Source of the DNA: an uncultured archaeon
GTDB taxonomy: Archaea; Altiarchaeota; Altiarchaeia; IMC4; SCGC-AAA252-I15
Length of the DNA stretch: 64,000 bases
NCBI GenBank assembly: GCA_902384455.1
Contig: CABMCB010000079.1
Location: 618 to 64,617 of the forward strand
Direction: 5' to 3'
The notes under the pieces are model-generated. The model was not told the origin of the DNA, did no database searches, and was given only the letters and a program-made list of their open reading frames with translations. Of this stretch, positions 1 through 64,000 are shown in pieces; positions within the stretch are counted from its first letter, which is position 1, and every line of letters starts with the position of its first letter. Both the position numbers and the translations under genes were made by a program.

Positions 1-1
1 C

Positions 2-1408
2 GGCACAAGCCTGCCCATAATAAGCAGCGTCATAGGCGTAATACTAGTTTCTCTCTCAATAGGATACTACGTAGGCGGATACCTGGCAGACAAACGGCCG
101 ATAGAAGAAACCCTTTATGCGGTCTGCCTTTTCGCTTCAGTGCTGGTGTCTGCCATCCCATATGTAGCATATCCTGCGTTCACAATTGCGGCTAATGCGT
201 TAAGGAACTATTCGGTCGGCTACTTCGGTTTGGCGTTGGTGTTGACTCTCATTTTGCTGTCCGTTCCGACGGTTCTTTTGGGGATGGTTACGCCGCTTGC
301 GGTAAGGATTGAAAGCAAGAAGATTCCTCAGTTGGGGCGGTCTGCAGGACGCCTTTATGCCCTATCCACATTAGGCAGCCTGCTTGGAACATTCCTCCCG
401 TCGTTTGTGCTAATACCATTCATCGGCTCCACAAAAACATTCGTCCTGTCAGGATTCATGTTGGCGCTGATGTCCTCTCTAGCATGGAGGCGAAAACTAA
501 TCCTGACGCTGCCCGCCTTAATCCTCATAATAATGCTTGTATTGCCCGCGCCAGTCAAAGGGCTGGAAAACGTCATCTACCAAAAAGAAAGCCCCTACTA
601 CCTAATCCAAGTGATAGAACGCAAAGACGGCCTCCGCCTGCTCACTTTGGACGAAGGACTGGGCATACAAAGCGTCTACACGCCCGGAAGCGTGCTGACC
701 GGAGAATACTTCGACGTAGCCCTTATCGGCGGCCTCATGACGTCGCCTGGGAAAGTCCTTCTTTTGGGCACGGGCGGGGGGACGGTGGCGTCGCAATACA
801 ATTTCTTCCATCCTGAAAGCCAGGTGACGACTGTAGACATAGACCCTGAAGTACTCAAGACGGGAGTCAATTATTTCGGGCTCAATGAAAGTCGCGTTCG
901 TCTTGTTGCGCAGGATGCCCGCGCGTTTCTGGCTCTTGACAACGGCACTTACGACGTCATACTTGTTGACGCCTACCGTCCGCCATACATACCTTTCCAT
1001 CTTGCTACCAGAGAATTCTTCCGTGAAGTGCGAGGCCATCTGGCGCCAAACGGAGTGCTTCTAATCAACGTCAACATAGCAACGCCTCAGGATGCCCACT
1101 ACCAAAGCCTGATTGCGACGGTGCAGGCGGAATTCGGGCGGGCCTACGCAATAGAAATGCAAAAAAAATCCGATTGGGTGATGAACCGCGTAATACTCGC
1201 ATCAAACTCGGACATACCGCTTGATATTAAAGGCCTTACCGCTAATGCGTCTGAAGCGCAGGAGCCTCTAAGGGGGCTTTACGTCCGTTACCTCAACGGC
1301 ACCCGTCTTCTTCCGCAGTCTTCCCGAAGCCCTTACACCGACGACAAAGCCCCTATCGAGTGGGACACAGACTACCTTATCATCACCCGCATAGACTCGT
1401 CGTTCTAA
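2..1408 (+). CDS. Spermidine-synthase-family aminopropyltransferase fused to an N-terminal multi-TM domain (5' end outside window)
   Basis: The frame is open from base 2 up to the listed GTG at 140, so the gene is 5'-truncated. The N-terminal half is hydrophobic. The C-terminal half has class-I SAM-fold motifs LLLGTGGGTVASQY, TTVDIDPEVL and YDVILVDAY, typical of spermidine synthases. Confidence 0.7.
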   Translation, partial: GTSLPIISSVIGVILVSLSIGYYVGGYLADKRPIEETLYAVCLFASVLVSAIPYVAYPAFTIAANALRNYSVGYFGLALVLTLILLSVPTVLLGMVTPLAVRIESKKIPQLGRSAGRLYALSTLGSLLGTFLPSFVLIPFIGSTKTFVLSGFMLALMSSLAWRRKLILTLPALILIIMLVLPAPVKGLENVIYQKESPYYLIQVIERKDGLRLLTLDEGLGIQSVYTPGSVLTGEYFDVALIGGLMTSPGKVLLLGTGGGTVASQYNFFHPESQVTTVDIDPEVLKTGVNYFGLNESRVRLVAQDARAFLALDNGTYDVILVDAYRPPYIPFHLATREFFREVRGHLAPNGVLLINVNIATPQDAHYQSLIATVQAEFGRAYAIEMQKKSDWVMNRVILASNSDIPLDIKGLTANASEAQEPLRGLYVRYLNGTRLLPQSSRSPYTDDKAPIEWDTDYLIITRIDSSF

Positions 1409-1409
1409 C

Positions 1410-2084
1410 CTAGACTGTAAGCAAGAACAAACGCAGGAAATAAAATCCGGAAACAAAAAGGAACGCGGCCGAAGCAAATTCTATCGTCCTCCGGTTTTTC
1501 TTAAGCGCATTGAATGAGGCGATGGCAGCTCCGCTTAGCCACCCCAAAAGTAGGAGCGGCGCTCCGAAAGTCAATGAGAATACTGAAAGTAGAACCACTC
1601 CTTCCGCGATGCTTCTGCTGTCTGCAAGAGCCGGCAGTATGCCTGTAACCAGAAAGGGGGCTGAGCACGGAGTGACCGTCGCCCCAAAAGCAAAACCTGA
1701 TAAAAGCGCCCCAAAATACCCGCCTGCTTTAACATCCTTGATAAAGCCAAACGTCGGCAAGTCAATTCCTCCTCTAACCGTCCTGTACGCAAGAAACCAA
1801 ACCATAAGGGCGCCAAAAAGAAGGAAATTACCCCTCCACTCCTCAACGGCCTCAACCAGTCCCAGCCCGAAAAAAGCCGCAGTAGCGCCCAAAATTAGGT
1901 ACAAGACGAAATAGACGCTCATAAGTCCTAAAGTGAAAAATAAGCTAACCCACCGTGGGTCCTCTTTGCTTCGCGTAAGATGGTTCAAAAGTACGGGGTA
2001 CAAAGGAAGAGTGCACCCGGAAACACCCGCAAAAAGGCCTGACGCAGCGGCGACAACGACGTCCTCAATCATACAACCAAGCAC
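1410..2084 (-). CDS. ccdA: CcdA/DsbD-family transmembrane thiol:disulfide electron transporter
   Basis: Polytopic membrane protein with the two hallmark membrane-embedded cysteines, in the CTLPLYP and TPCSAPF motifs. Confidence 0.7.
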   Translation of the reverse strand: MLGCMIEDVVVAAASGLFAGVSGCTLPLYPVLLNHLTRSKEDPRWVSLFFTLGLMSVYFVLYLILGATAAFFGLGLVEAVEEWRGNFLLFGALMVWFLAYRTVRGGIDLPTFGFIKDVKAGGYFGALLSGFAFGATVTPCSAPFLVTGILPALADSRSIAEGVVLLSVFSLTFGAPLLLLGWLSGAAIASFNALKKNRRTIEFASAAFLFVSGFYFLRLFLLTV

Positions 2085-2989
2085 CTCCCGCCGGAAACAG
2101 ACGAAACCCTATTTTCCATAGCCGACTGAGGCATAAACCCGTCGGAGACGTACCGGCCTTGGGGCCCCTCAAACACCAAAACGGGCGTGTCGACTGTGGA
2201 TTGGTCCGGGTAAAGCTGCTTTACTTCATCCCGAGGCGCATCGTTGATTATGGAAAGAAGCTCGTATGCGACGCAATCGCGGTTTCTTGCCGCAATCGCG
2301 GCCGCCCACGGCTTCATCCTCATGCAGTTGGGGCAGTTGGGTCTGTCGTAGAAGATGAATACGACTTTGCCTTCCTTGATGAGTTCCTGCCTTTCCGCCT
2401 CGGTCCGGTGCACTTTTACGGCGGGGGATAAGCCGTATTGGATGGGGTAGACGCTTATTGTGGTTGAGGCGGACGCGTGCCCTGTTTTTTCCGCTGTGAT
2501 TGTGTGGTTTCCTCCGGCTGCGTCGCTGAGGATTGTTTCTCCCTGGTCGTCTGTGGCTTCAATGGGCGTTCCGTCGACTGTTACTTGCGCGCCGGAAACG
2601 AATTTGTTTCCTGCAACAACTGTGATGCGCACGTCGTCTCCCCTGTATAGTGGGTCGCCTGAAATTTCTATCCTGAGGGGTTGGCCTAATGTTTCGTCGT
2701 TTGTTGTTGATGTGGAGGGTGGGGGTTGGTTTGTGGTCGTCGTTGATGTTTGTGTGGTTAGGTTAAATGAGGATGTTGTTTGGTTTTGTGGGGTTCCGGT
2801 GTTGTTGGTTGGGGCGGCAATGGTGGTCGTTGTGTAATACGATTCGTTTATTGGCGAAGCGGGATGTGAGGCGCTTGTGTTTGAGGGTGCATTTGCGGGT
2901 GCAAGAAGGTAGACCATCGAGCCCAGAACGATGGCGACGCCTGCGAGGAAGGCGAACAAAAGCAGGAGGATGACGTACTGGATACGCAT
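2069..2989 (-). CDS. Membrane-anchored extracytoplasmic thioredoxin-fold protein (CPNC) with a Thr-rich stalk
   Basis: N-terminal TM helix, S/T-rich linker (TTQTSTTTTNQPPPSTSTT) and a beta-rich middle domain. The C-terminal segment FIFYDRPNCPNCMRMKPW carries a CxxC thioredoxin-like motif. It overlaps the ccdA start by 16 nt. Confidence 0.6.
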   Translation of the reverse strand: MRIQYVILLLLFAFLAGVAIVLGSMVYLLAPANAPSNTSASHPASPINESYYTTTTIAAPTNNTGTPQNQTTSSFNLTTQTSTTTTNQPPPSTSTTNDETLGQPLRIEISGDPLYRGDDVRITVVAGNKFVSGAQVTVDGTPIEATDDQGETILSDAAGGNHTITAEKTGHASASTTISVYPIQYGLSPAVKVHRTEAERQELIKEGKVVFIFYDRPNCPNCMRMKPWAAAIAARNRDCVAYELLSIINDAPRDEVKQLYPDQSTVDTPVLVFEGPQGRYVSDGFMPQSAMENRVSSVSGGRCLVV

Positions 2990-3007
2990 AATATAACGTC
3001 GGGTTCA

Positions 3008-3997
3008 CTAGCACCCTAAGGCTTTAGCCTTCGAAAGAAGCATATTGATGTTGCAGTTCACAAGGTAATCAGCGCCGACAACGCAAAGCGGGTAGCCGCG
3101 CGCTGCCGTCCCATACTGCGATTCAACCGCCTCCATGGCGTCAGTGCACTCGTTAGTCGGGTTCTGGCAGTCCACGACGTTGATGTACCTAATCGCCGTC
3201 TTAAAGTAATCCTTCAATCCCTTACAATGCGGGCAAACGTTGTCATTCCTCAAGTAAAGCGTAGTCGAAAGCTTGGAAAGGCACAGAGCATAACGCTCAT
3301 TATCCGGCCTGCACGGCGGACAAGGACCTCCGCAGTCAACGCCCTCCTCGCCCTGATTCTGGAAACTGTCGCTGCAGCTTGGGCACTTTTTGGCGCATGG
3401 CCCTCCGCAGTCAGTTTGAGTTTCGCCTTGGTTTAATAATCCGTCGAAGCACGTCGGGCATTTGGCGCAAGGTCCTCCGCAGTCCACGCCAGTCTCAGCC
3501 TGATTCTGGATTCCGTCACTGCAGGTTGCGCAGGCCGTAGGGCATGGTCCTCCGCAGTCCACGCCTGCTTCTCCCTGATTCTTTATGCTGTCCCAGCAGG
3601 TCGGGCAAGGCGGGCAGACGCCGCCGCAGTCCACCCTGTCTTCATTCTGGTTTTTGATTCCGTCGGTGCAGCTTGCCGCAGGAGCGGTAGTCGTCGTAAA
3701 CCCCGCCTGCACCATACTTGACGTAGTAGTCGTCTTAAGGACAAGAGGCGGAGCCTCGTTGCGGCCGGAAAAAGCCACAAGATAAACTGCGACGCCTGTG
3801 AGAGCGAAAAAAACCAAAAGCAAAACTGCGCCAACGACAACACTCAGAATCAGTCTGGGGGTTATGTAGGAACTAAGAGGCTTCGAAGGCTCATCAGGTT
3901 CAACCTCATCAACGCCAGAATCAGAAGAATCTGAACTCCCCGCAGCCATCAGAAAAACATAGTACAGGCCACTTAAATAGGTTCGGTCAAACAGCAA
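3008..3997 (-). CDS. Membrane-anchored protein with five tandem Cys-rich repeats and a C-terminal CPHC thioredoxin/glutaredoxin-like domain
   Basis: One TM helix (LILSVVVGAVLLLVFFALTGVAVYLVAF), then five copies of C-x-D-[GS]-x-x-N-Q-x-E-x-x-x-D-C-G-G-x-C, then NVCPHCKGLKDYF. Confidence 0.65.
   Translation of the reverse strand: MLFDRTYLSGLYYVFLMAAGSSDSSDSGVDEVEPDEPSKPLSSYITPRLILSVVVGAVLLLVFFALTGVAVYLVAFSGRNEAPPLVLKTTTTSSMVQAGFTTTTAPAASCTDGIKNQNEDRVDCGGVCPPCPTCWDSIKNQGEAGVDCGGPCPTACATCSDGIQNQAETGVDCGGPCAKCPTCFDGLLNQGETQTDCGGPCAKKCPSCSDSFQNQGEEGVDCGGPCPPCRPDNERYALCLSKLSTTLYLRNDNVCPHCKGLKDYFKTAIRYINVVDCQNPTNECTDAMEAVESQYGTAARGYPLCVVGADYLVNCNINMLLSKAKALGC
3311..3670 (-). repeat. Five in-frame tandem ~24-25-codon Cys-rich repeats inside CDS 3008-3997
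   Basis: The repeats are CTDGIKNQNEDRVDCGGVCPPCPT, CWDSIKNQGEAGVDCGGPCPTACAT, CSDGIQNQAETGVDCGGPCAKCPT, CFDGLLNQGETQTDCGGPCAKKCPS and CSDSFQNQGEEGVDCGGPCPPC (aa 110-229). Confidence 0.85.
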
Positions 3998-4038
3998 AAG
4001 CCCAAAGACAGCAGCGAAAGATAGACGCCTATTAACCC

Positions 4039-4590
4039 TCAGCAGGAGCGGGTGAAACGCTTCAGAACCCCGTCAACCTTCCCCTTAAGGTCATCAAGAG
4101 AACCATCGTTAACAATCACAGCATCAGCAACAGACTCCAAACCCGCAATACCCAACTCAGTCTCCCTCCTCTCAGACGCCTTAAAATCGTCAAAAGAAAT
4201 AGACGCCTCACCCCGGCTGCCGCGGGAAGAAGCCCTCTTCCACCTCAAATTCTGCGGCGCCGTGACGAAAATAAGGAACCCGCCGACTTCCTTCACCATA
4301 TCCGCCTCAGACTTATACCTGACTCCATCCACAATCACCACCGGCGCATCGTCTTTAGCCACATCCTCCTTTAGCGCCTTAACAAGGACGTCGTCGCCGA
4401 AAGCCCCCCTGAGTGCCGCACCCAAACCTTGAAGGTCCTTCCTGACGATGGGCCGATGAAGCCTTACCAAAACGTCGGACAATACGTCTGAGAACCGGTG
4501 GGTTGAGGCGCTGTAGCGCTCAGACAAGTAAGAGCAGATTTCTCCTTTGCCTGCTGCTATGGGACCCGTGATTCCTACGACTACCATCAC
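4039..4590 (-). CDS. Small P-loop nucleotide/nucleoside kinase (dephospho-CoA-kinase-like / UPF0200-like)
   Basis: N-terminal Walker A GITGPIAAGKGE, a size of 183 aa and a DGVR motif. The specific substrate cannot be called from sequence. Confidence 0.5.
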   Translation of the reverse strand: MMVVVGITGPIAAGKGEICSYLSERYSASTHRFSDVLSDVLVRLHRPIVRKDLQGLGAALRGAFGDDVLVKALKEDVAKDDAPVVIVDGVRYKSEADMVKEVGGFLIFVTAPQNLRWKRASSRGSRGEASISFDDFKASERRETELGIAGLESVADAVIVNDGSLDDLKGKVDGVLKRFTRSC

Positions 4591-4628
4591 AAGAGAATAA
4601 AGCGCCTTTTCTTATAAGATGAAGTTGA

Positions 4629-4728
4629 GCGGGGGCCGGGAGCGCGAATCATACCAGAGTTCCCGTGTGAATCAGCTCTGCGGAATAGGAGGTGCACTCA
4701 GTGGAAGGAGGACCACACCGGACCCCGC
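4629..4728 (+). ncRNA. Candidate ~100-nt structured small RNA of unknown class
   Basis: An 11-bp closing stem pairs GCGGGGGCCGG (4629-4639) with CCGGACCCCGC (4718-4728), with one mismatch. There is an internal 7-bp hairpin, CAGAGUU...AGCUCUG. A TTATAA box sits at 4612-4617 upstream and a T-rich stretch (ttatttt) immediately downstream. The element lies in a 231-nt intergenic gap. Confidence 0.35.
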
Positions 4729-4821
4729 ATATGTTATTTTGCCGGCGGCCTATAAAAAACAGTACCTTATTATATCAAGATATTGTAATTACTACGCAGA
4801 ATCTGCATTTCAGGTGAAAAT

Positions 4822-5235
4822 ATGGCAGGCAAGAAAGTTGACGAAGTAAAGAACGTGAAGCTTGGGCGCTACATACTAATAGACGAAGTGCCCTGCAAAG
4901 TTGTAGGACTCACACACTCCAAACCCGGCAAGCACGGGGGAGCAAAATTCAGGATTGATGCGGTCGGAATATTTGACGGCGGGAAAAGAAGCATAATCAA
5001 GCCGGCAGGCGACAAAATCGAGGTGCCCATGATTGACAAGCGGGGCGCCCAAGTGCTTGCGATAGTCGGAAGCAACGTCCAATTGATGGACTCGGAAACT
5101 TACGACACATTCGAGCTGCCTATGCCGCCGGACGACGTAGAATTGACTTCCCCCATAGCTCAAGGCAAGGAAGTCATCTACATGGAAGTCATGGGCAAAC
5201 GCATGATAATACAGGTTAAAGGCGAAGCAGGCTGA
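4822..5235 (+). CDS. eif5a: Translation initiation factor 5A (aIF5A)
   Basis: Hypusination-site motif THSKPGKHGGAK, a length of 137 aa and a C-terminal OB-like domain. Confidence 0.9.
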   Translation: MAGKKVDEVKNVKLGRYILIDEVPCKVVGLTHSKPGKHGGAKFRIDAVGIFDGGKRSIIKPAGDKIEVPMIDKRGAQVLAIVGSNVQLMDSETYDTFELPMPPDDVELTSPIAQGKEVIYMEVMGKRMIIQVKGEAG

Positions 5236-5338
5236 TTACGGGGGATAGGCGCAGGCAGGCAATTCGCCCCAGCGGCATCCTCAACATACCTTTAAAACTA
5301 ATTCAACAGAATTTTCAAAACATCAAAGAGTGACCAAC

Positions 5339-8011
5339 ATGGCATCCACAAAAACAAAATACGTGTACTTTTTCGGGAACGGCAAAGCCGAAGGCAAAGC
5401 AGACATGAAATCAACCCTCGGAGGAAAAGGAGCCAACCTCGCCGAGATGACCAACATTGGGCTGCCAGTGCCACCGGGGTTCACAATCACCACCGACTGC
5501 TGCAACCTCTACTACGCAAACAACAAAAAATGGGCCCCCGGCCTTGAGCAAGAAGTTGAGGCGAACATAAAGCTTCTGGAAAAAACTACCGGCAAACAGT
5601 TCGGAAGCAAAACAAACCCGCTGCTTGTTTCAGTCAGAAGCGGAGCCAAATTCAGCATGCCCGGGATGATGGACACAGTCCTAAACCTCGGCCTAAACGA
5701 CAACACGGTGGAAGCTCTTGCGTCTGCCACAAAGAATCCGAGGATGGCTTACGACAGTTACCGCCGTTTCATCAACATGTTCGGCGACGTAGTGATGGGC
5801 GTTGCTCACGAGAAGTTTGAGGAGCAGCTTTCTGAGGTAAAGCGTAAGCTTAAGGTGAAGGTTGACACTGAGCTTACAGTCGACGCGCTGAAGAACGTTG
5901 TGGAACGCTACAAGGCGCTGATTCATGAGGAGAAAGGAAGAAGCTTCCCAACCGACCCGCGCGAACAGCTGACTATGTCCATTAACGCCGTATTTGAGAG
6001 CTGGAATACTCCGCGCGCCAAGACTTACCGCAAACTCCACGACATACCCGACAACTTGGGTACTGCGGTGAACGTTCAGTCGATGGTTTTCGGAAACATG
6101 GGCGACGACTCCGGAACAGGAGTCGCCTTCACAAGAAACCCGGCCACCGGAGTCAAAGAGTACTACGGGGAATGCCTGATTAACGCTCAAGGAGAAGACG
6201 TCGTCGCAGGAATACGCACGCCGCTCCCAATCAAGAGCCTTGAGAAAACCATGCCGAAAGCATACAAGCAGCTGCTTCAGGTTTACTCAACACTAGAAAA
6301 ACACTACAAAGACATGCAGGACTTCGAGTTCACAATAGAACACGGCGTCCTATACATGCTCCAGACAAGAAACGGCAAAAGAACAGCGCAAGCCGCAGTG
6401 AAAATCGCCGTAGACATGGAGAAAGAAGGCCTCATAAAAAAGGATGAGGCGGTGCTCAGAGTCGACCCCAACCAGTTGGACAAGCTTTTGCACAAGGGAA
6501 TCGACGTGAACGCCAAACTAGACGTCATAGCCAAAGGACTTCCTGCTTCGCCGGGCGCGGCAGTAGGCAAAGTCGTATTCTCAGCTGACGACGCTTTCGA
6601 GTGGGCTGACAAAGGCGAGAAAGTAATTCTCGTCCGAAACGAAACAAGCCCCGAAGACATCCACGGCATGGCCGCCGCCCAAGGAATACTGACCGCCCGC
6701 GGAGGAATGACAAGCCACGCAGCAGTAGTCGCAAGAGGAATGGGCAAATGCTGTGTTGCCGGCGCCGAAAAAGTCGTAGTTGACGCCAAAGCAAAAAAGT
6801 TCACGGTCGGCCAGTACACCGTCGTCGAAGGCGAAGTCATCGCTCTCAACGGGAACACCGGCGAAGTCATACTAGGAGAAGTGTCGCTTGTAGAACCAAA
6901 GCTCACCGGAGAATTCAAGATACTTATGGGCTGGGCAGACGAAGTCCGGGCACTCAAGGTCCGCACAAACGCAGACACCCCATTCGACTCCAAAGTCGCA
7001 CGCGACTTCGGCGCAGAAGGAGTGGGACTATGCCGCACAGAACACATGTTCTTCGAAGGAGACCGAATCAAAGCAGTCAGAGAAATGATTCTCGCGGACG
7101 ACGAGCCAGGCCGACGCAGAGCCCTATTCAAGCTCCTGCCGATGCAGAGAGGCGACTTCGAAGGCATATTCGAAGTCATGAAAGGCCTGCCAGTCACAAT
7201 CCGCTTGCTTGACCCGCCGCTCCACGAGTTCCTACCTCAAGAAGACAAGGACGTGGAAGATTTAGCCAAAGAAATGAGCGTCTCAGTGCAGAAACTCAAG
7301 GCGAAAGTCAAAAGCCTACACGAACTCAACCCCATGCTCGGACACCGCGGATGCCGCCTCGGCATAACATACCCTGAAATCACGGAAATGCAGGCGCGCG
7401 CAATATTCGAGGCCGCAGCAAACCTGAGGAAGAAAGGCATCACGGTGACGCCTGAAGTCATGGTTCCTTTGGTCGGAGACGTGAAGGAATTTACTCATCA
7501 GAAGGCAATCATCGTCCGCGTTGCTGAGGCCGTCATGAAGGAGCAGAACATTAAAATCGACTACTCTGTGGGAACTATGATTGAGGTTCCTCGCGCCGCA
7601 GTGCTTGCCGATGAAATCGCGAAGGAAGCCGAGTTCTTCAGCTTCGGGACAAACGACCTGACGCAGATGACTTTCGGATTCAGCCGCGACGACGTAGGCA
7701 AATTCATCCCGGAATACATAGAAAAAGGCGTCTACGAGAAAGATCCGTTCCAGGTGTTAGACCGAAAAGGGGTCGGCAAACTCGTAGAGTGGGCAGTACA
7801 AAAAGGCCGAGAGACCCGCCCGACAATCAAGGTCGGAATATGCGGGGAGCACGGCGGAGAACCCAGCAGCGTAGAATTCTGCCACATGGTCGGATTAAAC
7901 TACGTAAGCTGCAGCCCCTACCGCGTCCCAATAGCACGGTTGGCGGCAGCCCACGCCCAACTAAAGTATCCGAGGGCTAAGGCGGCCTCTAAGGCAGAAA
8001 AGAAAAAGTAG
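5339..8011 (+). CDS. ppdK: Pyruvate, phosphate dikinase
   Basis: Full-length match to the PPDK architecture. The phosphohistidine motif is GGMTSHAAVVARGMGKCCV and the PEP-utiliser C-terminal motifs are GLCRTEHMF and FFSFGTNDLTQ. The ORF track starts at GTG 5330; ATG 5339 (MASTKTKYVYFF) fits PPDK N-termini better. Confidence 0.92.
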   Translation: MASTKTKYVYFFGNGKAEGKADMKSTLGGKGANLAEMTNIGLPVPPGFTITTDCCNLYYANNKKWAPGLEQEVEANIKLLEKTTGKQFGSKTNPLLVSVRSGAKFSMPGMMDTVLNLGLNDNTVEALASATKNPRMAYDSYRRFINMFGDVVMGVAHEKFEEQLSEVKRKLKVKVDTELTVDALKNVVERYKALIHEEKGRSFPTDPREQLTMSINAVFESWNTPRAKTYRKLHDIPDNLGTAVNVQSMVFGNMGDDSGTGVAFTRNPATGVKEYYGECLINAQGEDVVAGIRTPLPIKSLEKTMPKAYKQLLQVYSTLEKHYKDMQDFEFTIEHGVLYMLQTRNGKRTAQAAVKIAVDMEKEGLIKKDEAVLRVDPNQLDKLLHKGIDVNAKLDVIAKGLPASPGAAVGKVVFSADDAFEWADKGEKVILVRNETSPEDIHGMAAAQGILTARGGMTSHAAVVARGMGKCCVAGAEKVVVDAKAKKFTVGQYTVVEGEVIALNGNTGEVILGEVSLVEPKLTGEFKILMGWADEVRALKVRTNADTPFDSKVARDFGAEGVGLCRTEHMFFEGDRIKAVREMILADDEPGRRRALFKLLPMQRGDFEGIFEVMKGLPVTIRLLDPPLHEFLPQEDKDVEDLAKEMSVSVQKLKAKVKSLHELNPMLGHRGCRLGITYPEITEMQARAIFEAAANLRKKGITVTPEVMVPLVGDVKEFTHQKAIIVRVAEAVMKEQNIKIDYSVGTMIEVPRAAVLADEIAKEAEFFSFGTNDLTQMTFGFSRDDVGKFIPEYIEKGVYEKDPFQVLDRKGVGKLVEWAVQKGRETRPTIKVGICGEHGGEPSSVEFCHMVGLNYVSCSPYRVPIARLAAAHAQLKYPRAKAASKAEKKK

Positions 8012-8163
8012 GGTGCGGTTAATCCCCTTACGCGGCAGTTGGAATCCTCGTTAGTTTAGGGTTTCATCTGCCCGTTTAACGCTTTAAGGAAAAACTTCTT
8101 TATTGTATAACGCGCAGAGGCGGAGCATCCAGACGTACGGTTTGGAGGCTGCTGCGCGATTTT

Positions 8164-11100
8164 ATGCAGTTCCATCCCTTAACTCCCGATGAGGCCGGCG
8201 TCAAAGCTGCTGTGGAACCTCCGCTTGTCGTTCCAGCGGCAGCCGAGGCGCAAGCGAATTTGCCCCCCGTAATGCGCCGACTTAGTGAAACAGACGCCAA
8301 GAGGGGGACTCAACTTTTGCCTGCTTGGAGAAAGTTCCTTGACGACCAGGAGGCAGGTCGTCTTCCGGGCGTATCAGACAAGGAAGTGGCTGCGTTGATG
8401 CGTCTTGGCCAGGTTGCTGAGCCGGAGTTTGAAAGGGCCGTTAAAATTCTGTCTCAGAGTGGGGAAGCGGAGTATGAAGTCAAAGGCAGGTACGTCCGCA
8501 CTTTAGCTACGTTGGTGGATGCGTTGCCTGAGGAGGAGATGGCTGGGGGCGTACGCTCTTTCAGCACTTCTTTCGAGCAGGAGACTGCAAGGCGCATTGG
8601 GGTGTGTGATGTGGTCGACAGCATCGCAAAAAGGCCTAGAAACTACATGGGGCAGGATCTTATGCATTTCTCTTTTATGCGGGAGGTTGGCGCATACGAC
8701 GTATTTTGGGATTTTAGGGACTCTCTGCCGCCTAATATGCGGGGGTTTTATGACCGTGTGGCGTTCGACGTTTACGATAATTCCTATGATGCGCGCGAGG
8801 GTTTGATTGAGTTCAACAGGCATTTATCCGAGACTGAGGAGGGGCTTCGGGAGCCGTATCTCGAAATGCTGGCGGCTGGAGTAAACGCGCCGTTATTCTC
8901 CGACCAAAACGCAGAACCCCGCAAGAATCTGATGGCCCGCAGGGATGAGGAACCAGTTAAAAACGCTCTTCGTGCCGCGAAATCAATGGAAGGAGAAACA
9001 AGGCGCCAATTCATAGAATGCGCAGAACACGTAGCCTCAATGAACGGCGATTACGCCGCGCATTTAACTCGTTTGACCGAGGCCGTGTTAGGCGTTGATG
9101 AAGGCAGAAGGCCGTCTTTGGTTGGGTTAATTCATGAGGGTAGCAGGGATGCCTTTTCTTACTTTGACCGGAATGTTGCTGTTCGTAGGTATTTGGGGCA
9201 GTTGGACTGGTTCACAAATCCTGATAATAGGGAATTGCGCGACCGGTCATTGAGGCTCATTGAGGGTTTGCAGGAGGGTGAAGGCGAGGACTTGAAGAAG
9301 GCGATGTTTTTCTATCTAAGGCGTCTTAAAGAAGACGTTCCTGTAGAACAGTACAATGCTCCCATCGCGTCCCTCATAGGCAAGGCGGAGGCATTAGGTC
9401 CTGAAAGAGCTAGTTACCTTCGGCTTATTTCGCCATCTAAGCAAGGCATTGATAATTCCTCCGGCGAAAGTGACTTATTTACGAAGATATTGGATCGTGC
9501 GAACTCTTTGAGCGCTGAGGAAATACGTTGCATCCACTCTAACGCAACCTCGCTGGGAGACGCATCAGAAGACTACTTCAAGATCCTGAGAAAAGTACTT
9601 GTAAACTCATCAACCGACGAGCAGCTTCATACAAACCTGTCGACCGTCAACGCGCTAATAACTGAGCCTCTAAGCCAAGGAAACACCGCCCAAGCAGCAG
9701 GCAGAGCATACTTGTTGGGCTGCTTCTCAGACCAATTTTTGTACGACACCCACAGCAACGACTACATGGACAAGTCGCTCGCCAGAATGAACCAGCTGCT
9801 CACAAACCCCGCCGGAATAAGAGCCACAGAAATACTCCCGCAGCTGCCTCCAGAACAAAAGGAAGCATACGGTCAAATCATAGCGTTCACACCCCACGTA
9901 TGGAATCTAAAAGAAGAACACGTTGTGCCCGCAGTAGAAGCATTAAACGCCGCAGTAATAGGCCCTGACGGCTTAGTGCAACGTCATACGCCCCTGACGC
10001 TTCACCTATTAAACGAGTACTGCAATGAAAACAGGTATAATAGTTCGGCATCAGACAAAACAGTAAACGGATTCGTCAACATCCTTAACCTACATCAAAA
10101 ACCAGAGTTCCAGGCCATCTCCTCCATTTACGAGCAGCTAGGAAACCCAGAAGTAGTCCGTGAAATGGCTGCCAGAGAGCAATCAACCAAAAGAGATACC
10201 ATAACGTCAGCAAGAGACTTTGAGGACGTGTCAGGTTTATCAGGCCACTACAGGGGTGCTTTGCTTAAGGCCGTGGGTGTCATTGTCTCCTCGTCAGCCC
10301 CAGAGGACCTAAGCCAAAACTTGGCGGATTTCGTGTCAGTTTACGGGCAACACCTAAACGGAACCTCCTCCGCCTACCTAGACATTATCCCAAAAGTCTC
10401 CCCAACTTCCAAAGCCGACTTCACAGAAAGATTCAGGCAACTAAACTCCCGCATAATAGCGCTCGAAAGGCCGCAGCCTGTGCTTACTGTTCCAGCAAAA
10501 AGTTATGGTTGCGAAAAAGCGTGCGTAGGGCTTGCCGACGCATACCTTGAATGCGCTGGTAATGTCCTTGCTAAATGCAGGGATAACATGCCGTTGGTTG
10601 ACGCGCTGGTGGACGCTCAACCCACAGACCGGCTTAAGGCTAGGTGGCTTGTCGCGGTAAACGCGATGGTCTCAAAAGGCTCTGGGGATATAGGGGAAAG
10701 GCTTCAGCAGATTTCAGAGTTTTCCCGGTCTCTACCGCCCGATGAACGCCAAAGGTACTTCGAAACAGTTGAGCGGCTGACTGTGGGTAACTTTTATGGG
10801 CCTATGGAAAGCGTCCACGGTTTGGTGCGTCCTCTTGAGTCTTCGCAGAGTCGGCAGGATGTTTTGTTTGCGGCTTCTAGCGTTCTTTCAGGTGACGGCG
10901 AGAATCTTCCTGTTCTTCAGGATTTGTCGAATCGACTCCGATTGGCGGAGTTACGCTCTAAAGCGGTGTCTTCGGAAGGTGCAGTCTCTGAGCAGGAATT
11001 AGAGAGGTGTCAGCTTCTTACTGATGTCTGCGGGTGTGCGGCGAGAGTTTCGACGGGGTTTCCCATATTGTCTGACCGGCTTAGGTACCAGAATGATGAA

Positions 11101-13533
11101 GAGGAGGTTAACCGCACAATCAGGTTGGTTGTTGGGTCTATGGTGGAGGACGCAGACAGGGTAAGTAGCAGTCTTTCGGGTGTTCAAGAAAATGATGCGT
11201 TGGCCGGCACCAGAAAGCTTTACGGAGAGTTCGGCGCGAAAGCTAGGGCGTGCAGGGATGCGTTCGACCAAGGGGATATGCCTTTGTTTCAGCAGAGGTT
11301 TGGTGAGTTGGCGCAGTCCTTTGAAGGAGCATTAAAGGAGAATTACGGATTAGTCGATGGGATGCGCGGCGAAGCGTACTCGGCCTTGGACTCATCCATT
11401 GCTCAATGCCAAGTTGACGCACAATTTTTGGCGCAAGAGCGTAAGAAGGTTTTCCATGATTGGTCTATGGGCAATGGATACTTCTATGTGACAAAAAAAC
11501 CGCGGTATTCCACGCGGCATGAAGACATGTTGGGCAGGGATGAACACATCAATAGAGAGCTTGTTTTCGGCAGAGAATGCCAGGCAGACGGCTGTGTAGA
11601 AGCCGCGTTAAGCGCATACTCCCACATAGCTCAGACTCCCTACAGAGGATACGACGTTTACGCCGACATGGGAGAATGCCGCCTGCTAACCGGAGACAGA
11701 GAAGGCGCGATAAGAGACTTCGAGCAAGGCATCCAGGAAACAGGCGACATAGTCGCATTCCACCACCGCGCACGCCTAGCTGCCGGGCAGCCAATAGAAC
11801 AAGACCTACTTAACCTGCCGGGACCAGCGCGCGTCATCGCCCTGAACCTAAGCCAGAAAGCAGGCAACCCCACAGAAGAAGACTTGGCGGCGTTCGAAAA
11901 TTTCGTAAGAACATTAAGGGCGCAGCCCCTCCAATTAACCAAAACCGAATCAAGAGACACAAGCTCAATATTAGACACCAAAACAAAACGCGAAACAGTA
12001 GACGTCGACACAGCAATGGGCGAACTACTGGCCTCCCAGACGTTCATACTCTGCGACGTAGTCGAAAGAGGAAACATGAGCCTAGCAAGTGCTTTTACTC
12101 TACTAACAAGGACAATAGAACAAAACGGGCAGAAAAGCGAAGACGAAATACGCACAGGCTGGAGCGCAACAAGAAGCAGGTTCATCCAAGACGTCGTCGC
12201 ATCAAGCACCCAAACACAGAAACTAGCGGGAGCAGACCCCCTTACCGCAGAATTCTACCTCCGCGGCGGCCCATACTGCCTAACCCACCTACCCGACTAC
12301 CACGCCCTCACAGAAGCAGCCCAATTCCAAGACGTACCAGACCACCTAAGAGAAGACTTCCTCAAAGCATACTGGGTACGAAGACCAAACGCCAAACTAC
12401 AATTCCAAGACACAGGCACACCCCAAAAATTCATCCGCAGAACAGGCGCCTACTACGCCCAAATACAAAACAAAGAAGACGCATTCGAATACCGACAACA
12501 AGACACAATAGCCGCCGACATATCCCTCATCGCAGAATTCGGCCCACTACCCGGAGGAAGCGTAACCTCGCTGTTCGACGCCGAAATAGGCCACCACGCA
12601 GACCCCTTCGTATACGGCAGAGAATACACTGCGCTAACAGAACTGCAGGATCGGGCAAACATGGCGCCAAGAGCAAGCAGAGAAGAAATAAATGAAGCGG
12701 CCGTACGATACAGGGCGCTTGACGCAGGATTCATAGGGCTAGCTGACGAAGCCCAGCGAGTATTCACAAGAGAAGAGCTTGCTGGAATACTTGCGCAAGC
12801 TCAGGGCAGAGGAACAGTTAGGGACGACTACTACATCCGAGAAGCTACAGCATGCTTAGACGGAGGACTACAAGACAACCTATCCAAAAAGCTCGCAGGA
12901 GAAGGGATATTCCGCGCACTGGAACTCACACGCGATACCCTCCCGCAAGGGCACGAAAGAATGAGCGCGCAACTTACTCCGGTACGAGCAGACGCTGAGC
13001 AGGCTGCTCAACTCCCCTTCAAAGTCAGAGCCATGTTTGAAGGAGCACTATACCTGTCCACGTCGCAAAACACATTCCTGACCGCAGCTCCTCCAAAAAT
13101 GGGGATTCGCGGAGAACACAATTTCGAAGTAGAACAACACGTAGGCGCTGAATGGTTCACCTACCTAATCCAAGAAAAAACAAGGACGTTGCTTGCTGAA
13201 GGAAGCATAGCGCCAACCGCCTACGACAGATTTTCACGCAACATGCCGCTAATACTGCAGGCAAGAGGCCTACCTAAGACTCCGGGCGTTGAAGCCAGGG
13301 AGCATTCCGACGAGGAAATATGGCGAAACATGTCTGACGTCGCCGACTATGCTATGGGTTTCACGCGAACGGAAGGATACGCGGCAATAAGGCAGATGGA
13401 GGAAGCGAGGCCTAGGAGGGCTTTGATGACTGCGTACTTAAACCATCTTGATCGGCGGTTTAGGTCTGGGAGTGTTTCTTTCCCTGAACTATGTCAGCTT
13501 TCAGACGATTTAAGAGTCCAATTCGACGAATGA
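8164..13533 (+). CDS. Giant (1789 aa) soluble, predominantly alpha-helical protein of unknown function
   Basis: Uninterrupted ORF. By eye there is no TM segment, no signal peptide, and no Walker, HExxH or other catalytic motif. One TPR-like stretch is visible (YADMGECRLLTGDREGAIRDFEQGIQ). Confidence 0.7.
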   Translation: MQFHPLTPDEAGVKAAVEPPLVVPAAAEAQANLPPVMRRLSETDAKRGTQLLPAWRKFLDDQEAGRLPGVSDKEVAALMRLGQVAEPEFERAVKILSQSGEAEYEVKGRYVRTLATLVDALPEEEMAGGVRSFSTSFEQETARRIGVCDVVDSIAKRPRNYMGQDLMHFSFMREVGAYDVFWDFRDSLPPNMRGFYDRVAFDVYDNSYDAREGLIEFNRHLSETEEGLREPYLEMLAAGVNAPLFSDQNAEPRKNLMARRDEEPVKNALRAAKSMEGETRRQFIECAEHVASMNGDYAAHLTRLTEAVLGVDEGRRPSLVGLIHEGSRDAFSYFDRNVAVRRYLGQLDWFTNPDNRELRDRSLRLIEGLQEGEGEDLKKAMFFYLRRLKEDVPVEQYNAPIASLIGKAEALGPERASYLRLISPSKQGIDNSSGESDLFTKILDRANSLSAEEIRCIHSNATSLGDASEDYFKILRKVLVNSSTDEQLHTNLSTVNALITEPLSQGNTAQAAGRAYLLGCFSDQFLYDTHSNDYMDKSLARMNQLLTNPAGIRATEILPQLPPEQKEAYGQIIAFTPHVWNLKEEHVVPAVEALNAAVIGPDGLVQRHTPLTLHLLNEYCNENRYNSSASDKTVNGFVNILNLHQKPEFQAISSIYEQLGNPEVVREMAAREQSTKRDTITSARDFEDVSGLSGHYRGALLKAVGVIVSSSAPEDLSQNLADFVSVYGQHLNGTSSAYLDIIPKVSPTSKADFTERFRQLNSRIIALERPQPVLTVPAKSYGCEKACVGLADAYLECAGNVLAKCRDNMPLVDALVDAQPTDRLKARWLVAVNAMVSKGSGDIGERLQQISEFSRSLPPDERQRYFETVERLTVGNFYGPMESVHGLVRPLESSQSRQDVLFAASSVLSGDGENLPVLQDLSNRLRLAELRSKAVSSEGAVSEQELERCQLLTDVCGCAARVSTGFPILSDRLRYQNDEEEVNRTIRLVVGSMVEDADRVSSSLSGVQENDALAGTRKLYGEFGAKARACRDAFDQGDMPLFQQRFGELAQSFEGALKENYGLVDGMRGEAYSALDSSIAQCQVDAQFLAQERKKVFHDWSMGNGYFYVTKKPRYSTRHEDMLGRDEHINRELVFGRECQADGCVEAALSAYSHIAQTPYRGYDVYADMGECRLLTGDREGAIRDFEQGIQETGDIVAFHHRARLAAGQPIEQDLLNLPGPARVIALNLSQKAGNPTEEDLAAFENFVRTLRAQPLQLTKTESRDTSSILDTKTKRETVDVDTAMGELLASQTFILCDVVERGNMSLASAFTLLTRTIEQNGQKSEDEIRTGWSATRSRFIQDVVASSTQTQKLAGADPLTAEFYLRGGPYCLTHLPDYHALTEAAQFQDVPDHLREDFLKAYWVRRPNAKLQFQDTGTPQKFIRRTGAYYAQIQNKEDAFEYRQQDTIAADISLIAEFGPLPGGSVTSLFDAEIGHHADPFVYGREYTALTELQDRANMAPRASREEINEAAVRYRALDAGFIGLADEAQRVFTREELAGILAQAQGRGTVRDDYYIREATACLDGGLQDNLSKKLAGEGIFRALELTRDTLPQGHERMSAQLTPVRADAEQAAQLPFKVRAMFEGALYLSTSQNTFLTAAPPKMGIRGEHNFEVEQHVGAEWFTYLIQEKTRTLLAEGSIAPTAYDRFSRNMPLILQARGLPKTPGVEAREHSDEEIWRNMSDVADYAMGFTRTEGYAAIRQMEEARPRRALMTAYLNHLDRRFRSGSVSFPELCQLSDDLRVQFDE

Positions 13534-13538
13534 AAAGT

Positions 13539-13946
13539 TCAAACGCCAAACATCCATCTTGAAATCGTCGGGAGAATGAGGTAGATGAGGATTAGGGTCA
13601 TTGCCACGTAAGTGATTATGCTTACGGCTACAAGCGTCTTCCTCCTTCCTATGTCTGCTAGGGTGCATTTGCCTCCTGATTCCCTTTTAATTGTGAAATA
13701 CAGGGAGGCTGCTAGAAACAGTGTTCCCAGCGCTTCGAACGCTATTTTGTATCTGGCTATTCTGAGCGCGGCAGCTAGGCTTCCAACGCCCAGCGTGCTG
13801 AAAGTCATCGCTAATGCGAGAGGCAGGCTGCAGCAGCTTGACGCTATTATGCTTGCTTTTATCCCGGTCCAGACGCCCTTGAGGTCCATTAGCAGATGCT
13901 GTTTGTACTCCTTTATCGGTTTTCTATTTAAGGTGAACAGTATCAA
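13539..13946 (-). CDS. MerT-like small heavy-metal transport membrane protein
   Basis: Three TM helices with a vicinal Cys pair in TM1 (IIASSCCSLPLAL) and a further Cys in the TM2-TM3 loop. The likely true start is the internal ATG at 13889, which would give 116 aa. Confidence 0.45.
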   Translation of the reverse strand: MILFTLNRKPIKEYKQHLLMDLKGVWTGIKASIIASSCCSLPLALAMTFSTLGVGSLAAALRIARYKIAFEALGTLFLAASLYFTIKRESGGKCTLADIGRRKTLVAVSIITYVAMTLILIYLILPTISRWMFGV

Positions 13947-13957
13947 AACGTTACCGT

Positions 13958-14371
13958 ATGTCTGTTCCCGCCAAAAGGAAGGTTTTGTCGCCGCAGGAAT
14001 ATTGCCCCATACGTCAGACCCTAAGCCTTCTGGGGAAACGCTGGACCATCCTCATAATCAAGGAAATATATTTTAGCTCGCACAAGAAACTGGCGTTCAA
14101 CGAGCTTAGGAAGAAGCTGGGAAGCGCAAGCGCCAAAGTTCTTTCTGAACGCCTCAAGGAGATGATTGATGCGGGCATAATCAAGAGGAAAGCCGTTAAT
14201 TCGGAGCAAAAAAGGGTTTATTATTCGCTCACGCCAAAAGGAGACGACGCATGCCACATAATCGACGAGATGAAGAAGTACGGTTTGAAATGGGGCGGAA
14301 AAGAGACGTTTGACTGCGATAAAGTCGACTGCGAATTCTGCATCAATTACTCCCCCAAAGAGGTAAAGTAA
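13958..14371 (+). CDS. HxlR-family winged-helix transcriptional regulator
   Basis: The CPIRQTLSLLGKRWTILIIKEI motif is typical of HxlR/DUF24 regulators. The gene is divergent from the MerT-like gene. Confidence 0.75.
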   Translation: MSVPAKRKVLSPQEYCPIRQTLSLLGKRWTILIIKEIYFSSHKKLAFNELRKKLGSASAKVLSERLKEMIDAGIIKRKAVNSEQKRVYYSLTPKGDDACHIIDEMKKYGLKWGGKETFDCDKVDCEFCINYSPKEVK

Positions 14372-14427
14372 GGGGCATCGGTTGCCGCAGCATTACGGTT
14401 ATAAGCTTTTACCTGTAAGTCATTAGC

Positions 14428-15975
14428 GTGGACGGGTTGGCGAAGAAGGTGTTGATTTTAATCGTATTAATATCGTTTGCCTCCTGCGTTTCTGCCGCAT
14501 ACTTGGCCGATTGGCCGATGGCCCGCAAGGACTCTCAGCATTCGGGCGCAACGGCTGCCTTATTCAACAGGTCTTCGTCTCAGATGAGGTTGCTGTGGTT
14601 TTATCAGGCAAGCGCCGCATTTCTTTCTGAGCCGGTTGTTTCTGACGTGGACGGCTCTCCGGGGCTTGAAGTTTTGATTGGCGACATCGAAGGCAACATT
14701 TACTGCTTCTCCAAAGGCGGGCAGCTTCTTTGGGTGAAGAAAATGCCCGACCGAATCACTTCCCCTCTTGCTGTTGTCAAAACTCAGTCGAGAGCGATGA
14801 TTTTTGCGGCGGTATCCGACGGTAAAATTAGGGCATTTTCAGGTTCAGGCACGCTCGTATGGGAAGTGGACGCCGGCAAGAAGATCGATAAGTCTCCAGT
14901 CACAGTGGCTGACATAACTGGCGAATTAAACCCTGTTGTGATAGTCCAAGACCTTGTTTTAACGACCGAAGGCAGGCCTTCAAGCCTGACGTTAACCAAT
15001 GTACTGGAGAATGGAATAACTCCCCTATACGGCGACTACCAGTATGTCTTGATTCAAAAACCGCAAAACAGGACGTACGTTAAAATCGACTCAGTGGACG
15101 GAATCCTCCCCGCATACGCCGACCTGAACAAAGACGGAAAAATAGAGGCGATTACCGCTTACTCCGACGGAAAAACCCCTGCCGGCTACTACATTAAGGC
15201 AACTGACCTGCAGGGGAACGAAATATGGAAATACGAAGGAGCCCACATCGCAGCATCCCCCTCCATAGGCGACATAGACGGAGACGGGTCACTGGAAATA
15301 ATATTCCCCGCAGAAGACAGCAGCCTACACATACTACGACCGTCCGGCGCTGAAGCATACTCAATACCAACGCAAGGACTAAGCGGATACGCCCCAGCAA
15401 TAGCCGACATAAACGGCGACGGATACGCAGAAATCGCAGTAGCATCACACCTAGGCGGCCTATACGTATTCGGCTACCCGCTAGAAACGCCGTCAACAGA
15501 CGAAAACAACGGCGACAAAACCAAAACAGAAAACGACTCCTACATTACACCCCTGCTTCTGCTCGGAGGCGGAGCCTTGGCCATAATACTCGTATTCATA
15601 CTCGGCCACTTCTCCATGGGCACAGAACTGTTCATGAAACGAAGCGACAAAAGAACACCCGGCAAAGCAACAATCAAAAACGTCGCGGGAGAAATACGCA
15701 AACAAAAAGAGGCGGCACGAGAAGTAGACGTAAACTGGGGAAACACAGTAGCCCAAGAAGTCGGCTCATCAGACCCAGTATTCACCCACGAACTACTCAA
15801 CCTCATACTAAAACAGAAGGCCGTAAAATCCAGCGAAGCAGCACGTTACTTCAGCATAAGCCACCTTAAGGTCGCAAACGCCGCAACAGAACTGGAAAAA
15901 AGAGGGTTCATAGAAATAGACGCACACCTAGACAAAAGCGACCCAATACTTAGGCCTAAACCCGGCAAATTCTGA
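14428..15975 (+). CDS. Signal peptide + PQQ-like/FG-GAP beta-propeller ectodomain + TM helix + cytoplasmic winged-helix-like domain
   Basis: WPMARKDSQHSG is a PQQ-like propeller start. GDIDGDGSLEI and ADINGDGYAEI are FG-GAP-type motifs. The TM helix is PLLLLGGGALAIILVFILGHF. The C-terminal HELLNLILKQKAVKSSEAARYFSISHLKVANAATELEKRGFIEID resembles a MarR-type wHTH. Confidence 0.6.
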   Translation: MDGLAKKVLILIVLISFASCVSAAYLADWPMARKDSQHSGATAALFNRSSSQMRLLWFYQASAAFLSEPVVSDVDGSPGLEVLIGDIEGNIYCFSKGGQLLWVKKMPDRITSPLAVVKTQSRAMIFAAVSDGKIRAFSGSGTLVWEVDAGKKIDKSPVTVADITGELNPVVIVQDLVLTTEGRPSSLTLTNVLENGITPLYGDYQYVLIQKPQNRTYVKIDSVDGILPAYADLNKDGKIEAITAYSDGKTPAGYYIKATDLQGNEIWKYEGAHIAASPSIGDIDGDGSLEIIFPAEDSSLHILRPSGAEAYSIPTQGLSGYAPAIADINGDGYAEIAVASHLGGLYVFGYPLETPSTDENNGDKTKTENDSYITPLLLLGGGALAIILVFILGHFSMGTELFMKRSDKRTPGKATIKNVAGEIRKQKEAAREVDVNWGNTVAQEVGSSDPVFTHELLNLILKQKAVKSSEAARYFSISHLKVANAATELEKRGFIEIDAHLDKSDPILRPKPGKF

Positions 15976-16078
15976 CCAAGTATAGTCTCGTACACCACAC
16001 TGCACTGCCTTTATTTAGGGGGTGTTTGCGTCTAATAAACTGAAGTTATTAAGCCGCCTTAACCCAAAATTAACCCTA

Positions 16079-16996
16079 ATGGAATCGTCAGCTGTCAGCT
16101 ACGGGGCGGCCACAGTGGTTGCGGCGTTTGCTAGCGGTAAAGGAGGGGCAGTATCGACCCAACTGAAGACATTCGCCAACGTAAATCTCACTAAAGGAAA
16201 AAAAATCGAGGCCGAAATCATAGGCGGCCCTAAGGAGGATACTACTCTGCTTAAGGCCTGTGTTAAGAGGACTTTGGATTTTTATGGTTTCAATTTTGGT
16301 TGTAGGATTGAGACTGAAAGTGACATTCCTATTGCGCGCGGGCTGAAGAGTTCTTCTGCTGCGGCGAATGCGGCGTGTCTTGCTGTTGCGGGCGCTTTGT
16401 GCAAGGAGCACGGGCATGTAGAGCAGACGCGCTTAGGGAAGAGTCCGCCTGAAAACGTCTATTTCATAGGCAAAAAGCGAGTTGACGCTCTTGACGTGGT
16501 CAAATTGGGTGTGGCTGCGGCTTTTGACGCTAAGGTGACTGTTACGGGCGCTTTCGACGACGCCGCTGCGAGCATGCTGGGGGGGTTCGTTCTTACCGAC
16601 AACGCGAAGAACGTCATAGTCCGCAGAGGCGAGATGGAGGAGCTGCCCGTAATAATCCACGTGCCTAAGATGCGTTCATACAGCGGCAAAGTGGACTTAA
16701 GCCGGCTGATGCTGCTAAAGAGGGAGGTAGATTTCGCCTGGGAGGAGGCGCGCAAAGGAGGCGTCTACACCGCATTGACTCTCAACGGAATACTGACTGC
16801 AAACGCACTAAACCTTTCCACAGAACCCATCTTCCAAGCTTTGGACGCAGGCGCAATAGCCGCCGGAATAAGCGGGAAAGGCCCGTCTACTGTCGCCATA
16901 TCGCGCAAGCCGGAAGATGTTGTTGCCGCATGGAGCAAGCTGCCCGGCAAAATCATAGTCACCAAACTAAACAACAAGAAAGCAGAAATCTTATGA
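16079..16996 (+). CDS. aroK: Shikimate kinase, archaeal GHMP-kinase type
   Basis: GHMP motif GLKSSSAAANA and an N-terminus (SYGAATVVAAFASGKG) typical of archaeal shikimate kinases. The ORF track starts at GTG 16022. ATG 16079 fits better with the TATA-like tttattta near 16011. Confidence 0.8.
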   Translation: MESSAVSYGAATVVAAFASGKGGAVSTQLKTFANVNLTKGKKIEAEIIGGPKEDTTLLKACVKRTLDFYGFNFGCRIETESDIPIARGLKSSSAAANAACLAVAGALCKEHGHVEQTRLGKSPPENVYFIGKKRVDALDVVKLGVAAAFDAKVTVTGAFDDAAASMLGGFVLTDNAKNVIVRRGEMEELPVIIHVPKMRSYSGKVDLSRLMLLKREVDFAWEEARKGGVYTALTLNGILTANALNLSTEPIFQALDAGAIAAGISGKGPSTVAISRKPEDVVAAWSKLPGKIIVTKLNNKKAEIL

Positions 16997-17412
16997 CAGC
17001 AAAGACGCAGTACATAAGCCTAAAGACTCTTGGAGAAGGCTCCATAATAGACTTGACTTCTAAGGTCGCGGAGATAGTAGAGAAATCCAAAATAAAGGAA
17101 GGCACAGCAACAGTTTTCTGCGTCGGAAGCACAGGCGCAATAAGCACAATAGAATACGAGCCCGGCCTGCAGAAGGATTTGCCCAAGATTCTAGACAAAA
17201 TCGCGCCATCCGACTTCCCCTACAGCCACCACACCACATGGAACGACAACAACGGAAGAAGCCACGTCCGAGCGACATTAATCGGCCCAAGCCTCACCGT
17301 CCCAATAACATCAGGCAAGCTCGTTTTGGGTCAGTGGCAGCAAATAGTGTTCATTGAGTTGGACACGCGAGGAAGAGACAGGCAGATTGCGGTGCAGATA
17401 ACCGGCGAATAA
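16993..17412 (+). CDS. YjbQ/UPF0047 family protein (secondary thiamine-phosphate synthase family)
   Basis: IDLTSKV...ATVFCVGSTGAISTIEYEPG, then H-rich SHHTTWNDNNGRSHVRATL, then LVLGQWQQIVFIELD. The ATG overlaps the aroK stop (ATGA). Confidence 0.8.
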   Translation: MTAKTQYISLKTLGEGSIIDLTSKVAEIVEKSKIKEGTATVFCVGSTGAISTIEYEPGLQKDLPKILDKIAPSDFPYSHHTTWNDNNGRSHVRATLIGPSLTVPITSGKLVLGQWQQIVFIELDTRGRDRQIAVQITGE

Positions 17413-17415
17413 AGT

Positions 17416-18741
17416 CTACCTGATAATCCCGCCAATCTTCCTGAAGAATTCCAGCGTCTTTCTGTCGCCTTCCTTAACGTCGTCCCTAATCAAGTTCACG
17501 GTGAAAAAAACGCTTTTTTTGCCGTCAGGAACCTGCGGCCCAGTGTAAACGTCTTTCGCCTTGACGCTCACCGCCAAATCGACGCTCTGAATCAAAAGCT
17601 CGGTAATGTAATGCTCATCGCAGGATGCCGGAAGAAGCACACTGTAGTTCCTTTCGGCGACACCAGACTTCTCAGCCCGCAACCTCTTGAGCTCGCCGTC
17701 AGGCAACAACCTAAGGTTACTAAGCTTCAAAGTCTTAGTCTTATCTCCGTCCCTCAAAGTAAGGTCATGCGCAGTCACAGACTCAACAGTCCCCAAATGC
17801 ACAGCACCCGAGTAAATATGCGCAACCGCAACCTGACGGCCAATCCTCTCCTTCAAAGCAACAATCTCAGCAACAAGCCCCGCAATAGCCTTATCTGAAC
17901 GCCCCATCGCCTCATCAACATCGCCGAAATGACGCGCAGCCTTCACCATCGCCGAAACGAATCCATCTTCGTCGCGGGATTCAAGGCCGTTCGAAAGGGA
18001 TTCCGCTGCCGACATGAACGTTTCGTGGACTAACCCGGTGTAAGGATTGTACAGCTGGATTTCAGCGTAAAGATGCGGGTCCTGGCCAATTATCCGCCCT
18101 ATCATGTCAAGCATCAGGTCGTATACCGGGGAGGCGTATTCGCGGCTTTCCTTTACGTTGAACTGCAGGTCGCATAGTGTTTTCCCCACGCTAATGTAGG
18201 CGAAATGCGTCAACCCCTGGACTACGGCCATCACGCGGTCGTGTTCGTCGGGTGTGGTTGTGATGACGCGGGCGCGTTTTTTGTGAAGGATGGTTGTTAT
18301 GCGGTGAGCCCCCTTTTTACCCCGAATAGGCGTAAGTACCACGGGCTGGCCTTCGAATCCTCGCACTCGCGGCCCGAACACGGGGTGGCTTCCGAGAATC
18401 TCAACTCCATTTGCGGCGAACTCGTCCATTATGCGGCAGGGCTCTGTTTTGACGCTCGTTAAGTCCATTATTAGGCCGCCGTGTTTGATGTGGGGTGCGA
18501 CTTCTTTTATGCCGTCGTATGTTGTTGCGATTGGCACTGTGATTATTACGGCTTCGGCTTCTTTGGCTGCTTTGACGTTGTCGTGGGTGTATTCTACGCC
18601 TAGTTCTTTGGCTGTGGCTTTGCCTTTTTCTTTTGTGGGGCCGGTGATTGTGACTTCCCATCCTTCTTCCTTTAGGAGTTGGGCGAACAATCGTCCCATC
18701 CCGCCGTATCCGCCTATTATGGCGACTTTGTGCGTCGACAT
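17416..18741 (-). CDS. tyrA: Prephenate/arogenate dehydrogenase with an extra C-terminal ~150-aa extension
   Basis: Rossmann motif VAIIGGYGGMGRLFA and a TyrA core (GSHPVFGP, HDR...QGLTHF). The C-terminal tail ends in a ferredoxin-like segment, DVYTGPQVPDGKKSVFFTVNLI. Confidence 0.8.
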   Translation of the reverse strand: MSTHKVAIIGGYGGMGRLFAQLLKEEGWEVTITGPTKEKGKATAKELGVEYTHDNVKAAKEAEAVIITVPIATTYDGIKEVAPHIKHGGLIMDLTSVKTEPCRIMDEFAANGVEILGSHPVFGPRVRGFEGQPVVLTPIRGKKGAHRITTILHKKRARVITTTPDEHDRVMAVVQGLTHFAYISVGKTLCDLQFNVKESREYASPVYDLMLDMIGRIIGQDPHLYAEIQLYNPYTGLVHETFMSAAESLSNGLESRDEDGFVSAMVKAARHFGDVDEAMGRSDKAIAGLVAEIVALKERIGRQVAVAHIYSGAVHLGTVESVTAHDLTLRDGDKTKTLKLSNLRLLPDGELKRLRAEKSGVAERNYSVLLPASCDEHYITELLIQSVDLAVSVKAKDVYTGPQVPDGKKSVFFTVNLIRDDVKEGDRKTLEFFRKIGGIIR

Positions 18742-18772
18742 CTTTCTTTAACTCTTATCTGAATCCCCTTAA

Positions 18773-19954
18773 TTACCGCGCTTCAAGTTTCTCGTACGCA
18801 TCAAGCAGTTTCTTCGCGGACGCATTCCACGTGTACGTCTTGATTTTGTTTTTAGCATTCTTACCTAGTTTAACCACGACTTTTTCGTCAGCCATACTCC
18901 TTATTGCTGCGGCGATGCCTTCAGGACTGTTGCCTACAATAAACCCTGTTTTTCCGTCCTCAATCCAATCGGCTGCAGCGTTCAACTTTGAATCAACGGT
19001 AACCGTAGGCACGCCGCATGCGGCGGCATCTGCGGCAAAGAAACTGAATCCCTCCCGTCTGGACGGCAAAACCGCGATGCGCGCAGAGGCGATGCGACGG
19101 AAGTATTCCCTCCGAGACGGGGCATAAGGGAGGAAAGAAACGGAAGAAAGATGACTTCGCCTGGCAGCCTCAATCAACCCGTTTTTTTGAGGGCCCTCAC
19201 CGCACAAATGCGCAGTCAAAGATAGTCCCTCCCTCTTTAGGATGGCGAGCGCTTCAACAAGCGCCATAAGATTCTTCTCGGGAAGCATGCGGCCGCAGTA
19301 TATGACGTCGACTGTTTTCGGGGTTTCTTTTGAGGGTATGTTTTCGAAGTCTACGCCGTTTGGGATAAGTGTGGCGTCAGTTTTTTTGACGTCGAGTATG
19401 CTCATGAGCCTGTTTAGGGTGAATTCGCTGACGGCAATGTGCTTGTTTGGGAGGCGGCTTGCGTATTTCTCTACTGCTTCTCCGATAGCTCCCGGATTTC
19501 CGCTAAGATACTCCCTCCAGTATTCCCCACCCCAGACTTCATGCCAAGTCAATGTGAAGGGGTTGCGCTTCAGTTTGCTTACTGCCCACACGCCGTAAGC
19601 AGGAAAATAAGGGAAAGCAGTGCAGTCCAAAACGTCATATTCTACGCCTGAAGCCAAAGCTAATGAAACGGAGGATGCGTAGGACGCCGCCTGAAGAAGA
19701 CTCCTTTTTCCGTTTCTATAAAGAGGAAGAGCAGGCCTTACCCCCCTAAGCGTTATGCCCTCCCTCTTAATCGTGGAAGGTCCTTCCCATAGTTTTGCGC
19801 ACAAAAGATCGACTTCACACCCTTCACTTACGAGCTCTCTGGCGAGCATCCAGTTGCGCCACTCACCCCCCCCATAAACCTCCGGATAAACCGCGTCATA
19901 GACGAACCCAATGCGCACGTTAAAACCAAAGGTAAACTCAGGATTAAACCGCAC
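18773..19954 (-). CDS. Glycosyltransferase family 4 (GT-B fold)
   Basis: RIGFVYDAVYPEVYGGGE N-terminus and a C-terminal E-x7-E-like region (PSRREGFSFFAADAAACGVP). The true start may be the in-frame GTG at 19918. Confidence 0.8.
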   Translation of the reverse strand: MRFNPEFTFGFNVRIGFVYDAVYPEVYGGGEWRNWMLARELVSEGCEVDLLCAKLWEGPSTIKREGITLRGVRPALPLYRNGKRSLLQAASYASSVSLALASGVEYDVLDCTAFPYFPAYGVWAVSKLKRNPFTLTWHEVWGGEYWREYLSGNPGAIGEAVEKYASRLPNKHIAVSEFTLNRLMSILDVKKTDATLIPNGVDFENIPSKETPKTVDVIYCGRMLPEKNLMALVEALAILKREGLSLTAHLCGEGPQKNGLIEAARRSHLSSVSFLPYAPSRREYFRRIASARIAVLPSRREGFSFFAADAAACGVPTVTVDSKLNAAADWIEDGKTGFIVGNSPEGIAAAIRSMADEKVVVKLGKNAKNKIKTYTWNASAKKLLDAYEKLEAR

Positions 19955-19997
19955 GCAGGACGTTAATTAATATTCCCACCCATAAGTCAATTAGCTG

Positions 19998-21566
19998 ATG
20001 GACGACTACGGAGAGCTTTCTCTGGAACACGAGTACCACAACCTCGGCAACGACTACTATAAGCTCGGCGAATTCGACAAAGCAATAGACCAATTCAACA
20101 AAGCACTAGAACTACGGCCAGACCTGCTGGAAACATACTTCAACAGAGGACTCGCCTACACCCGAAAACAAGAATACGACAAAGCCCTCTCAGACCTCAC
20201 CAAAGTAATACAACTCAACCCAAACCTCGCAGAAGCATACTACACACGAGGCCTCGTATACGAATACAAGCAGGACTACGACAAAGCCATAGAAAACTAC
20301 GGGAAAGCGCTGGAAGTAGACCCAAACTATTCCAAAGCGGCAACCCAAAGGGAAGTCGCCCAAAGCAAAAAAGCAAGCATCTCCTCAGGAGGCGGCGGAG
20401 GCGGAGGAAAAGCAGCCTCAACACCAGGCGCAGGAGGCGGCGGAGAAGGAGACAACCTCACCAAATTCGAGGTCATGAAGAAGCCGAAGATGAACTTCGA
20501 CGACGTCGCAGGCCTCAAGAAGGTGAAGGAGCAGCTTAAGGAGGCGATTGTTTATCCTTTGTCTAATCCGGCGCTTGCAAAAAGGTACGGCAAGACTGCC
20601 GGGGGCGGCATAATATTTTACGGGCCTCCTGGGACGGGTAAGACTTTCATTGCTAAGGCGGCTGCGGGGGAGTGCGCGGCAAGTTTCATTAGCGTTAAGG
20701 CAAGCGACATCGTGGACATGTATGCCGGAAACACGGAGAAAAACATCCACAACGCATTTGAGACGGCGCGCAAAAACGCTCCTTGCATCATATTCTTCGA
20801 CGAGATGGACGGCATAGCAGGAAAGCGTGAGGGCATGGACCAGAGCTTCGAGAAGCGTGCCATCAACCAGTTCCTAATGGAATTGGACGGCGCAGAATAC
20901 AGCAACGACGGAGTGCTGGCTGCCGCGGGCACAAACGCCCCCTGGGACATAGATGCTGCGTTAAGAAGAGCCGGTCGTTTCGCCAAACTAATTTATTTCC
21001 CTGAGCCCGACAAGGACACTCGGGCGGGAATCGTTAAATTAAATATCCGAAACAGGCCTGTTGACCCTAAGTTGCCCATAGGCAGGATAGCTCGTTTGAC
21101 TGAAGGGTACAGCAGCGCAGACATCGCTGAATTGTGCGACGCGGCAGCCGCCGTCCCCTGGAGGGAGGCGCTTAAGACTGGTAAGGAGCGTTTGATCACT
21201 TTCAAGGATTTCGTTAAGGCGCAGGAAGGCGAGGAGGGTGTTCATTCGTCTCTTCCGCCTTGGTATGGGAGCGTAAAGAAGAAGCTTTTTGAGGACGAGG
21301 AGGAGGACAAGGATAAGGATGCTGGGTCTGGGACTTTTAAGGGCATATTCAACGACCTTCTTACTTTGCCGTCTGAGTCCGACTCTGGTGGTGGTGCCGC
21401 AAGCAAGCCTCACGTAGTCAAGCATAAGAGCGAGCAGAAGGGGCTGATTAGCGAGGAAGAGCGCAGGCAGTTCTCTCAACTTATCCGCGATATTGAAAGC
21501 CGCAACAGCGAAGGATACAAGACCATGAAAAAGCTAAAGCAGATGTTCGCCCGCTACGTAATGTGA
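19998..21566 (+). CDS. TPR-repeat + single AAA+ ATPase fusion protein
   Basis: Three or four TPR units (AIDQFNKALELRPDLLETYFNRGLAY...), a Gly-run linker, then an AAA module with Walker A GPPGTGKT, Walker B IIFFDEMD and the second region of homology. The C-terminal tail is acidic. Confidence 0.8.
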   Translation: MDDYGELSLEHEYHNLGNDYYKLGEFDKAIDQFNKALELRPDLLETYFNRGLAYTRKQEYDKALSDLTKVIQLNPNLAEAYYTRGLVYEYKQDYDKAIENYGKALEVDPNYSKAATQREVAQSKKASISSGGGGGGGKAASTPGAGGGGEGDNLTKFEVMKKPKMNFDDVAGLKKVKEQLKEAIVYPLSNPALAKRYGKTAGGGIIFYGPPGTGKTFIAKAAAGECAASFISVKASDIVDMYAGNTEKNIHNAFETARKNAPCIIFFDEMDGIAGKREGMDQSFEKRAINQFLMELDGAEYSNDGVLAAAGTNAPWDIDAALRRAGRFAKLIYFPEPDKDTRAGIVKLNIRNRPVDPKLPIGRIARLTEGYSSADIAELCDAAAAVPWREALKTGKERLITFKDFVKAQEGEEGVHSSLPPWYGSVKKKLFEDEEEDKDKDAGSGTFKGIFNDLLTLPSESDSGGGAASKPHVVKHKSEQKGLISEEERRQFSQLIRDIESRNSEGYKTMKKLKQMFARYVM

Positions 21567-22711
21567 AGATGCCTGAATGCGAAGTTTCTCTTATTCTCCC
21601 GTGCAGGAACGAGGAAGCAACAGTCGGGGAATGCGTCAAAGAAGCGAAAGGAGTTTTCAAAAGCAACGGGATTAAAGGCGAAATAATAGTCTCAGACAGC
21701 GGCACAGACAAATCCGCTTACATAGCAGCTCAACTTGGCGCAAGAGTAATTGCCCACAACAAAATGGGTTACGGGGCGGCATGCGAGGAAGGCGCAAGAG
21801 CCGCCTCCGGCAGGATTCTTGTTTTTGCGGACGCAGACGGAACATACGACCTGACTGAAATTCCCAACTTAATCAAGGCCGTGAAATCTGGCGCGGACTT
21901 GGCGGTAGGATACCGAGTTGCCGGCAGAATAGAGAACAAAGCAATGCCGCTTCTAAACAGGTACGTAGGCAATCCATTGCTCACATCCACATTAAACGTC
22001 TTGTTCCATTCTCAAGTCAAAGACGCCCATTGCGGCTTCCGCGCGCTGCCCACTGACGTACACAAAAAACTTAAGCTCAGAACACAAGGAATGGAGTACG
22101 CAAGCGAGATGCTTGTGAAAGCATCCCGTCTGGGCCTCACGATAGTAAACGTTCCAGTTGGCTACCGCAGAAGAAAAGGAAAAAGCAAGCTAAGGCCTTT
22201 TCCTGACGGCTACAGGCATCTGCGTTTGATGCTTCTTTTTTCTCCAAGTCAGCTTCTTCTTTTGCCGGGATTGCTTATGTTTGCGGTAGGATTCGCGCTG
22301 CTTTCGGCGATGCTGTCTGGCCCCCACTGGCTTAGGGTAGTTACGTTCGACATCCACCCCATAGAACTGGGTAGTCTGCTCACGCTTCTGGGGTACAACA
22401 TCTTTTTGATGGGCATTTACGCCAGAAAATACGCATCAGCCGTAGGCATAGACAAGCCAGACCCGCTGGTGGAAGAAGCGGCGGTGTATCTCACTCTGGA
22501 GCGGGGCGGGCTGATTGGGCTGATACTTTTTGCGTGCGGATTCGCAATGAACCTTAATGTTCTTGTTGAATGGTTTTCATCCGGGTTCGGCGAACTCTCT
22601 GAGATGCGGACTGTGATTTTCGCCTCCACAATAATGCTTTTGGGGGTTCAGACGTTTTTTTCGGCAATATTCGTTTCTGCGATGGACGAGTTCAGGTCAG
22701 ACAAGGATTAA
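21563..22711 (+). CDS. Glycosyltransferase family 2 with a C-terminal TM domain (dolichyl-phosphate sugar synthase-like)
   Basis: VSLILPCRNEE and FADADGTYD (DxD) motifs, followed by about four TM helices. The GTG start overlaps the upstream stop. Confidence 0.8.
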   Translation: MKMPECEVSLILPCRNEEATVGECVKEAKGVFKSNGIKGEIIVSDSGTDKSAYIAAQLGARVIAHNKMGYGAACEEGARAASGRILVFADADGTYDLTEIPNLIKAVKSGADLAVGYRVAGRIENKAMPLLNRYVGNPLLTSTLNVLFHSQVKDAHCGFRALPTDVHKKLKLRTQGMEYASEMLVKASRLGLTIVNVPVGYRRRKGKSKLRPFPDGYRHLRLMLLFSPSQLLLLPGLLMFAVGFALLSAMLSGPHWLRVVTFDIHPIELGSLLTLLGYNIFLMGIYARKYASAVGIDKPDPLVEEAAVYLTLERGGLIGLILFACGFAMNLNVLVEWFSSGFGELSEMRTVIFASTIMLLGVQTFFSAIFVSAMDEFRSDKD

Positions 22712-24132
22712 TGAGAAAGAAGCCCCGCAATCCTCTCTCTTCTTTCCCTAAACCTCACAAAAACCTCCTCCTTAGCTTCATAAGGCCGCTCAATAAGGAG
22801 GTCGGCGATGTGTTGTGGGAAGTTTAAATGCGCCTTACCGGCCGACTCAACAATCTCTTTGGGGCAAGACGCTGGAGTACTTTTGTTGGCGTATGATTCG
22901 ACCGCAAGAAGCCTGAAACTGACGTTTTGAATGTAGTCCGAGGTGAGGTGGCTTCTGGGGAAAAGCTTCAGTTCCACAGAAGAATAAGAAACCCACGTCT
23001 CCAACGCCTTCCTCCTAACCCACTCGTCCTTCTGTTTGAGAAGAAGGCTGCGGGGGTCTTTACCCAATGCAGCGCAACCATGCCTGCAAATATGCAAGGA
23101 AATGAAAGGGTCGTTGTCAGCCAAAAAAGTCCTTTCGCCAACCCACTGGTTCTCTGTGTACAACCTCATCTGCGCCCCACTCGCCTTCATAACCTCAAGG
23201 ATAGATTCAAGTTCATCCTCAGCAGCGTCTTTTGGCGCCAAAACATCCGCGGATTCACCCGCCTCAAGATAAGGCTTAGGATAAGCCACAGCCGACTTGA
23301 CGCCCACATCAGAAACGGATTCTAGGGCCTGATTAAGTTCAGGCGACATTTCAAATCCGGATTTTTTAGAAGCAACGGCCTTCCTAAGTTTGGCCGCAGA
23401 AAGCCTTTTTTTGTACTGCCTATCCAGCATCTGCCTAACCAGCTTAAACCCCGTGAGCCGATACTTCCTCCCGTCCTCCACCCTGAAACCAGACTTCTCA
23501 GCCTCAACAAGATGCTCCTCAAGAGCAGAATCAGACGCATCCAAAGCCAAGCATATGACCCGCGCAACCTTCACGAAAGGCCGCACATAATCGCTTTTAG
23601 GGTCTGCCAGGATGTCTCTTATTAGGCGGCGGTGGAACCAGAATCCTGCTTGGCGGCGCAGGGGATACTGCGGCGTATCCAATACGTTTCCTATCAAAAT
23701 GTTTTCCCCTGAAATCAGCTGCCAGTTGGCAGGCGGCTTGCGGACTTGGTCTCTGCCGTAAGTTGAAACAAGGGGGCTCTTCATTTCGCTTACTGCGTAA
23801 GGCTCTGCGTACAGCGGCGGCATAAGTGTCCTTACGGGGAGATAACGCCGGAAAAAAGACGACAGAATCCTGTATTCGTCCGCAGGGGAAACGTCCCCGT
23901 AGACTACATAGTAATCAAGGTCTGAGTCCCCGTACACAAGCCTATCCGACCTGTTCTGCCGGTAAATTGCGACCGGACTAAGAGGCGAAGCGCATAAGAC
24001 GAAGGCCTTCTCCATCAGCTGGTATGCTGCTGGTCCAACAAAAGAAAGTTCTGGCACGTTCCCGCAAGCAAGAAGTCCCCGTCGGACTGCGTTTTGCGCA
24101 AGACGCAGGGGCGTCAGTTCTTTCGCGGGCAT
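22708..24132 (-). CDS. Hypothetical protein, possible Pol-beta-type nucleotidyltransferase-like N-domain
   Basis: Only a weak motif is visible (LVYGDSDLDYYVVYGD). The gene overlaps the upstream HPr-kinase-like gene by 19 nt, which suggests co-translation. Confidence 0.3.
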   Translation of the reverse strand: MPAKELTPLRLAQNAVRRGLLACGNVPELSFVGPAAYQLMEKAFVLCASPLSPVAIYRQNRSDRLVYGDSDLDYYVVYGDVSPADEYRILSSFFRRYLPVRTLMPPLYAEPYAVSEMKSPLVSTYGRDQVRKPPANWQLISGENILIGNVLDTPQYPLRRQAGFWFHRRLIRDILADPKSDYVRPFVKVARVICLALDASDSALEEHLVEAEKSGFRVEDGRKYRLTGFKLVRQMLDRQYKKRLSAAKLRKAVASKKSGFEMSPELNQALESVSDVGVKSAVAYPKPYLEAGESADVLAPKDAAEDELESILEVMKASGAQMRLYTENQWVGERTFLADNDPFISLHICRHGCAALGKDPRSLLLKQKDEWVRRKALETWVSYSSVELKLFPRSHLTSDYIQNVSFRLLAVESYANKSTPASCPKEIVESAGKAHLNFPQHIADLLIERPYEAKEEVFVRFRERRERIAGLLSH

Positions 24133-25127
24133 TTTTTGCGGACTTCGCCAATCAACATGTCGACAGATTGGTCAATATCACTTCCGAACGAGGCGGAATA
24201 AATAGACGAATAATTTAGAAGACGCAGCGCAGCGACACCCCTGCCCCAAAAGGAAGGAAGTCTGCTCAAATTCTCTCTGAACGAAAGCCCCATGAAGTAA
24301 GCCAAAGCCTGAGGCAACTCCAAACCCAAAATCATGTTCTTCAGAAGCCGAGGCAACGCGGCAAACTTGCCTGAAGGCGAAAAAACAAGGCCTCCTTTAG
24401 AGCGCCTTGAGCCGAGAATCAGGACGTAAGGCGGGCCTGCTTCCTTCTGGATTTTGTCGCTAAATGCTTCGGCGGAAACAAGCGTCTTTTCGCCGTGACC
24501 AGCACGCTGGAAAGTTCTAACGTTTCCTTCAAACGACTTTGCTTCATCGCGGTTTCTGACACCCAGCCGCGAAGGAAAAGCAAAAATCCTCCCGTCGCGG
24601 GAAACAAGAGGCGTATCCTCGGAGATAAGCCGGACACCCTCTCTTTTGAGCAAAGCCAAAGCCAAAGTAGTCTTGCCGCCGCCAACAGGAAGCAAAACAA
24701 CAACAGGAAAAGAATCAACTGTGAAGGCCAACGCGTGAACGCGGTGAAGCCCTTTCCCATCCAGCAGGTCTCCAAGCTTGCTTTCCAGCGCCGTATGAAG
24801 GACGTCATAAAGCACCGACAAGTCAGACGCTGTAACAGTCATCAAACTATTGCCCGGTTCATAAACGCAAAATGCGCCGTTGAAATAGACGACGTACCTT
24901 ATGCCCCCGCTGTCGTAAGCCACATAATCCTCATGATACAAAGAAGCAGAAACATCCGGCTCCTTAGACAAATCAGGCACAGCAACATCAGCCTTCACAG
25001 TCAACTTAACACCAGAAGCGACCCCCTCAAAATACCCGTAGTCATGACGCAGCCACTCAACTATTTTAGCCGGCCCCTCAACCCTCACTCCAACACCGTG
25101 AACATTAAGCATAAACTCAGACTTCAC
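24114..25127 (-). CDS. HPr-kinase-like P-loop protein (HprK-related kinase family, no PTS context)
   Basis: VVLLPVGGGKTTLALALLKREGVRLISEDTPLV matches the HprK C-terminal domain signature (P-loop followed by the ALxLxxRG..L[IV].[DE]D motif). The 4-nt overlap with the upstream GT4 is noted. Confidence 0.6.
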   Translation of the reverse strand: MKSEFMLNVHGVGVRVEGPAKIVEWLRHDYGYFEGVASGVKLTVKADVAVPDLSKEPDVSASLYHEDYVAYDSGGIRYVVYFNGAFCVYEPGNSLMTVTASDLSVLYDVLHTALESKLGDLLDGKGLHRVHALAFTVDSFPVVVLLPVGGGKTTLALALLKREGVRLISEDTPLVSRDGRIFAFPSRLGVRNRDEAKSFEGNVRTFQRAGHGEKTLVSAEAFSDKIQKEAGPPYVLILGSRRSKGGLVFSPSGKFAALPRLLKNMILGLELPQALAYFMGLSFRENLSRLPSFWGRGVAALRLLNYSSIYSASFGSDIDQSVDMLIGEVRKKCPRKN

Positions 25128-26221
25128 CCCGCCACCTCCAAAGCAAACGACTCAAACGCTTTAACCGCAGCAGAAAGAGGAAACTTCCCAGCCGCCTTCC
25201 GCGCCTCAACCCTCATACCACCCAACCGCTTAGAATCAGAAAGAAGACCAACCACCTCCTTGTTAAGACAATCCAAATCCCCCGGCGAAACCAAAACACC
25301 CGAAACACCGTCCTTAACAAAAAACTGCAACCCCCCAGTACGCGACGCCACAGCCGGCACACCACACGCAGCCGCCTCCAACACTGAAATCCCGAAGCCC
25401 TCATGAGCGCTCAAAGAAGGCGCAACAACCAAAGTATGACCTCTGTACACCTCAGCCATCTCATCGTGCAACACGCGGCCTATGAAGCGCACCCCATTTC
25501 GCCTTGAAAGCGACGGCTCAATATGTCCGCCTCCGGCCACCGTAAGTTCGGCTTCGGGAAACTTCGCCTTGATCATGTGAAAAGAGGAGAGAAGGACGTC
25601 CAGGCCCTTCCAAGAGTGTCCGCTGGAGAGTTGGCCGACGAAGAGAAGGCGGTATGGCGGATAATTTTTCGCAGGAGAGAATAACTCGAGGTCGACTCCC
25701 GGCGGGAGACTTCTGACGTTTGAAACCCTCTTTCTCATGAAATCAGCGACGTAATCCCCAACACCAGCAACACTCTTCGCATTCGACAGAAGACTAGATT
25801 CGGCTGTCGCCCCATAAACCCGAGCCAAAGAATCCAAAAATCGCCTACCCTTAATCAACCCCCTGTTGTGGTAAACTACTCCATACGGAACTCCCGCACG
25901 CCTTGCCGCAAAAGCCACAGCATCAGCAACACCCGGCACAGGAGTATGAACAACAACCGCCTCAATACGCTTCTCGCGGATAATCCTCATAGCAATGCGG
26001 TAAACCGAAGCTGAGACGGGAGTATTCGACACAAAAACAGAAGGATGAACCCTGACGACATCCACCATACCATCCAACACACGACCGCCTTCAGAAGCAG
26101 TGCCACAAAGAACAGATACGTCATGCCCCAACTCCGAAACACCCTGCGCCATAGACTCAGCATACACCTCAAGACCACCGCCCTCAGGCGGATAATAAGG
26201 AGCAGCAACAAGAACCCTCAT
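25124..26221 (-). CDS. Glycosyltransferase family 4 (GT-B fold)
   Basis: MRVLVAAPYYPPEGGGLEVYA N-terminus and a C-terminal EGFGISVLEAAACGVP motif. The start is placed at the internal ATG 26221 because the longer ORF (to 26326) would overlap adk. Confidence 0.8.
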   Translation of the reverse strand: MRVLVAAPYYPPEGGGLEVYAESMAQGVSELGHDVSVLCGTASEGGRVLDGMVDVVRVHPSVFVSNTPVSASVYRIAMRIIREKRIEAVVVHTPVPGVADAVAFAARRAGVPYGVVYHNRGLIKGRRFLDSLARVYGATAESSLLSNAKSVAGVGDYVADFMRKRVSNVRSLPPGVDLELFSPAKNYPPYRLLFVGQLSSGHSWKGLDVLLSSFHMIKAKFPEAELTVAGGGHIEPSLSRRNGVRFIGRVLHDEMAEVYRGHTLVVAPSLSAHEGFGISVLEAAACGVPAVASRTGGLQFFVKDGVSGVLVSPGDLDCLNKEVVGLLSDSKRLGGMRVEARKAAGKFPLSAAVKAFESFALEVAG

Positions 26222-26249
26222 ATCAATAAAGAATGAGCAAACCAACCTC

Positions 26250-26885
26250 TTAAACTGACACCTGACTAAGCGAAGAAAGCACGGCCTCAGTAATCTCGAC
26301 AACCTCCTTGTTGCCATCAATTTCATCCAAAATGCCCTTCTCCCTGAAGAAGTTCACAAGAGGCTCAGTAGACTCATGATACAAAGAAATCCGCTTCCTC
26401 ACAACATCCGGCATATCATCCTTACGGCGAATAAGGCGGCCGCCGCAGTCGTCGCATATTCCTTCCTTTTTCGGCGGCTTGTGGGTGCTGTAGGGTTCCC
26501 CGCATTTCTCGCATATCATTCGTTCTGAAAGCCGTTTTACAAGCACGTCGTCTGGGACGCGCAGGTATATGACGAGGTCGAGGGGGTAAGCGTCCATGAG
26601 GAATTTGGCCTGTGATATGTCGCGGGGAAATCCGTCAAGAAGAAAACCGTTTGCGCAGTCTTCCCCGGAAAGCCTCTTTAAGACCACCTTCTCCACTATC
26701 TCGTCCGGGGCCAATGTTCCTTGGGCGACATAAGCGGCAATGGACTGCCCAAGCTCAGACTTATTGGCGACCTCCTCCCTCAAAAGCTCGCCCACAGAAA
26801 TCCAGGGGATATTAAGTTTGCGGGAAATAAACTCCGCTTGAGTCCCCTTTCCGGAACCCGGCGGGCCAAGAAGAACCAAACGCAT
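26250..26885 (-). CDS. adk: Adenylate kinase (long form with zinc lid)
   Basis: GPPGSGKGTQ P-loop, LLDGFPR, and lid cysteines CEKCGEPY...CDDCGG. Confidence 0.9.
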   Translation of the reverse strand: MRLVLLGPPGSGKGTQAEFISRKLNIPWISVGELLREEVANKSELGQSIAAYVAQGTLAPDEIVEKVVLKRLSGEDCANGFLLDGFPRDISQAKFLMDAYPLDLVIYLRVPDDVLVKRLSERMICEKCGEPYSTHKPPKKEGICDDCGGRLIRRKDDMPDVVRKRISLYHESTEPLVNFFREKGILDEIDGNKEVVEITEAVLSSLSQVSV

Positions 26886-26921
26886 AGATTGGATTTAAGG
26901 AACGCAGACTAAAATACAAGA

Positions 26922-27194
26922 GTGGAAGAGGTGCGCGCCCACTTGCTCATTTCAGGGCGAGTACAAGGAGTCTGGTACAGAGCAAGCGCACGCAACGAAG
27001 CGTTCCGACTTAAAATCAAAGGGTGGGTAAGAAACCTCCCTGACGGCAAAGTTGAAGCGGCATTCGAAGGACCCACGAAAGCAGTCGAAGAAGTAGTAGC
27101 GTGGTGCTACAAAGGCCCGCCTGCGGCAAGGGTGGACAATGTTGAATTAACTTGGGAGAAACCCCAAGGCGAAACGGAATTTTCAATGAGATGA
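26922..27194 (+). CDS. acyP: Acylphosphatase
   Basis: ISGRVQGVWYR and GWVRNLPDGKVEA motifs, 90 aa, GTG start. Confidence 0.85.
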   Translation: MEEVRAHLLISGRVQGVWYRASARNEAFRLKIKGWVRNLPDGKVEAAFEGPTKAVEEVVAWCYKGPPAARVDNVELTWEKPQGETEFSMR

Positions 27195-28723
27195 ACAAAA
27201 GCAGTCCCATAAAAAAAAGCCATAAAGGAAAAACAAAACTACCGTTTATCATACCTAAGAAAGCCGCCTTATGGGTACTCGTCGCAGTATCATGCGCTTT
27301 AATTGCCGCCTTAGTGCTGAACATCCGCGCCGGATACTACCTACCAAACCACCTTGACGAATGGCAACACCTGGGACTCGCCAGAAACCTCGTGGAAACT
27401 GGGCAACTCCTGCAAAAGAACCCGTACTACTCAGACGTACAGCAATACAACCCAGAACCAGGATTCACGATATTCACCGCCGCAACATGGGTTCTACTAA
27501 ACGACCCCCTATACTACGCCGCCATAATGCCCGCAATATTCTCGGCATGGGGCGCATTAATGGTATACATCCTCACCCGAAAAATCACAGGCTCAGCCAC
27601 AGCAGGACTATACGCGCTACTACTCTACGGAGGAATCCGCAGCAACGTCAACATACTCGGAGAATGGTTCTATACGCCGATGAATCTGGCGCTGCCGCTA
27701 ACGTACGCGACGCTCCTGCTGATGATCCGCGCGCTATACGACGACGACAAAAAAGCGTATGTTTCCGCCGCCATCACCGCAGCAGCAGTCGTGCTAATAC
27801 ACCCGCCGTCCGCACTAGCAATACTAGCGTCATTCGCATTGGCGATTGCAGCAGAACCCTCAAAAATAAAATCGCGCAAAATGGCCGCAATAATCCTTCT
27901 GCCGGCGGCAATAGGACTGGTACTTCTGGTCTTTTACGCTGAAATGAAAGGCGGAGGAATAAACTTCATACTAAACGCATTCCAATTCAGCGCCGAATGG
28001 GGAACAATCAACTTCCCCCACAACCCGTTCACATTCTACGGCATAGGGATGTCGATGCTTGCCGCATTAGGCGCAATAATCCTGCTTAAGAAAAAAACAA
28101 TCCTGCCCGTATTATTCGCAGCCTTCCCCATAGCAGTCTCATACGTCTACATCGACGCCAACATCGCCTTCTTCATACCCTTCCAAAGAGCAATATACCT
28201 TTCGGCTGTAGGGCTCGTGCCTCTCACTGCTGTGGGATTGGACGCCCTAATAAAGGCGGCGTCCGACTTCGTAGGCCGCGCCCTTACCGGCGGAAAGCCC
28301 TCTTTGACGCAGAAGATGCTGCCTCTGCTTGCGGTCGTAATTGTGCTGTATGTTTCATTCGACGGCTACTACAACGTCCCCAAAGAATTCTCAGTTTACC
28401 TGTCTGCGAACCCATACGACGTAGACGCATTGCGCGCACTAGACGGAGCAGCCAAGCAAAAAGTCGTGTTAACAGACCCGTGGAGTTCAGCGGCTGTTTA
28501 TCCCATAACTGGAGGGTACGTGGTGGCGATGAGGACTGGAAAGCTTTGGGGAAGAAACTACACGGCGACAAGCAATTTCTACAATAACCATGACTGCCAG
28601 TACCAGACGAATTTCATGAGAACCTACGACGTATCGTACCTAATCAGCAAGCAGGCGAACACGTGCGGGTTCAAGGAGATATACAGTAACCGCGGTAACC
28701 ACGTCTACGAGGTGAAAAGATGA
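27191..28723 (+). CDS. Polytopic GT-C-fold membrane glycosyltransferase (ArnT/PMT-like)
   Basis: More than 10 TM helices, an acidic DE motif in the first loop (HLDEWQH) and a C-terminal soluble domain. The ATG at 27191 overlaps the acyP stop (ATGA). Confidence 0.55.
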   Translation: MNKSSPIKKSHKGKTKLPFIIPKKAALWVLVAVSCALIAALVLNIRAGYYLPNHLDEWQHLGLARNLVETGQLLQKNPYYSDVQQYNPEPGFTIFTAATWVLLNDPLYYAAIMPAIFSAWGALMVYILTRKITGSATAGLYALLLYGGIRSNVNILGEWFYTPMNLALPLTYATLLLMIRALYDDDKKAYVSAAITAAAVVLIHPPSALAILASFALAIAAEPSKIKSRKMAAIILLPAAIGLVLLVFYAEMKGGGINFILNAFQFSAEWGTINFPHNPFTFYGIGMSMLAALGAIILLKKKTILPVLFAAFPIAVSYVYIDANIAFFIPFQRAIYLSAVGLVPLTAVGLDALIKAASDFVGRALTGGKPSLTQKMLPLLAVVIVLYVSFDGYYNVPKEFSVYLSANPYDVDALRALDGAAKQKVVLTDPWSSAAVYPITGGYVVAMRTGKLWGRNYTATSNFYNNHDCQYQTNFMRTYDVSYLISKQANTCGFKEIYSNRGNHVYEVKR

Positions 28724-29031
28724 GCATAATCCCCTCAATTACCGCCTTCATAGTTTTCCTGCTGCCTGGACTCGCTCTCACCCGGATTCTGCAGCCGAGC
28801 GCAACAAAAACTGAGAAAGCCGCATACACAGCCTCATTCGGAGTATCCTGCATAGTGATTTTAGGGCTCATTTTGGCGTTGCCGCCTCTTGCGCCCCTAA
28901 CCGGAGGATTCTCATATAAAACACTCATCATATCATCCCTCATCCTCACCCTACTTCTGCATCTAACCAAGATTCGCTTGGATAAGGCCGCCTCAAAGAA
29001 CGAAGACGCGCGTAAAGGGAAAAAGCGATGA
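28720..29031 (+). CDS. Small 3-TM membrane protein, unknown function
   Basis: Hydrophobic 103-aa ORF coupled by ATGA overlaps to both neighbouring glycosyltransferase genes. Confidence 0.5.
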   Translation: MSIIPSITAFIVFLLPGLALTRILQPSATKTEKAAYTASFGVSCIVILGLILALPPLAPLTGGFSYKTLIISSLILTLLLHLTKIRLDKAASKNEDARKGKKR

Positions 29032-29906
29032 CGCCCAAAGTTTCAGTGGTGATGGCTGTTAGAAACGAAGAGCGCTACATTCGCCAGGCCATTGAAAGCA
29101 TCCTAAACCAGACTCACGCCGACTTAGAGCTCATAATCGTAGACGACGCAAGCACCGACGCAACCCCCCAAGTCATAGATGAGTACGCAAAAAAAGATTC
29201 GCGGGTGCGCGTCATAACGCTAAAAAAACCGGCAGGAGTATGCGCGGCAACAAACACTGCGATCAAAGCCGCATTGGGCGAGTATGTTGCTGTCATGGAC
29301 GGAAACGACATAGCGATGGCCGGCAGAATCGAAGAAGAAGCCGGTTTCCTTGCCGAACACCCGCAGATAAGCTGCGTCTCAAGCCCAGTGATTCTCTTGG
29401 ATGAAGAAGGAAACGAAGTGGGAGAAAGAAAAGACATAACTCCCGGACCAATAGAAAAACTGCCAAAAAACCACAACCCCATAGTCAACTCCACCGCAAT
29501 ATTTCGGAAAAAAGACTTTCTCGCTGCCGGAGGATACCCAGACACCCAATACGCAGGAGACAGAATACTGTGGGAAAAAATGCTGAAACAAAAAATGAAA
29601 ATCCAAATACTCCCAAAGCCACTACTCAAATATCGCCTACACACCCAAGGCCTAACAAACGCGATGTACGCCGGAGAAGGCCCTCAAACGCGCAGGCAAT
29701 ACCTTTGGACCCTATCCTCCTACCTGCTTCAGAACAAGAAGAATAAAGAAGCAAAAACCAATCTAACAAAGCTCATAAAAGAAGAACCTACGCGGCCGAA
29801 ATACTGGCTCTACCTGCTGTTGTCTCTTATGCCAACAGTTGCCTCGGAAAAAGCAGTCAACCTCCTGCTACCAAAAATAAAGAAAATCATCCGCGTCCGT
29901 CAATAA
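29028..29906 (+). CDS. Glycosyltransferase family 2
   Basis: VSVVMAVRNEERYI, IIVDDASTD and the DGND (DxD-like) motif. Confidence 0.8.
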   Translation: MTPKVSVVMAVRNEERYIRQAIESILNQTHADLELIIVDDASTDATPQVIDEYAKKDSRVRVITLKKPAGVCAATNTAIKAALGEYVAVMDGNDIAMAGRIEEEAGFLAEHPQISCVSSPVILLDEEGNEVGERKDITPGPIEKLPKNHNPIVNSTAIFRKKDFLAAGGYPDTQYAGDRILWEKMLKQKMKIQILPKPLLKYRLHTQGLTNAMYAGEGPQTRRQYLWTLSSYLLQNKKNKEAKTNLTKLIKEEPTRPKYWLYLLLSLMPTVASEKAVNLLLPKIKKIIRVRQ

Positions 29907-32149
29907 CTCTCAAGAACAAGTTTTTTACTCAAATCAAGGCCGTCAACGTGCACGTGGCTGACAAGTATAAGCTGGCCGTTTTCGGCCACACGGCTTAGTG
30001 CGCAACCCAGTATTTCACGGTGTTCTACGTCAAGGCTTCCGAAAGGTTCGTCGAGTATCAGAAGTCGCGCGGGAGAAAGCATGTCCACCAACGCTATTCT
30101 CAACGCGAGGGCAAGCTGCACCTTCTCTCCTCCTGAAAGCTGGTGCGCGGAAAGAAGCCCGCCTGGCGTCTTAAGGTTAATCTCGTAGTCTTCGCTGAAA
30201 AAAACGTCCTGATACCGGGGATTCTCGTTGAACTCCCCAAAGTACCTTGAAAGAAGATAATTAAGCCGCCCCATAAACTGCGTCCTAAGGAAACGAGGAA
30301 GACCCTTGTCGCTGTGATAAACCTCGCGCGCCCGCCTGAAAAGAGAAATCCTCTTCTCCAAACCCGCAAGAGAACCCACCACACCCCTAAACTCCGCAAT
30401 CTTTTCGCGCGCCCTATCAGCCTCCTTCCTCAAAGACAACTCACGCTCCTTAAAGCCTGCCACATCAGACTCAACAGAATACTTCAACTCAAGCAACTCC
30501 TCCCTACGACGCCGAGCCGCCAAAACATCATCGGGATTAAAAACAGACGACGCAACAGCAGCCTCAAGAGAAGCAGCCTCAGACGACGCTGCCAAAGACT
30601 CAGCTTCGGCCTTTGTAAGCTCCTTCCTCAAAGAAGTTTCAGCCGCCAAATCATTTGACAAAGCATTCAAGTTCCCCTTTATCACATGCAGCTTTCTAAC
30701 GCCGGCCTTAATCTCATCAACGCTTTGGCCGTCGTAGCCGGACTCAACCAGGGCTTCTTCTGCGCGCTTGGATTCGGCGTCAATCTCATTCAGCAATGAT
30801 TCAGCGCAGGAAATCTCCCTGCGAACCTCATCCAAAGCTCCCCTCTTGCGGGTAAGCAGATTCGCCTGCGATTCCGCATCGCTCCTCATTAATATAGCAC
30901 TCTTGAGGCGCCCTGAAACCTCATTAAGCACCGCCTCAAAAGACGAAATCTCCCCCTTAACCTTCTTTTCCTCATCCAAAAGATGGCCTTCAGACAAAGG
31001 CTGCCCGCAAGTAGGACACTTAGCTACACCCTCAATTCCCCTAAGCGCCAAAAGCCGCTTTTTGGCCCCCTCCAAAGCAGCCTTAACATCAGCTTCCCTC
31101 GAAACAGCCGACTTAACCTCATCGTCCAATTCCCTAAACCTAACCTCAAAGCCAGCCAAAGACGCAACCTCACCCCCCAACACAGCCGCCTTCTTCCTTA
31201 TCCCCTCCAAATCGACGTTGCCTCGGCGCTCATCAAGAGAACGCTTACCCTCAATAAGCTTAAGCAAATGCTCAACCTTGTCAAGAGAATCGGCTTCGGA
31301 CTTAAGACGCTCAAACTCATTCCGCTTAACCGCCATCTCAGAAATACGTCTTTTGCACGCGGACACCTCAGAATCAGCCTTCTGCTTTTTCTCCCGGGCC
31401 GCAGAAAGACGCTCCCTAAGAACAGAAACCCTCCTCTCCTCCGACTCCAGACGCCTCAATTTAACGTCCGCTTCGGCAAAACGCTCCTTCACTCCAACAA
31501 GATCAGCCTCCAAAGCAGTGCGTTTAACCGCGGCCTCGCTGATTTCAGAAGACATCTTGGATAATTCCCCTGTTAACGCCTCCTCAAAATCGGCTGGGTA
31601 AGTGTTCTTCCTTGCCTGGAGGGAATTCAACTCCCCCTCCATCAGCTTAATGTCTTCGCCTACTGCCGCGTAAACCCCATCAAGCTTATCCAAGCCAAAA
31701 AGGGAGTCCAAAGATTGCCTGCCGCCCTTCCTGGAAAGGTCTTCCACAAGCCGGGTGAAACTGTCCTGCTGAACATAAAGAAGCTTCTCGAATACGCCCG
31801 CATCAACAATGGAATTCAGGCGGGAACGGACACTTGTAACGTTGTCTGCTACCACGACGCCATCCTTAAGAAGAACCGCAGTCGAAGCCTTCTCAACATG
31901 CAACGTCTTCTCAACCTCATACTCTGCGCCATGAGCCGAAAAAGACAACCTGACCGTAGCACTACGCTCCCCATGGCGAATCAACTCTTTAAAGCCCCTG
32001 CCTGAATCAGTGAAAACAAAACGAACCGCCTCAAGAACACTGCTTTTGCCAGTCCCATTACGCCCCTCAATCTGAAGCCCACCAGACAAATCCACCGAAA
32101 GCTCACGATGAACAACCCAATTCGAAAGAAAAAGTGTATTCAACCGCAT
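29900..32149 (-). CDS. rad50: Rad50-type SMC-like ATPase with zinc hook
   Basis: Walker A GRNGTGKSS, a long coiled coil, the CPTCGQP hook at mid-length, the signature LSGGEKVQLALAL and Walker B LLILDEPF. Confidence 0.75.
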   Translation of the reverse strand: MRLNTLFLSNWVVHRELSVDLSGGLQIEGRNGTGKSSVLEAVRFVFTDSGRGFKELIRHGERSATVRLSFSAHGAEYEVEKTLHVEKASTAVLLKDGVVVADNVTSVRSRLNSIVDAGVFEKLLYVQQDSFTRLVEDLSRKGGRQSLDSLFGLDKLDGVYAAVGEDIKLMEGELNSLQARKNTYPADFEEALTGELSKMSSEISEAAVKRTALEADLVGVKERFAEADVKLRRLESEERRVSVLRERLSAAREKKQKADSEVSACKRRISEMAVKRNEFERLKSEADSLDKVEHLLKLIEGKRSLDERRGNVDLEGIRKKAAVLGGEVASLAGFEVRFRELDDEVKSAVSREADVKAALEGAKKRLLALRGIEGVAKCPTCGQPLSEGHLLDEEKKVKGEISSFEAVLNEVSGRLKSAILMRSDAESQANLLTRKRGALDEVRREISCAESLLNEIDAESKRAEEALVESGYDGQSVDEIKAGVRKLHVIKGNLNALSNDLAAETSLRKELTKAEAESLAASSEAASLEAAVASSVFNPDDVLAARRRREELLELKYSVESDVAGFKERELSLRKEADRAREKIAEFRGVVGSLAGLEKRISLFRRAREVYHSDKGLPRFLRTQFMGRLNYLLSRYFGEFNENPRYQDVFFSEDYEINLKTPGGLLSAHQLSGGEKVQLALALRIALVDMLSPARLLILDEPFGSLDVEHREILGCALSRVAENGQLILVSHVHVDGLDLSKKLVLESY

Positions 32150-32229
32150 ACGGACAACAAAAGGAAGTACGCCCTTATATGCGGGAAAAACAAGGCGCCA
32201 AAACGGCGCCTCAAAACCAAAAGCTGAAA

Positions 32230-32766
32230 TCAGAATTTCTCCACGTACTTATCAAACTTATCCAATTTATCATCCTTCCCGAAAATGTCGTCAGGCTCCT
32301 CAAAAGCCGCAGACAAATCCTCCTCGTCCTCATCCAAACCGCCCTTACCCTTCTTCTTTTTCCTCAAAGGAGGCCGCTTAGCCAAAACAGGACCCTTCTT
32401 CTTAACGCCAACAACAGCCGGCTCACCGACAACAACCTCCTCCTTAGGCAAAGCAGCAGAAACAGAAGGCACACCACCGGCAACAACCTCCATACGACCC
32501 CTGCGGCCGCTTGCAACCTGAAGCTCCCCACGATACTCCTTGCACCAACCGTCAGTCACCTTTATCGTCTGACCTTTGGAGAAGCGGTCGGTTTCTTCGT
32601 TCCACAAAGACAACGTGACTTCACGTCCCTCGCTGTCTTGGGCTTTTATGTTCAAAACTTTGCCGGAACCCCGGTCATTCTGGAATTCATGCACCCGCCC
32701 ATCCCCAACAATCGTCAATACGAGTTCGTCTATGGGCATGTTCGCCTTAAGGTCGCGTACCAACAT
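32230..32766 (-). CDS. Single-OB-fold ssDNA-binding protein with basic/acidic C-terminal tail
   Basis: The OB-fold pattern (GKVLNIKAQDSEGREVTLSLWNEE...TIKVTDGWCKEYRGELQV) is followed by a flexible tail ending DEDEEDLSAAFEEPDDIF. Confidence 0.6.
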   Translation of the reverse strand: MLVRDLKANMPIDELVLTIVGDGRVHEFQNDRGSGKVLNIKAQDSEGREVTLSLWNEETDRFSKGQTIKVTDGWCKEYRGELQVASGRRGRMEVVAGGVPSVSAALPKEEVVVGEPAVVGVKKKGPVLAKRPPLRKKKKGKGGLDEDEEDLSAAFEEPDDIFGKDDKLDKFDKYVEKF

Positions 32767-32918
32767 TTTATCACCGTTTGTGTTTGTTTACAAAATAATT
32801 TGATTCTATGCAACAGGAAAACGATATTTAAATTAGGAATAGCTTAAGTGAAATTTTCTTATACCCACGTTTTCTGTACTATACTGGGAAATTCCCCTAT
32901 AAAACCTTAACGTACCCC

Positions 32919-34238
32919 TCAACCCTTCCCTCCACCACGCAGCCGAAGAACCATAACGGCAACAATCAAAAACAACCCACAAACAAAAACGAGCCCGACG
33001 ACCAAATAAAACAGGCGGCCATTCCCAGCAACTTCATCAGGCGCGTTGGCTGCGGCAGTTAAATTGCCGCCAGACGAAACGTTAGCCGCCTTATCGACCG
33101 CGCCAGAAGTAACTGCGCTGCCGTTCACATTCAAAATGACGTCCCTGCTTCTGGTGCCTGCGCCACCATAAAAAACCCTGCCCCTGACAATATAACGCCC
33201 AACGCTTTCCGGCGAAAAATAACTCACTAAAACAGCAGTTTCCCCGCCAGACACGTTCAGAACTCCGCTCTCAACCTTTCCGGCAGGAACCCTGGAACCA
33301 TCCTGCTCATTGATAAGATAAGCATCCCCCCTAAACACGGCGCCTTCAATCGGCAAAACACCGTTATTCCTAAAAAAAGCGGCAAGCCGAACCCTATCGC
33401 CTACACTGCTCCAAATCCTATCCGAACGAACCTCATTAAGCTCGCCCTTCAAGGAAAAAGCGCCGACGTCCAGCACATCAAAAAAAATCTCCTGCATCTG
33501 CCCACCATCAGCAGAAACATCCGCCCTATACTTGCCAACCGAAAGATCGCCGGAAGGAATACTAACAATGATACGCTCCGTTCTGCTAGCCTTAACCTCC
33601 GTATTCCCATACGACCTAACGCTTACCGCATCTTTCCCCAACTCATCAAAAACAACGACATCAACCTGAGGCGTAACAGGCACATTGCCAGTATTCAAAA
33701 CAGGCACCACAAACTCAACAAGAGAACCAGATTCAACATCCCTAACCGAAACTAAGCCCAGACTATAACTCCTGACGACATCGCCAACAACCTCCACCAC
33801 CACGCTAAGAACAACACCCGCCCCCACCGTTATGTCACCCTCCACCCTATTAACCGGCCTACCCTGCAAAAGAATAGTGCCGCTATAGTTGCCAACAGAC
33901 ACATTATCCGGCAGCCTAACCACCACATTCAAATCCGTCCTCCCCCCAGGCCCCAACAAAAACGAACCGTCAACACCAACACCCTCAATAACAAGCCAGT
34001 CTTTCACTGCCCCATCAACATGAGACGAAACATTCAACCACTCAGCCCCCGCCGTAGAAACAGTAACAACACCCTCAGAATACCCGCCGCCAACCATCCG
34101 CAAAAAACCCACAGTAGAAGGCCCCGCACCCAAACTAGTCTCAGAAGCCCCTACTCCGCAGCTAACCGCGGAAAAAACAAAAACGACAAAGCATAACCTA
34201 ACAGCCACCCCCTTAAAACCGAAACCAAAATCAACCAT
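32919..34238 (-). CDS. Membrane-anchored surface beta-sandwich protein, family M (paralogue of 56812-58011 and 58041-59267)
   Basis: Signal peptide, N-terminal SLGAGPSTVGF...GGGYSEGVVTVSTAG motif, shared VGKY..DV.AD.GQ.QE.FF.VL and LPIEGA.F.G.AYL...GRY..RG.V.YGG blocks, and a C-terminal TM helix with a basic tail. Confidence 0.8.
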   Translation of the reverse strand: MVDFGFGFKGVAVRLCFVVFVFSAVSCGVGASETSLGAGPSTVGFLRMVGGGYSEGVVTVSTAGAEWLNVSSHVDGAVKDWLVIEGVGVDGSFLLGPGGRTDLNVVVRLPDNVSVGNYSGTILLQGRPVNRVEGDITVGAGVVLSVVVEVVGDVVRSYSLGLVSVRDVESGSLVEFVVPVLNTGNVPVTPQVDVVVFDELGKDAVSVRSYGNTEVKASRTERIIVSIPSGDLSVGKYRADVSADGGQMQEIFFDVLDVGAFSLKGELNEVRSDRIWSSVGDRVRLAAFFRNNGVLPIEGAVFRGDAYLINEQDGSRVPAGKVESGVLNVSGGETAVLVSYFSPESVGRYIVRGRVFYGGAGTRSRDVILNVNGSAVTSGAVDKAANVSSGGNLTAAANAPDEVAGNGRLFYLVVGLVFVCGLFLIVAVMVLRLRGGGKG

Positions 34239-34256
34239 AACTACACCTGAATATAA

Positions 34257-35180
34257 TCATCTTTGCAGCGCATTAAAGAAGATGCTGGTCCAACAACTCC
34301 CGCGAATGCCCTCCGGCACATGCACACCCCAAAAAGTCCACAACATATCCCCACCCTCCAACGGCTGCTCCCTATCAAAAACAGTCGCATTAGCAAGCTC
34401 ATCACACCACGAAAGAGTACCCTCACCAAGAACACAACCACCCGGAAACTGCGAATCAGCCACAACACTAAAACTAATGTTACCAACAGAAATATTGCGC
34501 GGCCCATTACAAGACATCATAGCCGGCGAAGTAATCGTAATGAAAATGTCTGCATTACCACCATTAAAAGTGACAGCAGAAGCATTAAGAAAACCCGGCC
34601 TCCACTGAGTCCCGCTTTCGCCCACCTTCATTGCGCCAAAACTTATGTCACTACTCTGGTCTATGGCCACAAGAGGATTAATTGTGACAACGCCCAAATC
34701 GATCGCCTCCGCATCAAAAGAATCCTTAGCGTAAACCTTCGCAGCCCACTTGCCCCAATCAGCAAAATAACGGATAGGTCCGACAGTGCAGTTGGCAAAA
34801 GCAGTAATCCCGCTGCCGCCTTCAATACGGCAGGCGCTCGCATTGCCGTACCTAACGTCCTCGTCAGCGGGGCCTTCTCCGGAATCAAGCCGGTAAAAAG
34901 TGAAGTTTACGTAAGTCACGTCCTGAAAAGAGTTCCTATCGGTGATTAACGCCTGACACGAAATCCAGTAGTCCGTGTCGGGGCTGGGCGTATAAGGAAA
35001 CCTATCGATTGATTGGCCGGAATTAACGACGCAGACGACGTCCCCTACCTGCGGCGGAACATTGCCCACCCTAACAGTAGCGTTAACCACAACCGCATCA
35101 ACGCCGGCAAAAAAAAACTCTACAACGCAGGCCACTACAATCGCCGCCAGCAAAACCGTCAAACAGCCCGTAAACCTCAT
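34257..35180 (-). CDS. Secreted Cys-rich two-domain protein, family S, copy A
   Basis: Signal peptide. Motifs NVPPQVG, YTPSPDTDYWISC, ITDRNSFQDV, RYFADWGKWAAKVYAKD, ISFGAMKVG and GIRGSCWTSIFFNALQR-end are colinear with 41094-45179. Confidence 0.8.
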   Translation of the reverse strand: MRFTGCLTVLLAAIVVACVVEFFFAGVDAVVVNATVRVGNVPPQVGDVVCVVNSGQSIDRFPYTPSPDTDYWISCQALITDRNSFQDVTYVNFTFYRLDSGEGPADEDVRYGNASACRIEGGSGITAFANCTVGPIRYFADWGKWAAKVYAKDSFDAEAIDLGVVTINPLVAIDQSSDISFGAMKVGESGTQWRPGFLNASAVTFNGGNADIFITITSPAMMSCNGPRNISVGNISFSVVADSQFPGGCVLGEGTLSWCDELANATVFDREQPLEGGDMLWTFWGVHVPEGIRGSCWTSIFFNALQR

Positions 35181-35181
35181 T

Positions 35182-36408
35182 TCATCTCACACGAAAAAAC
35201 CCCTTAAGCGTAAACCTTTCCATGACGGAATTCTTTCTCCTCTCAAATTCGACAGCGCTCCCAGCAGAATAAGGCGAAAGCAAAAAGTAAAACACAAGCG
35301 GCGGAAAAATACTCGTCAAAAGGCTCATAAGAACAACAGCCGAAAAAACGTGCGGCTGAATAACCCCAAAAGAAAGCCCGATGCTCGCCGCAATCAAAGC
35401 CACCTCGCCCCGCGGAATCATCCCAAAACCAACAATCAAACTATCCAACTTATCATGACCCGCCAGCTTGGCCGCAAAATAACAACCAAAAACCTTGCCC
35501 AAAACAGCAACCACCGTAAGAAGAATGCCAAAAACAAGGCTCTCCCTGAGGTCGGTAAAAGAAATCATGAGTCCTATGCTAAGGAAGAAGAGCGGGGCGA
35601 ACAGGTTCACGAGGGGCTCAATGTCTTTTATGAACACGTCTTTTTGCCTGTGAAATTGGGATTCGCTTATTATGATGCCCGCAAGAAAACTTCCTATAAT
35701 GGTGGATAAGCCGGCGTCTTTAGCCCATAGCGCTCCGAAAAGGGCAAGAGAAATCATGAACAGATAGAACGCCGAATCCTGAATGTTCCTCTGGAAATAC
35801 GTGCGCAAGTAATAAAGAAGGCGCGTCCCAAGAAGCAGGACTGCGACCACAAAAGCCACGTCCTTAAACGTCACCAAAGCAAGGGCGCCAAAATCGAAGA
35901 CACGCTTCTCCCCAAGCCCCTGAGCGGCAGACAACGCTATCAAACCCAAGACGTCATCCACCACCGCCGCGCCGATAATAGTCTCAGCAAACGGCTTAGA
36001 CAGCATACGCAAATCCCTAAGGATGGCGACAGTAATCCCCACGCTCGTTGCCGTAAGAATCACTCCAACAAAAAAAGATTCCGCAAAATCAAAGCCAAAC
36101 AACCTGCTAACGCAAAAACCCAAAACCAAAGGAAGAAGAATACCCATAAAACCCACAAGAAGCGGCCCCTTAGAACGGAACTTTTTGACTGAAGACTCCA
36201 ACCCCACATGAAACAACAAAAGAATAATCCCAATGTTAGCGAGAAAATCAACGATGTCCGTCCTCTCAACTACGCCCAAAAAAGCCGGCCCAACAGCAAG
36301 CCCCGCAATAATCAACCCGACCGAACTGGGAAGACGCAGGCGGTAAGACAGTTGCGTGCCCAACGCAGCGGCAAAAAAAGCAGTCACCAAGCCGAGAGAC
36401 ACTTCCAT
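35182..36408 (-). CDS. Cation:proton antiporter (CPA2/Kef-NapA type)
   Basis: About 11-12 TM helices. The N-terminus LGTQLSYRLRLPSSVGLIIAGLAVGP and the later GLE and PRGEVAL motifs are typical of Na+/H+ exchanger family proteins. Confidence 0.75.
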   Translation of the reverse strand: MEVSLGLVTAFFAAALGTQLSYRLRLPSSVGLIIAGLAVGPAFLGVVERTDIVDFLANIGIILLLFHVGLESSVKKFRSKGPLLVGFMGILLPLVLGFCVSRLFGFDFAESFFVGVILTATSVGITVAILRDLRMLSKPFAETIIGAAVVDDVLGLIALSAAQGLGEKRVFDFGALALVTFKDVAFVVAVLLLGTRLLYYLRTYFQRNIQDSAFYLFMISLALFGALWAKDAGLSTIIGSFLAGIIISESQFHRQKDVFIKDIEPLVNLFAPLFFLSIGLMISFTDLRESLVFGILLTVVAVLGKVFGCYFAAKLAGHDKLDSLIVGFGMIPRGEVALIAASIGLSFGVIQPHVFSAVVLMSLLTSIFPPLVFYFLLSPYSAGSAVEFERRKNSVMERFTLKGFFRVR

Positions 36409-36474
36409 TGATGAATGATATGACTTGTAAAATAAAACTAATCCAATAAACCAAAACGCCGAATCATCGCTGCG

Positions 36475-37233
36475 TCAAACTGAAAACGGCATAAACAAAA
36501 AATTCATCGCAAGCTTAATGTAACCCACATACGGGATTCTGAAGAACCCGCGCCCCGTGACCTGCGATTCAGTAACGGGATAAGAAATCTCAAACCTGCC
36601 GCTGCACTGGTCAGTCGCCTCGTTGTTGTCCCCCTTAGTTATGAAGAAAGAATACTCCTTGCCTGAAGGAAAACTAGGATAAACGCAGCGCTTACCCTCC
36701 CTGCAATCATCAACCTTACTTATGAACTGCGCAAAATCATCCGGCTTAAAACAATCCAACGTCCCGCCCCAACCGGCAACAACGCCATCCTTCACAGAAA
36801 CAACGCCCACAACCCTGTGAATAATAGGCTCACGACCCAAAGGAAACCCGATATGATCCAAATCCCGCTGATAAATAACAACATCCCCCAAATGCGCATC
36901 CGGACTCTTAACCACAATCATATCCCCCCGCTGAAAACCAGAAGTCAAAGGAAAACCATCCACCCCAGAAACATTACGATCCAAAAGCCACGTACGCCAA
37001 GTAAGATCACCCACATGATGCTCCATACTGCCAGAAGTAACAACAACCAAAGGAACAAGCATATCCGCCCCAAGAGCCAAACGAAGAACAACCAAAATAA
37101 CCGCAACAGTCACCATAACCTCAACAGCATCCCTAAACCACGAAATCAAAGTCCCCTTAACACCCCTACCCGAATCTACAGAAGACGACTGCGAAACAAC
37201 GCCCGACTGGGAATCTTTGCCGCTAAAGCTCAT
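36475..37233 (-). CDS. Type I signal peptidase, Sec11/SipW (S26B) type
   Basis: One TM helix, then catalytic boxes SGSME (Ser), GDMIVV, IIHRV (His) and TKGDNNEATD. It carries extra insertions, including a Cys-containing one. Confidence 0.8.
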   Translation of the reverse strand: MSFSGKDSQSGVVSQSSSVDSGRGVKGTLISWFRDAVEVMVTVAVILVVLRLALGADMLVPLVVVTSGSMEHHVGDLTWRTWLLDRNVSGVDGFPLTSGFQRGDMIVVKSPDAHLGDVVIYQRDLDHIGFPLGREPIIHRVVGVVSVKDGVVAGWGGTLDCFKPDDFAQFISKVDDCREGKRCVYPSFPSGKEYSFFITKGDNNEATDQCSGRFEISYPVTESQVTGRGFFRIPYVGYIKLAMNFLFMPFSV

Positions 37234-37304
37234 ATCAAACCAAAAACCACACTAAATTTACGTATTAAAGCGCACCATCCTAAAAATAAAGCCGAAGAAA
37301 AAAA

Positions 37305-38438
37305 GTGAAAAACCCCGACATCGAAACATGGGAAAAACGCGTCTACGCAAACACATTCAAACGCCTACCCATAACCCTAGAAAAAGGCGAAGGACCATAC
37401 GTCTGGGACATACAAGGAAAAAAATACCTCGACTTCTACGCAGGAATAGGCGCAACATCCATAGGCCACAACCACCCCGCAATAATAAAAACAATCACCC
37501 AACAAGCCTCCAAACTAATCCACACAAGCAACTGGGTATACACCCTACCACAACTACAACTCGCCGACCACCTAATCCAAATCTCAAAAATGCAAAAAGT
37601 CTTCTACACAAACAGCGGCACAGAAGCAGTAGAAGCAGCAATGAAACTAGCACGCACAACAACAAACCGCAAAAACTTCATAGCATTCACCGGATCATTC
37701 CACGGCCGCACACTCGGCGCAGTAAGCCTCACGTGGACCAAAAAATACCGCGAACCCTTCGAACCTCTAATTCCCGGATGCACGTTCATACCCTACGGCG
37801 ACGAAGAAGCACTCAAACAGGCAGTAGACTCACAGACAGCGGCAGTATTCATAGAAGCAATCCAAAACGAGTCCGGAATAATAGAACCCCCAGAAGGATT
37901 CCTCAAGGCGGCGCGCGAAATCACGGAAGACGCCAAAACACTACTCATAGCAGACGAAGTATCCACCGGATTCGGACGCACAGGAAACTTCTTCGCATAC
38001 CAACACGAAAAAATCCAGCCAGACGCAGTAATAATAGCCAAAGCAATGGGCGGCGGAATACCCATCGGCGCACTACTCTACCAAGGACGCGACTTCAAAC
38101 CCGGCGAACACGGAGGAACATACGGCGGAAACCCGCTCGCATGCGCAGTAGCCCAAACAGTACTAGATATAATACAAACCGAAAACCTCACGGAAAACAG
38201 CACAAAAATGGGGATAAAACTAAGGAAAGAACTAAACTCAATCGGCTACAAAACACGCGGACGCGGACTACTTTTGGGGATAGAAGCACCCAACCCCGAA
38301 GCAACAGTACGCTCGTTAATCGACGAAGGAGTACTAACAATCCCCTCAGACAAAGTCATCCGCGCACTACCCCCGCTAAATATCAAAGACGAACACGCCC
38401 AAGAGTTCACGGCAGCCCTCCGCTCAATAACAAAATAG
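37305..38438 (+). CDS. argD: Class-III PLP aminotransferase, acetylornithine/LysJ-type
   Basis: GSFHGRT, the IADEVSTGFGRTG motif, and GGTYGGNPLACA. Confidence 0.75.
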   Translation: MKNPDIETWEKRVYANTFKRLPITLEKGEGPYVWDIQGKKYLDFYAGIGATSIGHNHPAIIKTITQQASKLIHTSNWVYTLPQLQLADHLIQISKMQKVFYTNSGTEAVEAAMKLARTTTNRKNFIAFTGSFHGRTLGAVSLTWTKKYREPFEPLIPGCTFIPYGDEEALKQAVDSQTAAVFIEAIQNESGIIEPPEGFLKAAREITEDAKTLLIADEVSTGFGRTGNFFAYQHEKIQPDAVIIAKAMGGGIPIGALLYQGRDFKPGEHGGTYGGNPLACAVAQTVLDIIQTENLTENSTKMGIKLRKELNSIGYKTRGRGLLLGIEAPNPEATVRSLIDEGVLTIPSDKVIRALPPLNIKDEHAQEFTAALRSITK

Positions 38439-38477
38439 GTTTTTAAGCAATAACCGCTATAATGGTATCCACTCAAA

Positions 38478-38786
38478 ATGGAATACGTATATGCCGCCCT
38501 CCTACTCCACTCCGCTGGACAGAAGGTGGAAGAAGCTTCGCTTTCAAAGGTGCTGCACGCAGCAGGCGTGAAAACCGACGAAGCAAAGGTTAAGGCGCTA
38601 GTCGCAAGCCTCGAAGGCGTAAACATCGACGAAGCCGTAGCCAAAAACGTCGTAGCAGCCGCAGCTGCACCAGCAGCCGCACCCGCGGCCGCAGCAGCCG
38701 AAGGAAAGAAGGAAGCCAAATCCAAGCAGGAAGAAGAGAAGAGCGAGGAAGAAGCAGCATCCGGACTTGCCGCACTATTCGGCTAA
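38478..38786 (+). CDS. rpl12: 50S ribosomal stalk protein P1 (L12e)
   Basis: [15 protein letters not shown]-terminus, Ala-rich hinge, acidic tail and the conserved C-terminal GLAALFG. A T-run follows the stop. Confidence 0.9.
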
Positions 38787-38899
38787 AAAACCCGCGCCTA
38801 AAGAAAACGTAGGCCGGGTCCCTTTATTGTTTACTTTTTTTTAATTCATCCTTCATTTTCACAGGCTTTTATCCGTTCCATCCGCAGTTTTATATACAT

Positions 38900-39328
38900 A
38901 TGACGCTACATCCTCCCGGAGAAGAGCAACCTCAAACTGGCCCGCGTCAAGAGCTTCCGCCAGTAATGGAAAAAGTACGGCAAGAGATAGCCGATAAAAC
39001 TGAAGAAACGAGGGTGCGTCTTAAAGAGCTTATGGAACGAGACGGCATACCCGGAGAACCCCCCAAAAGAGTTCTGCCTCTTGACAAAGTTCCGTCACCC
39101 CTAGAAATCGCTGCAGCACTCCATGGCAATCCGCCGTACGACCCGGCGATAGCCCTGACGGCACCGCCGAAATACGTGGGACAGACACCAGACTCTGTAC
39201 GCCTAGCGCAAGAATTCGACCAAGAAAACTACACTCCCGGAAGAACATACTCCGACGGAGAGCTTATGGCAGTAGTCTCCTACCAGTACCAATTTCAAGT
39301 CCTCTACTTCCGTAAGCCTGGCGAATAG
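38900..39328 (+). CDS. Hypothetical protein
   Basis: An ORF only; it is Pro-rich and shows no motif I recognise. The start is uncertain; there is an alternative ATG at 38966. Confidence 0.35.
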   Translation: MTLHPPGEEQPQTGPRQELPPVMEKVRQEIADKTEETRVRLKELMERDGIPGEPPKRVLPLDKVPSPLEIAAALHGNPPYDPAIALTAPPKYVGQTPDSVRLAQEFDQENYTPGRTYSDGELMAVVSYQYQFQVLYFRKPGE

Positions 39329-39330
39329 TC

Positions 39331-40500
39331 CTAAACCTTAAGTTTCTTTAGCCGCTCAAGAGCTTCATTAATACGCTCATCAGACTGCGTAATGCTAATC
39401 CTTATGTACCCCTCCCCATACTGACCGAATCCTACTCCCGGAGTGACTACGACGCCGGCCTTATCCAGAACGGTTTTTGCGAAGTCAACGCTGCTTATGC
39501 CTTTGGTCGGGACTGGGAACCATATGTAATATGATGCTTTTGGTGGGCGAACATCCCAACCCAATCCTGAAAGTGTCTTGACTATGTTGTCGCGTCTTTT
39601 CTCAAGAATCTTCATGTTGTCTGAGACGCACTTTTGGCTGCCGTTCAAAGCGGCGACGCCCGCAATCTGAACTGCCTGGAAAACTCCCGAGTCGACGTTC
39701 TCCTTGACTTTGCCGAGCGCCCTGACGACGTCGGGGTTGCCGACAACCATTCCGATGCGCCACCCAGTCATGTTGTAGGTCTTGCTGAGGCTGTGGAATT
39801 CTATGCCAACGTCTTTGGCGCCAGCAACCTCAAGGAAGCTCATCGGCTTGTAACCCCCGAAAGCGACTTCGCTGTAGGCGGCGTCGTGAGCGACGACTAT
39901 GTTGTTGTCAACCGCAAAATCAACAACCTCCTTGTAAAACTCCTTCTCCGCGGTCGCTCCAGTAGGATTATTTGGGTAACAGACGAACAGAAGCTTAGCC
40001 TTCTTAAGAGAATCCTTAGGCACGGCAGAAAGGTCAGGAAGGAAATTGTTTTCCCTGCTAATCGATATAGGGACCGGCTTGCCTCCCGCAAGAATAGTCC
40101 CAATCTTATACACCGGATAACCCGGATCAGTATAAAGCACCACATCCCCGGGGTCAACCAAAGCCAAAGGAAGATGGCCGATGCCTTCCTTGCTCCCTAT
40201 AAGTGAGACCACTTCACTGCCAGAGTCAAGAGCAACATTAAAGCGCTTCTTATACCAACCAGCAACAGCCTCCCTAAACTCCCTAAGCCCCTGATAACTA
40301 GGATACTGATGATTCCTCTTGTCCCCCGCCGCAACCCTCAAAGCCTCAACAATATGAGGCGGTGTTGGCAAGTCCGGGTCGCCGATACCCAAGCTTATGA
40401 CGTCAACACCAGACTTCCGCTTAACCTCAATAGCACGGTCAATCTCAGCAAACAAATAAGGAGGAATACTCTGTATACGCGAAGACAAAGACACTTTCAT
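39331..40500 (-). CDS. Class I/II PLP aminotransferase (LL-diaminopimelate / aspartate aminotransferase-like)
   Basis: RIQSIPPYLFAEIDRAIEVKRKSGVDVISLGIGDPDLPTP N-terminus and an SLSKTYNMTGWRIG PLP-lysine region. The start is set at the ATG giving MKVSLSS. Confidence 0.7.
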   Translation of the reverse strand: MKVSLSSRIQSIPPYLFAEIDRAIEVKRKSGVDVISLGIGDPDLPTPPHIVEALRVAAGDKRNHQYPSYQGLREFREAVAGWYKKRFNVALDSGSEVVSLIGSKEGIGHLPLALVDPGDVVLYTDPGYPVYKIGTILAGGKPVPISISRENNFLPDLSAVPKDSLKKAKLLFVCYPNNPTGATAEKEFYKEVVDFAVDNNIVVAHDAAYSEVAFGGYKPMSFLEVAGAKDVGIEFHSLSKTYNMTGWRIGMVVGNPDVVRALGKVKENVDSGVFQAVQIAGVAALNGSQKCVSDNMKILEKRRDNIVKTLSGLGWDVRPPKASYYIWFPVPTKGISSVDFAKTVLDKAGVVVTPGVGFGQYGEGYIRISITQSDERINEALERLKKLKV

Positions 40501-40572
40501 GGTAGGTGTATTAATGCACAACAAAATAAAAGGAGAGGTGATTTTTATGGCTTACTCCCAATAAATAAAACA

Positions 40573-41091
40573 ATGAACCGCCTACCAATTCTCGCTGCAG
40601 TAACCATAATAACCTGCATAGTAACAATCGCCGGATGCATGGACGATGGCAGCAGCGGAACCCAAACACAAAGATCAAAAGTCACACCCTGTAACATCAT
40701 AACCCAAAACATCGAAATAAAAATAGACGGAAACACCCTAAACACAGAAACAATCAAAGGACCACTATCCCTCTCATTCGTCGACGACTTCAACGGCCCA
40801 AGCAAAGACGTGCTGTCCAGCAAATACTTGGTGGAATGCTACTGGGCGAAAAACATAGGTGAACGAAAAGACCTGTACTACTGCACCGGAAGCTATCAAG
40901 CACCCGACGTAGACGACCGAAACATAATAAAAAGGTACCTGGACAAAAACTTCAAGATAGGGTTCGCCGTGGAAAAGCACGAAGGCGGAACATGGGTGGA
41001 CTACGAAGGAAAAAGCCGGACAGAACAACCCTTCAGCGTGCTCACAGTCCGCGAAATAACCGCAACATGCTGGACCACAGTGAAAAGCTAG
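40573..41091 (+). CDS. Small lipoprotein-like secreted protein
   Basis: The start is set at the internal ATG giving MNRLPILAAVTIITCIVTIAGCMDD (signal peptide with a lipobox-like AGC). The upstream part of the tracked ORF overlaps the aminotransferase gene. Confidence 0.55.
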   Translation: MNRLPILAAVTIITCIVTIAGCMDDGSSGTQTQRSKVTPCNIITQNIEIKIDGNTLNTETIKGPLSLSFVDDFNGPSKDVLSSKYLVECYWAKNIGERKDLYYCTGSYQAPDVDDRNIIKRYLDKNFKIGFAVEKHEGGTWVDYEGKSRTEQPFSVLTVREITATCWTTVKS

Positions 41092-41093
41092 AC

Positions 41094-42011
41094 ATGAACC
41101 GCCAAAAACACATCCTAACCCCAACAATTCTATTCAGCATTGCACTACTGCTGCTTTACTCCCCCCCCGGCGTTTCAGGAGAAAGCAACACCACAGCAGA
41201 CATCCAAAACGTAGCCCCCCAAGTCGGAACACTAACATGCTGCTTTGAAAGCGACTGCAGCGGAACATACACTCCAAGCGCAAAGACAAACTATACTCTA
41301 AGATGCATGGCAACAGTCACAGACAACAACTCTTACCAGGATATTTCAAGCGGAAACTTCTCGTTTTACATGACCTCATCAGGCCTTTCAGGCAGCGCGG
41401 ACTTGGACATACGGTATCTCAATTCAACTGCCTGCAACCTATACGGAGGAAGCGGAACTACAGAAACCGTAAACTGCACAATCTCCAAGGTGGCTTATTA
41501 CGCCGACTCCGGCAGTTGGACCGCAAACATTACTGTGGTGGATTTAGCCGGCAACGTAGGCTACAACACCAAGGCTCTGACAGTCAACGAGTTGATTGCG
41601 TTAGAACAGACATCAACGGTAAGTTTTGGCTCCATGTCAATTGGCGCCACCGGCTCTCAAACGTACCCTGGAAAAGTCAATCAATCAGCCACCACAACAA
41701 ACACAGGCAACGTAAACATCAACATAAGCATCACTTCCCCCGCTTCTATGGCGTGCAGCCAAACAGGCTCAATCCCCATATACAACATCACGGGAAACAC
41801 CACCGCAGGAGGAACATACCCCAGCGCCTGCCATCTTGTTGCGTCCACTACGGTGGGAAAGGCAGATTGCCCAATTTTTGGCATTGACATCCCCGATCAG
41901 GAGGACACAGCCGTCAACGCTTATGGAGTCACGTACTGGGGCGTAAGCGTTCCATCCGGGATACGCGGAACATGCTGGGCAGACATAACTTTCAACGGGC
42001 TTAAAGCTTAG
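41094..42011 (+). CDS. Secreted Cys-rich two-domain protein, family S, copy B
   Basis: Signal peptide MNRQKHILTPTILFSIALLLLYSPPGVSG. Family motifs are NVAPQVG, YTP, TVTDNNSYQDI, YYADSGSWTANITVVD, VSFGSMSIG, TTNTGNVNINISITSPAS, DCPIFGIDIPDQED and GIRGTCWADITFNGLKA-end. I count 11 N-x-S/T sequons. Confidence 0.85.
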   Translation: MNRQKHILTPTILFSIALLLLYSPPGVSGESNTTADIQNVAPQVGTLTCCFESDCSGTYTPSAKTNYTLRCMATVTDNNSYQDISSGNFSFYMTSSGLSGSADLDIRYLNSTACNLYGGSGTTETVNCTISKVAYYADSGSWTANITVVDLAGNVGYNTKALTVNELIALEQTSTVSFGSMSIGATGSQTYPGKVNQSATTTNTGNVNINISITSPASMACSQTGSIPIYNITGNTTAGGTYPSACHLVASTTVGKADCPIFGIDIPDQEDTAVNAYGVTYWGVSVPSGIRGTCWADITFNGLKA

Positions 42012-42093
42012 ACTACTGCTTGCTTTTAAGTCTAAATGAGGGAATAAGTACATAGGAGGAATAACAATTCCATCTAACAAAAAGGTCGAAAAA

Positions 42094-43077
42094 ATGAAAA
42101 AGGATTTTAAAATGAGCTGTTTGTCCTCTCGGGGACGTGTTGCCTTAAGTGGCTTAGTCGCCTTGTTGCTTGTAGGCTTGTTTGCCGCAAGCTTTTTAGT
42201 GAACAACGCGATCGGTCAGACTACTGGACCGCAGAACTACAGCGTTGTAATAGGAAACGCCGCTCCCACTTTGGGCACGGTTGCTTGCTGTTGGGGAGCT
42301 TCAGGCAACCCAAACACATGCGCTGACTCATATACGCCAGCCGCAAGCACAGACTACGTAATACGCTGCAACGTGACAGCAACCGACACAAACGGCTACG
42401 CCGACATCGTTGGCGCAAACATGTCTGTTTATACTGACGCCGCAGCCGAAGGTTGTACTGCCGACCAAGACGTTTGTTACAAGAACACTTCCTGCAGTCT
42501 ACTTTCAGGAAGCGGAACCACAGTCACAGTTTCATGCGGGTATACGAACATAAAATACTTCGCTGACGCATCCTCCACATGGAACTCTAAAATATACGTT
42601 TGGGACAACGCTCCCGCATCAGCAAACGCAATAGACTCCGCATTAACAATAGCCGACCTAGTCGCTATGACACAGAGCGCAACACTAGGATTCGGTTCAA
42701 TGAACGTCGGAGACACAGGGTCAGCCAACTTCCCCGGCAAAGTCAATGAGAGCGCCACCACAACCAACACAGGAAACGTGAACGTCAACATAAGCGTTAC
42801 AGCACCCGCTCAGATGGTGTGCAGCACCACAGGAAACATCGGAGTAGGCAACATCACAGGAAACACCACCGCCGGCGGAACATTCCCCAGTTCATGCAAA
42901 CTCGTAGCCTCCACAACCATAGGAAAAACAGACTGCCCAATGTTCGGAATAGACCTAGCCGACCAAGAAGACACCACAGTCACAGTGACAGCAAAGACAT
43001 ACTGGGGCATAAGCATACCAGCCGGAGTCAGAGGAACCTGCTGGGCAGACACAGTATTCAACGCCATAAAAGCGTAA
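42094..43077 (+). CDS. Secreted Cys-rich two-domain protein, family S, copy C
   Basis: Same motif series, with 12 Cys in the mature part. By eye it is identical to copy E at most aligned positions. Confidence 0.85.
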   Translation: MKKDFKMSCLSSRGRVALSGLVALLLVGLFAASFLVNNAIGQTTGPQNYSVVIGNAAPTLGTVACCWGASGNPNTCADSYTPAASTDYVIRCNVTATDTNGYADIVGANMSVYTDAAAEGCTADQDVCYKNTSCSLLSGSGTTVTVSCGYTNIKYFADASSTWNSKIYVWDNAPASANAIDSALTIADLVAMTQSATLGFGSMNVGDTGSANFPGKVNESATTTNTGNVNVNISVTAPAQMVCSTTGNIGVGNITGNTTAGGTFPSSCKLVASTTIGKTDCPMFGIDLADQEDTTVTVTAKTYWGISIPAGVRGTCWADTVFNAIKA

Positions 43078-43082
43078 AGAAA

Positions 43083-43126
43083 TTTCCGATAGAGCTATCG
43101 GAAACAACGGGGGCTAACAAGCCCCC
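43083..43126 (+). terminator. Two consecutive perfect hairpins followed by T-runs
   Basis: TTTCCGATAG-AG-CTATCGGAAA (43083-43104) and GGGGGCT-AACA-AGCCCCC (43109-43126), followed by ttttata and cctttttttc. Confidence 0.5.
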
Positions 43127-43175
43127 AACCCCCTATTTTATACCTTTTTTTCAAACAAAACTTTTACGTACGTCT

Positions 43176-44099
43176 GTGAAAGCATCTAAACTAATTCTTG
43201 GAAGCATACTACTAACACTTACCTGCTGCTTAACCCTCCTTTCTGAAACAGAAAGCCAACACGCAATACAAAACTACAGCGTAACAATAGCAAACAACCC
43301 CCCCACAATCGGCACACCCACATGCTGCATAGAAGACCAATGCGGCACATCATACACACCTCGCCAAGCAGCAGACTACAGCATAACATGCTACGCCACA
43401 GCAAACGACCCAAACGGCTACTTAGACATATCCCAATACGGAAACGGCAGACTAACATTCTACAAAAACGACTCAGAAGAAACAGGAACAGAAGACCAAG
43501 ACATCCGCTACACAAAATCCCACTGCACATTCTCAAACGGAAACGGCCAAGCATTAACGGTCAACTGCACGATAAGCGGAATAAAATATTACGCTGACGC
43601 TGGAGAATGGATAGCCAAGATTTACGTGACCGACGGAATATCAAAGCCCGCCTACTCCACAATGACGTTGACTATAAATTCCCAAGTGGCGATAGACCAG
43701 ACCCCAACGCTAGATTTCGGGACGATGGACATAGGGAGCGCCGGCTCAAGTTCGCGGCTGGGATACAACAACGTCCAAGCAATCACAAAAAACACGGGCA
43801 ACGTAAACATCAATCTCACAATAACAGCCCCCGCGAGTATGAAATGCAGTGTAGCGGGAAACATGGGCATAGGAAACATAACCTTTGACACAGCCGAAAA
43901 CACGACTTACCCCGGTAAATGCCACCTACAACAAGGAACAATAACCCCCCGGGAATGCCAGTACCTCGGGCTTAACATCCCCGACCAAGAAGACCCCGCT
44001 GGAAACTACACGGCCACGACATACTGGGGAATAGCCATACCTGACGGTGTAAGCGGAACATGCTGGGCCGATACAACATTTAATGCTATTCAAGCGTAG
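43176..44099 (+). CDS. Secreted Cys-rich two-domain protein, family S, copy D
   Basis: The start is set at GTG 43176 (VKASKLILGSILLTLTCCLTLL signal peptide). The upstream part of the tracked ORF 42819-44099 is an out-of-frame shadow of copy C. Family motifs are NNPPTIG, YTP, ANDPNGYLDI, KYYADAGEWIAKIYVTD, TKNTGNVNINLTITAPAS and GVSGTCWADTTFNAIQA-end. Confidence 0.75.
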   Translation: MKASKLILGSILLTLTCCLTLLSETESQHAIQNYSVTIANNPPTIGTPTCCIEDQCGTSYTPRQAADYSITCYATANDPNGYLDISQYGNGRLTFYKNDSEETGTEDQDIRYTKSHCTFSNGNGQALTVNCTISGIKYYADAGEWIAKIYVTDGISKPAYSTMTLTINSQVAIDQTPTLDFGTMDIGSAGSSSRLGYNNVQAITKNTGNVNINLTITAPASMKCSVAGNMGIGNITFDTAENTTYPGKCHLQQGTITPRECQYLGLNIPDQEDPAGNYTATTYWGIAIPDGVSGTCWADTTFNAIQA

Positions 44100-44201
44100 G
44101 GTACTTGAAGATTCGGAAAGGATTAAAGGATTTTTTTAGACGCCAGTCAATTTAATAATCAAGTTCGACAGAAAAACGTGTTCTGGACAATTAATCAAAA
44201 A

Positions 44202-45179
44202 ATGAAGAGTATTCCAATTGGTTCTAAAGTCGGTAGGCGCGTTGCGTTTAATGGTTTGGTCGCTTTGTTGCTCGTAGGCTTGTTTGCCGCAATCTTTTTC
44301 GTTAACAACGCAATGGGGCAGACTACGGCGGCTGCGAACTACAGTATTGTCATCAACAACGCCGCACCTACTTTAGGCACGGTTGCTTGCTGTTGGGGAG
44401 CTTCAGGCAACCCAAACACCTGCGGAAGCAGTTATACGCCAACTGCGAGCACTGACTACGTAATACGCTGCAACGTGACGGCAACCGACACAAACGGCTA
44501 CGCCGACATTGCAGGCGCAAACTTCTCCGTTTATACGACTGCTGCGGCTGAAGGATGTACTGCAGACCAAGACGTTTGCTACAAGAACACTACATGCGGG
44601 CTACTCTCAGGAAGCGGAACCACAGTCACAGTCTCATGCCAGTACACCAACATGAAGTACTTCGCGGACGCAGGAACAACATGGAACTCTAAAATATACG
44701 TTTGGGACAACGCTCCAGAATCAGCAAACGCAATAGCATCATCATTAACAATCGCCGACTTGGTCGCAATAACCCAAACAGCGACACTAAGTTTCGGTTC
44801 AATGAACATCGGAAGCACAGGGTCGGCTAACTTCCCCGGCAAAGTCAATGAGAGCGCCACAACCACCAACAACGGAAACGTAAACGTCAACATAAGCGTC
44901 ACAGCACCAGCATCATTTACTTGCAGCACAACAGGTACAATCCCAATATACAACGTCACAGGAAACACCACCATCGGAGGAACATACCCCAGCTCATGCC
45001 ACCTCGTAGCCTCCACAACCATAGGAAAAACAGACTGCCCCATGTTCGGAATAGACCTAGCCGACCAAGAAGACACATCAGTAACAGTAACAGCAAAAAC
45101 CTACTGGGGCGTGGCCGTCCCAACAGGAGTCCGAGGAACATGTTGGGCGGACATGATATTCAACGCAGTAAAAGCCTAA
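44202..45179 (+). CDS. Secreted Cys-rich two-domain protein, family S, copy E
   Basis: The ATG at 44202 gives MKSIPIGSKVGRRVAFNGLVALLLVGLFAA. The motif series is as in copy C. Confidence 0.85.
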   Translation: MKSIPIGSKVGRRVAFNGLVALLLVGLFAAIFFVNNAMGQTTAAANYSIVINNAAPTLGTVACCWGASGNPNTCGSSYTPTASTDYVIRCNVTATDTNGYADIAGANFSVYTTAAAEGCTADQDVCYKNTTCGLLSGSGTTVTVSCQYTNMKYFADAGTTWNSKIYVWDNAPESANAIASSLTIADLVAITQTATLSFGSMNIGSTGSANFPGKVNESATTTNNGNVNVNISVTAPASFTCSTTGTIPIYNVTGNTTIGGTYPSSCHLVASTTIGKTDCPMFGIDLADQEDTSVTVTAKTYWGVAVPTGVRGTCWADMIFNAVKA

Positions 45180-45180
45180 T

Positions 45181-46449
45181 TCAAGAAGCTACTTTCTCCC
45201 TAAGGAAATACAGAAAAGCAGCCACCACAAGCATAACCGACACAGCCACGGCAAAAATCCTCACGTCAAAAGAACCCAAATCAAAAGGCAACCCTGACGC
45301 AGGACGCTCAGAAACCACAAGATGCGTATCATCACTCACAACCGAATAATTAGACCCGACGCCGTCCCCGTAATAAACTTCAGCCCTCGAAAAAATATCG
45401 ACAACCTCCTTAGGGCTATACGTGTAAAACAAAACAAAACTCTCCATAGGCATAAGAGTAGGCAAAGTATAGTTCGCCTGCCCACCCACGACGTCAAAAG
45501 AATCAAGAAGAGGAAAATCCCGGATGAAAACATCATACGCCGTCCCATTGCCAACATTGCTTACGGTAATTGAAACGTTCCCCAAACCACCCACAAACCC
45601 CTCAGAAGGTCCGTCGCGCTTCACCTTCAAAACAGGCCTTTCAGGATGAACAAACACCGTAAGAGTCGGCGTCACGTTTGAGTAGGCCTTGCCTTTTTCG
45701 TCGTAAAAAGAGTATGAGAGCGGCTGAAACTCGAATGCCCCCAACTTGGTTGCGTTCAGTCTGACTGCGTAGGTGACGATTCCTCCTGCATTCAAGCTCC
45801 TGTTGGTGTAGTTGGGGTTGCCGTCCAACACCTGAAACACATCAGGTATGTCCTGTTTTAGCTGGACGCCGAAGGCGTGCTGTCCTCCGAAGTTGGCGAT
45901 GGACACTTCCATGTTGAATGGTATGCCTATGATCTGCGTGATGTTGTAGACTGAGCGCACGACTGCAATGTCGGGGCGCACGAAAAGCGGGGGTACCATG
46001 AGGCGTACGTTTCTCATTAGGAAGTCGTCGTAGTTGTTTTCTAGTCCTGCTTTTATTGTTAGGCGGTTTTTTCCTGCGGTTACTGCGCCTGGTTTTAGGG
46101 GTATTACGCATCCTTCCCAGTTGAGGGATTTTTGGCTTAAGCAGAGGTATCCTGCGTTTTCGCCGTTTATTTTTATGTCGTCTCTGATTGAGACTTCAAA
46201 TAGTTCTATGACTAGAAACGCGTTTTTTGGCGTGGACTCGAGGTCAAAGACGTAAGTGTATTCGATTCCGACTGGCCTGCCCGGGTCGAATCCCCAGTCG
46301 TTGAGGCTGTCGCCTATGTATACCTGCTTATCTCCTATAGGCACGGGCGCGTAATCCCAGGGTATGGATTCCTCCGTGGCGCAGGAGACAGAAGTAAGTC
46401 CTGCTATGAACAATATGATTAATGACGCGTGAACTAGGTTCTCCCGCAT
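45181..46449 (-). CDS. Membrane-anchored surface protein with beta-sandwich repeats
   Basis: Signal peptide (ASLIILFIAGLTSVSCA), two CARDB/DUF11-like segments (VSIANFGGQHAFGV and ITVSNVGNGTAYDV), and a C-terminal TM helix. It is convergent with copy E at a 1-nt gap. Confidence 0.65.
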   Translation of the reverse strand: MRENLVHASLIILFIAGLTSVSCATEESIPWDYAPVPIGDKQVYIGDSLNDWGFDPGRPVGIEYTYVFDLESTPKNAFLVIELFEVSIRDDIKINGENAGYLCLSQKSLNWEGCVIPLKPGAVTAGKNRLTIKAGLENNYDDFLMRNVRLMVPPLFVRPDIAVVRSVYNITQIIGIPFNMEVSIANFGGQHAFGVQLKQDIPDVFQVLDGNPNYTNRSLNAGGIVTYAVRLNATKLGAFEFQPLSYSFYDEKGKAYSNVTPTLTVFVHPERPVLKVKRDGPSEGFVGGLGNVSITVSNVGNGTAYDVFIRDFPLLDSFDVVGGQANYTLPTLMPMESFVLFYTYSPKEVVDIFSRAEVYYGDGVGSNYSVVSDDTHLVVSERPASGLPFDLGSFDVRIFAVAVSVMLVVAAFLYFLREKVAS

Positions 46450-46455
46450 GGTTTA

Positions 46456-47187
46456 TCAGCCGTACATCGGCGAATCGCACTCCATCTGCTTGTACCCGTC
46501 GCGGCCTCTTTTTACGTGTTCTGTGATGTCCTTCATCTTTTTTTCTATTTCCTCTCCCACTTCGGAAAGTTTGGCGGTATCGACTTTTATGCCGAGTATG
46601 TCGTTTAGTATGGTTAGTAAGCTGGCTGCTGCCGCTGGGTCTGGGGAGTAGACTGTTTCCACCATCAAGCTGACGTATGGAACCTCGTTTGTCCTGCACC
46701 AGAACAGTAGTTCGCTTGATACTCCGATCATCATTCCTTCCTTTAGGTGTGGAACTTTAAGCGCGTCAAGTTTGGTCTGGCAGGCGTTGTGGCTGCAGAG
46801 GGTGAATATGGCGTGGTCCGCGTTGCTTTGAGTTCCTGTGACGCCGGCAAGAAGTATCATCTCTTTAGGCTTAATCTGGTTGAGCCAGTCTTCAAGTGCC
46901 TTAGAGAACTCAGGTATCTTATCCAGGGGTATTACCGCCTCGGAGTAGATGACTACAAACTGGTTTTTCGCATAAATCTGAATCGGCTTTAATGGAGTGC
47001 CGTCGTGGACCACCGTTATGCCAGCGGTTATGTCCGAATCAATGAAGCCGATTAACTCCATATCAAGCGCCGCAATAATCTGCCCTGCTGCTATGGTGGA
47101 CACGTATCCTTTTCCTGGGAACGCTTCGATTACCGTCGGCTTGTCCGAAACTGTTTTTCCTTTAAACAAATGAATGGTTGCTGTCAT
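46456..47187 (-). CDS. PAC2-family proteasome assembly chaperone
   Basis: PTVIEAFPGKGYVSTIAAGQIIAAL N-terminal motif and a length of 243 aa. Confidence 0.6.
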   Translation of the reverse strand: MTATIHLFKGKTVSDKPTVIEAFPGKGYVSTIAAGQIIAALDMELIGFIDSDITAGITVVHDGTPLKPIQIYAKNQFVVIYSEAVIPLDKIPEFSKALEDWLNQIKPKEMILLAGVTGTQSNADHAIFTLCSHNACQTKLDALKVPHLKEGMMIGVSSELLFWCRTNEVPYVSLMVETVYSPDPAAAASLLTILNDILGIKVDTAKLSEVGEEIEKKMKDITEHVKRGRDGYKQMECDSPMYG

Positions 47188-48179
47188 TTTCTTCCTGCGA
47201 GAGTAATAACGTCCGAGAGTATGGCGCTGCTCGTCTCCCTTGGCCCTGCGCCCCGCCCTATCACCGTGACGTCCCTTGCGATATCAGTATTCAACTGGAT
47301 GGCGTTCAGCGTCCCTGAAACGTTAAGCGGATGATGCTTAGGCACCAAGCGAGGCGAAACTTCCCGTGCCCCCACGTCGCCAATAAGTTTGATTGCATAA
47401 CCGTGCTTGGAGGCCAGCGAAACAGTCTCATACGTTATGTCCGCGATTCCTGTCACCTTAACGTCACTGAACGTTATGTTTTGCCCCATAAGCGCGTTAG
47501 CAAGTATGACCACTTTAGCGGCAGTGTCAATCCCCTGGATGTAGTACGTCGGATCCGGCTCTGCTATTCCAAGTTCCTTGGCTTCGTTAAGGGCGGCGTC
47601 AAAAGGCACGCCGTCGTCAGTCATCTTGGTGAGAATAAAGTTTGTCGTGCCATTAAGTATTCCGTAAATGCTCTCTATGGAATCCGCCTTCAACGTCTCC
47701 CTATAGAGGTTAAGTAACGGCACAGCCCCCCCTACTGTCGCCTCAAACAGCACCGTCTTGCCTGTCTTCTCCTGCGCATCCATAATCCTCTTATAGTTGG
47801 TAGCGAAAGGCGCCTTGTTTGACGTGGCGACGTCCTTCCCGCTTTCAAGGGCGGCAAGAATATGGTTCAAACCCGGCTGACCCGTCTGAATATTCCCCGG
47901 CGTAAGCTCCACCACAGCGTCAGCAGTCGACTCCTTAATCGCGTCCAAAGTCTTCAAACCCTGACGCCACCCCTCCTGCTCAGCAAGAGGCTTAGACAAA
48001 ACTGTAGAAAGATCAACATCGCCTTTAGGAAGAAGACAGCCGTTTATCTCACAGACACCCGAAACCCTCAAATCAACCCCATGACGCTTCCTAATGTACG
48101 CCTGCTTCTGCTCAAGCGTCTTAAGCAGGCCCTTTCCAATGATTCCGAACCCTACTATTAGTATCCTGTACTGTTTCAT
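47184..48179 (-). CDS. hom: Homoserine dehydrogenase
   Basis: ILIVGFGIIGKG Rossmann motif, plus GILNGTTNFILT and AEPDPT..I.G.D motifs. Confidence 0.85.
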   Translation of the reverse strand: MKQYRILIVGFGIIGKGLLKTLEQKQAYIRKRHGVDLRVSGVCEINGCLLPKGDVDLSTVLSKPLAEQEGWRQGLKTLDAIKESTADAVVELTPGNIQTGQPGLNHILAALESGKDVATSNKAPFATNYKRIMDAQEKTGKTVLFEATVGGAVPLLNLYRETLKADSIESIYGILNGTTNFILTKMTDDGVPFDAALNEAKELGIAEPDPTYYIQGIDTAAKVVILANALMGQNITFSDVKVTGIADITYETVSLASKHGYAIKLIGDVGAREVSPRLVPKHHPLNVSGTLNAIQLNTDIARDVTVIGRGAGPRETSSAILSDVITLAGRK

Positions 48180-48721
48180 GTCTCAATAGAACTGATTAAC
48201 AAAAGCTTCTTTTCCACACATATAGACTGGACTTCCTCAAGAAGCACCTTCTTCCTCTTAGCGTCAAAATGCACCGAAAGAAGAACAGACGACTTCTTCT
48301 CAGGAGCCGGCATCTGAACATCCACATCAGACACCAAACCATGCCTGTTAATGCGGTCAATAGTATCCTTCATGTCCGTATCAATCACATGGCCGACAAA
48401 CAGAAGATGAAGAGTCTTCCTCTTGTAATAAGGGCTTCCTTCAACGCTGATAGTCGAAACAGGGACCTTAGCCTCGGAATAAGCCCTGCTGATATTAGCC
48501 AAAGACGTCTCGTCGGCGACAGACAAAACAACATCAAGGTCTACGTTGCTGCCTTCCTTGCGATGATGAGAAACGCTCAGGATATTGCCCCCAAAGTCAG
48601 AAATCGGCTTCAAGGCCTGAAGAAGAGCCCCCGGCCTATCCTGAACACCAACGCGCAGCTCGACCTTCATACGCAAGGATATAGGACGCAACACTTTAAA
48701 ACGCCCGCGCAGAACCCTCAT
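48176..48721 (-). CDS. ACT-domain regulatory protein
   Basis: VELRVGVQDRPGALLQALKPISDFGGNILSV is an ACT signature. The gene overlaps hom by 4 nt. An alternative start lies at 48670. Confidence 0.65.
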   Translation of the reverse strand: MRVLRGRFKVLRPISLRMKVELRVGVQDRPGALLQALKPISDFGGNILSVSHHRKEGSNVDLDVVLSVADETSLANISRAYSEAKVPVSTISVEGSPYYKRKTLHLLFVGHVIDTDMKDTIDRINRHGLVSDVDVQMPAPEKKSSVLLSVHFDAKRKKVLLEEVQSICVEKKLLLISSIET

Positions 48722-48776
48722 TAAAGTAACCCCCGCCTTTTTTATTCTGAGCGCGGAATACTAACCCAATCCCCAA

Positions 48777-50876
48777 ATGACCACGCTAATAGTCACAGAA
48801 AAACCCAAAGTCGCGGAAAGAATAGCCACCACCATAGGCGCAAGCCCAGAAAGAAAACAAAAAGGCCAAGTAACATACTTCAAAGTAGGCGACGTATACG
48901 TAGCACCCGTTGTAGGACACGTTTACGGGCTGGCTGAAGCCAAAAAAGACGCCAAATGGACTTATCCCGTATTCGACATAGAGTGGGTGGGGTCGTGGGA
49001 AAACGGCAAGGACAGCGACTACACTAAAAAATACGTTGACGTCATAAAGGAACTGGCTAAAAAATGCGACCTCTTCGTCAACAGCTGCGACTACGACATA
49101 GAAGGGGAAGTAATAGGATACAACGTCATAAAGCACGCCTGCAAAACAGACCCGCTTGGCCCAAAAGCCAAAAGGATGCGCTACAGCTCACTAACCGAAG
49201 AAAGCATACTCAAAGCATACAAAAACCTAAGCCCAGCAGACAAAGGAATGGCCGCGGCAGGACTAACCCGCCACACACTCGACTGGTACTGGGGAATAAA
49301 CCTAAGCCGCGCCCTCACAATAGCATTACGCAAAGCACGCAGATACGCCACATTAAGCGTTGGCCGCGTTCAGGGGCCTTCGCTTAAGATGCTCGCCAAG
49401 AGGGAGTTGGAGATAATCGCTTTCAAGAGCGAAAAGTACTGGGAAGTCGTTCTAGTCTCTGAAAAGGACAAGATTGCTTTCGAAGCCCTCCACAAGATAG
49501 AGCGGTTCAAGAAGAAGGAAGAAGCCGACGCCGCAAAAGCGCGGTGCGGACCTAAGGCGACGGTAGTAAAAGTAACAAAAAGGGACATAGAGCAGCCGCC
49601 TCCAACGCCTTTTGACCTGACGACGCTGCAGACTGAAGCGTACCGCCACCACGGCATAGACCCCCGCCAAACGCTTGATGTGGCCCAAGACCTCTACATC
49701 TCAGCGCTCATAAGTTATCCCCGAACAAGCAGCCAACAGTACCCCCCGGACCTTGACGTAGAGGGCATACTCAAAAAAATAAGCCAACAACCAGAATACA
49801 AGCCCCTAACGGACATAGTGCTCAAGAAAAAGCCGTTAAAACCCCACAACGGACCCAAAAAAGACCCAGCCCACCCCGCAATCCACCCCACAGGCGAAAC
49901 ACCCAAAGGGCTCGACGGATACCACAAAAGAATATACGACCTCATAGTGCGCAGATTCATAGCGTGCTTCGGCGAACCCGCGCTACGCCAAACACTCACA
50001 GTCAACCTGGAAACAAACAAAGAACCATTCACAGCCAAAGGAATGGCAACAATAAAACCCGCCTGGCACACACTATACGGACCCTACGCCAAATTCAAGG
50101 AAATACAACTCCCGCCGCTCACCGAAGGCGACATCGTAAACGTAAAATCAGTGGACGTCAAAGGCAAAGAAACAACTCCGCCCAAAAGATACACCCCCGC
50201 AAGCATAATCCGGGAAATGGAAAAAAGAAACCTGGGCACCAAAGCCACACGCTCAACAATAGTAGACATACTATTCAAACGCGGATACATCAAAGGCAAA
50301 AGCCTCGAAGTAACCCCACTCGGCATAAACGTAGTAGCAACACTAGACAAACACTGCCCAGAAGTACTCTCCGAAGAACTAACAAGAAAATTCGAAAAAG
50401 AAATGGAGAAAATACAGGAAAACAAATACCCACCAGAAAAAGTCATAGAAGAAGGAAAAGAAGCAATACAAACAATCTCCAAAAACTTCACCCAACACGA
50501 AAACGAAATAGGCCAAGAACTAGCCAAAGCACTCGCAGAAAGCTCACGCGACGAAAACGACCTGGGACCATGCCCCAAATGCGAAAAAAACAGGCTCACA
50601 TTCAGATTCGGAGGACCCCGAAAAACAAGATTCATCGGCTGCACAGGCTACCCAACATGCACATTCACAGTAAACCTGCCCCCAGGAACAATAAAGAAAA
50701 TGGGGGAATGCAAATACTGCGGCAGACAAGTACTCGCAACCACAGGGAAAAACTCATTCGCATTCTGCGCCAACCCATACTGCGAAAGCAAAAAAAACGG
50801 CCTCTCCAAAAACCCCAAAGAACTACTGAAGAAGGAGGAGGCCAAATCTGAGCCTCAGGAAGAAGACCAAGAATGA
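48777..50876 (+). CDS. topA: Type IA DNA topoisomerase with C-terminal zinc ribbons
   Basis: Toprim start TLIVTEKPKVAE, an active-site region ISYPRTSSQQY with the catalytic Tyr, and C-terminal CPKC...C..YP.C and CKYCG...CANPYC fingers. Confidence 0.85.
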   Translation: MTTLIVTEKPKVAERIATTIGASPERKQKGQVTYFKVGDVYVAPVVGHVYGLAEAKKDAKWTYPVFDIEWVGSWENGKDSDYTKKYVDVIKELAKKCDLFVNSCDYDIEGEVIGYNVIKHACKTDPLGPKAKRMRYSSLTEESILKAYKNLSPADKGMAAAGLTRHTLDWYWGINLSRALTIALRKARRYATLSVGRVQGPSLKMLAKRELEIIAFKSEKYWEVVLVSEKDKIAFEALHKIERFKKKEEADAAKARCGPKATVVKVTKRDIEQPPPTPFDLTTLQTEAYRHHGIDPRQTLDVAQDLYISALISYPRTSSQQYPPDLDVEGILKKISQQPEYKPLTDIVLKKKPLKPHNGPKKDPAHPAIHPTGETPKGLDGYHKRIYDLIVRRFIACFGEPALRQTLTVNLETNKEPFTAKGMATIKPAWHTLYGPYAKFKEIQLPPLTEGDIVNVKSVDVKGKETTPPKRYTPASIIREMEKRNLGTKATRSTIVDILFKRGYIKGKSLEVTPLGINVVATLDKHCPEVLSEELTRKFEKEMEKIQENKYPPEKVIEEGKEAIQTISKNFTQHENEIGQELAKALAESSRDENDLGPCPKCEKNRLTFRFGGPRKTRFIGCTGYPTCTFTVNLPPGTIKKMGECKYCGRQVLATTGKNSFAFCANPYCESKKNGLSKNPKELLKKEEAKSEPQEEDQE

Positions 50877-51928
50877 GCCACTTCGAGCTTTGGCTTAAAG
50901 CATACGAGGAAAACAGGAAAGACATTCTGAAAGAACTGAGGACTTACCGTCAGACCATAAAAAACACCTCGGAAAAACTCCCAAAAAACCTCCTCCGCCA
51001 AGTAACCCCCGGCCACCACAACCTGCCGGGACCCCACGCGTTCGTCGACGGCGGAGAAGGAATCAGAGACCTGCTTGGGGCAGCCGCCTACGCAGTAAGA
51101 GGAAGCGCACTGATAATAGACGACGTAGATAAGCAAAAAGGCAGGTTTGCGAGAAACATAGACATAGGAGTGCTGCCGCACGACGACCACACAAAAGACC
51201 GCGTGGAACTTAGGCGAGAAATACTGGAAGTAGACGCCGCAACAACGGCAATAAACGACCACAACGCAAAAACGTTGTTTCTGGACGGAAGCCTATACGT
51301 CAAAGCCCGCAGACAACCCGCTCCAGTAGAAGAATACAAAGCATACAGGAAAAAATTCGCCGCACTACTCAGAACATGCAAAAACAAGAACATACGCCTC
51401 ATAGGAGTAAGCGAAGACACAAAAAGCAAACTACTAACACACCACCTAAAAACACAATACGACGTAGAATTCCCCATATTCCTAACCGACGCAAGCATAC
51501 TAAGAATGCTCGCAGGAAAACAAACAACATTCCAAACACCATTCTTCACGCCACAAAGCTTATTCGAAGCAGACGAAGACCTCGGCCGAGGATTCACAGT
51601 AGGATTCCACACAGCCTACCTGCAGCCGACACCCCTCTCGCTGCCCCTTAGAATCGACATCCCCGACTGGGACCCCAATCCGCAGCAACTGATGGACTTC
51701 ACGGCGTACTTAACACAAGGAAGCCGCAGCTACGGCTACCCCGTGCCCCTGTACCTTGTTCACATTGACGCCCACATAACCCCCCACCAAACAGACTGGA
51801 GCACAGAACAACTGCTGATGTACATAAGGAAAGAAGACCCCGACATCGCCGACTCGATACTGCACATAAACCGCAGAGAAAACAGGCCAAAAGGAAAAAA
51901 CCAAACGGAAGAGAAAAACAGTTCCTGA
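50873..51928 (+). CDS. nurA: NurA-domain 5'-3' nuclease
   Basis: The acidic motifs FVDGGEG, LFLDGSLY and LIGVSEDTKSKLL resemble the conserved NurA blocks. The start overlaps the topA stop (ATGA). Confidence 0.5.
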   Translation: MSHFELWLKAYEENRKDILKELRTYRQTIKNTSEKLPKNLLRQVTPGHHNLPGPHAFVDGGEGIRDLLGAAAYAVRGSALIIDDVDKQKGRFARNIDIGVLPHDDHTKDRVELRREILEVDAATTAINDHNAKTLFLDGSLYVKARRQPAPVEEYKAYRKKFAALLRTCKNKNIRLIGVSEDTKSKLLTHHLKTQYDVEFPIFLTDASILRMLAGKQTTFQTPFFTPQSLFEADEDLGRGFTVGFHTAYLQPTPLSLPLRIDIPDWDPNPQQLMDFTAYLTQGSRSYGYPVPLYLVHIDAHITPHQTDWSTEQLLMYIRKEDPDIADSILHINRRENRPKGKNQTEEKNSS

Positions 51929-51988
51929 TTCCTCTATTATATATACGGCGTTTATCCAAAGAATAACAGCATCAAAGCCGGTGAAAAA

Positions 51989-54900
51989 GTGAGGATGGAC
52001 GACAAAACTACATTTAATCCAACAAAAAACAGGCCGTCCATCAACCCCGAAATTCCTCTTTTCGTTCCCTACAAATCCAAGCCGGCAAAGCATACCAACA
52101 AATTGGTTGTCCTCTTAGCCGCAGTATTCATCCTTTCCGGCGTCTTTTTGGCCATCCGCGCCTCATTCCCGGCGACACCACAAGTACAAGGCGCATTCCT
52201 GGGGGTAGACTTAGACAAGATATTCGGGAAACAAACAGGCGGAGATTCAAAGATACAATACGACGTAGAAAATACCTGGCGAATGAGCGGGAAAAACCCG
52301 CAGCACACAAGATTCTTCAACGTGTCAATAAACGGCACCCTCATCCCCGAATACATATGGTACGGCTGGGCGAACTCATTATACACAACACCCATCGCAT
52401 TCAACGACAAAATATACGCTATATTAGACGGCTCTTACTACTCCGGATACGGAAGCATGTACAACTCATATGCCTACCAATACTGCTACTACACCGGACT
52501 ATACGAATTCGACGCCAGAGACCTTACAGTCCTCCAATACAACAACCCCTGGTATTATTACAACTACTGCCCCTACTCATATGGAAGCTTAGCCGGCGCA
52601 GGAGACAAAATATTCTACACCGACGAATACACGCGCGACCTAATAGCCGTAAATGCGTCAAACATAAGCCAAGTACTCGGAAACTTCAGCACCGCAGACA
52701 ACTGGTGGCAACGAGGATCACTGGTAGTAATAAACGGCACAAGCACAGACGACTCAGACCCCATAGTGTACACCTCAGAAAGCTACAACCGGACACTGTA
52801 CCGGATAAACGGCACAAACATGGCCAAGCTAGACCAGTTCATAGGCCTAGGATACGTCTACGACGGACCAACATACTTCAACGACAACCTATACTTCTCA
52901 GGAGGCGACGGATACATATACCGGACATACCCCAACCTAACACTAATCCAAAACTACAGTACAGGCGGAAGCGTAGGCCAAATGGCGGCAGGAGACAACG
53001 GCCTGATATACTTCTTCGGGACAATGAGCTACAACGACACCAACGGCACGCTATACTATTTTAATGGGCTATGGGCCCTAAACAGCAGCAACATAAGCCA
53101 AATCGTAACAAACCAATCCGGCATCGATAGATACTACGAATACTGGGGAACATGCAGCCCAGTAATAGCCAACGGCATAGTATACGGCCAAGTCTACAAT
53201 AGTAGCAGCGGCAGATTTATGATTGCCGCATACAACGAAAACGACCTGTCCCAGCAACTTGCAGCCCGTGAGTTAGTGCCCAGAGGATACCTCAATTACT
53301 GTCCGTATTACTACTACTGGTACTACGGGTACTATTGGCAATATGACCCATACTGCTACTACTACTATTACCCATCAAATTACATCTCCGGATGTCCCAT
53401 AGCGGGAGGAGGATACATATTTTTGGGCGACAACCACTGCCACTTCTACTCATTCAACGCAACAACCCTTGAATTGGTCGACTCATACGACCTGCTGAAC
53501 GACGGATACTACTACTGGGGCAACTACGCAGACACATGCACATGGTACCCATTCATAAGTGGCGAATCAGTTTACGCTGGAGTAACAGACTCAAAATACT
53601 ACGCAGCCAGCTGGTGCAGCCAAGTAAACACAACAGACAACAGCGTCTGCGATTCATGGGCATATAGCAGTTCATCCGAAGCCCAAGCATACCTAATCAA
53701 GTTCTCAGCATTGGTAGCCGAGGCAAACTTAACCCAAACCGCAACACCAGCCAGCCCGCAAAAATGGAACACATCAATCACATTCAGCTGCAACTACACA
53801 AACTCATCAGGAAGCCCCATAACAGGCTCAAAAGTCACCCTATCAATAGATTCCGACAACTACACAGCAACATACTCCGGCGGAGTATACTCCGTGACAA
53901 TAACCAACCTCACCCGAGGAGCCCACTCATGGTTCTGCAACGCAAAAGGCACAGGATACGAAGCCAAAATGGGAACACCCCAGACATACAGGATCAACCA
54001 AGAACCCATATTCGGATACAGGATATTCCAGCCAAACGGAAACGAATCAAGAGACACATACATAATGCAAAACTACGAAACATCATACTGGTGGAACTGG
54101 GCATGGCTCGCCGGATTAAACCACTACGAACATGACCCATACCTCAGAGTAGGAGCCGGATGGTACACGTGGTGCTACGACTGCGGCTCACCATACGGCT
54201 GGTGGGGATACACATCATGGGACTACAGAACACTAATATACTTCGACCTATCAAAACTACCACAAAACTCCACCAACATCACATCCGCAAGCGTAGGCCT
54301 GCACACCGACAACCTATACTGGGACTGGACGTGGTTCACAATCTACAACATGACCAACGGCTGGGCAGATAACGCAAGCTGGTTCATGAACGTAACAGAA
54401 ATAGACGCATGGTGGAACGACACCGAAGGCAACCTGTGGTACAACGGAACATTCTGGAACCAATCAGGAGGAGACTACGACTCTAACGCAATCAACCAAA
54501 CAACAATGGGCTGGCAATACTACTGGACATACTCTAACTGGCTATACTTCGACATAGCATCAACGCTAAGAAACTGGATAGGACACCCAGAAATACAAAA
54601 CCTAGGATTCCTACTAGACAGCTTCGGAAGCGGAGGAAGCTACACCAACTACAACTACTACGACCAAACAAACTTCGACTCATCAGAAACAGAAAACCCC
54701 GCAAACAGACCAAAACTACAAGTAAACTTCACAATAACAGACCAAACATGGCCCAGAAACACAAACAACAGCAACATAATAGCAAGCAGATTCTTCTGGG
54801 ACCCAGACAACGAAAACCTCACATACAACGTACTAGGACTAGATAACGACCTAGAAAACATGACCGCAATCATAGACACAAACTCAACCATCATAACATT

Positions 54901-55819
54901 CGTCCCCACCGAATGCTGGTACGGCGTCATAAGAAACATACGAATAATAGCAAACGACAGCTTCGGAACAACAGGAATAAGCAACAACTTCACACTAAAC
55001 GTCACATACACAGAAGGAGCCTGCAGCCACAACTACCCACCCCGAATAGGCAACGTAAACTGCACAAACCCAATAGACCTAACCGCCGCAGATTACGTAG
55101 CCATAACATGCAACGCAACATTCACAGACTCAAACGGATGCTCAGACGTAACAGGCGCAAACGGCACATTCTGGGACTCAACAAGCACAACATTCACAGC
55201 CGCAGACAACACATACAACCACTACACAAACGCAACATGCAGCAGACTATGCGCAGCAAGCCTAGTAACATGCGCATTCAACCTCGCATGGGTAGCCAAC
55301 GCAACAAACGACTGGTACGGAAACATCACAATCTGGGACAGCGACAACCAAAGATACAACTACACAAGCGGAATACAAGTAAACACAATAACAGGAACAC
55401 GCGGCAACACATCATCAATACCCGCAGGAGACTTCATAATAAACTTCAGCATAACATACACCGGAGGCCAAGTAATACCCGGCAGAACAAGCGACACCGA
55501 CGCAGTATCCACATTCCACAACACCGGAAACACCAAAATGAACCTGGAAGTCAACGGCTCAGACATGAGCTGCGCGCTAGGAACATCAATACCAGTGGCC
55601 AACATAAAATACGACAACAAAACCCTAAGCCACTCAAGCAAATGCGGCACACTAGCAACCAGCCTAGACAACACATGCACATCACTATCCTCCTACTTCC
55701 TGCTCGCCCCAGGCAACCCCTACCCAAAGAAAGACGTCTACTGGAGCGTCCAAGCGCCAATACCCCTCAAAGGACCCTGCAACGGAAGAATAGGCGTACT
55801 CGCAATAGCAGCAACCTAA
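51989..55819 (+). CDS. Giant (1276 aa) membrane-anchored or secreted adhesin-like glycoprotein: beta-propeller + Ig-like + DNRLRE-like + C-terminal family-S module
   Basis: N-terminal TM or signal anchor (LVVLLAAVFILSGVFLAI). A PQQ-like propeller region is rich in Y/W/N. RTLIYFDLSKLPQNSTNITSASVGLH resembles the DNRLRE domain core. From about 55031 the motifs YPPRIGNVNC, FTDSNGCSDV and HNTGNTKMNLEVNG are colinear with family S. Confidence 0.7.
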   Translation: MRMDDKTTFNPTKNRPSINPEIPLFVPYKSKPAKHTNKLVVLLAAVFILSGVFLAIRASFPATPQVQGAFLGVDLDKIFGKQTGGDSKIQYDVENTWRMSGKNPQHTRFFNVSINGTLIPEYIWYGWANSLYTTPIAFNDKIYAILDGSYYSGYGSMYNSYAYQYCYYTGLYEFDARDLTVLQYNNPWYYYNYCPYSYGSLAGAGDKIFYTDEYTRDLIAVNASNISQVLGNFSTADNWWQRGSLVVINGTSTDDSDPIVYTSESYNRTLYRINGTNMAKLDQFIGLGYVYDGPTYFNDNLYFSGGDGYIYRTYPNLTLIQNYSTGGSVGQMAAGDNGLIYFFGTMSYNDTNGTLYYFNGLWALNSSNISQIVTNQSGIDRYYEYWGTCSPVIANGIVYGQVYNSSSGRFMIAAYNENDLSQQLAARELVPRGYLNYCPYYYYWYYGYYWQYDPYCYYYYYPSNYISGCPIAGGGYIFLGDNHCHFYSFNATTLELVDSYDLLNDGYYYWGNYADTCTWYPFISGESVYAGVTDSKYYAASWCSQVNTTDNSVCDSWAYSSSSEAQAYLIKFSALVAEANLTQTATPASPQKWNTSITFSCNYTNSSGSPITGSKVTLSIDSDNYTATYSGGVYSVTITNLTRGAHSWFCNAKGTGYEAKMGTPQTYRINQEPIFGYRIFQPNGNESRDTYIMQNYETSYWWNWAWLAGLNHYEHDPYLRVGAGWYTWCYDCGSPYGWWGYTSWDYRTLIYFDLSKLPQNSTNITSASVGLHTDNLYWDWTWFTIYNMTNGWADNASWFMNVTEIDAWWNDTEGNLWYNGTFWNQSGGDYDSNAINQTTMGWQYYWTYSNWLYFDIASTLRNWIGHPEIQNLGFLLDSFGSGGSYTNYNYYDQTNFDSSETENPANRPKLQVNFTITDQTWPRNTNNSNIIASRFFWDPDNENLTYNVLGLDNDLENMTAIIDTNSTIITFVPTECWYGVIRNIRIIANDSFGTTGISNNFTLNVTYTEGACSHNYPPRIGNVNCTNPIDLTAADYVAITCNATFTDSNGCSDVTGANGTFWDSTSTTFTAADNTYNHYTNATCSRLCAASLVTCAFNLAWVANATNDWYGNITIWDSDNQRYNYTSGIQVNTITGTRGNTSSIPAGDFIINFSITYTGGQVIPGRTSDTDAVSTFHNTGNTKMNLEVNGSDMSCALGTSIPVANIKYDNKTLSHSSKCGTLATSLDNTCTSLSSYFLLAPGNPYPKKDVYWSVQAPIPLKGPCNGRIGVLAIAAT

Positions 55820-55820
55820 A

Positions 55821-56783
55821 ATGAACAAAAACCTGATAACAACAGCACTAATACTCATAGCCCTGACAGGCACAGCAACATCCCTAAGCATAGCAATCTC
55901 CCCCAGCATCACCAGAACGTCCATAGCCCGCGGACAAGAAATAGTCCAAAACATAAGAGTAACAACCCAAGACGAAGGCACATTCATAACCGTAGTAAGC
56001 GTAACAGGCTCCGCAAAAGGATGGACAACAATCCTAAACCCCTCAGTCAACGTAACCAAAAACCAACCCGGAAACATAAAAGTCAACATACAGATACCGC
56101 CAGAAGCAACAAACGGAGACTATGAATCCAAAATCTACATAACCCTACAACCCTACGTAGAAGCAACATCACAAGACATGGGAATGTCAGCCGAAATGAC
56201 CGGAGTAGCACTCATAGAAATAACCGTCACAGGCACAGGACTACTAGAACAAAAAATACTCCACATAGACATAGAAAGCGCAAAAGAAAACGACCCCATA
56301 AGACTAAACACCATAATAGCCAACTCAGGAAACATCCTCCTAAGAACAGCCCTCAACGTAAACATCCTAGACCAAGACAAAAACACCCTAAACAAAGAAT
56401 TCAACGAATACATAACCCTACCCGAAGGAACCCAACAACCATTCAACTTCAACATAACCTCCGGACTACCCGCAGGAAGATACTGGGCAAACGTCACATT
56501 CCTCTTCAACAACATAAAAAAACAAAACATAATGCTACCCTTCACAGTCCAAAAAAACCAGATAAAAAGACCCGAAACCACAACAACAACCACACAAACA
56601 CCCACAACAACCACAACACCCACACAAGAAACACCCCAAAACACCACAAAAACACCACAACCCGAAACAGAACAACCCACAACAATACCCTGGTCAACAA
56701 TAACCCTAATAATCCTAGTAGCCGCCATAGCCTACGTGCTATACTGGAGCAAGAAACGCGAAACAGCACGAAGATTTATATGA
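55821..56783 (+). CDS. Membrane-anchored surface beta-sandwich protein with Thr/Pro stalk (family M-like)
   Basis: Signal peptide, two beta-sandwich-like segments, a TTTTTQTPTTTTTPTQETPQNTTKTPQPETEQPTT stalk, then a C-terminal TM helix and basic tail. It starts 1 nt after the adhesin stop. Confidence 0.75.
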   Translation: MNKNLITTALILIALTGTATSLSIAISPSITRTSIARGQEIVQNIRVTTQDEGTFITVVSVTGSAKGWTTILNPSVNVTKNQPGNIKVNIQIPPEATNGDYESKIYITLQPYVEATSQDMGMSAEMTGVALIEITVTGTGLLEQKILHIDIESAKENDPIRLNTIIANSGNILLRTALNVNILDQDKNTLNKEFNEYITLPEGTQQPFNFNITSGLPAGRYWANVTFLFNNIKKQNIMLPFTVQKNQIKRPETTTTTTQTPTTTTTPTQETPQNTTKTPQPETEQPTTIPWSTITLIILVAAIAYVLYWSKKRETARRFI

Positions 56784-56811
56784 CCTCGCCAAATACAATA
56801 GGGATACATAA

Positions 56812-58011
56812 ATGACAAAAAAGGCGCATAATACGACCAAACAAATTCTCAAAAAAGCCCTAATAGCAACAATAATCCTCACATTCTACACCCTACAAAC
56901 AAACGCCGTAAGCATAGGCGCAGGCCCAGCAGTACTCAACTTCAACAACATGGTACGCGGCGGATACGCAGAAGACTCAGTCACAGTATCAACAAGCGGA
57001 ACAGAAAACCTAACCGTAGTAATCGAATCCACAGGCCAAATAAAAGACTGGGTCACAGTATCAACCCCCATGCCAATGCCCCTAATGGCAGGCGAAAGAA
57101 AAAACATCAAAATCGTAGTCAGACCCCCAGTAACAGCCTCACCCGGAGAATACTCAGCAATACTATACATAAGAGCAGCACCCACCGCAGGCATAGGAAA
57201 CTCAACCGGCCTAGCACTAGGCGCAGGAGTAGGAATACAAATCAACGTAAACATCACAGGCCGAGAAATCAAAGGATACAGCCTAAAAGCAGTCAACGTC
57301 AAAGACACCGAAGTCACATTCCCCATAGACATCACAACCCTAATTGAAAACACCGGAAACATCCCACTACAACCCACATTCAAAGTCAAAATACTAACAC
57401 CCACCGGAGAAGAAACAACCGCCCAAAAAGAATTCACAGTAGGCACATTCAACCCCGGCATACAAGAAAACTACACATTCACCCTACCCTCCACAGGACT
57501 AGCCGAAGGAAAATACGCGGCCAGCATCGCAATAAAAATAGAAAACAACGAAACCGACCTAGCCAACCTAGGTTTCACCCTACTCCCACCCGGCAGCCTG
57601 CGCCTAAAGGGAGAATTCAAGAGCATAACACTATCCGAAAACACCATAGCACCCCAAAAACCCGTAAAAATCACCGGCATATTCCAAAACACCGGCGAAG
57701 TACCGACAAACGCTCAACTAACAGTTGAAGTATACAAAGGCACAGAACTCATAAAGACAATAGACTCAACAGAAACACGAGTAGACGCAGGAGAAACCCA
57801 ACTACTCGACGTAACATACACCTCAGAACAACCAGGAGACCTAACCATACGAGGCACAATAACATACAGCAAAAAGAAGACGCCAGAAAAAGAAATAACA
57901 CTCATAGTATCCGGAGGCGGATTACCCACCACATACATCGCAATCGGAGCAGCAGTAATAATACTGATAATCGGAGGGGTAGTCTACTACAAACGGAACT
58001 ATGCACTATAA
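56812..58011 (+). CDS. Membrane-anchored surface beta-sandwich protein, family M
   Basis: VSIGAGPAVLNFNNMVRGGYAEDSVTVSTSG N-terminal block, ENTGNIPL, GKYAASI, and a C-terminal TM helix. Confidence 0.8.
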   Translation: MTKKAHNTTKQILKKALIATIILTFYTLQTNAVSIGAGPAVLNFNNMVRGGYAEDSVTVSTSGTENLTVVIESTGQIKDWVTVSTPMPMPLMAGERKNIKIVVRPPVTASPGEYSAILYIRAAPTAGIGNSTGLALGAGVGIQINVNITGREIKGYSLKAVNVKDTEVTFPIDITTLIENTGNIPLQPTFKVKILTPTGEETTAQKEFTVGTFNPGIQENYTFTLPSTGLAEGKYAASIAIKIENNETDLANLGFTLLPPGSLRLKGEFKSITLSENTIAPQKPVKITGIFQNTGEVPTNAQLTVEVYKGTELIKTIDSTETRVDAGETQLLDVTYTSEQPGDLTIRGTITYSKKKTPEKEITLIVSGGGLPTTYIAIGAAVIILIIGGVVYYKRNYAL

Positions 58012-58040
58012 ACAATAATAACAAAAAAAGGGAGAAAACC

Positions 58041-59267
58041 ATGACAAAAAAGAACCTATGCGTTGTAGTCGCCGTGCTAACGGCATTAATGGGATACGCT
58101 TCTGCCGTAAGTCTGGGCGCAGGCCCGGCAGTCGTAGAATTCCCCGAAATGATAAAAGGCGGATACGCCGAACAAGTCATAACGGTATCAACAGCCGGTG
58201 ACGAACCCCTAATCGTCAAATCAGAAGTCACAGGCGAAATCAAAAGCTGGGCGTCAGTAGAAGAAGGAGGCACATTCAAACTCGACCCAGCCGCCCGAAG
58301 AGACGTCAAAATAATGGTAAACCTCCCCATCGACGTCCCCAACGGCAGATACGAAGGAATAATCTACTTCCGCGCAGCACCAGCATCAAGTGCATCAGGC
58401 GAAGGAACAGGACTATCACTCGGCGCAGGAGTAGGAATACGCGTAGGCATAACAGTAAGCGACAAACAAGTAGAAAAATACGAACTACGACAAGTCGGAG
58501 TCAAAGACACAGAAATAGGATTCCCCGCAGAATTCACAGCAACACTAGCAAACACAGGAAACGTCCGCTTAGTCCCAAAAATAACAATCACAATAATGGA
58601 CGAACTAAAAAAGAGAACAATAAAAACATTCGACTACGCTGAAACAGAAATAAAACCAACATCCTCCGAAACAATAACAATAAAAGTCCCAACAAACGGA
58701 ATAGACGTAGGCAAATACACCGCAAAAGTAACAGCAGACAACGGACAAGAACAAGAAGTATTCTTCAACGTACTAGAAAAAGGCACACTAGCACTCAAAG
58801 GAATCCTACGCGAAGTCAAAGCCGAAAAAGTCTGGGTAGAAGAAGGAGAAATGGTCAAAATAGTCGCCACACTCGAAAACACCGGCGAACTACCCATCGA
58901 AGGAGCAATATTCAAAGGAGAAGCATACCTAGTAGACGACGCATACGGAACCAGAAAACTAGTCGGAACATTCGAAAGCGACCAAATGGACGTACCCAAA
59001 GAAAAAACAGTCGAACTATCCAGCTACTACACACCCGCAATAGGCGGCCGCTACGTCATCCGCGGTGAAGTAGCATACGGCGGCAAAAGAACCCAAAGCA
59101 AAGACACCATACTAAACGTAGTGGCAAAGCCGACAAACTTCCTACCCTACGCAGTAATCGTAGGCGTAATAGTAATAGCCATAGTCTACTACCTAACACG
59201 AAAAACCGAAGACGGAAGAACACGCCGCTTCAAAAAGATTTGGGCAGACTACTTAGGGCTAAAATAA
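58041..59267 (+). CDS. Membrane-anchored surface beta-sandwich protein, family M
   Basis: VSLGAGPAVVEFPEMIKGGYAEQVITVSTAG. It is colinear with 32919-34238 throughout (VGKYTAKVTADNGQEQEVFFNVL, LPIEGAIFKGEAYL, GRYVIRGEVAYGG). It has a C-terminal TM helix and basic tail. Confidence 0.8.
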   Translation: MTKKNLCVVVAVLTALMGYASAVSLGAGPAVVEFPEMIKGGYAEQVITVSTAGDEPLIVKSEVTGEIKSWASVEEGGTFKLDPAARRDVKIMVNLPIDVPNGRYEGIIYFRAAPASSASGEGTGLSLGAGVGIRVGITVSDKQVEKYELRQVGVKDTEIGFPAEFTATLANTGNVRLVPKITITIMDELKKRTIKTFDYAETEIKPTSSETITIKVPTNGIDVGKYTAKVTADNGQEQEVFFNVLEKGTLALKGILREVKAEKVWVEEGEMVKIVATLENTGELPIEGAIFKGEAYLVDDAYGTRKLVGTFESDQMDVPKEKTVELSSYYTPAIGGRYVIRGEVAYGGKRTQSKDTILNVVAKPTNFLPYAVIVGVIVIAIVYYLTRKTEDGRTRRFKKIWADYLGLK

Positions 59268-59280
59268 GGAGGACAAAAAA

Positions 59281-60000
59281 ATGATCAAAAAAACCAAAAC
59301 AGGAATCCCCGGAGTGGACGAACTCATAGGCGGAGGCATACCAGACAAAGCAGTCATAATAGTATCAGGATCCCCCGGTATCGGGAAAAGCAACTTCGCA
59401 ATGCAATACATATACAACGGAGCAACAATGTTCAATGAACCCGGCGTATACATAACCGTAGAAGACACACCCGAAAACGTCAAAGCATACGCACAAGAAT
59501 TCGGCTGGGACCTAGACAAACTCGAAAAAGAAAACAAAATAGCAATAGTCGCCCAACCAATATACGGCGACGACAAAGAAATGAAAAGAGGAGGCAAAGA
59601 CCGCAAAGACACCCTATCCGAAACAATAAAAAGAATAGGCGCAAAAAGAGTAGTACTAGACAGCGTAACACTATTCAAATACCTATTCAACGACGACATA
59701 GCACGAAGAATAAACCTCCTAAACTTCATCAAACAAGTAAAAGACTCCGGCTGCACAACAGTAATGGTAGCAGAACAACACGAAAGCTCCCCAAACATAA
59801 CATACCTAGACGAACACTTCCTAGCAGACGGCCTACTACTCCTATTCTGGAGCAGACACCGCGAAAAAGCAGAAAGATGCTTCGTAGCAGTAAAAATGAG
59901 AGGCTGCGAAATCAACTCAGACATGAGGCCCATGAAAATAACCAACAAAGGCGTCATAGTCTACCCAACACAAGTACCATTGACGTTGGCCTCCGACTAA
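59281..60000 (+). CDS. Single-domain KaiC/RecA-superfamily ATPase (COG0467-like)
   Basis: GIPGVDELIGGGIP, Walker A GSPGIGKS and Walker B RVVLDS; 239 aa. Confidence 0.8.
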   Translation: MIKKTKTGIPGVDELIGGGIPDKAVIIVSGSPGIGKSNFAMQYIYNGATMFNEPGVYITVEDTPENVKAYAQEFGWDLDKLEKENKIAIVAQPIYGDDKEMKRGGKDRKDTLSETIKRIGAKRVVLDSVTLFKYLFNDDIARRINLLNFIKQVKDSGCTTVMVAEQHESSPNITYLDEHFLADGLLLLFWSRHREKAERCFVAVKMRGCEINSDMRPMKITNKGVIVYPTQVPLTLASD

Positions 60001-60052
60001 AAGCCAGTAATCCCGTCAACACGGCCGATTCACCGTTACTTTAATCTGAGCG

Positions 60053-60634
60053 ATGCCAGTTACCCCAGTTGGACGGAGTTCAGGGATAGACATAAACTCG
60101 GACCTGCAAGGGGCTCAGATTCTGGTTCTTGTCATACCCGAAGACCAGTATAACGACAAGGTTATGGCAATCCTAAAGAACCTTGCAGAGAGCAACACAA
60201 ACAAAGTCTGCTATGTCTCATTGAATCGGCCGTATTCCTCTCTTAGGAATAATCTTGCGTCTGCGGGGGTGTCAATTAACAGCATATATGTTATTGATGC
60301 TATCACTAAGACTGCGGAGATGGCTGAGAACACGGAGAATGTTGAGTTCATTTCTTCTCCTGATGCGTTGACTGAGTTGTCTCTTGCGGTAAGCAATTCT
60401 TTTGACGTGAAGAAGTTCAATTACTTGTTCTTTGATTCATTGTCGACTCTTCTTGTTTATGAATCGGATAGGGTAGTCACTAAGTTTGTTCATTTTTTGA
60501 TGGCTAAGATTAGGGTTGTAGAAGCTAGGGCTATATTTACTGTCTTGAAAAGGGACGTTGATTCTGTGCTTTTGAAGGACATCAACATGTTCGCGGATAA
60601 GATAGTTGACTTGGAGTACTGGAATCCCAAATGA
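60053..60634 (+). CDS. KaiC-like-fold paralogue lacking Walker A (probable pseudo-ATPase)
   Basis: The length and hydrophobic beta-strand pattern parallel KaiC-like domains (ILVLVIP, VCYVSLNRPY, YLFFDSLSTLL as a Walker-B-like strand), but no GxxxxGK[ST] is present. It is a paralogue of the next gene. Confidence 0.5.
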   Translation: MPVTPVGRSSGIDINSDLQGAQILVLVIPEDQYNDKVMAILKNLAESNTNKVCYVSLNRPYSSLRNNLASAGVSINSIYVIDAITKTAEMAENTENVEFISSPDALTELSLAVSNSFDVKKFNYLFFDSLSTLLVYESDRVVTKFVHFLMAKIRVVEARAIFTVLKRDVDSVLLKDINMFADKIVDLEYWNPK

Positions 60635-61245
60635 AAGCATTAGCTGACGTTAAAAACGAAGTCTCACAGTTGATAGGGAAAGCTGACACTTCGGACTCCT
60701 TCCTTATTGTGGTAAACTCAGGGTATCTGCAGGAGGTTACTGCAGACGTAGTCCGCGAATTCCAGGAAAGAACAACTTATGGGATATATGTCTCTCTTAA
60801 TAGGCCTTATTTCAGCGTGAAGAAGTATTTGGTGGAGCGGGGGGTTGACGTGGAGAGGGTCTTTTTTGTTGATTGTATCACTTCTGCGGCGACAAATGCT
60901 CAGTTTATTAATGACGCTAATGTTTTTTTTGCAAAGCACCCGGAGGATATCCGGCCGGAGGGTAGTATTCTTACGTCGATTAATAGGTTCATTAAGGCTA
61001 CGAGTGGTGAAAAGTTCATTGTGGTGGATGCTTTGAGGACTCTTTTGTTGCATAATGACGTTGAGGAGGTCTCTCAGTTTGTACATCATATTCTATCTCT
61101 CACGCATGGTCATCGCGTTAAGATTGTTTTTCTGACTTTGTGGGAGGAGGATATGGAGGTGATTCAGCGTCTTGGTATGGCGTTTGATGAGATTGCGCTT
61201 GTTGGCAGTGAAGATGGGTATATAGTTCCGCTGGATATCGATTAG
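60631..61245 (+). CDS. KaiC-like-fold paralogue lacking Walker A (probable pseudo-ATPase)
   Basis: It shares FLIVVNS, IYVSLNRPYFS and FIVVDALRTLL with the preceding gene. The ATGA start overlaps the preceding stop. Confidence 0.5.
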   Translation: MKALADVKNEVSQLIGKADTSDSFLIVVNSGYLQEVTADVVREFQERTTYGIYVSLNRPYFSVKKYLVERGVDVERVFFVDCITSAATNAQFINDANVFFAKHPEDIRPEGSILTSINRFIKATSGEKFIVVDALRTLLLHNDVEEVSQFVHHILSLTHGHRVKIVFLTLWEEDMEVIQRLGMAFDEIALVGSEDGYIVPLDID

Positions 61246-61340
61246 CCTTTTTTTATCCCCTTTTTCGTGATTCCTCTCACATAGGGGTTTCGTATTTTCC
61301 TTTTTTTTCTCACTTTTGTGTGAGTGAACATCACAATAAA

Positions 61341-61515
61341 ACACACATCTTATATTTATTATATAGTATATAATTACTATATTTATTAAATTATTTTATA
61401 TTCTACAAATAAAAATTACTTATTTATAACACATATATTATATATAACCAAATAAGAAATTTTTAATTTCGCAAATATTTTCAGATAAACCGTAAAATAT
61501 TCTTTCTTTTTATCG
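61341..61515. other. Near-pure A+T tract 1
   Basis: For example, 61381-61440 contains only 5 G/C in 60 nt, against about 50% GC in the flanking genes. Confidence 0.9.
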
Positions 61516-61852
61516 CTTTAAGGCACTAAATAAACGTTTTTTTAAGCATTGTTAATATATGAACTTCACACCCTGTTTTTCTATACTCGAGGACAGCAAT
61601 ACCCTGCGTTTAGGTTCGTAGGAGATAAATCGCTATATAGTGTCAGATTTTATAACCCGATTATGGGATAAAATCTATTAGAATCTAGTTTAACGCTCTT
61701 TTGCCCATGGGTTTGCTATCTGTATTTACTACTCCATATCATTATGATATACAGAACATATTTTGGTTAATTTTTATTAGATCATGTAAATTTTCTGCCT
61801 TTTTAATCTCTTAAGTTAATAGATTGATAACTATCCTTTTGGGGGATAAACA

Positions 61853-62080
61853 ATGGAAATAACGTCAAAAGATATAGAAAAACTTAAGTTTGTCAAAGAT
61901 TCGATAGACAAAGGAAATGCTACGACTATCGAAAAAAACGAGTGCTTGCAGGCCCTTGACGCAGTTATTTCCCCAAAGTGTGCCATGTGTAGGATGCCTT
62001 TGGGTGAAGGTTATGCCGTAGTAAATGAGCGAAAGTTCCACGAATCCTGCGTAAAGAAGTATTCTGCTGCCCCTAAGTAA
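61853..62080 (+). CDS. Small (75 aa) protein with a C-x2-C...H-x2-C zinc-binding-like motif
   Basis: CAMCRMPLGEGYAVVNERKFHESC. GGGGGAT lies 7 nt upstream of the ATG as a possible RBS. The gene is embedded between the two A+T tracts. Confidence 0.5.
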   Translation: MEITSKDIEKLKFVKDSIDKGNATTIEKNECLQALDAVISPKCAMCRMPLGEGYAVVNERKFHESCVKKYSAAPK

Positions 62081-62232
62081 TAATATATTTCGTTTTTATG
62101 TTTAAATTTTATGTAATAAAATATTTCATATGAATACATACTATATAATACATATAAAAAATATACTAATTTACAAAAATATAAATTTATAATAATTATT
62201 ATATTATATAAATTAAATTTATCTTATGTGGA
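62081..62232. other. Near-pure A+T tract 2
   Basis: For example, 62161-62220 contains only 2 G/C in 60 nt. Confidence 0.9.
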
Positions 62233-62402
62233 TTTTAGGGTGGGAAATGCGCATTAAAAATGTGAGAGATAGACAAAAAGAAAATGTGAGAAGTATATGC
62301 TCGAAAAACAGTCACTATACAACGAAAAATAAATGCGCAAAGAATCTGACAACTGACCACAAAAAGCAATGGTGTTATTAATTCCCTCTCACATATGTTA
62401 CC

Positions 62403-62693
62403 ATGGAGTTAATGGGACGTTCAATATCATACGGCGTCTTAGTCGGCGGAATTTTCGGATTTATCAACCTCTGGCTGTTCCCTTATGCTCCGCCTGAAGG
62501 AACAGGAAGAACACTAATGCTATTTCCGTCAACAGTAGGATTCATGATAATCAAAGTAGTTCGTTGCACAGGATTCACATGCGGTCCTGAAATCATCCCT
62601 TTCTTGTTTTTAACGCTCCTTACTGGCGCAATTGCGGGAGCTGTTACGGGGTATGTCCTGTCTGAAGTTGTTTACCGGATAAAAACCAGGTAA
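62403..62693 (+). CDS. Small 3-TM membrane protein
   Basis: A hydrophobic 96-aa ORF with no recognisable motif. Confidence 0.45.
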   Translation: MELMGRSISYGVLVGGIFGFINLWLFPYAPPEGTGRTLMLFPSTVGFMIIKVVRCTGFTCGPEIIPFLFLTLLTGAIAGAVTGYVLSEVVYRIKTR

Positions 62694-62705
62694 GAAACCA
62701 TTAAC

Positions 62706-63053
62706 ATGAAGCAGTTGCTGGTTTTTTCAGTAGTCGCCATTTTTTTTCCTCAAATTGTCGCAGGGGAATGCTTAGTCAACGGAAACGTCACTTGCGACAA
62801 GTTTGCTGAAGATCATCTTGCAAAGGATTTCAACGCCTCGTTCACTGATATGGGAGGCATTGGATTATTGATTGTTTTGCTATCGGTTCTTCTCTCCTTT
62901 ACCGGATTTGCGTTTTGGGTGTGGATGATTGTAGATTGCATAAAAAGAAAGGATTTTAGCGATAAGTTGCTTTGGACGGTCGTGTTACTTCTTTCTGGCT
63001 TTGTCGGAGGACTAATCTATTATTTTACGGTGAAAAAGAAGGATAGGGGATAG
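62706..63053 (+). CDS. Small membrane protein with a PLD-N-terminal-like (PLDc_N) segment
   Basis: Signal peptide, then WVWMIVDCIKRKDFSDKLLWTVVLLLSGFVGGLIYYF, which is typical of the short PLDc_N/cardiolipin-synthase-N family. Confidence 0.5.
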   Translation: MKQLLVFSVVAIFFPQIVAGECLVNGNVTCDKFAEDHLAKDFNASFTDMGGIGLLIVLLSVLLSFTGFAFWVWMIVDCIKRKDFSDKLLWTVVLLLSGFVGGLIYYFTVKKKDRG

Positions 63054-63097
63054 GTTGTTTAGCGGCTTTTTATCTTCCGTCACCCAACCATTTTACT

Positions 63098-64000
63098 GTG
63101 CGAATTATCGGGGTCATCCTATCCATCCTTTCTCTATCCTCCTTATGCGGGGCTGTTCCGTTGGGGCTAGAATTTAATTTCTCTGAACAGATTCCTCTTC
63201 AACTTGCTCTTGCCGCCCCCAACGGAACCAACGAGATTTCAGTTGACTTGAACGTATTTATCGTGTACGGGAGTGGGCTGGATATAATCGAGGCAGGCGT
63301 ACGGGATGGCATCCAGAATAATCTTGTGGTTGTTCAGCCCACTGTATTGACTCAATATTCGAACGGATACAACATTTCGATTAGATCCGTTCGAAAAATA
63401 GAGCTAAACGACAGTTCTGAAACTATTAAACTACTTGACAGCTCTAAAGGAGTTATCCTCTTAGTCGGGGGGCCTGAGCATAACAATGTTTCCAAAGAGT
63501 TCTACCGGAGGGGTTTTATCACTAATGAGTCGGAGTCATATTGGGGACGATTTACTGTTGGGCGAGGAAGAACGGATTCTGGTAATGGCGTCTTGGTTTA
63601 TGCGCATAAGCCGGTTGGGGCTGCGTTAGAGAGGGAGGCGGTTAAGTATTCTCCTTTGAGGGGCCATGTTCCCGACGAGTACATCCCCCTGGTGGCAACT
63701 GGAGTAAGTATCACTCTTTTAGGTCTGAGTGGTGTGCTTAACGGAATATTCAACGTGCTTAAAACTGTTGTGGAGTTTAAGGCGCTGGACGTCGGAAGAG
63801 CGAAGAAGAAGGAGAGAAGAAAGACAATTAAAATTGCGGGAGTTGATCTAAGGGAGGGTTTGGCTGTTTTCGCTGCTTCTTTTATTTTGGGTTTGTCTGT
63901 TTCGTGGACTTTCTTGGGTCCTGGAAGCGGGTTTTTGTTGTTTTTGGCGCTTAATACGGCGGTGAGTTTGTTTTCGGCTATTTCTCATGAGGTTAGTCAC
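63098..64000 (+). CDS. Membrane protein with an extracytoplasmic N-domain and an HExxH motif in a TM helix (possible M50/S2P-like metalloprotease), 3' end outside window
   Basis: This ORF is not in the track because it has no stop. The frame from GTG 63098 runs open to base 64000. It encodes a signal-like VRIIGVILSILSLSSLCG, an ectodomain of about 170 aa, a TM helix, the basic linker GRAKKKERRKTIK and further TM helices. It ends ...LFSAISHEVSH. Confidence 0.4.
   Translation, partial: MRIIGVILSILSLSSLCGAVPLGLEFNFSEQIPLQLALAAPNGTNEISVDLNVFIVYGSGLDIIEAGVRDGIQNNLVVVQPTVLTQYSNGYNISIRSVRKIELNDSSETIKLLDSSKGVILLVGGPEHNNVSKEFYRRGFITNESESYWGRFTVGRGRTDSGNGVLVYAHKPVGAALEREAVKYSPLRGHVPDEYIPLVATGVSITLLGLSGVLNGIFNVLKTVVEFKALDVGRAKKKERRKTIKIAGVDLREGLAVFAASFILGLSVSWTFLGPGSGFLLFLALNTAVSLFSAISHEVSH

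Follow-up and report, generated by a model that had tools for sequence, protein, structure and literature searches.

What makes the synonymous sites of an archaeal chromosome change from A+C-rich to G+T-rich composition, and back again, within single intact genes? The question arose in a window of 64,000 nt, the whole stretch of DNA that was analysed, from one contig (CABMCB010000079.1) of one organism. Composition was followed as K3, the keto (G+T) skew of the plus strand at third codon positions. The pattern is real and extreme. The original prediction knew of no described mechanism for it, and our literature search likewise found no published account of such a pattern.

Extent and codon signature of the mosaic

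By gene, plus-strand K3 ranged from −0.88 to +0.48, and in 40-codon windows within single Pfam-validated genes (PPDK, tyrA, and TPR-AAA) it ranged from −1.0 to +0.9. Windows that were at least 87% pure made up 19.8% of all 30-codon windows, and 214 windows were at least 87% keto, compared with 5.9 expected and a maximum of 33 under within-gene permutation. Inside genes, the autocorrelation of the third-position keto state was 9–34 SD over synonymous-codon shuffles at lags of 1–40 codons, and a 3–4-state HMM was better than one state by >3000 BIC units. These tests place the keto skew in the window beyond noise, as had been claimed from hand counts of third positions. The counts themselves were reproduced exactly: T18 G12 C7 A3 at 9121–9240, C19 A14 G4 T3 at 9841–9900 plus 12241–12300, and, within tyrA, G11 T9 at 18541–18600 and A11 C7 G2 at 17761–17820.

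The HMM divided the window into 159 segments (median ~234 bp), classed as A+C-rich, intermediate, or G+T-rich. There were 43 strong polarity flips in 64 kb, mostly within intact genes. Flips from A/C to G/T (up-flips) were sharper than those from G/T to A/C (down-flips), with median widths of 123 bp vs. 261 bp (p = 0.029). Third-position G/(A+G) and T/(C+T) correlated at r = 0.80, in agreement with the claim that the G>C and T>A skews flip together. Patch polarity was unrelated to gene strand and to place within the gene, and the mosaic does ignore genes as described. Most of the patches that had been named by eye were recovered by the HMM, whose segments include G+T-rich ones at 2324–3023, 9111–9327, 10557–11316, and 18118–18730 (the last in tyrA), A+C-rich ones at 4057–4213 and 11928–12627, and A+C-rich calls over much of 33471–38513. 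Two did not stand: the third positions of 1410–2100 were only weakly A+C-rich (K3 −0.18), its A+C richness coming from codon positions 1 and 2, and 47230–47700 was intermediate instead of G+T-rich. The proposed two extreme states were also replaced by a broad continuum of local skew with intermediate plateaus.

In PPDK (pyruvate phosphate dikinase; 5330..8011, plus strand), an intact and conserved gene, third positions swing from −0.8 to +0.6. Within a 1789-aa gene, a plus-strand run of 165 codons (12135..12627) has 95% A/C at the third position, with Leu as CTA/CTC, Ile as ATA/ATC, and Arg as AGA/CGA/CGC, and encodes ordinary, diverse protein sequence. Across plus-strand genes in A/C patches, two-fold pyrimidine sites were C958:T19, two-fold purine sites were A615:G38, and four-fold sites were 57% A, 37% C, 4% G, and 1.4% T. 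Minus-strand genes of the same patches had exactly complementary codon usage, and this complementary dialect makes the bias a property of the DNA strand, not of the mRNA. Pure G/T windows mirrored pure A/C windows.

The skews at the other two codon positions, K1 and K2, stayed mostly within ±0.3 while K3 reached −0.88. ORFs were intact, and skewed genes gave Pfam matches as strong as 1e-121. Thr, Ile, and Asn were up in coding-A/C patches and Val, Leu, Arg, and Met in coding-G/T patches, and the Leu and Arg codon families tracked polarity. With so little skew outside third positions, intact ORFs, and amino-acid usage that tracks polarity, the mosaic is an evolutionary signature that has passed through selection, and not a product of chemistry or assembly. 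The overall amino-acid composition (IVYWREL estimate ~30 °C) suggests a mesophile, and heat-driven deamination is thus not an obvious driver.

The mosaic was shown to be specific to this lineage. Windows at least 87% pure reached at most 0.9% in the 106 comparison loci, and the five syntenic Altiarchaeota relatives among these loci all had normal third-position composition. The contig is a singleton, with its proteins occurring on one contig only. PPDK was 73–75% identical to Altiarchaeota orthologues, and no PPDK relative above 75% identity was found among 5.8 billion clustered proteins.

GGCC sites and local polarity

An unbiased scan of 4213 oriented 4–6-mers returned top words that all contained GGCC (z up to 9.3), and the best word without it had |z| 3.6. 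The motif was found by this post hoc scan, with a result far above any multiple-testing threshold. Across 194 GGCC sites, K3 stepped by +0.222 from left to right (z = 8.8); 2000 trials with random sites had an SD of 0.023 and peaked at 0.074. None of the other 15 palindromic tetranucleotides gave a K3 step (|z| ≤ 1.5), and one-base variants of GGCC gave zero, so all four bases are required. No such step appeared in the control loci (6805 GGCC sites, −0.001) or in the relatives (261 sites, +0.024). In the window, it held for each of the three codon phases, for genes of either strand, and in every one of the four regions, and the A/G and C/T tracks both shifted. On either side of the site, the strand running 5'→3' outward was G+T-enriched, and the effect peaked at the site and faded over ~0.5 kb. 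At each GGCC the plus strand accordingly switches from A+C-rich to G+T-rich and relaxes again before the next one, which gives patches smaller than genes, with abrupt up-flips and more gradual down-flips. MGGCCK sites had a stronger effect, but one confounded with polarity itself.

GGCC density was 7.56/kb in up-flip intervals and 1.57/kb in down-flip intervals, with an average of 3.30/kb. By eye, 18–19 of the 21 strong up-flips had a GGCC; those at 22450–22495 and 27652–27697 had none. A sharp 48-bp up-flip in the GHMP-kinase gene (16204..16258) holds three (16210, 16226, and 16255), and another in the TPR-AAA ATPase gene (20456..20537, plus strand) has GGCC 20511 directly before the G/T run. 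In tyrA (prephenate dehydrogenase; 17416..18741, minus strand), plus-strand K3 is −0.9 around 17776 and rises to +0.9 around 18500, with GGCC at 17838, 17985, 18084, 18226, 18348, 18371, and 18474 along the climb, which two- or three-step models match as well as or better than a linear ramp. A 1.2-kb G+T island spanning two minus-strand genes (45676..46846) starts directly right of GGCC 45635 and 45685. Many pure A/C segments stop 0–30 bp from a GGCC: 15231..15956 (240 codons, 11% keto) ends at 15953, 52306..52981 (plus strand) ends at 52976, and segments ending at 7084, 12015, 30587, 34611, 43556, 53197, and 54319 have GGCC at 7109, 12030, 30608, 34597, 43545, 53186, and 54296, respectively. 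In the plus-strand topoisomerase gene, a pure A/C segment (49061–49358) ends at a GGCC pair (49362 and 49375) and is followed by a G/T islet of 15 codons (49370–49412).

Overall, GGCC was 21% under-represented. Local mutation pressure (G→A in the left half, C→T in the right half) is expected to erode GGCC at up-flips and favor it at down-flips, and the observed distribution at flips is the opposite. Since the motif is concentrated where mutation pressure should remove it, passive co-variation is hard to construct. Local polarity was shown to be anchored on GGCC, which gives the patchy strand-specific mutational or repair process suggested in the original prediction both support and a concrete anchor. 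In Sulfolobus, GGCC is the SuaI/M.SuaI restriction-modification site (PMC5809426).

The long A+C block and the 60-kb flip

An antisymmetric GGCC kernel (lambda 400 bp) correlated with smoothed K3 at r = 0.34 (null SD 0.048) and accounted for only about 12% of its variance. The ~10-kb A+C block predicted at 49650–59950 was recovered at 49838..59979, as HMM AC segments plus short intermediate stretches with mostly near-pure A+C third positions. Its genes all lie on the plus strand (K3 −0.58 to −0.88), and GGCC sites within it produce small steps only, barely perturbing the block. This longest uniform block holds a 1276-aa protein with no detected homologue and a gene (55821–56783) with no Pfam match. 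The largest A/C-to-G/T flip (59982..60241; K3 −0.85 to +0.4) lies in and around the 52-bp spacer between co-oriented KaiC-family genes, with GGCC at 60023–60026 and 60228–60231 inside a 15-nt inverted repeat. To its right, two plus-strand DUF7504/KaiC-like genes (60223..61245) have G+T-rich third positions (77–84% keto), and an AT-rich non-coding stretch of 1.16 kb follows (61246–62402). No ORB-like repeats were found at the flip and no Orc1/Cdc6 gene in the window. At longer range, plus-strand A+C bias forms a ramp over ~20–60 kb and reverses abruptly at 60 kb. This long-range bias is a second, superimposed component outside the GGCC model. The overall A+C excess of the plus strand likewise needs another cause.

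Candidate mechanism, alternatives, and known systems

The best reading, which we hold with moderate confidence, is that GGCC is incised again and again and that DNA synthesis, divergent and prone to transitions, follows. The net bias is near-saturating and strand-asymmetric: one strand gains A→G and C→T changes, its partner accordingly G→A and T→C, and the polarity is set locally and not by genes. GGCC in the organism's own chromosome would be recurrently nicked or cut, a step that we infer; candidate cutters would be restriction or nicking enzymes specific for GGCC, or else a nuclease that repairs methyl-cytosine damage within this motif. Synthesis would begin at the site and run outward on both strands. 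Changes would arise in one of two ways: G·T-wobble misincorporations (dGTP placed against T, or dTTP against G) would gather in the new strand, or the old strand, once displaced and single-stranded, would undergo deamination like that of mitochondria during strand-displacement replication. Purifying selection would purge non-synonymous changes, synonymous sites alone would reach 90–98% purity over long times, and amino-acid usage would shift modestly under the same bias. No genes for a GGCC-recognising enzyme, methyltransferase, Vsr-like nuclease, or error-prone polymerase were found in the 64-kb window.

It is conceivable, though rather doubtful, that GGCC is a marker and that another stable local determinant of the single-stranded strand sets polarity. 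Persistent R-loops, pervasive sense/antisense transcription units, self-reinforcing GC-skew/R-loop domains, and fixed priming sites would be candidates. The small share of variance covered by the GGCC kernel, the long blocks and two strong flips independent of GGCC, and the continuum with intermediate plateaus are consistent with such a determinant, and R-loop sizes resemble the 0.1–1 kb scale of the patches. Polarity, however, is independent of gene strand and gene position, no other 4–6-mer gives a step, one-off variants of the four-base motif give zero, and GGCC is concentrated against the expected mutation pressure.

Imports by recombination from relatives carrying the same DNA reversed, superimposed on extreme replication-linked skew, are unlikely. 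Such fragments would perhaps be bounded by GGCC restriction and be at various stages of amelioration. Recombination junctions would give no up/down asymmetry in GGCC, whereas the motif stands at 7.6/kb at up-flips and 1.6/kb at the reverse flips; the gene-conversion mosaic of opposite-orientation lineages that had been proposed is therefore not supported. Rearrangements do occur, as the block of GHMP kinase, tyrA, and TPR-AAA has, with respect to PPDK, the opposite orientation from that in the relative L022, and boundaries modelled as steps with intermediate plateaus do no worse than ramps. The differing amino-acid composition of patches and the genes without homologue or Pfam match in the longest block would also suit imports. 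Nevertheless, opposite-polarity alleles would differ at nearly all third positions, or ~25–30% of bases, leaving too little contiguous identity and few identical runs to seed exchange, no donor-like sequence above 75% (PPDK) occurs among the clustered proteins, and the lag-1 autocorrelation observed for the keto state at third positions is about 0.24–0.32 vs. the ~0.8 estimated for a mosaic of two pure sources.

Ordinary replication skew with a G+T-rich leading strand, in which inversions, or origins and termini close by, would change the polarity, is very improbable. The mutational signature, the independence of gene orientation, the 20 to 60 kb ramp with its abrupt reversal, and the AT-rich stretch all fit it, but 43 strong flips, most in intact genes, do not. 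Bacterial or archaeal replication skew is several-fold smaller than the magnitude here, and the 106 comparison loci fall far below it. The 60-kb flip lies at a short spacer of co-oriented genes lacking ORB-like repeats or Orc1/Cdc6, and the genes between it and the AT-rich stretch are polarised the wrong way for that stretch to be an origin. A technical or synthetic artefact (bisulfite- or deaminase-type conversion, strand-specific base-calling error, or a chimeric two-population consensus), as the original prediction had considered for assembly or consensus, is equally hard to credit despite the singleton contig and the lack of anything comparable in 106 other loci: conversion and base-calling errors are codon-blind whereas the skew is limited to synonymous sites, the intact ORFs give strong Pfam matches and encode proteins 73–75% identical to orthologues with no long branch, Leu/Arg codon families and amino-acid composition have co-evolved with polarity, haplotypes differing at every third base would share no k-mers and could not be merged, and a GGCC-centred step with a 500-bp decay in every codon phase is not expected from such artefacts.

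Incision at GGCC with divergent synthesis has partial counterparts in known systems. Replication strand asymmetry likewise enriches the synonymous sites of one strand in both G and T, independently of gene orientation, and drags amino-acid usage along; the polarity around GGCC is that of a bidirectional origin, the outward 5'→3' synthesised strand being G+T-rich. The predicted leading/lagging likeness therefore stood for mutational signature and polarity, with GGCC resembling a miniature origin, but not for scale: domains here are 0.05–2 kb vs. hundreds of kb, with flips inside genes, purity is 90–98% vs. a few per cent, and the anchor is a 4-bp palindrome every ~300 bp vs. an Orc/ORB origin. 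Vertebrate mitochondria (H strand G+T-rich, L strand A+C-rich) share the four-fold end state, with A/C abundant and G/T rare, and an effect graded with distance or exposure; their asymmetry is ascribed to the deamination of C and A in the strand left single by strand-displacement replication. Unlike in mitochondria, the rarest base here is T, not G, purity is higher, and hundreds of anchors with both polarities lie on a cellular chromosome vs. one origin pair.

In Neisseria gonorrhoeae, CCGG self-restriction starts the patchwork gene conversion of pilin antigenic variation; a subset of the cells cut this 4-bp palindrome in their own chromosome, and the sites border the patchwork changes (PMC13321361). 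That process is silent-copy gene conversion at one locus, whereas here a strand-asymmetric point-mutation bias extends contig-wide without a donor. Kataegis-type clusters, formed at resected breaks by single-stranded-DNA deaminases, share strand-coordinated C→T-type changes, tracts of 0.1 to a few kb, and a polarity switch at the break. With GGCC as the break, however, polarity here is opposite to that expected when 5'→3' resection exposes 3' tails to deamination, A→G and C→T are equally strong, and the somatic clusters contrast with a fixed evolutionary equilibrium. In Vsr (Dcm-type sites) and MutH/GATC repair, a short palindromic methyltransferase/restriction motif directs incision, as may happen here, and the incised strand is resynthesised from the nick in the 5'→3' direction, the same geometry that we propose. 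Vsr repair patches are ~10 nt, whereas the effect here covers ~500 bp with synonymous sites saturated. We know of no Vsr/MutH-type system reported to leave a compositional footprint, and Vsr, MutH, and methyltransferase genes were not found in the 64-kb window. Repair of this type restores its motif, which would explain how GGCC persists. The signature itself is evolutionary and selection-filtered, and belongs to one lineage of Altiarchaeota-related archaea.

Strand composition at synonymous sites

Strand composition was measured as the keto skew at third codon positions, K3 = (G+T−A−C)/N, counted on plus-strand bases. The original prediction, a mosaic of G+T-rich and A+C-rich patches that switch inside single genes, was confirmed, and all four hand counts of third-position bases behind it matched our recount exactly. 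K3 per gene ranged from −0.88 to +0.48, and within single Pfam-validated genes 40-codon windows swung from −1.0 to +0.9. The autocorrelation of the keto state within genes lay 9–34 SD above shuffles that preserved each gene's protein sequence and codon usage, and multi-state HMMs outperformed a single-state version by thousands of BIC units. Viterbi segmentation divided the window into 159 segments (median 234 bp), with 43 strong flips in 64 kb, mostly intragenic. Gene boundaries and orientation were indeed ignored: most segment boundaries fell inside genes, and polarity was unrelated to gene strand. The G and T skews switched jointly, as had been proposed (r = 0.80 between G/(A+G) and T/(C+T) at third positions). 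The view of two extreme states was not borne out, the local skew being unimodal and a broad continuum. BIC gave smooth ramps no preference over two or three steps. Windows that were at least 87% keto numbered 214 against 5.9 expected. Purity of at least 87% was found in 19.8% of the 30-codon windows of this contig, compared with maxima of 0.6% in 101 loci from diverse bacteria and archaea and 0.9% in five loci from Altiarchaeota relatives, which showed no skew. Full-text literature searches found no published precedent for such a pattern.

In A+C-rich (A/C) patches of plus-strand genes, two-fold codon endings were C958:T19 for pyrimidines and A615:G38 for purines, four-fold sites were 57% A, 37% C, 4% G and 1.4% T, and Leu and Ile were written as CTA/CTC and ATA/ATC. 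Minus-strand genes in the same patches carried exactly complementary endings, so the pattern is a property of the DNA strand and not of selection on mRNA or tRNA. Very pure windows of the two polarities mirrored each other at four-fold sites (G+T-rich (G/T): T 49.5, G 41.8, C 7.3, A 1.5%; A/C: A 56.3, C 36.0, G 5.5, T 2.2%). The net signature is A→G together with C→T on one strand; equilibrium frequencies imply that the opposing rates differ at least 10–16-fold. Skew at codon positions 1 and 2 was near zero, with slight shifts in the expected direction, while K3 reached −0.88. Amino acid usage nevertheless tracked polarity (A/C vs. G/T: Thr 9.1 vs. 4.2%, Ile 7.6 vs. 4.0%, Val 6.4 vs. 10.5%, Leu 7.1 vs. 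11.8%), and intergenic skew correlated with the K3 of its flanks (r = 0.69). The most skewed genes encoded intact proteins (Pfam E-values down to 1e-121). The pattern is an evolutionary signature rather than an artefact.

Comparison with a locus from a relative (L022) found the identical base at 27–31% of four-fold sites and purine/pyrimidine class agreement of ~0.5; four-fold sites are thus saturated and ancestral states unreadable. The direction of amino acid replacement relative to the relatives was weakly biased (1.16 vs. 0.91), and patch state had no systematic tie to protein divergence after allowing for general site variability. Purity correlated negatively with GC3 (rho −0.34). On the A+C-rich strand of pure patches, residual third-position G was kept most before C (0.33, vs. 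0.13 before A or G); read on the G+T-rich strand, this means that C after G was least converted and C after T or C most. These residues hint at a weak sequence-context signature of the process.

Long spurious antisense ORFs (174–232 aa) lay opposite real plus-strand genes in the 10-kb A/C block, on the minus strand at 56153–56728, 56886–57461, 59259–59957, 50084–50644 and 51088–51612. They arise because the complement of this block, being G+T-rich at third positions, contains few stop codons. Two same-strand ORFs, 37305–38438 and 37328–38446, also overlapped in different frames.

Polarity steps at GGCC

For every occurrence of each 4–6-mer, an oriented step statistic compared K3 in the 150 bp downstream with that in the 150 bp upstream. 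Among the 4213 oriented words scanned, the top ones all contained GGCC (z up to 9.3), and the rest had |z| ≤ 3.6. Simple enrichment of k-mers at flips did not reach significance by itself, though AGGCCG already ranked first; it was the oriented step that revealed GGCC. The GGCC step (right minus left) was +0.222 (z = 8.8, n = 194) and positive at 71% of sites; random sites had an SD of 0.023 and reached at most 0.074 in 2000 trials. None of the 15 remaining palindromic tetranucleotides, among them CCGG, GCGC and CGCG of identical composition, went beyond |z| 1.5, and one-base variants of GGCC had no effect on K3. AGGCCT and CGGCCG were the only palindromic hexamers to stand out. The average profile rose abruptly at the site, from values between −0.39 and −0.43 to its left up to −0.20 to its right, returning to a baseline of ~−0.3 within ~500 bp on either side, and purine and pyrimidine tracks both moved across the site. 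The step was seen in all three codon phases, both gene strands and all four window regions. Control loci lacked it at 6805 GGCC sites (−0.001), as did the five relatives at 261 (+0.024). When placed on GGCC, an antisymmetric exponential kernel (lambda 400 bp) correlated with smoothed K3 at r = 0.34, against a circular-shift null SD of 0.048 and values of −0.11 to +0.06 for other palindromes.

The same asymmetry was found at the flips. GGCC density was 7.56/kb in up-flip intervals (A/C to G/T, left to right on the plus strand), 1.57/kb in down-flip intervals and 3.30/kb overall. When the segment list was compared by eye with the site list, 18–19 of 21 strong up-flips contained GGCC; two strong up-flips lacked it. 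Many pure A/C segments stopped 0–30 bp from a GGCC (e.g., 15948/15953, 49358/49362 and 52981/52976), and short G/T islets started just to the right of one (22798 after 22784; 49370 after 49362). Seven GGCC sites were spaced along the rise in tyrA, and the largest flip, at 60.0–60.24 kb, had GGCC at 60023 and 60228. Up-flips were sharper than down-flips (median 123 vs. 261 bp, p = 0.029), which matches the prediction of a model in which each GGCC sets local polarity as if launching mutagenic synthesis both ways. GGCC thus organises the patches.

The motif does not account for the whole signal. The GGCC kernel covered only ~12% of the variance, and GGCC sites within the 10-kb A/C block had small effects. 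The plus strand was A+C-rich overall, with K3 falling steadily between 20 kb (−0.2) and 58 kb (−0.85) and reversing at 60 kb. Adjacent codons were co-polarised beyond the domain signal (lag-1 autocorrelation 0.15 vs. a control maximum of 0.089).

The direction of cause was considered through mutation pressure. Where A/C gives way to G/T, G→A pressure in the left half and C→T pressure in the right half are expected to erode GGCC; where G/T gives way to A/C, both halves should be favoured. The observed distribution was the opposite. GGCC was also 21% under-represented in the window (211 sites vs. 268 ± 15 in dinucleotide-preserving shuffles), and no avoidance was found in the relative L022 (79 vs. 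84 ± 9). A distribution against the pressure, together with under-representation, points to GGCC as the driver of the polarity and not its product. A hidden local determinant with which GGCC simply co-varies is a less probable alternative; the strict specificity for all four bases fits it poorly.

Genomic context and alternative explanations

The window covers almost all of the 64,864-bp contig, and profile searches indicated gene content that is archaeal and chromosomal in character. Metabolic genes included pyruvate phosphate dikinase (PPDK), prephenate dehydrogenase (tyrA), aminotransferases, glycosyltransferases and adenylate kinase; others encoded eIF5A, ribosomal protein P1, a Rad50/SMC-like ATPase, NurA, a type IA topoisomerase, PAC2 and KaiC-like ATPases. 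Scanning the whole window for tRNAs and Rfam families gave no match. The closest PPDK homologues were from Candidatus Altiarchaeota MAGs (70–75% identity), and exact-protein look-ups for closer relatives or other strains gave no match. Gene order around PPDK was common to the window and loci from three relatives (L022, L103 and L104). The block GHMP kinase–UPF0047–tyrA–(glycosyltransferase)–TPR-AAA ATPase at 16022–21566 was inverted relative to PPDK when compared with L022 13288–18762, which indicates small inversions since the lineages split.

In those relatives (L022 1839–8194, L103 4940–9898 and L104 6796–9896), a dCMP-deaminase-family gene (150–158 aa) sat directly upstream of an AAA_18 nucleotide-kinase gene; in L103 and L104 the two genes overlapped. 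In the same three relatives, pyruvate kinase was encoded between eIF5A and PPDK. The corresponding locus of the window (4039–5329) kept the kinase, eIF5A and PPDK and lacked both the deaminase and pyruvate kinase; tblastn across the 64 kb found neither. One could speculate that altered dNTP supply bears on mutation bias.

Several other proteins stood apart. A 1276-aa protein (51989–55819) had no Pfam domain, and its sole homologue among ~5.8 billion clustered proteins was itself. A 329-aa minus-strand ORF without a family match (3008–3997) contained three copies of a 92-nt repeat at 3321–3634 (62–77% identity, spacing 147 and 75 nt), so its protein is in part internally repetitive. Four tandem paralogues of ~330 aa each, without a Pfam match, occupied 40992–42011, 42094–43077, about 43176–44099 and 44178–45179; copies 2 and 4 shared 81% protein identity and the others 43–49%. 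Taken as a natural experiment, these paralogues had uncorrelated polarity tracks in the old pairs, which suggests that homologous protein position does not set polarity, and the recent pair (copies 2 and 4) shared its pattern (r = 0.78).

Gene conversion between lineages, one of the causes first proposed, would also yield a mosaic. Its junctions should have no preferred polarity, yet GGCC was concentrated at up-flips and depleted at down-flips. Opposite-polarity alleles would moreover be too divergent in sequence, and no donor-like relative was found, the nearest PPDK being 75% identical and the relatives unskewed. A recombination mosaic is therefore disfavoured, and the conversion reading unlikely. 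A mosaic of two pure sources was rejected, given the unimodal, broad local skew and a lag-1 autocorrelation far under our estimate for pure two-source mixing.

An assembly or consensus artefact, also suggested originally, is unlikely too. Base conversion, base-calling error or a chimeric consensus should affect all codon positions equally and degrade frames and proteins, yet skew at the first two positions was near zero and ORFs were intact. The codon specificity of the skew excludes such codon-blind processes as its source. The window PPDK was equidistant from two relatives, with no long branch.

Replication-associated asymmetry shares with the window a G+T excess on one strand at synonymous sites regardless of gene orientation. 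Its polarity switches only at origins and termini, in domains of 10^5–10^6 bp, whereas the segments and flips here are on a sub-gene scale. Neither the scale, the magnitude nor the origin features fit ordinary replication skew. At the 60-kb flip, which takes in a 52-bp spacer and its surroundings, the genes are co-oriented, and neither ORB-like repeats nor an Orc1/Cdc6 gene was found. A 1.16-kb non-coding region (61246–62402; 29% G+C) of origin-like composition began 1.2 kb rightward of the flip, but two G+T-rich genes intervene, which puts it on their wrong side for an origin there. It had no Rfam match, and AT-rich direct repeats were located at 61411–61444/62177–62210 and 61241–61270/61294–61323. 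Three consecutive same-strand KaiC-superfamily genes (one KaiC-like and two DUF7504) occupied 59281–61245, and the strongest polarity reversal of the contig fell between the first and second of them.

Transcription-associated asymmetry was rejected, as the coding strand was A+C-rich in some genes and G+T-rich in others and polarity depended on neither gene strand nor position along the gene; heat-driven deamination was not supported, the IVYWREL index suggesting roughly 30 °C.

A proposed site-anchored mutational process and its implications

The third cause offered originally, a patchy strand-specific mutational or repair process, was supported and can be sharpened to one that is GGCC-anchored, divergent and transition-biased. 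On both sides of GGCC, the strand running 5'→3' away from the site was enriched in G+T, as would be the case if DNA synthesis started there in both directions. This geometry is compatible with three models. Nick- or break-initiated repair synthesis would let the new strand gather G·T-wobble misincorporations; strand displacement would expose the displaced strand to deamination, as in mitochondria; and 3'→5' excision gaps would leave the exposed template strand to be deaminated. Our tentative reading, which we rate a little below an even chance, is of a natural mutator in a cellular genome, in which every GGCC acts as a miniature bidirectional start of mutagenic synthesis, through self-restriction, nicking or modified-cytosine repair. 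Over evolutionary time it would have turned almost all of the lineage's synonymous sites, and some of its proteome, into a sawtooth of opposing strand compositions.

In archaea, GGCC is already known as a target of restriction-modification: SuaI/M.SuaI recognizes it in Sulfolobus as GG(m4C)C (PMC5809426). In Neisseria, self-restriction at a 4-bp palindrome starts patchwork gene conversion (PMC13321361). Searches of the 64 kb with Pfam, NCBIfam and PADLOC found no cognate methyltransferase or nicking-endonuclease gene, and the unannotated ORFs yielded no restriction-modification, defence or nuclease gene; incision at GGCC is thus a postulated step for which the window encodes no candidate enzyme. 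A 749-aa SMC/Rad50-type ATPase (29900–32149, minus strand), whose top PADLOC scores were to Lamassu LmuB models (E = 5e-28), could be an archaeal Rad50 or a defence ATPase. NurA (50873–51928) was 19 kb from this gene and not adjacent.

Mitochondrial-type strand displacement shares with the window A+C- and G+T-rich strands at four-fold sites produced through transitions, and decay of the effect over ~0.5 kb from GGCC may be compatible with it. The H/L-strand asymmetry of vertebrate mitochondria and bacterial leading/lagging skew carry the same signature and are far weaker. Nick-directed repair of the Vsr/MutH type likewise has as its anchor a short palindromic target of restriction-modification (here the SuaI site, with methylation putative). 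The Vsr resynthesis tract is ~10 nt, whereas the effect here reaches ~500 bp on each side. In kataegis-type clusters, 5'→3' resection leaves a 3'-ended strand that carries the C→T changes, which makes the left side of the break G+T-rich and the right side A+C-rich. The polarity at GGCC is the reverse, so that, with GGCC taken as the break, classical deaminated 3' tails are ruled out.

Origins are located, substitution modelled and codon usage read with the help of strand compositional asymmetry, whose organisation is assumed to follow replication and transcription on scales from gene to replichore. In the window, the organiser is a 4-bp palindrome acting below gene scale, with so strong an effect that codon usage within one gene switches between two non-overlapping dialects. 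Such genomes will mislead gene finders through long spurious antisense ORFs and will confuse codon-based binning, detection of horizontal transfer and skew-based origin prediction. If the reading is true, base composition and codon usage in this organism would be shaped chiefly by a 4-bp restriction-type motif, and not by replication origins or transcription. Should the proposed mechanism hold, the contig would preserve, for the first time, an evolutionary trace of chronic self-incision at a restriction-type site, and would show how faithfully and in which direction the ensuing repair synthesis proceeds. It would tie restriction-modification or methyl-cytosine repair directly to genome, codon and protein composition, and would be a natural counterpart of engineered targeted mutators.

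Follow-up and report, generated by a model that had tools for sequence, protein, structure and literature searches.

Secreted two-domain Ig-like modules and a membrane-anchored partner family form a candidate surface display cassette in ultra-small archaea and bacteria

A 64,000-nucleotide stretch of DNA from an uncultured member of the Altiarchaeota (referred to here as the window) carries six members of family S, a large and unnamed group of secreted surface modules with two Ig-like domains each; the tandemly arranged genes among them are true paralogues. Close to these genes lie members of a second family (family T), which had been overlooked in the original prediction and whose proteins possess a signal peptide, two to three Ig-like domains and a C-terminal membrane helix. 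The coupling of S and T genes in ultra-small archaea (DPANN/Altiarchaeota) and ultra-small bacteria (Patescibacteria/CPR) points to an undescribed cassette for cell-surface display or attachment. We favor the view that T anchors hold S modules at the surface, where these would form an adhesive coat, and we assign this reading a probability of roughly 45%.

Alignment revealed six colinear S paralogues, namely five stand-alone genes and the C-terminal ~280 amino acids of a 1276-amino-acid protein. A scan of all six frames of the window with a family profile (S-HMM) matched these six places alone, with E-values ranging from 8e-44 to 2.6e-76, and thereby bore out the number and location of the copies originally proposed. 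Four small S genes follow each other on the plus strand: copy 1 (41094-42011; 305 amino acids with a signal peptide, two Ig-like domains, 11 sequons and 10 Cys; E = 2.6e-76), copy 2 (42094-43077; 327 amino acids with 13 Cys, all but one in the mature part; E = 8.6e-76), copy 3 (43176-44099; 307 amino acids, GTG start; E = 7.4e-73) and copy 4 (44202-45179; 325 amino acids, sister to copy 2; E = 3.6e-75). Copy 5 (34257-35180; 307 amino acids; E = 3.6e-67) is encoded on the minus strand, as is the T gene that directly follows it. The sixth copy, recognized by alignment and by the S-HMM (54980-55819, plus strand, residues ~998-1274; E = 8e-44), forms the C-terminus of the large S protein (51989-55819, plus strand; 1276 amino acids), which comprises an N-terminal signal anchor, a Tyr/Trp-rich passenger region and 53 sequons. 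The tandem array had been assigned a start at position 40573, a span that includes the gene for a 172-amino-acid lipobox-type protein (40573-41091, plus strand). This gene stops 2 nucleotides before copy 1 and lies outside family S: its product matched neither the S-HMM nor the T-HMM nor Pfam, and no homologue was found in the other loci.

Amino acid identity among the six copies spans 24-82%. It amounts to 44-52% in pairwise comparisons within the four-gene tandem set, to 34-40% between copy 5 and the other copies, and to 24-28% between the C-terminal module of the 1276-amino-acid adhesin and the other copies; copies 2 and 4 share 81.8%. This last pair had been attributed to a recent duplication, but with a nucleotide identity of 81.6% and a dS of ~0.55 the event is not a very recent one, and identical tracts of the kind expected from gene conversion were not found in it. 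The dN/dS ratio is 0.23 for this pair and 0.1-0.34 across all four tandem copies, indicating purifying selection. These ratios, and the lack of recombination tracts and of long identical repeats, lend no support to the suggestion that the array is a diversifying, variable repertoire.

Hydropathy and residue counts upheld the description of S as an exported, anchorless family rich in Cys and sequons. Each stand-alone copy has a single hydrophobic segment, which is N-terminal, and a C-terminal anchor was detected by hydropathy in none of them. The S copies contain 2.3-4.2 sequons per 100 amino acids and 3.3-4.0% Cys, as compared with 0.44 and 0.93%, respectively, in eight housekeeping proteins of the window. 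The 11 sequons counted originally in a copy lettered B and the 12 Cys in the mature part of a copy lettered C, which we take as the 41094 and 42094 genes, respectively, agree with our counts. Compared with composition-preserving shuffles of the same protein, sequons were significantly in excess in copy 1, copy 5 (P = 0.0005) and the 1276-amino-acid protein but not in the remaining three S copies. We infer that the S proteins are glycosylated and contain disulfides.

An exhaustive profile search yielded ~3,900 clusters related to family S, with relatives found in DPANN archaea and Patescibacteria. The six window copies had no family match in Pfam or NCBIfam, and neither a 16-member nor an 83-member set gave a named domain in Pfam; hence, the view that S lacks an assignment to any named domain holds even with an 83-sequence profile. 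Among all PDB chain sequences, none matched the S profile with an E-value below 0.15, and the four that matched weakly are unrelated proteins. Among the best 168 relatives, 95 are stand-alone proteins, 65 (about 40%) are larger proteins that end with the module, six carry it N-terminally and two internally. The C-terminal carriers are 382-3137 amino acids long, and the passenger domains preceding the S module include Laminin_G_3, DUF2341 and fn3, some of them lectin-like. S can also be confirmed as a multi-copy family with envelope neighbors; there was no enzyme-type match, signal peptides are present, and the homologues are not limited to single-copy genes away from envelope genes.

AlphaFold2 predicted the monomer of copy 1 (pLDDT 87.6, pTM 0.78) to consist of two complete tandem Ig-like beta-sandwiches, each with a pLDDT above 84. 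The nearest structures found by Foldseek were two-Ig adhesins and matrix proteins (Bbp, SdrG, ClfA, RbmA, FimH, CfaE) and no enzymes; with TM-scores of 0.15-0.26 and identities of 8-12%, the likeness is one of fold class only. The predicted fold thus supports a non-enzymatic nature of S. MSCRAMM adhesins contain an N2-N3 DEv-IgG pair with a latch and an LPXTG sortase anchor, and RbmA is a secreted two-domain biofilm scaffold. The best Foldseek matches, the N2-N3 MSCRAMM regions of Bbp, SdrG and ClfA together with RbmA, resemble S in having two tandem Ig- or FnIII-like sandwiches and in residing at the cell surface or in the biofilm matrix. S is nevertheless not an MSCRAMM: TMq values against the MSCRAMM structures were 0.15-0.24, the C-termini end in ...FNAIKA with neither LPXTG or another C-terminal sorting signal nor a hydrophobic tail, and the taxa differ. 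Two fiber-forming families were also rejected. TasA/camelysin/AbpA fibers are built from a Peptidase_M73-type jelly-roll subunit with a SipW-type signal; S matched this family neither in Pfam, in NCBIfam nor among PDB sequences, and its predicted fold is that of two Ig-like sandwiches. The archaeal thread protein Saci_0406 (arCOG10215) is marked by a conserved N-terminal Asp and a YYY motif; D-x-YYY is missing at the N-terminus of each mature window copy, and there was no PDB profile match.

Four T-type genes are present in the window. One of them (32919-34238, minus strand; 439 amino acids; T-HMM E = 7e-145) encodes a signal peptide, CARDB/ASH-type Ig-like domains and a C-terminal membrane helix and pairs with S copy 5. 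The other three are located on the plus strand behind the large S gene and encode a short T-like protein (55821-56783; 320 amino acids; T-HMM E = 1.8e-96) with two Ig-like domains, a Thr/Pro-rich stalk and a C-terminal membrane helix, a T protein (56812-58011; 399 amino acids; T-HMM E = 2.7e-157) with sub-threshold Pfam matches to CARDB, ASH and HYDIN-type Ig domains, and a member of a subfamily with a conserved cytoplasmic tail (58041-59267; 408 amino acids; T-HMM E = 6.4e-165). This tail, RKTEDGRTRRFKKIWADYLGLK, is invariant in 13 homologues and likewise in the Altiarchaeota loci. At the hydropathy threshold used, three of the four T-type proteins have hydrophobic segments at both ends, and the 56812-58011 protein has one at the C-terminus alone. 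No T gene directly adjoins the four tandem S genes at 41-45 kb. The anchored Ig protein nearest to them is a TRAP-beta/DUF11-type Ig protein (45181-46449, minus strand, convergent on the end of the array; 422 amino acids; PF05753, E = 3.3e-15), for which hydropathy indicates a signal peptide as well as a membrane helix at the C-terminus; it had no T-HMM match and belongs to a separate family.

In 11 of the 15 loci that we recovered through S, a T gene lies no more than a few genes away from S, both in archaea (the window with three arrangements, L001, L004, L031, L032, L034) and in Patescibacteria-type loci (L005, L006, L007, L025, L033). S was in turn present in each of five Altiarchaeota loci found through T, and another four 'proteins' in the database are read-throughs from T into S, with the signal peptide of S still in place. 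The adjacent genes are frequently separated by a few bases or overlap, in archaea and bacteria alike, and the order small S, large S, T recurs in the window, L032, L033, L034 and L036-L038. T was not detected beside S in L003, L026 and L027, in each of which unassigned genes for 310-425 amino acids adjoin S; the contigs of L030 and L035 are short or truncated. Comparison of the window with the syntenic locus L036, whose large S protein is orthologous to that encoded by 51989-55819, gave identities of 73% for KaiC, 48% for T, 29-32% for small S and 28% for large S. Such a gradient (KaiC > T > S) is the expected pattern if S is the outermost layer.

We propose that S and T are the two halves of a surface cassette. 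S would be the exported, N-glycosylated and disulfide-stabilized two-Ig module without an anchor of its own, and T, encoded next door, would be the single-pass partner exposing two to three extracellular Ig-like domains ahead of its C-terminal membrane helix. Once exported via Sec and cut by signal peptidase I, the S modules would stay at the surface through non-covalent Ig-Ig binding to T. The small S proteins (the four tandem genes and 34257-35180) would provide the module alone, while the large S protein would place adhesive passenger domains ahead of the same C-terminal module. Together, the two would give the cell an adhesive coat that is exposed and evolves fast, mounted on a conserved anchor. 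With such a coat, ultra-small cells might plausibly attach to the cells of a host or to other surfaces. Physical binding of S to T and the adhesive role are what we infer from these features.

Partner family T is the new element, and the layout of small S, large S and T resembles that of the WxL/WxLIP clusters of Firmicutes. WxL/WxLIP (Csc) surface clusters occur in Enterococcus, Lactobacillus and Listeria. The WxL clusters of Firmicutes follow a three-part gene logic, and WxLIP has been proposed to bind and stabilize WxL (PMC10599100). Both systems combine small module-only proteins, a large protein in which binding domains precede a C-terminal module, and an Ig-like protein whose membrane helix is C-terminal (PMC10599100). 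Judged against this description and an example locus from E. gilvus (L028), in which three small WxL genes stand in tandem, the layout is present in the window (51989-59267), L032, L033, L034 and L036-L038. Neither WxL nor S modules have a covalent anchor, and T matches WxLIP in topology (Ig-like domains followed by a C-terminal membrane helix). S is not a WxL domain: it lacks the pair of WxL motifs, Pfam scans of the 6-copy, 16-member and 83-member sets did not detect WxL, and hhalign gave a probability of 0.9% for the S profile against three E. gilvus WxL proteins. The S module comprises two Ig-like domains and ~270 amino acids, whereas the small WxL proteins of L028 measure 209-259 amino acids in all. 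T carries two to three CARDB/ASH-type domains; WxLIP has DUF916 and DUF3324 Ig-like domains ahead of its C-terminal membrane helix. DUF916 had no match in the T proteins, PF11797 (WxLIP_HBD) matched one of nine T proteins (58041-59267) with 21.8 bits, short of its cut-off of 28.9, and hhalign of the T alignment with E. gilvus WxLIP gave a probability of 17.9%. The DPANN/Altiarchaeota hosts of S have no murein, and peptidoglycan binding therefore cannot be the mechanism common to WxL and S. With its multiple small paralogues, its large protein ending in the module and its single anchored Ig protein, the gene set of the S cassette equally resembles a pilus operon.

It is also conceivable, although we consider it unlikely, that the cassette builds a surface fiber or pilus, in which small S proteins would polymerize by donor-strand complementation or head-to-tail Ig contacts, large S would be a tip adhesin with a C-terminal 'pilin' module, and T would act as base or chaperone-like assembly factor. 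The content of S operons, with tandem small paralogues and a two-part adhesin, is like that of chaperone-usher, archaeal thread and bundling-pilus loci. Donor-strand filaments (chaperone-usher pili; archaeal threads, Saci_0406; TasA/AbpA bundling pili) likewise have tandem paralogous beta-sandwich subunits exported by Sec and signal peptidase I, tip adhesins with a C-terminal subunit fold and, as in some S loci, nearby signal peptidase genes; such a gene adjoins S in two CPR loci. In chaperone-usher pilins, an incomplete Ig fold is completed by the N-terminal strand of the neighbor. A conserved alternating segment, x-V-x-V-x-N-x-x-P, at the mature N-terminus of S lies outside any strand in the monomer model (pLDDT 52-77), FimH and CfaE are among the Foldseek matches, and the best tblastn matches of T in plasmids were a pilus chaperone and WxLIP, both non-significant. 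The donor-strand filaments of archaea are Sec/SPI substrates and carry glycans (PMC9715654). However, both S domains fold fully and confidently as a monomer, so that no strand is obviously missing, and the N-terminal motif precedes every Ig-like domain in multi-domain relatives (P0012, P0013), which gives it the appearance of a domain-boundary element and not of a dedicated donor strand. Nor did S match the known filaments by sequence or profile, and thread, TasA and AbpA entries were absent among the 50 Foldseek PDB matches listed. T is membrane-anchored and has no demonstrable relation to PapD-type chaperones (hhalign probability 6.3%), and no usher or PapD Pfam family was found in the scanned window neighbors or in the precomputed annotations of related loci. 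For the original suggestion that S copies are polymer subunits, no sign of donor-strand exchange was found.

A two-component, S-layer-like lattice or sheath, in which an anchorless S canopy would rest on a membrane-anchored T stalk as in SlaA/SlaB of Sulfolobales, appears clearly improbable. Such a layer covers the cell as a two-dimensional lattice and is its main envelope protein. The pairing of a glycoprotein that has no anchor with a partner anchored at its C-terminus, the high sequon density of S, its faster evolution relative to T and its wide occurrence in organisms with no other identified envelope proteins would suit such a lattice; five or six divergent S paralogues and four T-type genes in one genome are nonetheless unusual for a lattice protein, mature S is small (about 280 amino acids), much smaller than in SlaA/SlaB-type layers, and S bears no sequence relationship to SlaA/SlaB nor any likeness to known S-layer families in Pfam or NCBIfam. 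The module moreover occurs as a C-terminal appendage on very different giant proteins, which fits docking better than lattice building. It is very improbable that S is set free in soluble form to act as matrix or binder (an RbmA-like biofilm scaffold or a secreted lectin-type binder) and shares with T a mere 'surface island', since the S-T adjacency, with its small gaps or overlaps, is conserved across archaea and bacteria and the C-terminal placement on giants argues for an attachment role, even though S has no anchor, T is absent beside the four-gene array, and RbmA is among the top Foldseek matches (TM-scores of 0.22-0.26 only, fold class alone).

Display of S modules on T anchors could be part of something larger, and we regard it as quite unlikely that the two families are building blocks of an unrecognized surface-appendage system common to DPANN/Altiarchaeota and Patescibacteria. 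S on T anchors would then form an attachment organelle, coupled in Altiarchaeota through the conserved tail of one T paralogue to a trio of KaiC-type ATPases, and might relate to the 'hami' grappling hooks, for which we know of no described mode of anchoring. If true, one attachment organelle would be common to two radiations of ultra-small episymbionts across domains. The trio, which is possibly part of the S-T system, comprises a KaiC-family ATPase and two DUF7504 KaiC-like proteins (59281-60000, 60053-60634 and 60631-61245, plus strand; PF06745, E = 6e-59; PF24336) and starts 13 nucleotides past the last T gene. Its gene order recurs in L031 and L036-L040, and KaiC-type genes were found in none of the Woesearchaeota or CPR loci examined. 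An archaeal type I signal peptidase (36475-37233, minus strand; TIGR02228, E = 7.7e-14, at its cut-off), encoded 1.3 kb upstream of S copy 5, is probably the processing enzyme, or possibly just the housekeeping one; proximity of such a gene to S is confined to the window and the two CPR loci.

Scanning of the window in all six reading frames with the S-HMM yielded matches at six places only (E = 8e-44 to 2.6e-76), and the motif series claimed for these six paralogues can be followed through each of them in a colinear alignment (A1). Five are small S genes, in which the module stands alone: four are arranged in tandem on the + strand (41094-42011, 42094-43077, 43176-44099, and 44202-45179), and one is found on the − strand (34257-35180). 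The sixth is the large S gene (51989-55819), encoding an adhesin of 1276 aa whose last ~280 residues constitute the S module. Every stand-alone copy possesses an N-terminal export signal as its single hydrophobic segment and, as had been foreseen, ends in ...FNAIKA with no membrane anchor detectable by hydropathy. A recount of the Cys residues and sequons gave the same numbers as those reported originally; S contains 2.3-4.2 sequons per 100 aa and 3.3-4.0% Cys, as compared with 0.44 and 0.93%, respectively, in eight housekeeping proteins encoded in the same window. We infer that S is glycosylated and disulfide-bonded. The range from 40573 originally assigned to the array is correct as far as the S genes are concerned, but it includes an unrelated gene (40573-41091; + strand), whose end is 2 nt ahead of the first S gene and whose product, of 172 aa, has a lipobox-like ...IAGC motif. 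Since this protein has neither a Pfam match nor a homologue across the related loci, its gene is probably lineage-specific, though probably co-transcribed with the S array.

The S copies starting at 42094 and 44202 are 82% identical, while identities of 44-52% prevail within the array and of 24-28% with the adhesin C-terminus. The original prediction regarded the 42094/44202 pair as the product of a recent duplication; its nucleotide identity of 81.6% and a dS of ~0.55 show that it is no fresh duplicate. All S pairs are under purifying selection (dN/dS 0.1-0.34), and a search for identical tracts indicative of gene conversion among the copies revealed none. With dN/dS values of at most 0.34 and in view of the absence of long identical repeats, we reject the idea of a variable repertoire generated by diversifying selection or cassette switching.

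The S family proved to be large. A word-indexed protein search recovered only 13-19 relatives because the index was swamped by Thr/Ser-rich words, so that an exhaustive HMM search was needed; it returned 3,944 clusters (50% identity) at E ≤ 1e-3 and 1,498 at E ≤ 1e-30. Where a source or genome title is given for S relatives, it names Candidatus Woesearchaeota, Pacearchaeota, Altiarchaeales, or Patescibacteria (CPR), and some of the S loci are plainly bacterial, with genes for NusA, trigger factor, a bacterial-type signal peptidase, and a type IV pilin alongside. Among the 168 best relatives, 95 are stand-alone S proteins of ~270-350 aa and 65 are proteins of 382-3137 aa with the module at their very C-terminus; it is N-terminal in six and internal in two. 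Three of seven large S relatives scanned contain passengers recognizable by Pfam, namely Laminin_G_3 (a ConA-like lectin domain), DUF2341, and fn3. That S matches no named domain was borne out in Pfam, NCBIfam, and the PDB sequences, even with a profile of 83 sequences: Pfam and NCBIfam scans with single copies and with the 16- and 83-member S sets gave sub-threshold noise only (Ependymin, Big_13, class C beta-lactamase fragments), and PDB sequence-profile searches with A1, with the wider S profile (A3), and with the alignment of the partner family T (A5) returned nothing below E = 0.08.

AlphaFold2 modeling with 16 sequences resolved only the N-terminal domain of S (pLDDT <50 for the C-terminal domain); with 26 sequences, S is predicted to fold into two Ig-like beta-sandwich domains (approximately residues 43-172 and 185-305; pLDDT 87.6, pTM 0.78). 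Foldseek aligned this model with two-Ig adhesins and matrix proteins in the PDB (Bbp, SdrG, ClfA N2-N3, RbmA, integrin alpha legs, FimH, and CfaE); at TM-scores as low as 0.15-0.28 for the PDB, and of ~0.31 or less when viral models are included, the fold class of S is set and a specific relative is not. Generic Ig-like tandem folds, and no specific S homologue, were present among the listed matches to viral models. N39, P42, D77-x-N79-G80, Y108, C114, C128, W142, D150, G205-N206, W282, and P287 are among the residues that are invariant or nearly so across the family. C114 and C128 are predicted to form a conserved disulfide, and the D-x-N-G...D group may be a putative cation-binding site.

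S genes are coupled to those of a second family, T, in archaeal and bacterial loci alike. In the window, one T gene (32919-34238; − strand) directly follows the S copy at 34257-35180, and three T-type genes (55821-56783, 56812-58011, and 58041-59267) directly follow the large S gene. In each of the four encoded proteins, 2-3 Ig-like domains are combined with a C-terminal membrane helix that bears a basic tail; three of them have an N-terminal hydrophobic segment at the hydropathy threshold used. All Pfam matches of T are sub-threshold (CARDB, ASH, HYDIN-Ig, DUF7507, and WxLIP_HBD). Among 15 loci reached through S, 11 have T next to S (the window and the compared loci L001, L004-L007, L025, and L031-L034). 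Unassigned genes of 310-425 aa adjoin S in place of a recognized T in L003, L026, and L027, and L030 and L035 are situated on short or cut contigs. Conversely, all five Altiarchaeota loci reached through T contain S, and the order small S, large S, T recurs across loci. Four database entries initially suggestive of T-S fusions in the Rosetta-stone sense are read-throughs of adjacent genes, since the signal peptide of S is still present downstream of the T membrane helix; they hence provide further evidence for immediate S-T adjacency. Identity of the window copies to those of the syntenic locus L036 falls from 73% for the adjacent KaiC ATPase to 48% for T, 29-32% for small S, and 28% for large S, a gradient that fits S as an exposed layer and T as a conserved scaffold. 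The best-conserved T subfamily and its surrounding synteny were found only in Candidatus Altiarchaeota/Altiarchaeales MAGs.

Our preferred, and still tentative, reading (probability roughly 0.45) is that S modules would be held non-covalently on T anchors and form an adhesive, fast-evolving coat to which large S proteins would contribute binding domains. Physical binding of S to T, like a role of the pair in attachment, is a prediction of this reading. Evidence for homology of the S C-terminal domain to T domain 1 is weak (probability 12%), with compatible strand patterns. An unlikely alternative is that S builds a surface fibre whose base is T. Donor-strand systems (chaperone-usher pili, archaeal threads, TasA/AbpA) resemble S in export route, operon style, and (as inferred for S) glycosylation, but they differ from it in that a sequence or fold match is absent, an usher was not found, and the S monomer as modeled looks complete. 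Homology of T to PapD chaperones is not supported (probability 6.3%). A tapA-sipW-tasA-like reading is rejected because the M73 fold is missing and the signal peptidase gene is mostly not adjacent: it adjoins S in no more than two related CPR loci, and in the window 1.3 kb separate the two. Quite improbable is a two-component lattice built from S and T. The most doubtful proposal is that S acts as a soluble matrix or binding protein.

The closest counterpart in logic to the S-T cassette, with a small module, a large protein ending in that module, and an anchored Ig-like partner, is the WxL cluster of Firmicutes. Its small proteins consist of a WxL domain only, its large protein has binding domains at the N-terminus and a WxL domain at the other end, and WxLIP, in which a membrane helix accompanies two IgG-like domains, has been proposed to bind WxL and stabilize it (PMC10599100). 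In an Enterococcus gilvus locus, a large adhesin gene is followed by three tandem small WxL genes and then by that for WxLIP. Homology of S to WxL was rejected (no WxL match; hhalign probability 0.9%); T scored 21.8 bits against the WxLIP model PF11797, below the cut-off of 28.9 (hhalign probability 17.9%). Surface display by a module and an anchored partner is already known, and the S-T instance would be new in its unusual hosts and its occurrence in two domains of life. We found no description of S or of the S-T cassette in full-text searches covering donor-strand filaments, DPANN and Patescibacteria surface proteins, WxL clusters, and hami. The window lineage is Altiarchaeota-like. In Ca. 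Altiarchaeum, the hamus ("grappling hook") is made of a glycosylated 97-kDa subunit with a beta-sandwich fold and six paralogues (PMC4460559), a candidate relative of the large S proteins.

An anonymous paralogue array has thereby become a defined cassette of an anchorless two-Ig module, alone or ending giant lectin-bearing proteins, and a membrane-anchored Ig partner, with ~3,900 sequence clusters in both domains of life and no Pfam or NCBIfam model. Members of the DPANN archaea and of Patescibacteria are believed to spend their lives fixed to other cells, and to our knowledge almost none of the molecules by which they hold on have been described besides type IV pili. If S docks onto T, the cassette would offer a general rule by which to recognize the proteins that these organisms expose at their surface, would provide candidates for host attachment, and would be a likely instance of a surface system transferred between domains; the WxL/WxLIP logic would have been re-invented independently or be a very distant relative.

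The last T gene (58041-59267) is followed after 13 nt by genes for a KaiC-family ATPase and two DUF7504 KaiC-like proteins (58041-61245 in total), an order kept in five Altiarchaeota MAGs (L031, L036, L037, L038, and L040) and not shared by the loci of Woesearchaeota and CPR examined. Past the membrane helix, its cytoplasmic tail (RK-EDGRTRRFKKIWGDYL-IK) is strongly conserved, with D391, T394, R396, F397, W401, Y404, and L405 invariant among 13 homologues. Through this arrangement, the surface complex may be linked to an ATPase in the cytoplasm.

In two Patescibacteria-type loci, an ~80-aa single-pass membrane protein is encoded after S (L005, 10934-11182; L006, 10968-11204; 41% identity), and a bacterial type I signal peptidase gene lies within 2 kb (7406-7912 and 11255-11767, respectively). 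This layout, not found at the other loci compared, recalls sipW of TasA operons and, in WxL clusters, a small anchored protein of the CscD type. The window itself is archaeal: among its products are signal peptidase I of the archaeal type, NurA, PAC2, and an acidic ribosomal stalk protein, together with a topoisomerase I with 43-57% identity to those of DPANN-type MAGs. Upstream are genes for a 1789-aa protein with no Pfam match (8164-13533; + strand) and a 515-aa protein with FG-GAP, beta-propeller, and weak dockerin-like matches (14428-15975; + strand); both are probable further surface proteins, and the six-frame S-HMM scan detected no S module in either. Separated by 1 nt from the end of the S array, and convergent with it, is a gene (45181-46449; − strand) whose 422-aa product has a signal peptide, an Ig region of TRAP-beta (PF05753, E = 3.3e-15) and DUF11 type, nine sequons, and a C-terminal membrane helix; it does not belong to T and is an archaeal relative of the eukaryotic translocon-associated protein beta. 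Throughout the window, and chiefly at 24000-60000, the + strand is strongly biased in composition (AT skew up to +0.52, GC skew down to −0.36) across genes of both strands, which gives rise to many long spurious antisense ORFs.

Follow-up and report, generated by a model that had tools for sequence, protein, structure and literature searches.

The window (i.e., the whole 64-kb stretch of Altiarchaeota DNA analyzed here) contains seven same-strand ORFs that extend from the start of a giant glycoprotein gene to the end of a second inactivated KaiC-like gene (51989-61245, + strand). The intergenic gaps are 1, 28, 29, 13, and 52 nt, with one 4-nt overlap; these gaps and the ORF coordinates exactly match the tight packing described in an initial annotation of this DNA. 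Two protein families, termed S and M, occur here and elsewhere in the window. S proteins are exported, Cys-rich, unanchored glycoproteins with two beta-sandwich domains, and their module also forms the C terminus of large adhesin-like proteins. M proteins, likewise exported, consist of two to three beta-sandwich domains in series and are anchored in the membrane by a C-terminal helix. The features are as follows.

32919..34238, - strand: M-family anchor, 439 aa (BLAST to M4, 5e-96)
34257..35180, - strand: free S protein (BLAST to other S proteins, 4e-68 to 6e-44)
40992..45179, + strand: four free S genes arrayed in tandem (40992-42011, 42094-43077, ~43150-44099, and 44178-45179; 45-84% identity in all-against-all BLAST)
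51933..51945, + strand: TATA-like box TCTATTATATATAC, read directly in the 60 nt that separate the NurA gene from the giant gene
51989..55819, + strand: giant secreted or anchored glycoprotein, 1276 aa (ORF with a GTG start)
55031..55816, + strand: S module at the C terminus of the giant protein, aa ~1015-1275 (BLAST to free S proteins)
55821..56783, + strand: M2, 320 aa (BLAST to M3 and M4, ~1e-16)
56812..58011, + strand: M3, 399 aa (BLAST to M4, 1e-63)
58041..59267, + strand: M4, 408 aa, immediately 5' of KaiC
59199..59264, + strand: conserved cytoplasmic tail of M4, TRKTEDGRTRRFKKIWADYLGLK (identity comparison and motif scan)
59281..60000, + strand: single-domain KaiC-like ATPase (PF06745, 6e-59)
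60053..60634, + strand: D1, inactivated KaiC-like protein, DUF7504 (PF24336, 1e-10; KaiC, 4.5e-5)
60631..61245, + strand: D2, second inactivated KaiC-like protein, DUF7504/DUF7090 (PF24336, 8.9e-7)
61248..61308, + strand: three oligo-T runs (T7, T5, and T8), beginning 3 nt past the D2 stop
61853..62080, + strand: Z, 75 aa, CxxC...HxxC Zn-ribbon-like, beyond the span treated in the initial annotation

The TATA-like box TCTATTATATATAC lies approximately 45 to 55 nt 5' of the GTG at 51989 and represents a candidate archaeal promoter of the cassette, and the oligo-T runs past D2 represent a candidate archaeal terminator. A hairpin-plus-T candidate at 61273 is the sole terminator-like site on the + strand in this region. 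Judged from these sequence signals, with a promoter-like box ahead of the giant gene and T-rich runs behind D2, the genes are consistent with a single transcript.

The giant protein is rich in Tyr (9.6%), Trp, and Asn and carries 53 N-glycosylation sequons. It has a hydrophobic N-terminal segment (aa 38-56), a beta-propeller-like region, an Ig-like region (weak Big_3_5 match), and a C-terminal S module. For the propeller assignment, made initially, the analysis gave a single supporting match, between aa 267-345 and propeller-blade proteins (8pra, E=8e-6). A DNRLRE-like domain, also proposed, was not detected with Pfam or NCBIfam, and the one link to it is indirect, a BLAST similarity of aa 670-830 to a CBM96-bearing protein of locus L001. 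The assignment of the C terminus to the S family stands: BLAST matches to free S proteins cover aa ~1015-1264 and range from 1e-10 to 5e-6, and the alignment with the family includes the conserved C-terminal YW..P..G.C motif.

The window encodes five free S paralogues. The product of 34257-35180 has a signal peptide and no C-terminal anchor, and the array members carry 10 to 12 Cys residues and eight sequons each. The family is rare (14 hits among 5.8 billion clusters). The M family, on the other side of the proposed pairing, is large and unannotated (1,082 clusters at E<=1e-30; 13,697 hits at E<=1e-3). M2 consists of a signal peptide, two beta-sandwich domains, a Thr-rich stalk, a TM helix, and a short basic tail, and its stalk and TM region weakly match the C terminus of a haloarchaeal S-layer glycoprotein. 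M3, which has an orthologue in every cassette, comprises a signal peptide, three beta-sandwich domains, a TM helix, and an 8-aa tail; its CARDB, ASH, and HYDIN-type Ig matches are all subthreshold. The AlphaFold2 monomer model of M4 (pLDDT 85.9) has three beta-sandwich domains (aa 26-139, 147-245, and 254-361), a TM helix (aa 368-386), and a cytoplasmic helix (aa 395-404). The M protein at 32919-34238 has a short tail and no KaiC neighbor. BLAST confirmed that these four proteins are paralogous, and M2, M3, and M4 have the signal peptide and C-terminal TM helix originally ascribed to them. Structural matches of M are to generic Ig, ASH, and MG domains; no characterized family was matched, ABC-transporter accessory proteins included, and no ABC-transporter gene was found among the window ORFs of at least 150 aa.

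An S gene (34257-35180) lies directly 5' of the M gene at 32919-34238, as the initial annotation reported in counting three S-M co-occurrences in 64 kb. Its third case, 45181-46449, adjoins the S array in convergent orientation and was rejected as an M protein, with no BLAST hit, no M-HMM hit, and an hhalign probability of 1%; its Pfam matches are TRAP_beta/DUF11. Therefore, two rather than three co-occurrences stand.

In the KaiC-like ATPase, Walker A (GSPGIGKS) and Walker B (VVLDS) are both intact, and PDB matches include KaiC (8zn5, 1.4e-57) and PH0284 (6e-37). D1, whose orthologues share long invariant stretches, and its paralogue D2 (1.8e-13), which overlaps it by 4 nt, both lack Walker A. 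Domain matches and motif checks thus bear out the original description of one intact KaiC and two Walker-A-less paralogues. DUF7504 is related to DUF835 and DUF7090. Across cassettes, KaiC is 64-73% identical. Most cassettes include D2, but L004 lacks it, and L005 has a split KaiC, so an intact trio is not an absolute requirement, though assembly errors could account for these two cases. Homologues of Z (39-54% identity), for which domain searches gave only a weak LIM match, occur just 3' of D2 in L001, L004, L005, L013, L017, and L019, most often in the opposite orientation.

Comparison with other sequences, all from uncultured organisms, showed that each M4-bearing Altiarchaeota locus examined has these genes on one strand in a single cassette, in the order (large protein with C-terminal S module)-M-M-S-(S)-M4-KaiC-DUF7504-DUF7504, with M4 directly 5' of KaiC-D1-D2 throughout. 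The M4 orthologues examined (42-49% identity) came only from Altiarchaeota MAGs and metagenome contigs, and a reverse search from D1, based on two short peptide patterns with a reach limited to close D1 orthologues, recovered only cassette copies. The S-M-KaiC arrangement recurs in many independent genomes, beyond chance, and is a real cassette conserved in uncultured Altiarchaeota. We found no published description of it, and it is apparently undescribed. In L001, L004, L005, and L017, the cassette opens with shorter orthologues of the giant protein (626-812 aa) that likewise end in the S module. The N-terminal parts of such large proteins vary, being propeller-like in the window, belonging to these 626- to 812-aa proteins in other cassettes, and to Kelch giants in L011. 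Because the module ends large proteins with differing N-terminal parts, it may represent a shared handle.

The generic character of the M matches and the size of the family (13,697 hits) would suit a reading in which M and S are S-layer-like proteins, structural or binding proteins of the periplasm, or accessories of transporters, with the proximity of KaiC a lineage accident, and common descent could explain the arrangement in all Altiarchaeota loci. However, the cassette is retained while its flanks vary by genome, with no non-cassette gene of the window recurring beside it in L001 or L004 to L008. The identities of M4 and D2 between cassettes fall to 28-48%; selection rather than recent descent therefore maintains the order. 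With transporter genes absent nearby and S-M adjacency crossing lineages, we regard this reading as very improbable.

An S module lies directly 5' of M twice in the window, in the Altiarchaeota loci L001, L004, L005, L007, L008, L012, L014, and L017 and in the distant loci L002, L009, L011, L023, L024, and L025. The adjacency persists where S is only 25-30% identical, and distant uncultured archaea retain it with KaiC absent. Two loci depart from this pattern, which weighs against the main reading given below: L010, where S is followed by an anchored non-M protein, and L018, where S leads directly into D1 and both M4 and KaiC are missing. The conserved S/M/KaiC neighborhood supports the initial proposal of functional coupling, but the KaiC trio is tied to the M4 subfamily only.

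These S genes might instead encode subunits that polymerize into a filament or pilus, perhaps through strand donation, as known from archaeal threads, bundling pili, and chaperone-usher pili. The giant protein would then be a tip subunit joined through its S module, M an anchored platform, chaperone, or base, and the KaiC module a regulator or energizer of assembly. FimH joins its pilus through a pilin domain, and the adhesin-S fusion resembles such a two-domain tip adhesin. The several S paralogues per genome recall major and minor pilins, and M has tandem Ig-like domains, as do PapD-type chaperones. Archaeal Sec-dependent strand-donation fibers with unknown assembly machinery have precedent (PMC9715654), and Altiarchaeota are noted for elaborate surface appendages (PMC4460559). 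However, the AlphaFold2 monomer model of the S protein 44178-45179 (pLDDT 83.2) consists of two complete beta-sandwich domains, with no missing strand in the secondary-structure summary. S has no significant sequence match to solved structures, and its fold matches are weak and generic Ig only (E~1e-4). The near one-to-one order of S before M suits cognate pairs better than a polymer and platform, and the cassette includes no usher, pore, or dedicated signal peptidase. We consider a filament unlikely, if still a credible alternative.

The distinguishing feature of M4 is its cytoplasmic tail of ~23 aa, which is near-invariant (RTRRFKKIWGDYLxIK) and has no counterpart in the other M proteins of the cassette. 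Its mean pairwise identity is 73%, versus 43-55% for the ectodomains. The motif is restricted to M4 C termini in the window and all loci and is missing from almost all of 148 other M-family representatives examined. Such excess conservation over the ectodomain argues that the tail has a specific protein partner, and we propose it as a docking site for the KaiC-like module. The KaiC trio and Z might, alternatively, form a self-contained signaling module and control the expression or modification of surface genes without touching M4, whose tail would serve another use, such as membrane sorting or lipid binding. Archaeal KaiC-like ATPases and inactivated paralogues are abundant and occur in many contexts (PMC5847659), most S-M pairs occur without KaiC, L009 has an unrelated KaiC island beside its S-M cluster, and the 52-nt gap 5' of D1 and the separate Z gene would permit separate regulation. 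Against such independence, the tail and the trio co-occur at all loci examined, and neither is found without the other, except in L018, an anomalous short contig; moreover, M4 and KaiC are separated by 13 nt with an SD-like motif and neither a TATA box nor an oligo-T run. An independent regulator thus seems distinctly unlikely.

We give about an even chance to a surface complex of S modules on M anchors, linked through the membrane with a KaiC-type module in the cytoplasm. In this complex, the S module would dock noncovalently on an M anchor, as the strict gene pairing suggests, although the tandem S array at 40992-45179, which has no adjoining M gene, counts against this step. Both free S proteins and adhesin-S fusions would thereby be kept at the cell surface by M, and the S module might act as a common attachment handle, by analogy with WxL and WxLIP in Firmicutes. 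In Altiarchaeota, M4 would have gained a tail that binds the downstream-encoded KaiC and its two dead paralogues, which perhaps form a mixed ring. Either the state of the surface (attachment or load) may be reported inward to a switch of the KaiC type, or the KaiC module may undergo ATP-dependent changes that shift how the surface complex clusters or what conformation it adopts. Z might serve as an output component or adaptor.

Several known systems share parts of this design. It has been proposed that KaiC-like ATPases act together with inactivated paralogues as signaling hubs in archaea (iKaiC; Makarova, Galperin, and Koonin 2017, as cited in PMC5847659 and PMC6393860). As far as these citations convey that work, the hubs resemble the cassette in placing a single-domain KaiC ATPase and dead KaiC-like proteins next to putative input components, whereas the proposed input of the cassette is an Ig-ectodomain anchor with a short conserved tail rather than a fused sensor domain; a link to a secreted protein family was not among the hub contexts found described there. 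ArlH (FlaH) of the archaellum motor, the analogy drawn initially, is likewise a single-domain KaiC/RecA-fold ATPase tied to a surface-structure gene cluster. The likeness is loose: the NCBIfam ArlH score is 36 bits against a cutoff of 215, KaiC CI domains are far closer (1.4e-57), and the window lacks archaellins and, as first noted, ArlI, ArlJ, pilin, and secretin genes among its ORFs of at least 150 aa. The predicted arCOG01314 archaeal secretion or membrane complex (Makarova 2015; PMC5898192) also combines several anchored and secreted Ig-domain proteins with a cytoplasmic ATPase, but its defining components, namely, a DUF4350 anchor, a MoxR AAA+ ATPase, vWA proteins, and PF07760 membrane proteins, are all absent from the cassette. 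The hamus (grappling-hook) subunit of Candidatus Altiarchaeum hamiconexum, from the same phylum, is a large, glycosylated, beta-rich, Sec-exported surface protein (PMC4460559), but it has S_Layer_N, NosD, and FKBP_C domains, which the giant protein lacks, and an unrelated small contig context.

The M profile matches EfmWxLIP1 marginally (E=0.008, 17 bits) and Pfam WxLIP_HBD below threshold (21.8 versus a cutoff of 28.9 bits), and M has three domains, whereas WxLIP has two. No WxL domain was detected in S, and we know of no peptidoglycan in archaea to which a WxL-type module could bind. The cassette has no LPXTG partner, and WxL clusters are not known to have KaiC-like ATPases or a conserved cytoplasmic tail. 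Because the WxLIP similarity is marginal and S lacks a WxL domain, the analogy is one of architecture only. In that architecture, the WxL/WxLIP (Csc) clusters of Firmicutes (Enterococcus and Lactobacillus) correspond to the cassette in (i) small, module-only secreted WxL proteins; (ii) a large protein with N-terminal binding domains that ends in the shared WxL module; and (iii) a tandem-Ig (Ig-Ig-TM) anchor with a C-terminal TM helix that binds and holds its partners, as M is proposed to do (PMC10599100).

Seven ORFs occupy the + strand of the window between 51989 and 61245, with spacings of 1, 28, 29, 13, and 52 nt and a 4-nt overlap between the last two. They encode a giant adhesin, three Ig-like beta-sandwich proteins anchored by a C-terminal transmembrane (TM) helix (family M; i.e., M2, M3, and M4), a KaiC-family ATPase, and two related proteins designated D1 and D2. 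These genes, together with the signals recognized on reading the surrounding sequence, are as follows.

51936: TATA-like box ATTATATATA, within the 60 nt separating the NurA gene from the giant adhesin gene, ~50 nt 5' of the first start codon
from 51989 (+): giant adhesin, 1276 aa
55821-56783 (+): M2
56812-58011 (+): M3, preceded by an SD-like motif
58041-59267 (+): M4, preceded by an SD-like motif
59281-60000 (+): KaiC, preceded by an SD-like motif
60053-60634 (+): D1
60631-61245 (+): D2, followed by three oligo-T runs, the first starting 3 nt past the stop codon
61273 (+): terminator-like hairpin, the only such + strand site in the region

The TATA-like box, SD-like motifs, oligo-T runs, and hairpin would fit a single transcription unit covering 51989-61245. 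All-against-all BLAST of the window ORFs identified the C terminus of the giant protein (aa ~1015-1264 of 1276) as a copy of a secreted two-domain beta-sandwich module designated S (E values down to 1e-10) and revealed that M2, M3, and M4 are paralogous; all three carry a signal peptide and are anchored by a TM helix at the C terminus. The KaiC-family ATPase is intact, and the two genes that follow it (DUF7504) lack a Walker A motif. On all of these points, the initial annotation was confirmed. It had also described the giant protein as beta-propeller/DNRLRE-like; the only support found for the former term is a blade-sized match (8pra; E=8e-6), and no DNRLRE domain was detected directly with Pfam or NCBIfam. 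The giant protein contains 53 N-glycosylation sequons, with Tyr, Asn, and Thr at ~10% each.

From ~24000 to 60000, the + strand is very strongly skewed toward A over T (up to 0.52), and GC skew on the coding strand is negative; together, these biases produce long spurious alternative-frame ORFs (e.g., 52357-53064 and 54913-55824), whose translations contain many R, K, H, N, and T residues. NurA (50873-51928, +) lies between a topoisomerase gene and the cassette, ~19 kb from a Rad50-like gene (29900-32149, -); the usual archaeal arrangement is a Mre11-Rad50-HerA-NurA cluster. Scanning for Rfam families and tRNAs found nothing in the whole window.

The same BLAST comparison led to the identification of the following further members of the two families.

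32919-34238 (-): M
34257-35180 (-): S
40992-42011: S
42094-43077: S
~43150-44099: S
44178-45179: S

Two of the tandem S genes (42094-43077 and 44178-45179) share 84% identity, suggestive of a recent duplication. The gene between them was mechanically called as ORF 42819-44099, which overlaps the preceding S gene; translation of it probably begins at a non-ATG codon around 43150-43180. The gene at 45181-46449, which adjoins this array and had been counted as another anchored partner of S, was mis-assigned as an M-type neighbor: it is convergent, has no BLAST or M-HMM match (hhalign probability, 1%), and has TRAP_beta/DUF11 matches in Pfam. This is the only part of the observed gene arrangement that needed correction.

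S proteins begin with a signal segment (putatively Sec-type) and have an all-beta body, 10 to 12 cysteines, and ~8 sequons, with no C-terminal anchor. They matched no family in Pfam or NCBIfam, and homologs were few (6 and then 14 matches in word-indexed searches, which are less sensitive than exhaustive HMMER). With the M profile, exhaustive HMMER searching retrieved 13,697 proteins at E<=1e-3, of which 1,082 reached E<=1e-30, and nearly the whole profile was covered in almost all of the best 150 matches. The few named M homologs are hypothetical proteins from Altiarchaeota and Aenigmarchaeota MAGs. The AlphaFold2 model of M4 (pLDDT 85.9) comprises three beta-sandwich domains, for which the PDB fold matches are generic (tandem Ig, ASH, and MG). 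Derivation of S and M from one another was rejected (hhalign probability, 0.6%), a short NTGN motif being all that they have in common. Neither Pfam nor NCBIfam has a model for S or M; M is found very widely among uncultured archaea, and S is rare and, with the exceptions noted below, strictly paired with M. A cluster of glycosylation genes at 18773-29906, including GT4 (18773-19954 and 25124-26326) and GT2 (21563-22711 and 29028-29906) glycosyltransferases and a PMT_2-like membrane transferase (27152-28723), fits the heavy glycosylation predicted for the S, M, and giant proteins.

The cassette KaiC matches PF06745 at 199.7 bits (cut-off, 26.6; E=6e-59) and the PDB KaiC structure 8zn5 at E=1.4e-57, and it carries a Walker A motif (GSPGIGKS, aa 30) and a Walker B motif (VVLDS, aa 124). 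Double-domain circadian KaiC proteins (TIGR02655 and NF006799) have two tandem domains in ~500 aa; the cassette protein has a single domain in 239 aa and scored 118 to 153 bits against cut-offs of 408 to 546. Its scores against the ArlH/FlaH models were likewise far below the cut-offs (36.3 versus 215 bits for NF052589 and 39.3 versus 194 bits for NF004723). Judged by these matches, it is a true single-domain member of the KaiC family and, by NCBIfam cut-offs, is neither a circadian KaiC nor an ArlH. The initial annotation had set the locus apart from type IV filament systems, and Pfam searches of window ORFs of at least 150 aa indeed found no ArlI, ArlJ, or archaellin families; the families marking such filaments (i.e., ArlI/PilB-type ATPases, ArlJ/TadC, and class III signal-peptide pilins) were likewise not found among these ORFs. 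D1 (42.8 bits) and D2 (30.0 bits) exceed the DUF7504 (PF24336) cut-off of 27 and are weaker KaiC matches.

To follow the proposed functional coupling of S, M, and the KaiC trio across related genomes, we searched all retrieved loci for S, M, KaiC, D1, and D2 with BLAST and then with profile HMMs. Below, XS denotes a large protein ending in an S module, numbers in parentheses are protein lengths as mapped, and L-numbers are homologous loci from other genomes or metagenome contigs.

L001 (= L006): XS(638)-M-M-S-S-M4-KaiC-D1-D2
L004: XS(812)-M-M-S-M4-KaiC-D1
L005: XS(635)-M-M-S-S-M4-KaiC(split)-D1-D2
L007: ...M...S-M4-KaiC-D1-D2
L008: M-S-M4-KaiC, with the contig end directly after
JGI contig, known from its proteins and not as DNA: 635-407-408(M4)-KaiC-DUF7504-193
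L012: M-S-M-S-M4-KaiC-D1-D2
L014: S-M4-KaiC-D1-D2
L017: XS-M-M-S-M4-KaiC-D1-D2

The nearest named homolog of M4 comes from a Candidatus Altiarchaeales MAG, and searching one genome per species with the M4-ortholog alignment yielded five loci, all from Altiarchaeota or Altiarchaeales MAGs. Identities to the window copies in L001, L004 to L008, and the JGI contig were 64 to 73% for KaiC, 52 to 58% for D1, 42 to 48% for M4, and 28 to 39% for D2. In L001 and L004 to L008, the DNA up to 10 kb from the cassette contains none of the non-cassette window genes. The recurrence of the cassette genes and not of the window's flanking genes indicates that the cassette is kept as a unit. A metagenome scan with two peptide patterns from D1, which has long invariant stretches, produced 11 loci, the patterns reaching close D1 orthologs only. 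All three of these loci with enough upstream DNA (L012, L014, and L017) have the order S-M4(tail)-KaiC-D1-D2, and short contigs contributed five instances of KaiC-D1-D2 and two of D1-D2. This conservation in related genomes, which the initial annotation had proposed as a check, supports the inferred functional coupling of S, M, and the KaiC trio.

Some copies deviate. In L005 (11232-11947), KaiC is broken into two ORFs of 89 and 153 aa, and D2 is absent from L004 (9039-9250), in which the small gene Z (described below) follows D1; trio decay in some lineages or sequencing errors may be responsible. In the short metagenome contig L018 (2-1767), S leads straight into D1-D2 with no M4 or KaiC between, possibly through a deletion in nature or through misassembly.

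S-M pairs also occur in loci of other composition.

L002/L003: S-M-giant (>3794 aa)
L009: S-M-S-S'-M'
L011: Kelch giants with S modules, then S-M
L023: S-M-S
L024 and L025: XS-S-M

Exceptions to the pairing are L010, in which an anchored protein other than M comes after S, and the tandem S array of the window. No cassette-type KaiC was found in any of these loci, including L010. S-M pairs of this kind indicate that S and M form the core module and that the KaiC trio and the special tail of M4 are an Altiarchaeota-type addition. Beside its distant S-M cluster, L009 also has a signaling island (1-7700, -) encoding a KaiC-like ATPase, a KaiC-small-GTPase fusion, Roadblock/LC7, two TrmB regulators, dCache-HAMP, iKaiC, and a rhomboid protease. 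As an independent S/M-KaiC link, this island was set aside: its KaiC is a generic paralog, 31% identical to that of the cassette, and is weak evidence at best.

The M alignment revealed that M4 orthologs share the sequence TRK(G)EDGRTRRFKKIWGDYLxIK after the TM helix, modeled by AlphaFold2 as a short helix. Mean pairwise identity is 73% in this cytoplasmic tail, 43 to 55% in the three ectodomains, and 43% in the TM helix. The motif is confined to M4 C termini in the window and all loci; among 148 other best M-family representatives, it occurs in its strict form in P0035 only, with related tails in P0036 and P0048. The remaining representatives have short basic tails, apart from a few with long coiled-coil-like ones; P0060, P0064, P0092, and P0093 have charged tails of the latter kind (~45 aa) in place of the short basic tail, and the P0060 cluster includes an Aenigmarchaeota MAG protein. 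Such differences imply that M subfamilies may couple to different cytoplasmic partners. That the tail exceeds the ectodomain in conservation and is always encoded beside the KaiC trio provides the strongest argument for a putative physical link between tail and trio.

We regard a surface display complex as the most likely mechanism, with confidence and doubt about evenly balanced: S would be docked on M and, in Altiarchaeota, the complex would be coupled via the M4 tail to KaiC/iKaiC. The main rival, in which S polymerizes into a fiber, seems unlikely. A strand-donation fiber calls for an incomplete Ig fold; the S monomer was modeled as two folded beta-sandwich domains (pLDDT 83.2) with weak generic Ig fold matches (E~1e-4), and the S profile had no significant match among PDB sequences. 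A TasA/SipW-type fiber was rejected since S has no camelysin/TasA match and no cassette includes a signal peptidase. The window gene at 36475-37233 (-) is a sub-threshold Peptidase_S26 match (18.2 bits; cut-off, 22.9). It lies two genes away from the S-M pair (32919-35180), beyond a Na+/H+ exchanger gene.

An extension of the display complex that we consider a long shot is an integrin-like adhesion machine, with M4 as a single-pass receptor whose tail is gripped by a mixed KaiC/D1/D2 ring that controls the S-docked adhesins, the mechanical load on the adhesins being reported inward. Ring switching would be ATP or phosphorylation dependent and would set adhesin strength or clustering. In Altiarchaeota, the cassette could then be the membrane base and controller of hamus-like appendages, and the wider S-M pairs could be a general attachment apparatus for cell-cell contact in DPANN-type archaea.

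Small Zn-ribbon-like proteins (Z; 72 to 75 aa, CxxC...HxxC) are encoded just downstream of the cassette at the following positions, the window copy lying beyond the segment initially described.

Window, 61853-62080 (+)
L001, 13516-13731 (-)
L004, 9247-9465 (-)
L005, 13358-13573 (-)
L013, L017, and L019, further copies

These homologs (39 to 54% identity) are usually convergent to the cassette and, in the window, on the same strand. The sole family match of the window copy (75 aa) is a weak LIM-type one, and Z may serve the KaiC module as an adaptor or as its output. The surrounding segment (61245-62400) is AT rich (~38 to 41% G+C versus 45 to 52% elsewhere), with many TATA-like words, no long ORFs, and no Rfam families or tRNAs.

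To our knowledge, how the cell surface is built and controlled in Altiarchaeota and DPANN-type archaea is largely unknown. These organisms depend on attachment, whether within biofilms, by means of hami, or on meeting a host. The conserved cassette ties S/M surface proteins to a KaiC-type ATPase module, and the near-invariant short cytoplasmic peptide of M4 is a concrete experimental handle. KaiC-like ATPases and their inactivated paralogs have been proposed as archaeal signaling hubs (cited in PMC5847659); if the contact between tail and KaiC is true, the cassette would be an explicit case of extracellular input wired to such hubs. Its components are small enough for expression and testing in vitro, offering a tractable route to transmembrane signaling in unculturable organisms. 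The literature on DUF7504 and on Altiarchaeota with KaiC yielded no description of the cassette. The S and M families and the cassette appear to be undescribed; there are precedents for the principles themselves, both for surface proteins docked on an anchor and for KaiC hubs.

Several known systems were considered and rejected. An ABC-transporter accessory role was dismissed, there being no adjacent transporter (46456-48721 encodes a PAC2-family protein, homoserine dehydrogenase, and an ACT-domain protein), as was a defense system, PADLOC anti-phage models giving no matches to eight proteins. The predicted arCOG01314 secretion system is composed of a DUF4350 anchor, a MoxR AAA+ ATPase, a vWA protein, and a PF07760 membrane protein (PMC5898192), all absent from the seven genes and their neighbors. 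The archaeal thread cluster (Saci_0404-0409) has no KaiC and no comparable anchors (PMC9715654). The hamus protein has S_Layer_N, NosD, and FKBP_C domains (PMC4975002); the giant protein has none of these, and the hamus gene context is different and lies elsewhere. An ORF at 8164-13533 (+; 1789 aa) is in the size class of the 1808-aa hamus protein of Ca. Altiarchaeum hamiconexum, with no Pfam match at E<=0.01 and no hamus domains detected; G+C is ~50% in the window versus 32% reported for that organism.

The closest resemblance is to the firmicute WxL/WxLIP cluster, in which one module constitutes the whole of a small protein and also terminates a large one, both being bound by an Ig-Ig-TM protein (PMC10599100). 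In architecture only, M is WxLIP-like, having a signal peptide, tandem Ig-like domains, and a C-terminal TM helix, with small and large neighbors that share a module. However, the Pfam WxLIP_HBD model matched M4 only and below its cut-off (21.8 versus 28.9 bits), the M profile matched EfmWxLIP1 (PDB) marginally (E=0.008; 17 bits), and S proteins have no WxL domain according to Pfam and NCBIfam. WxL/WxLIP may thus serve as a working analogy rather than as an indication of family membership.
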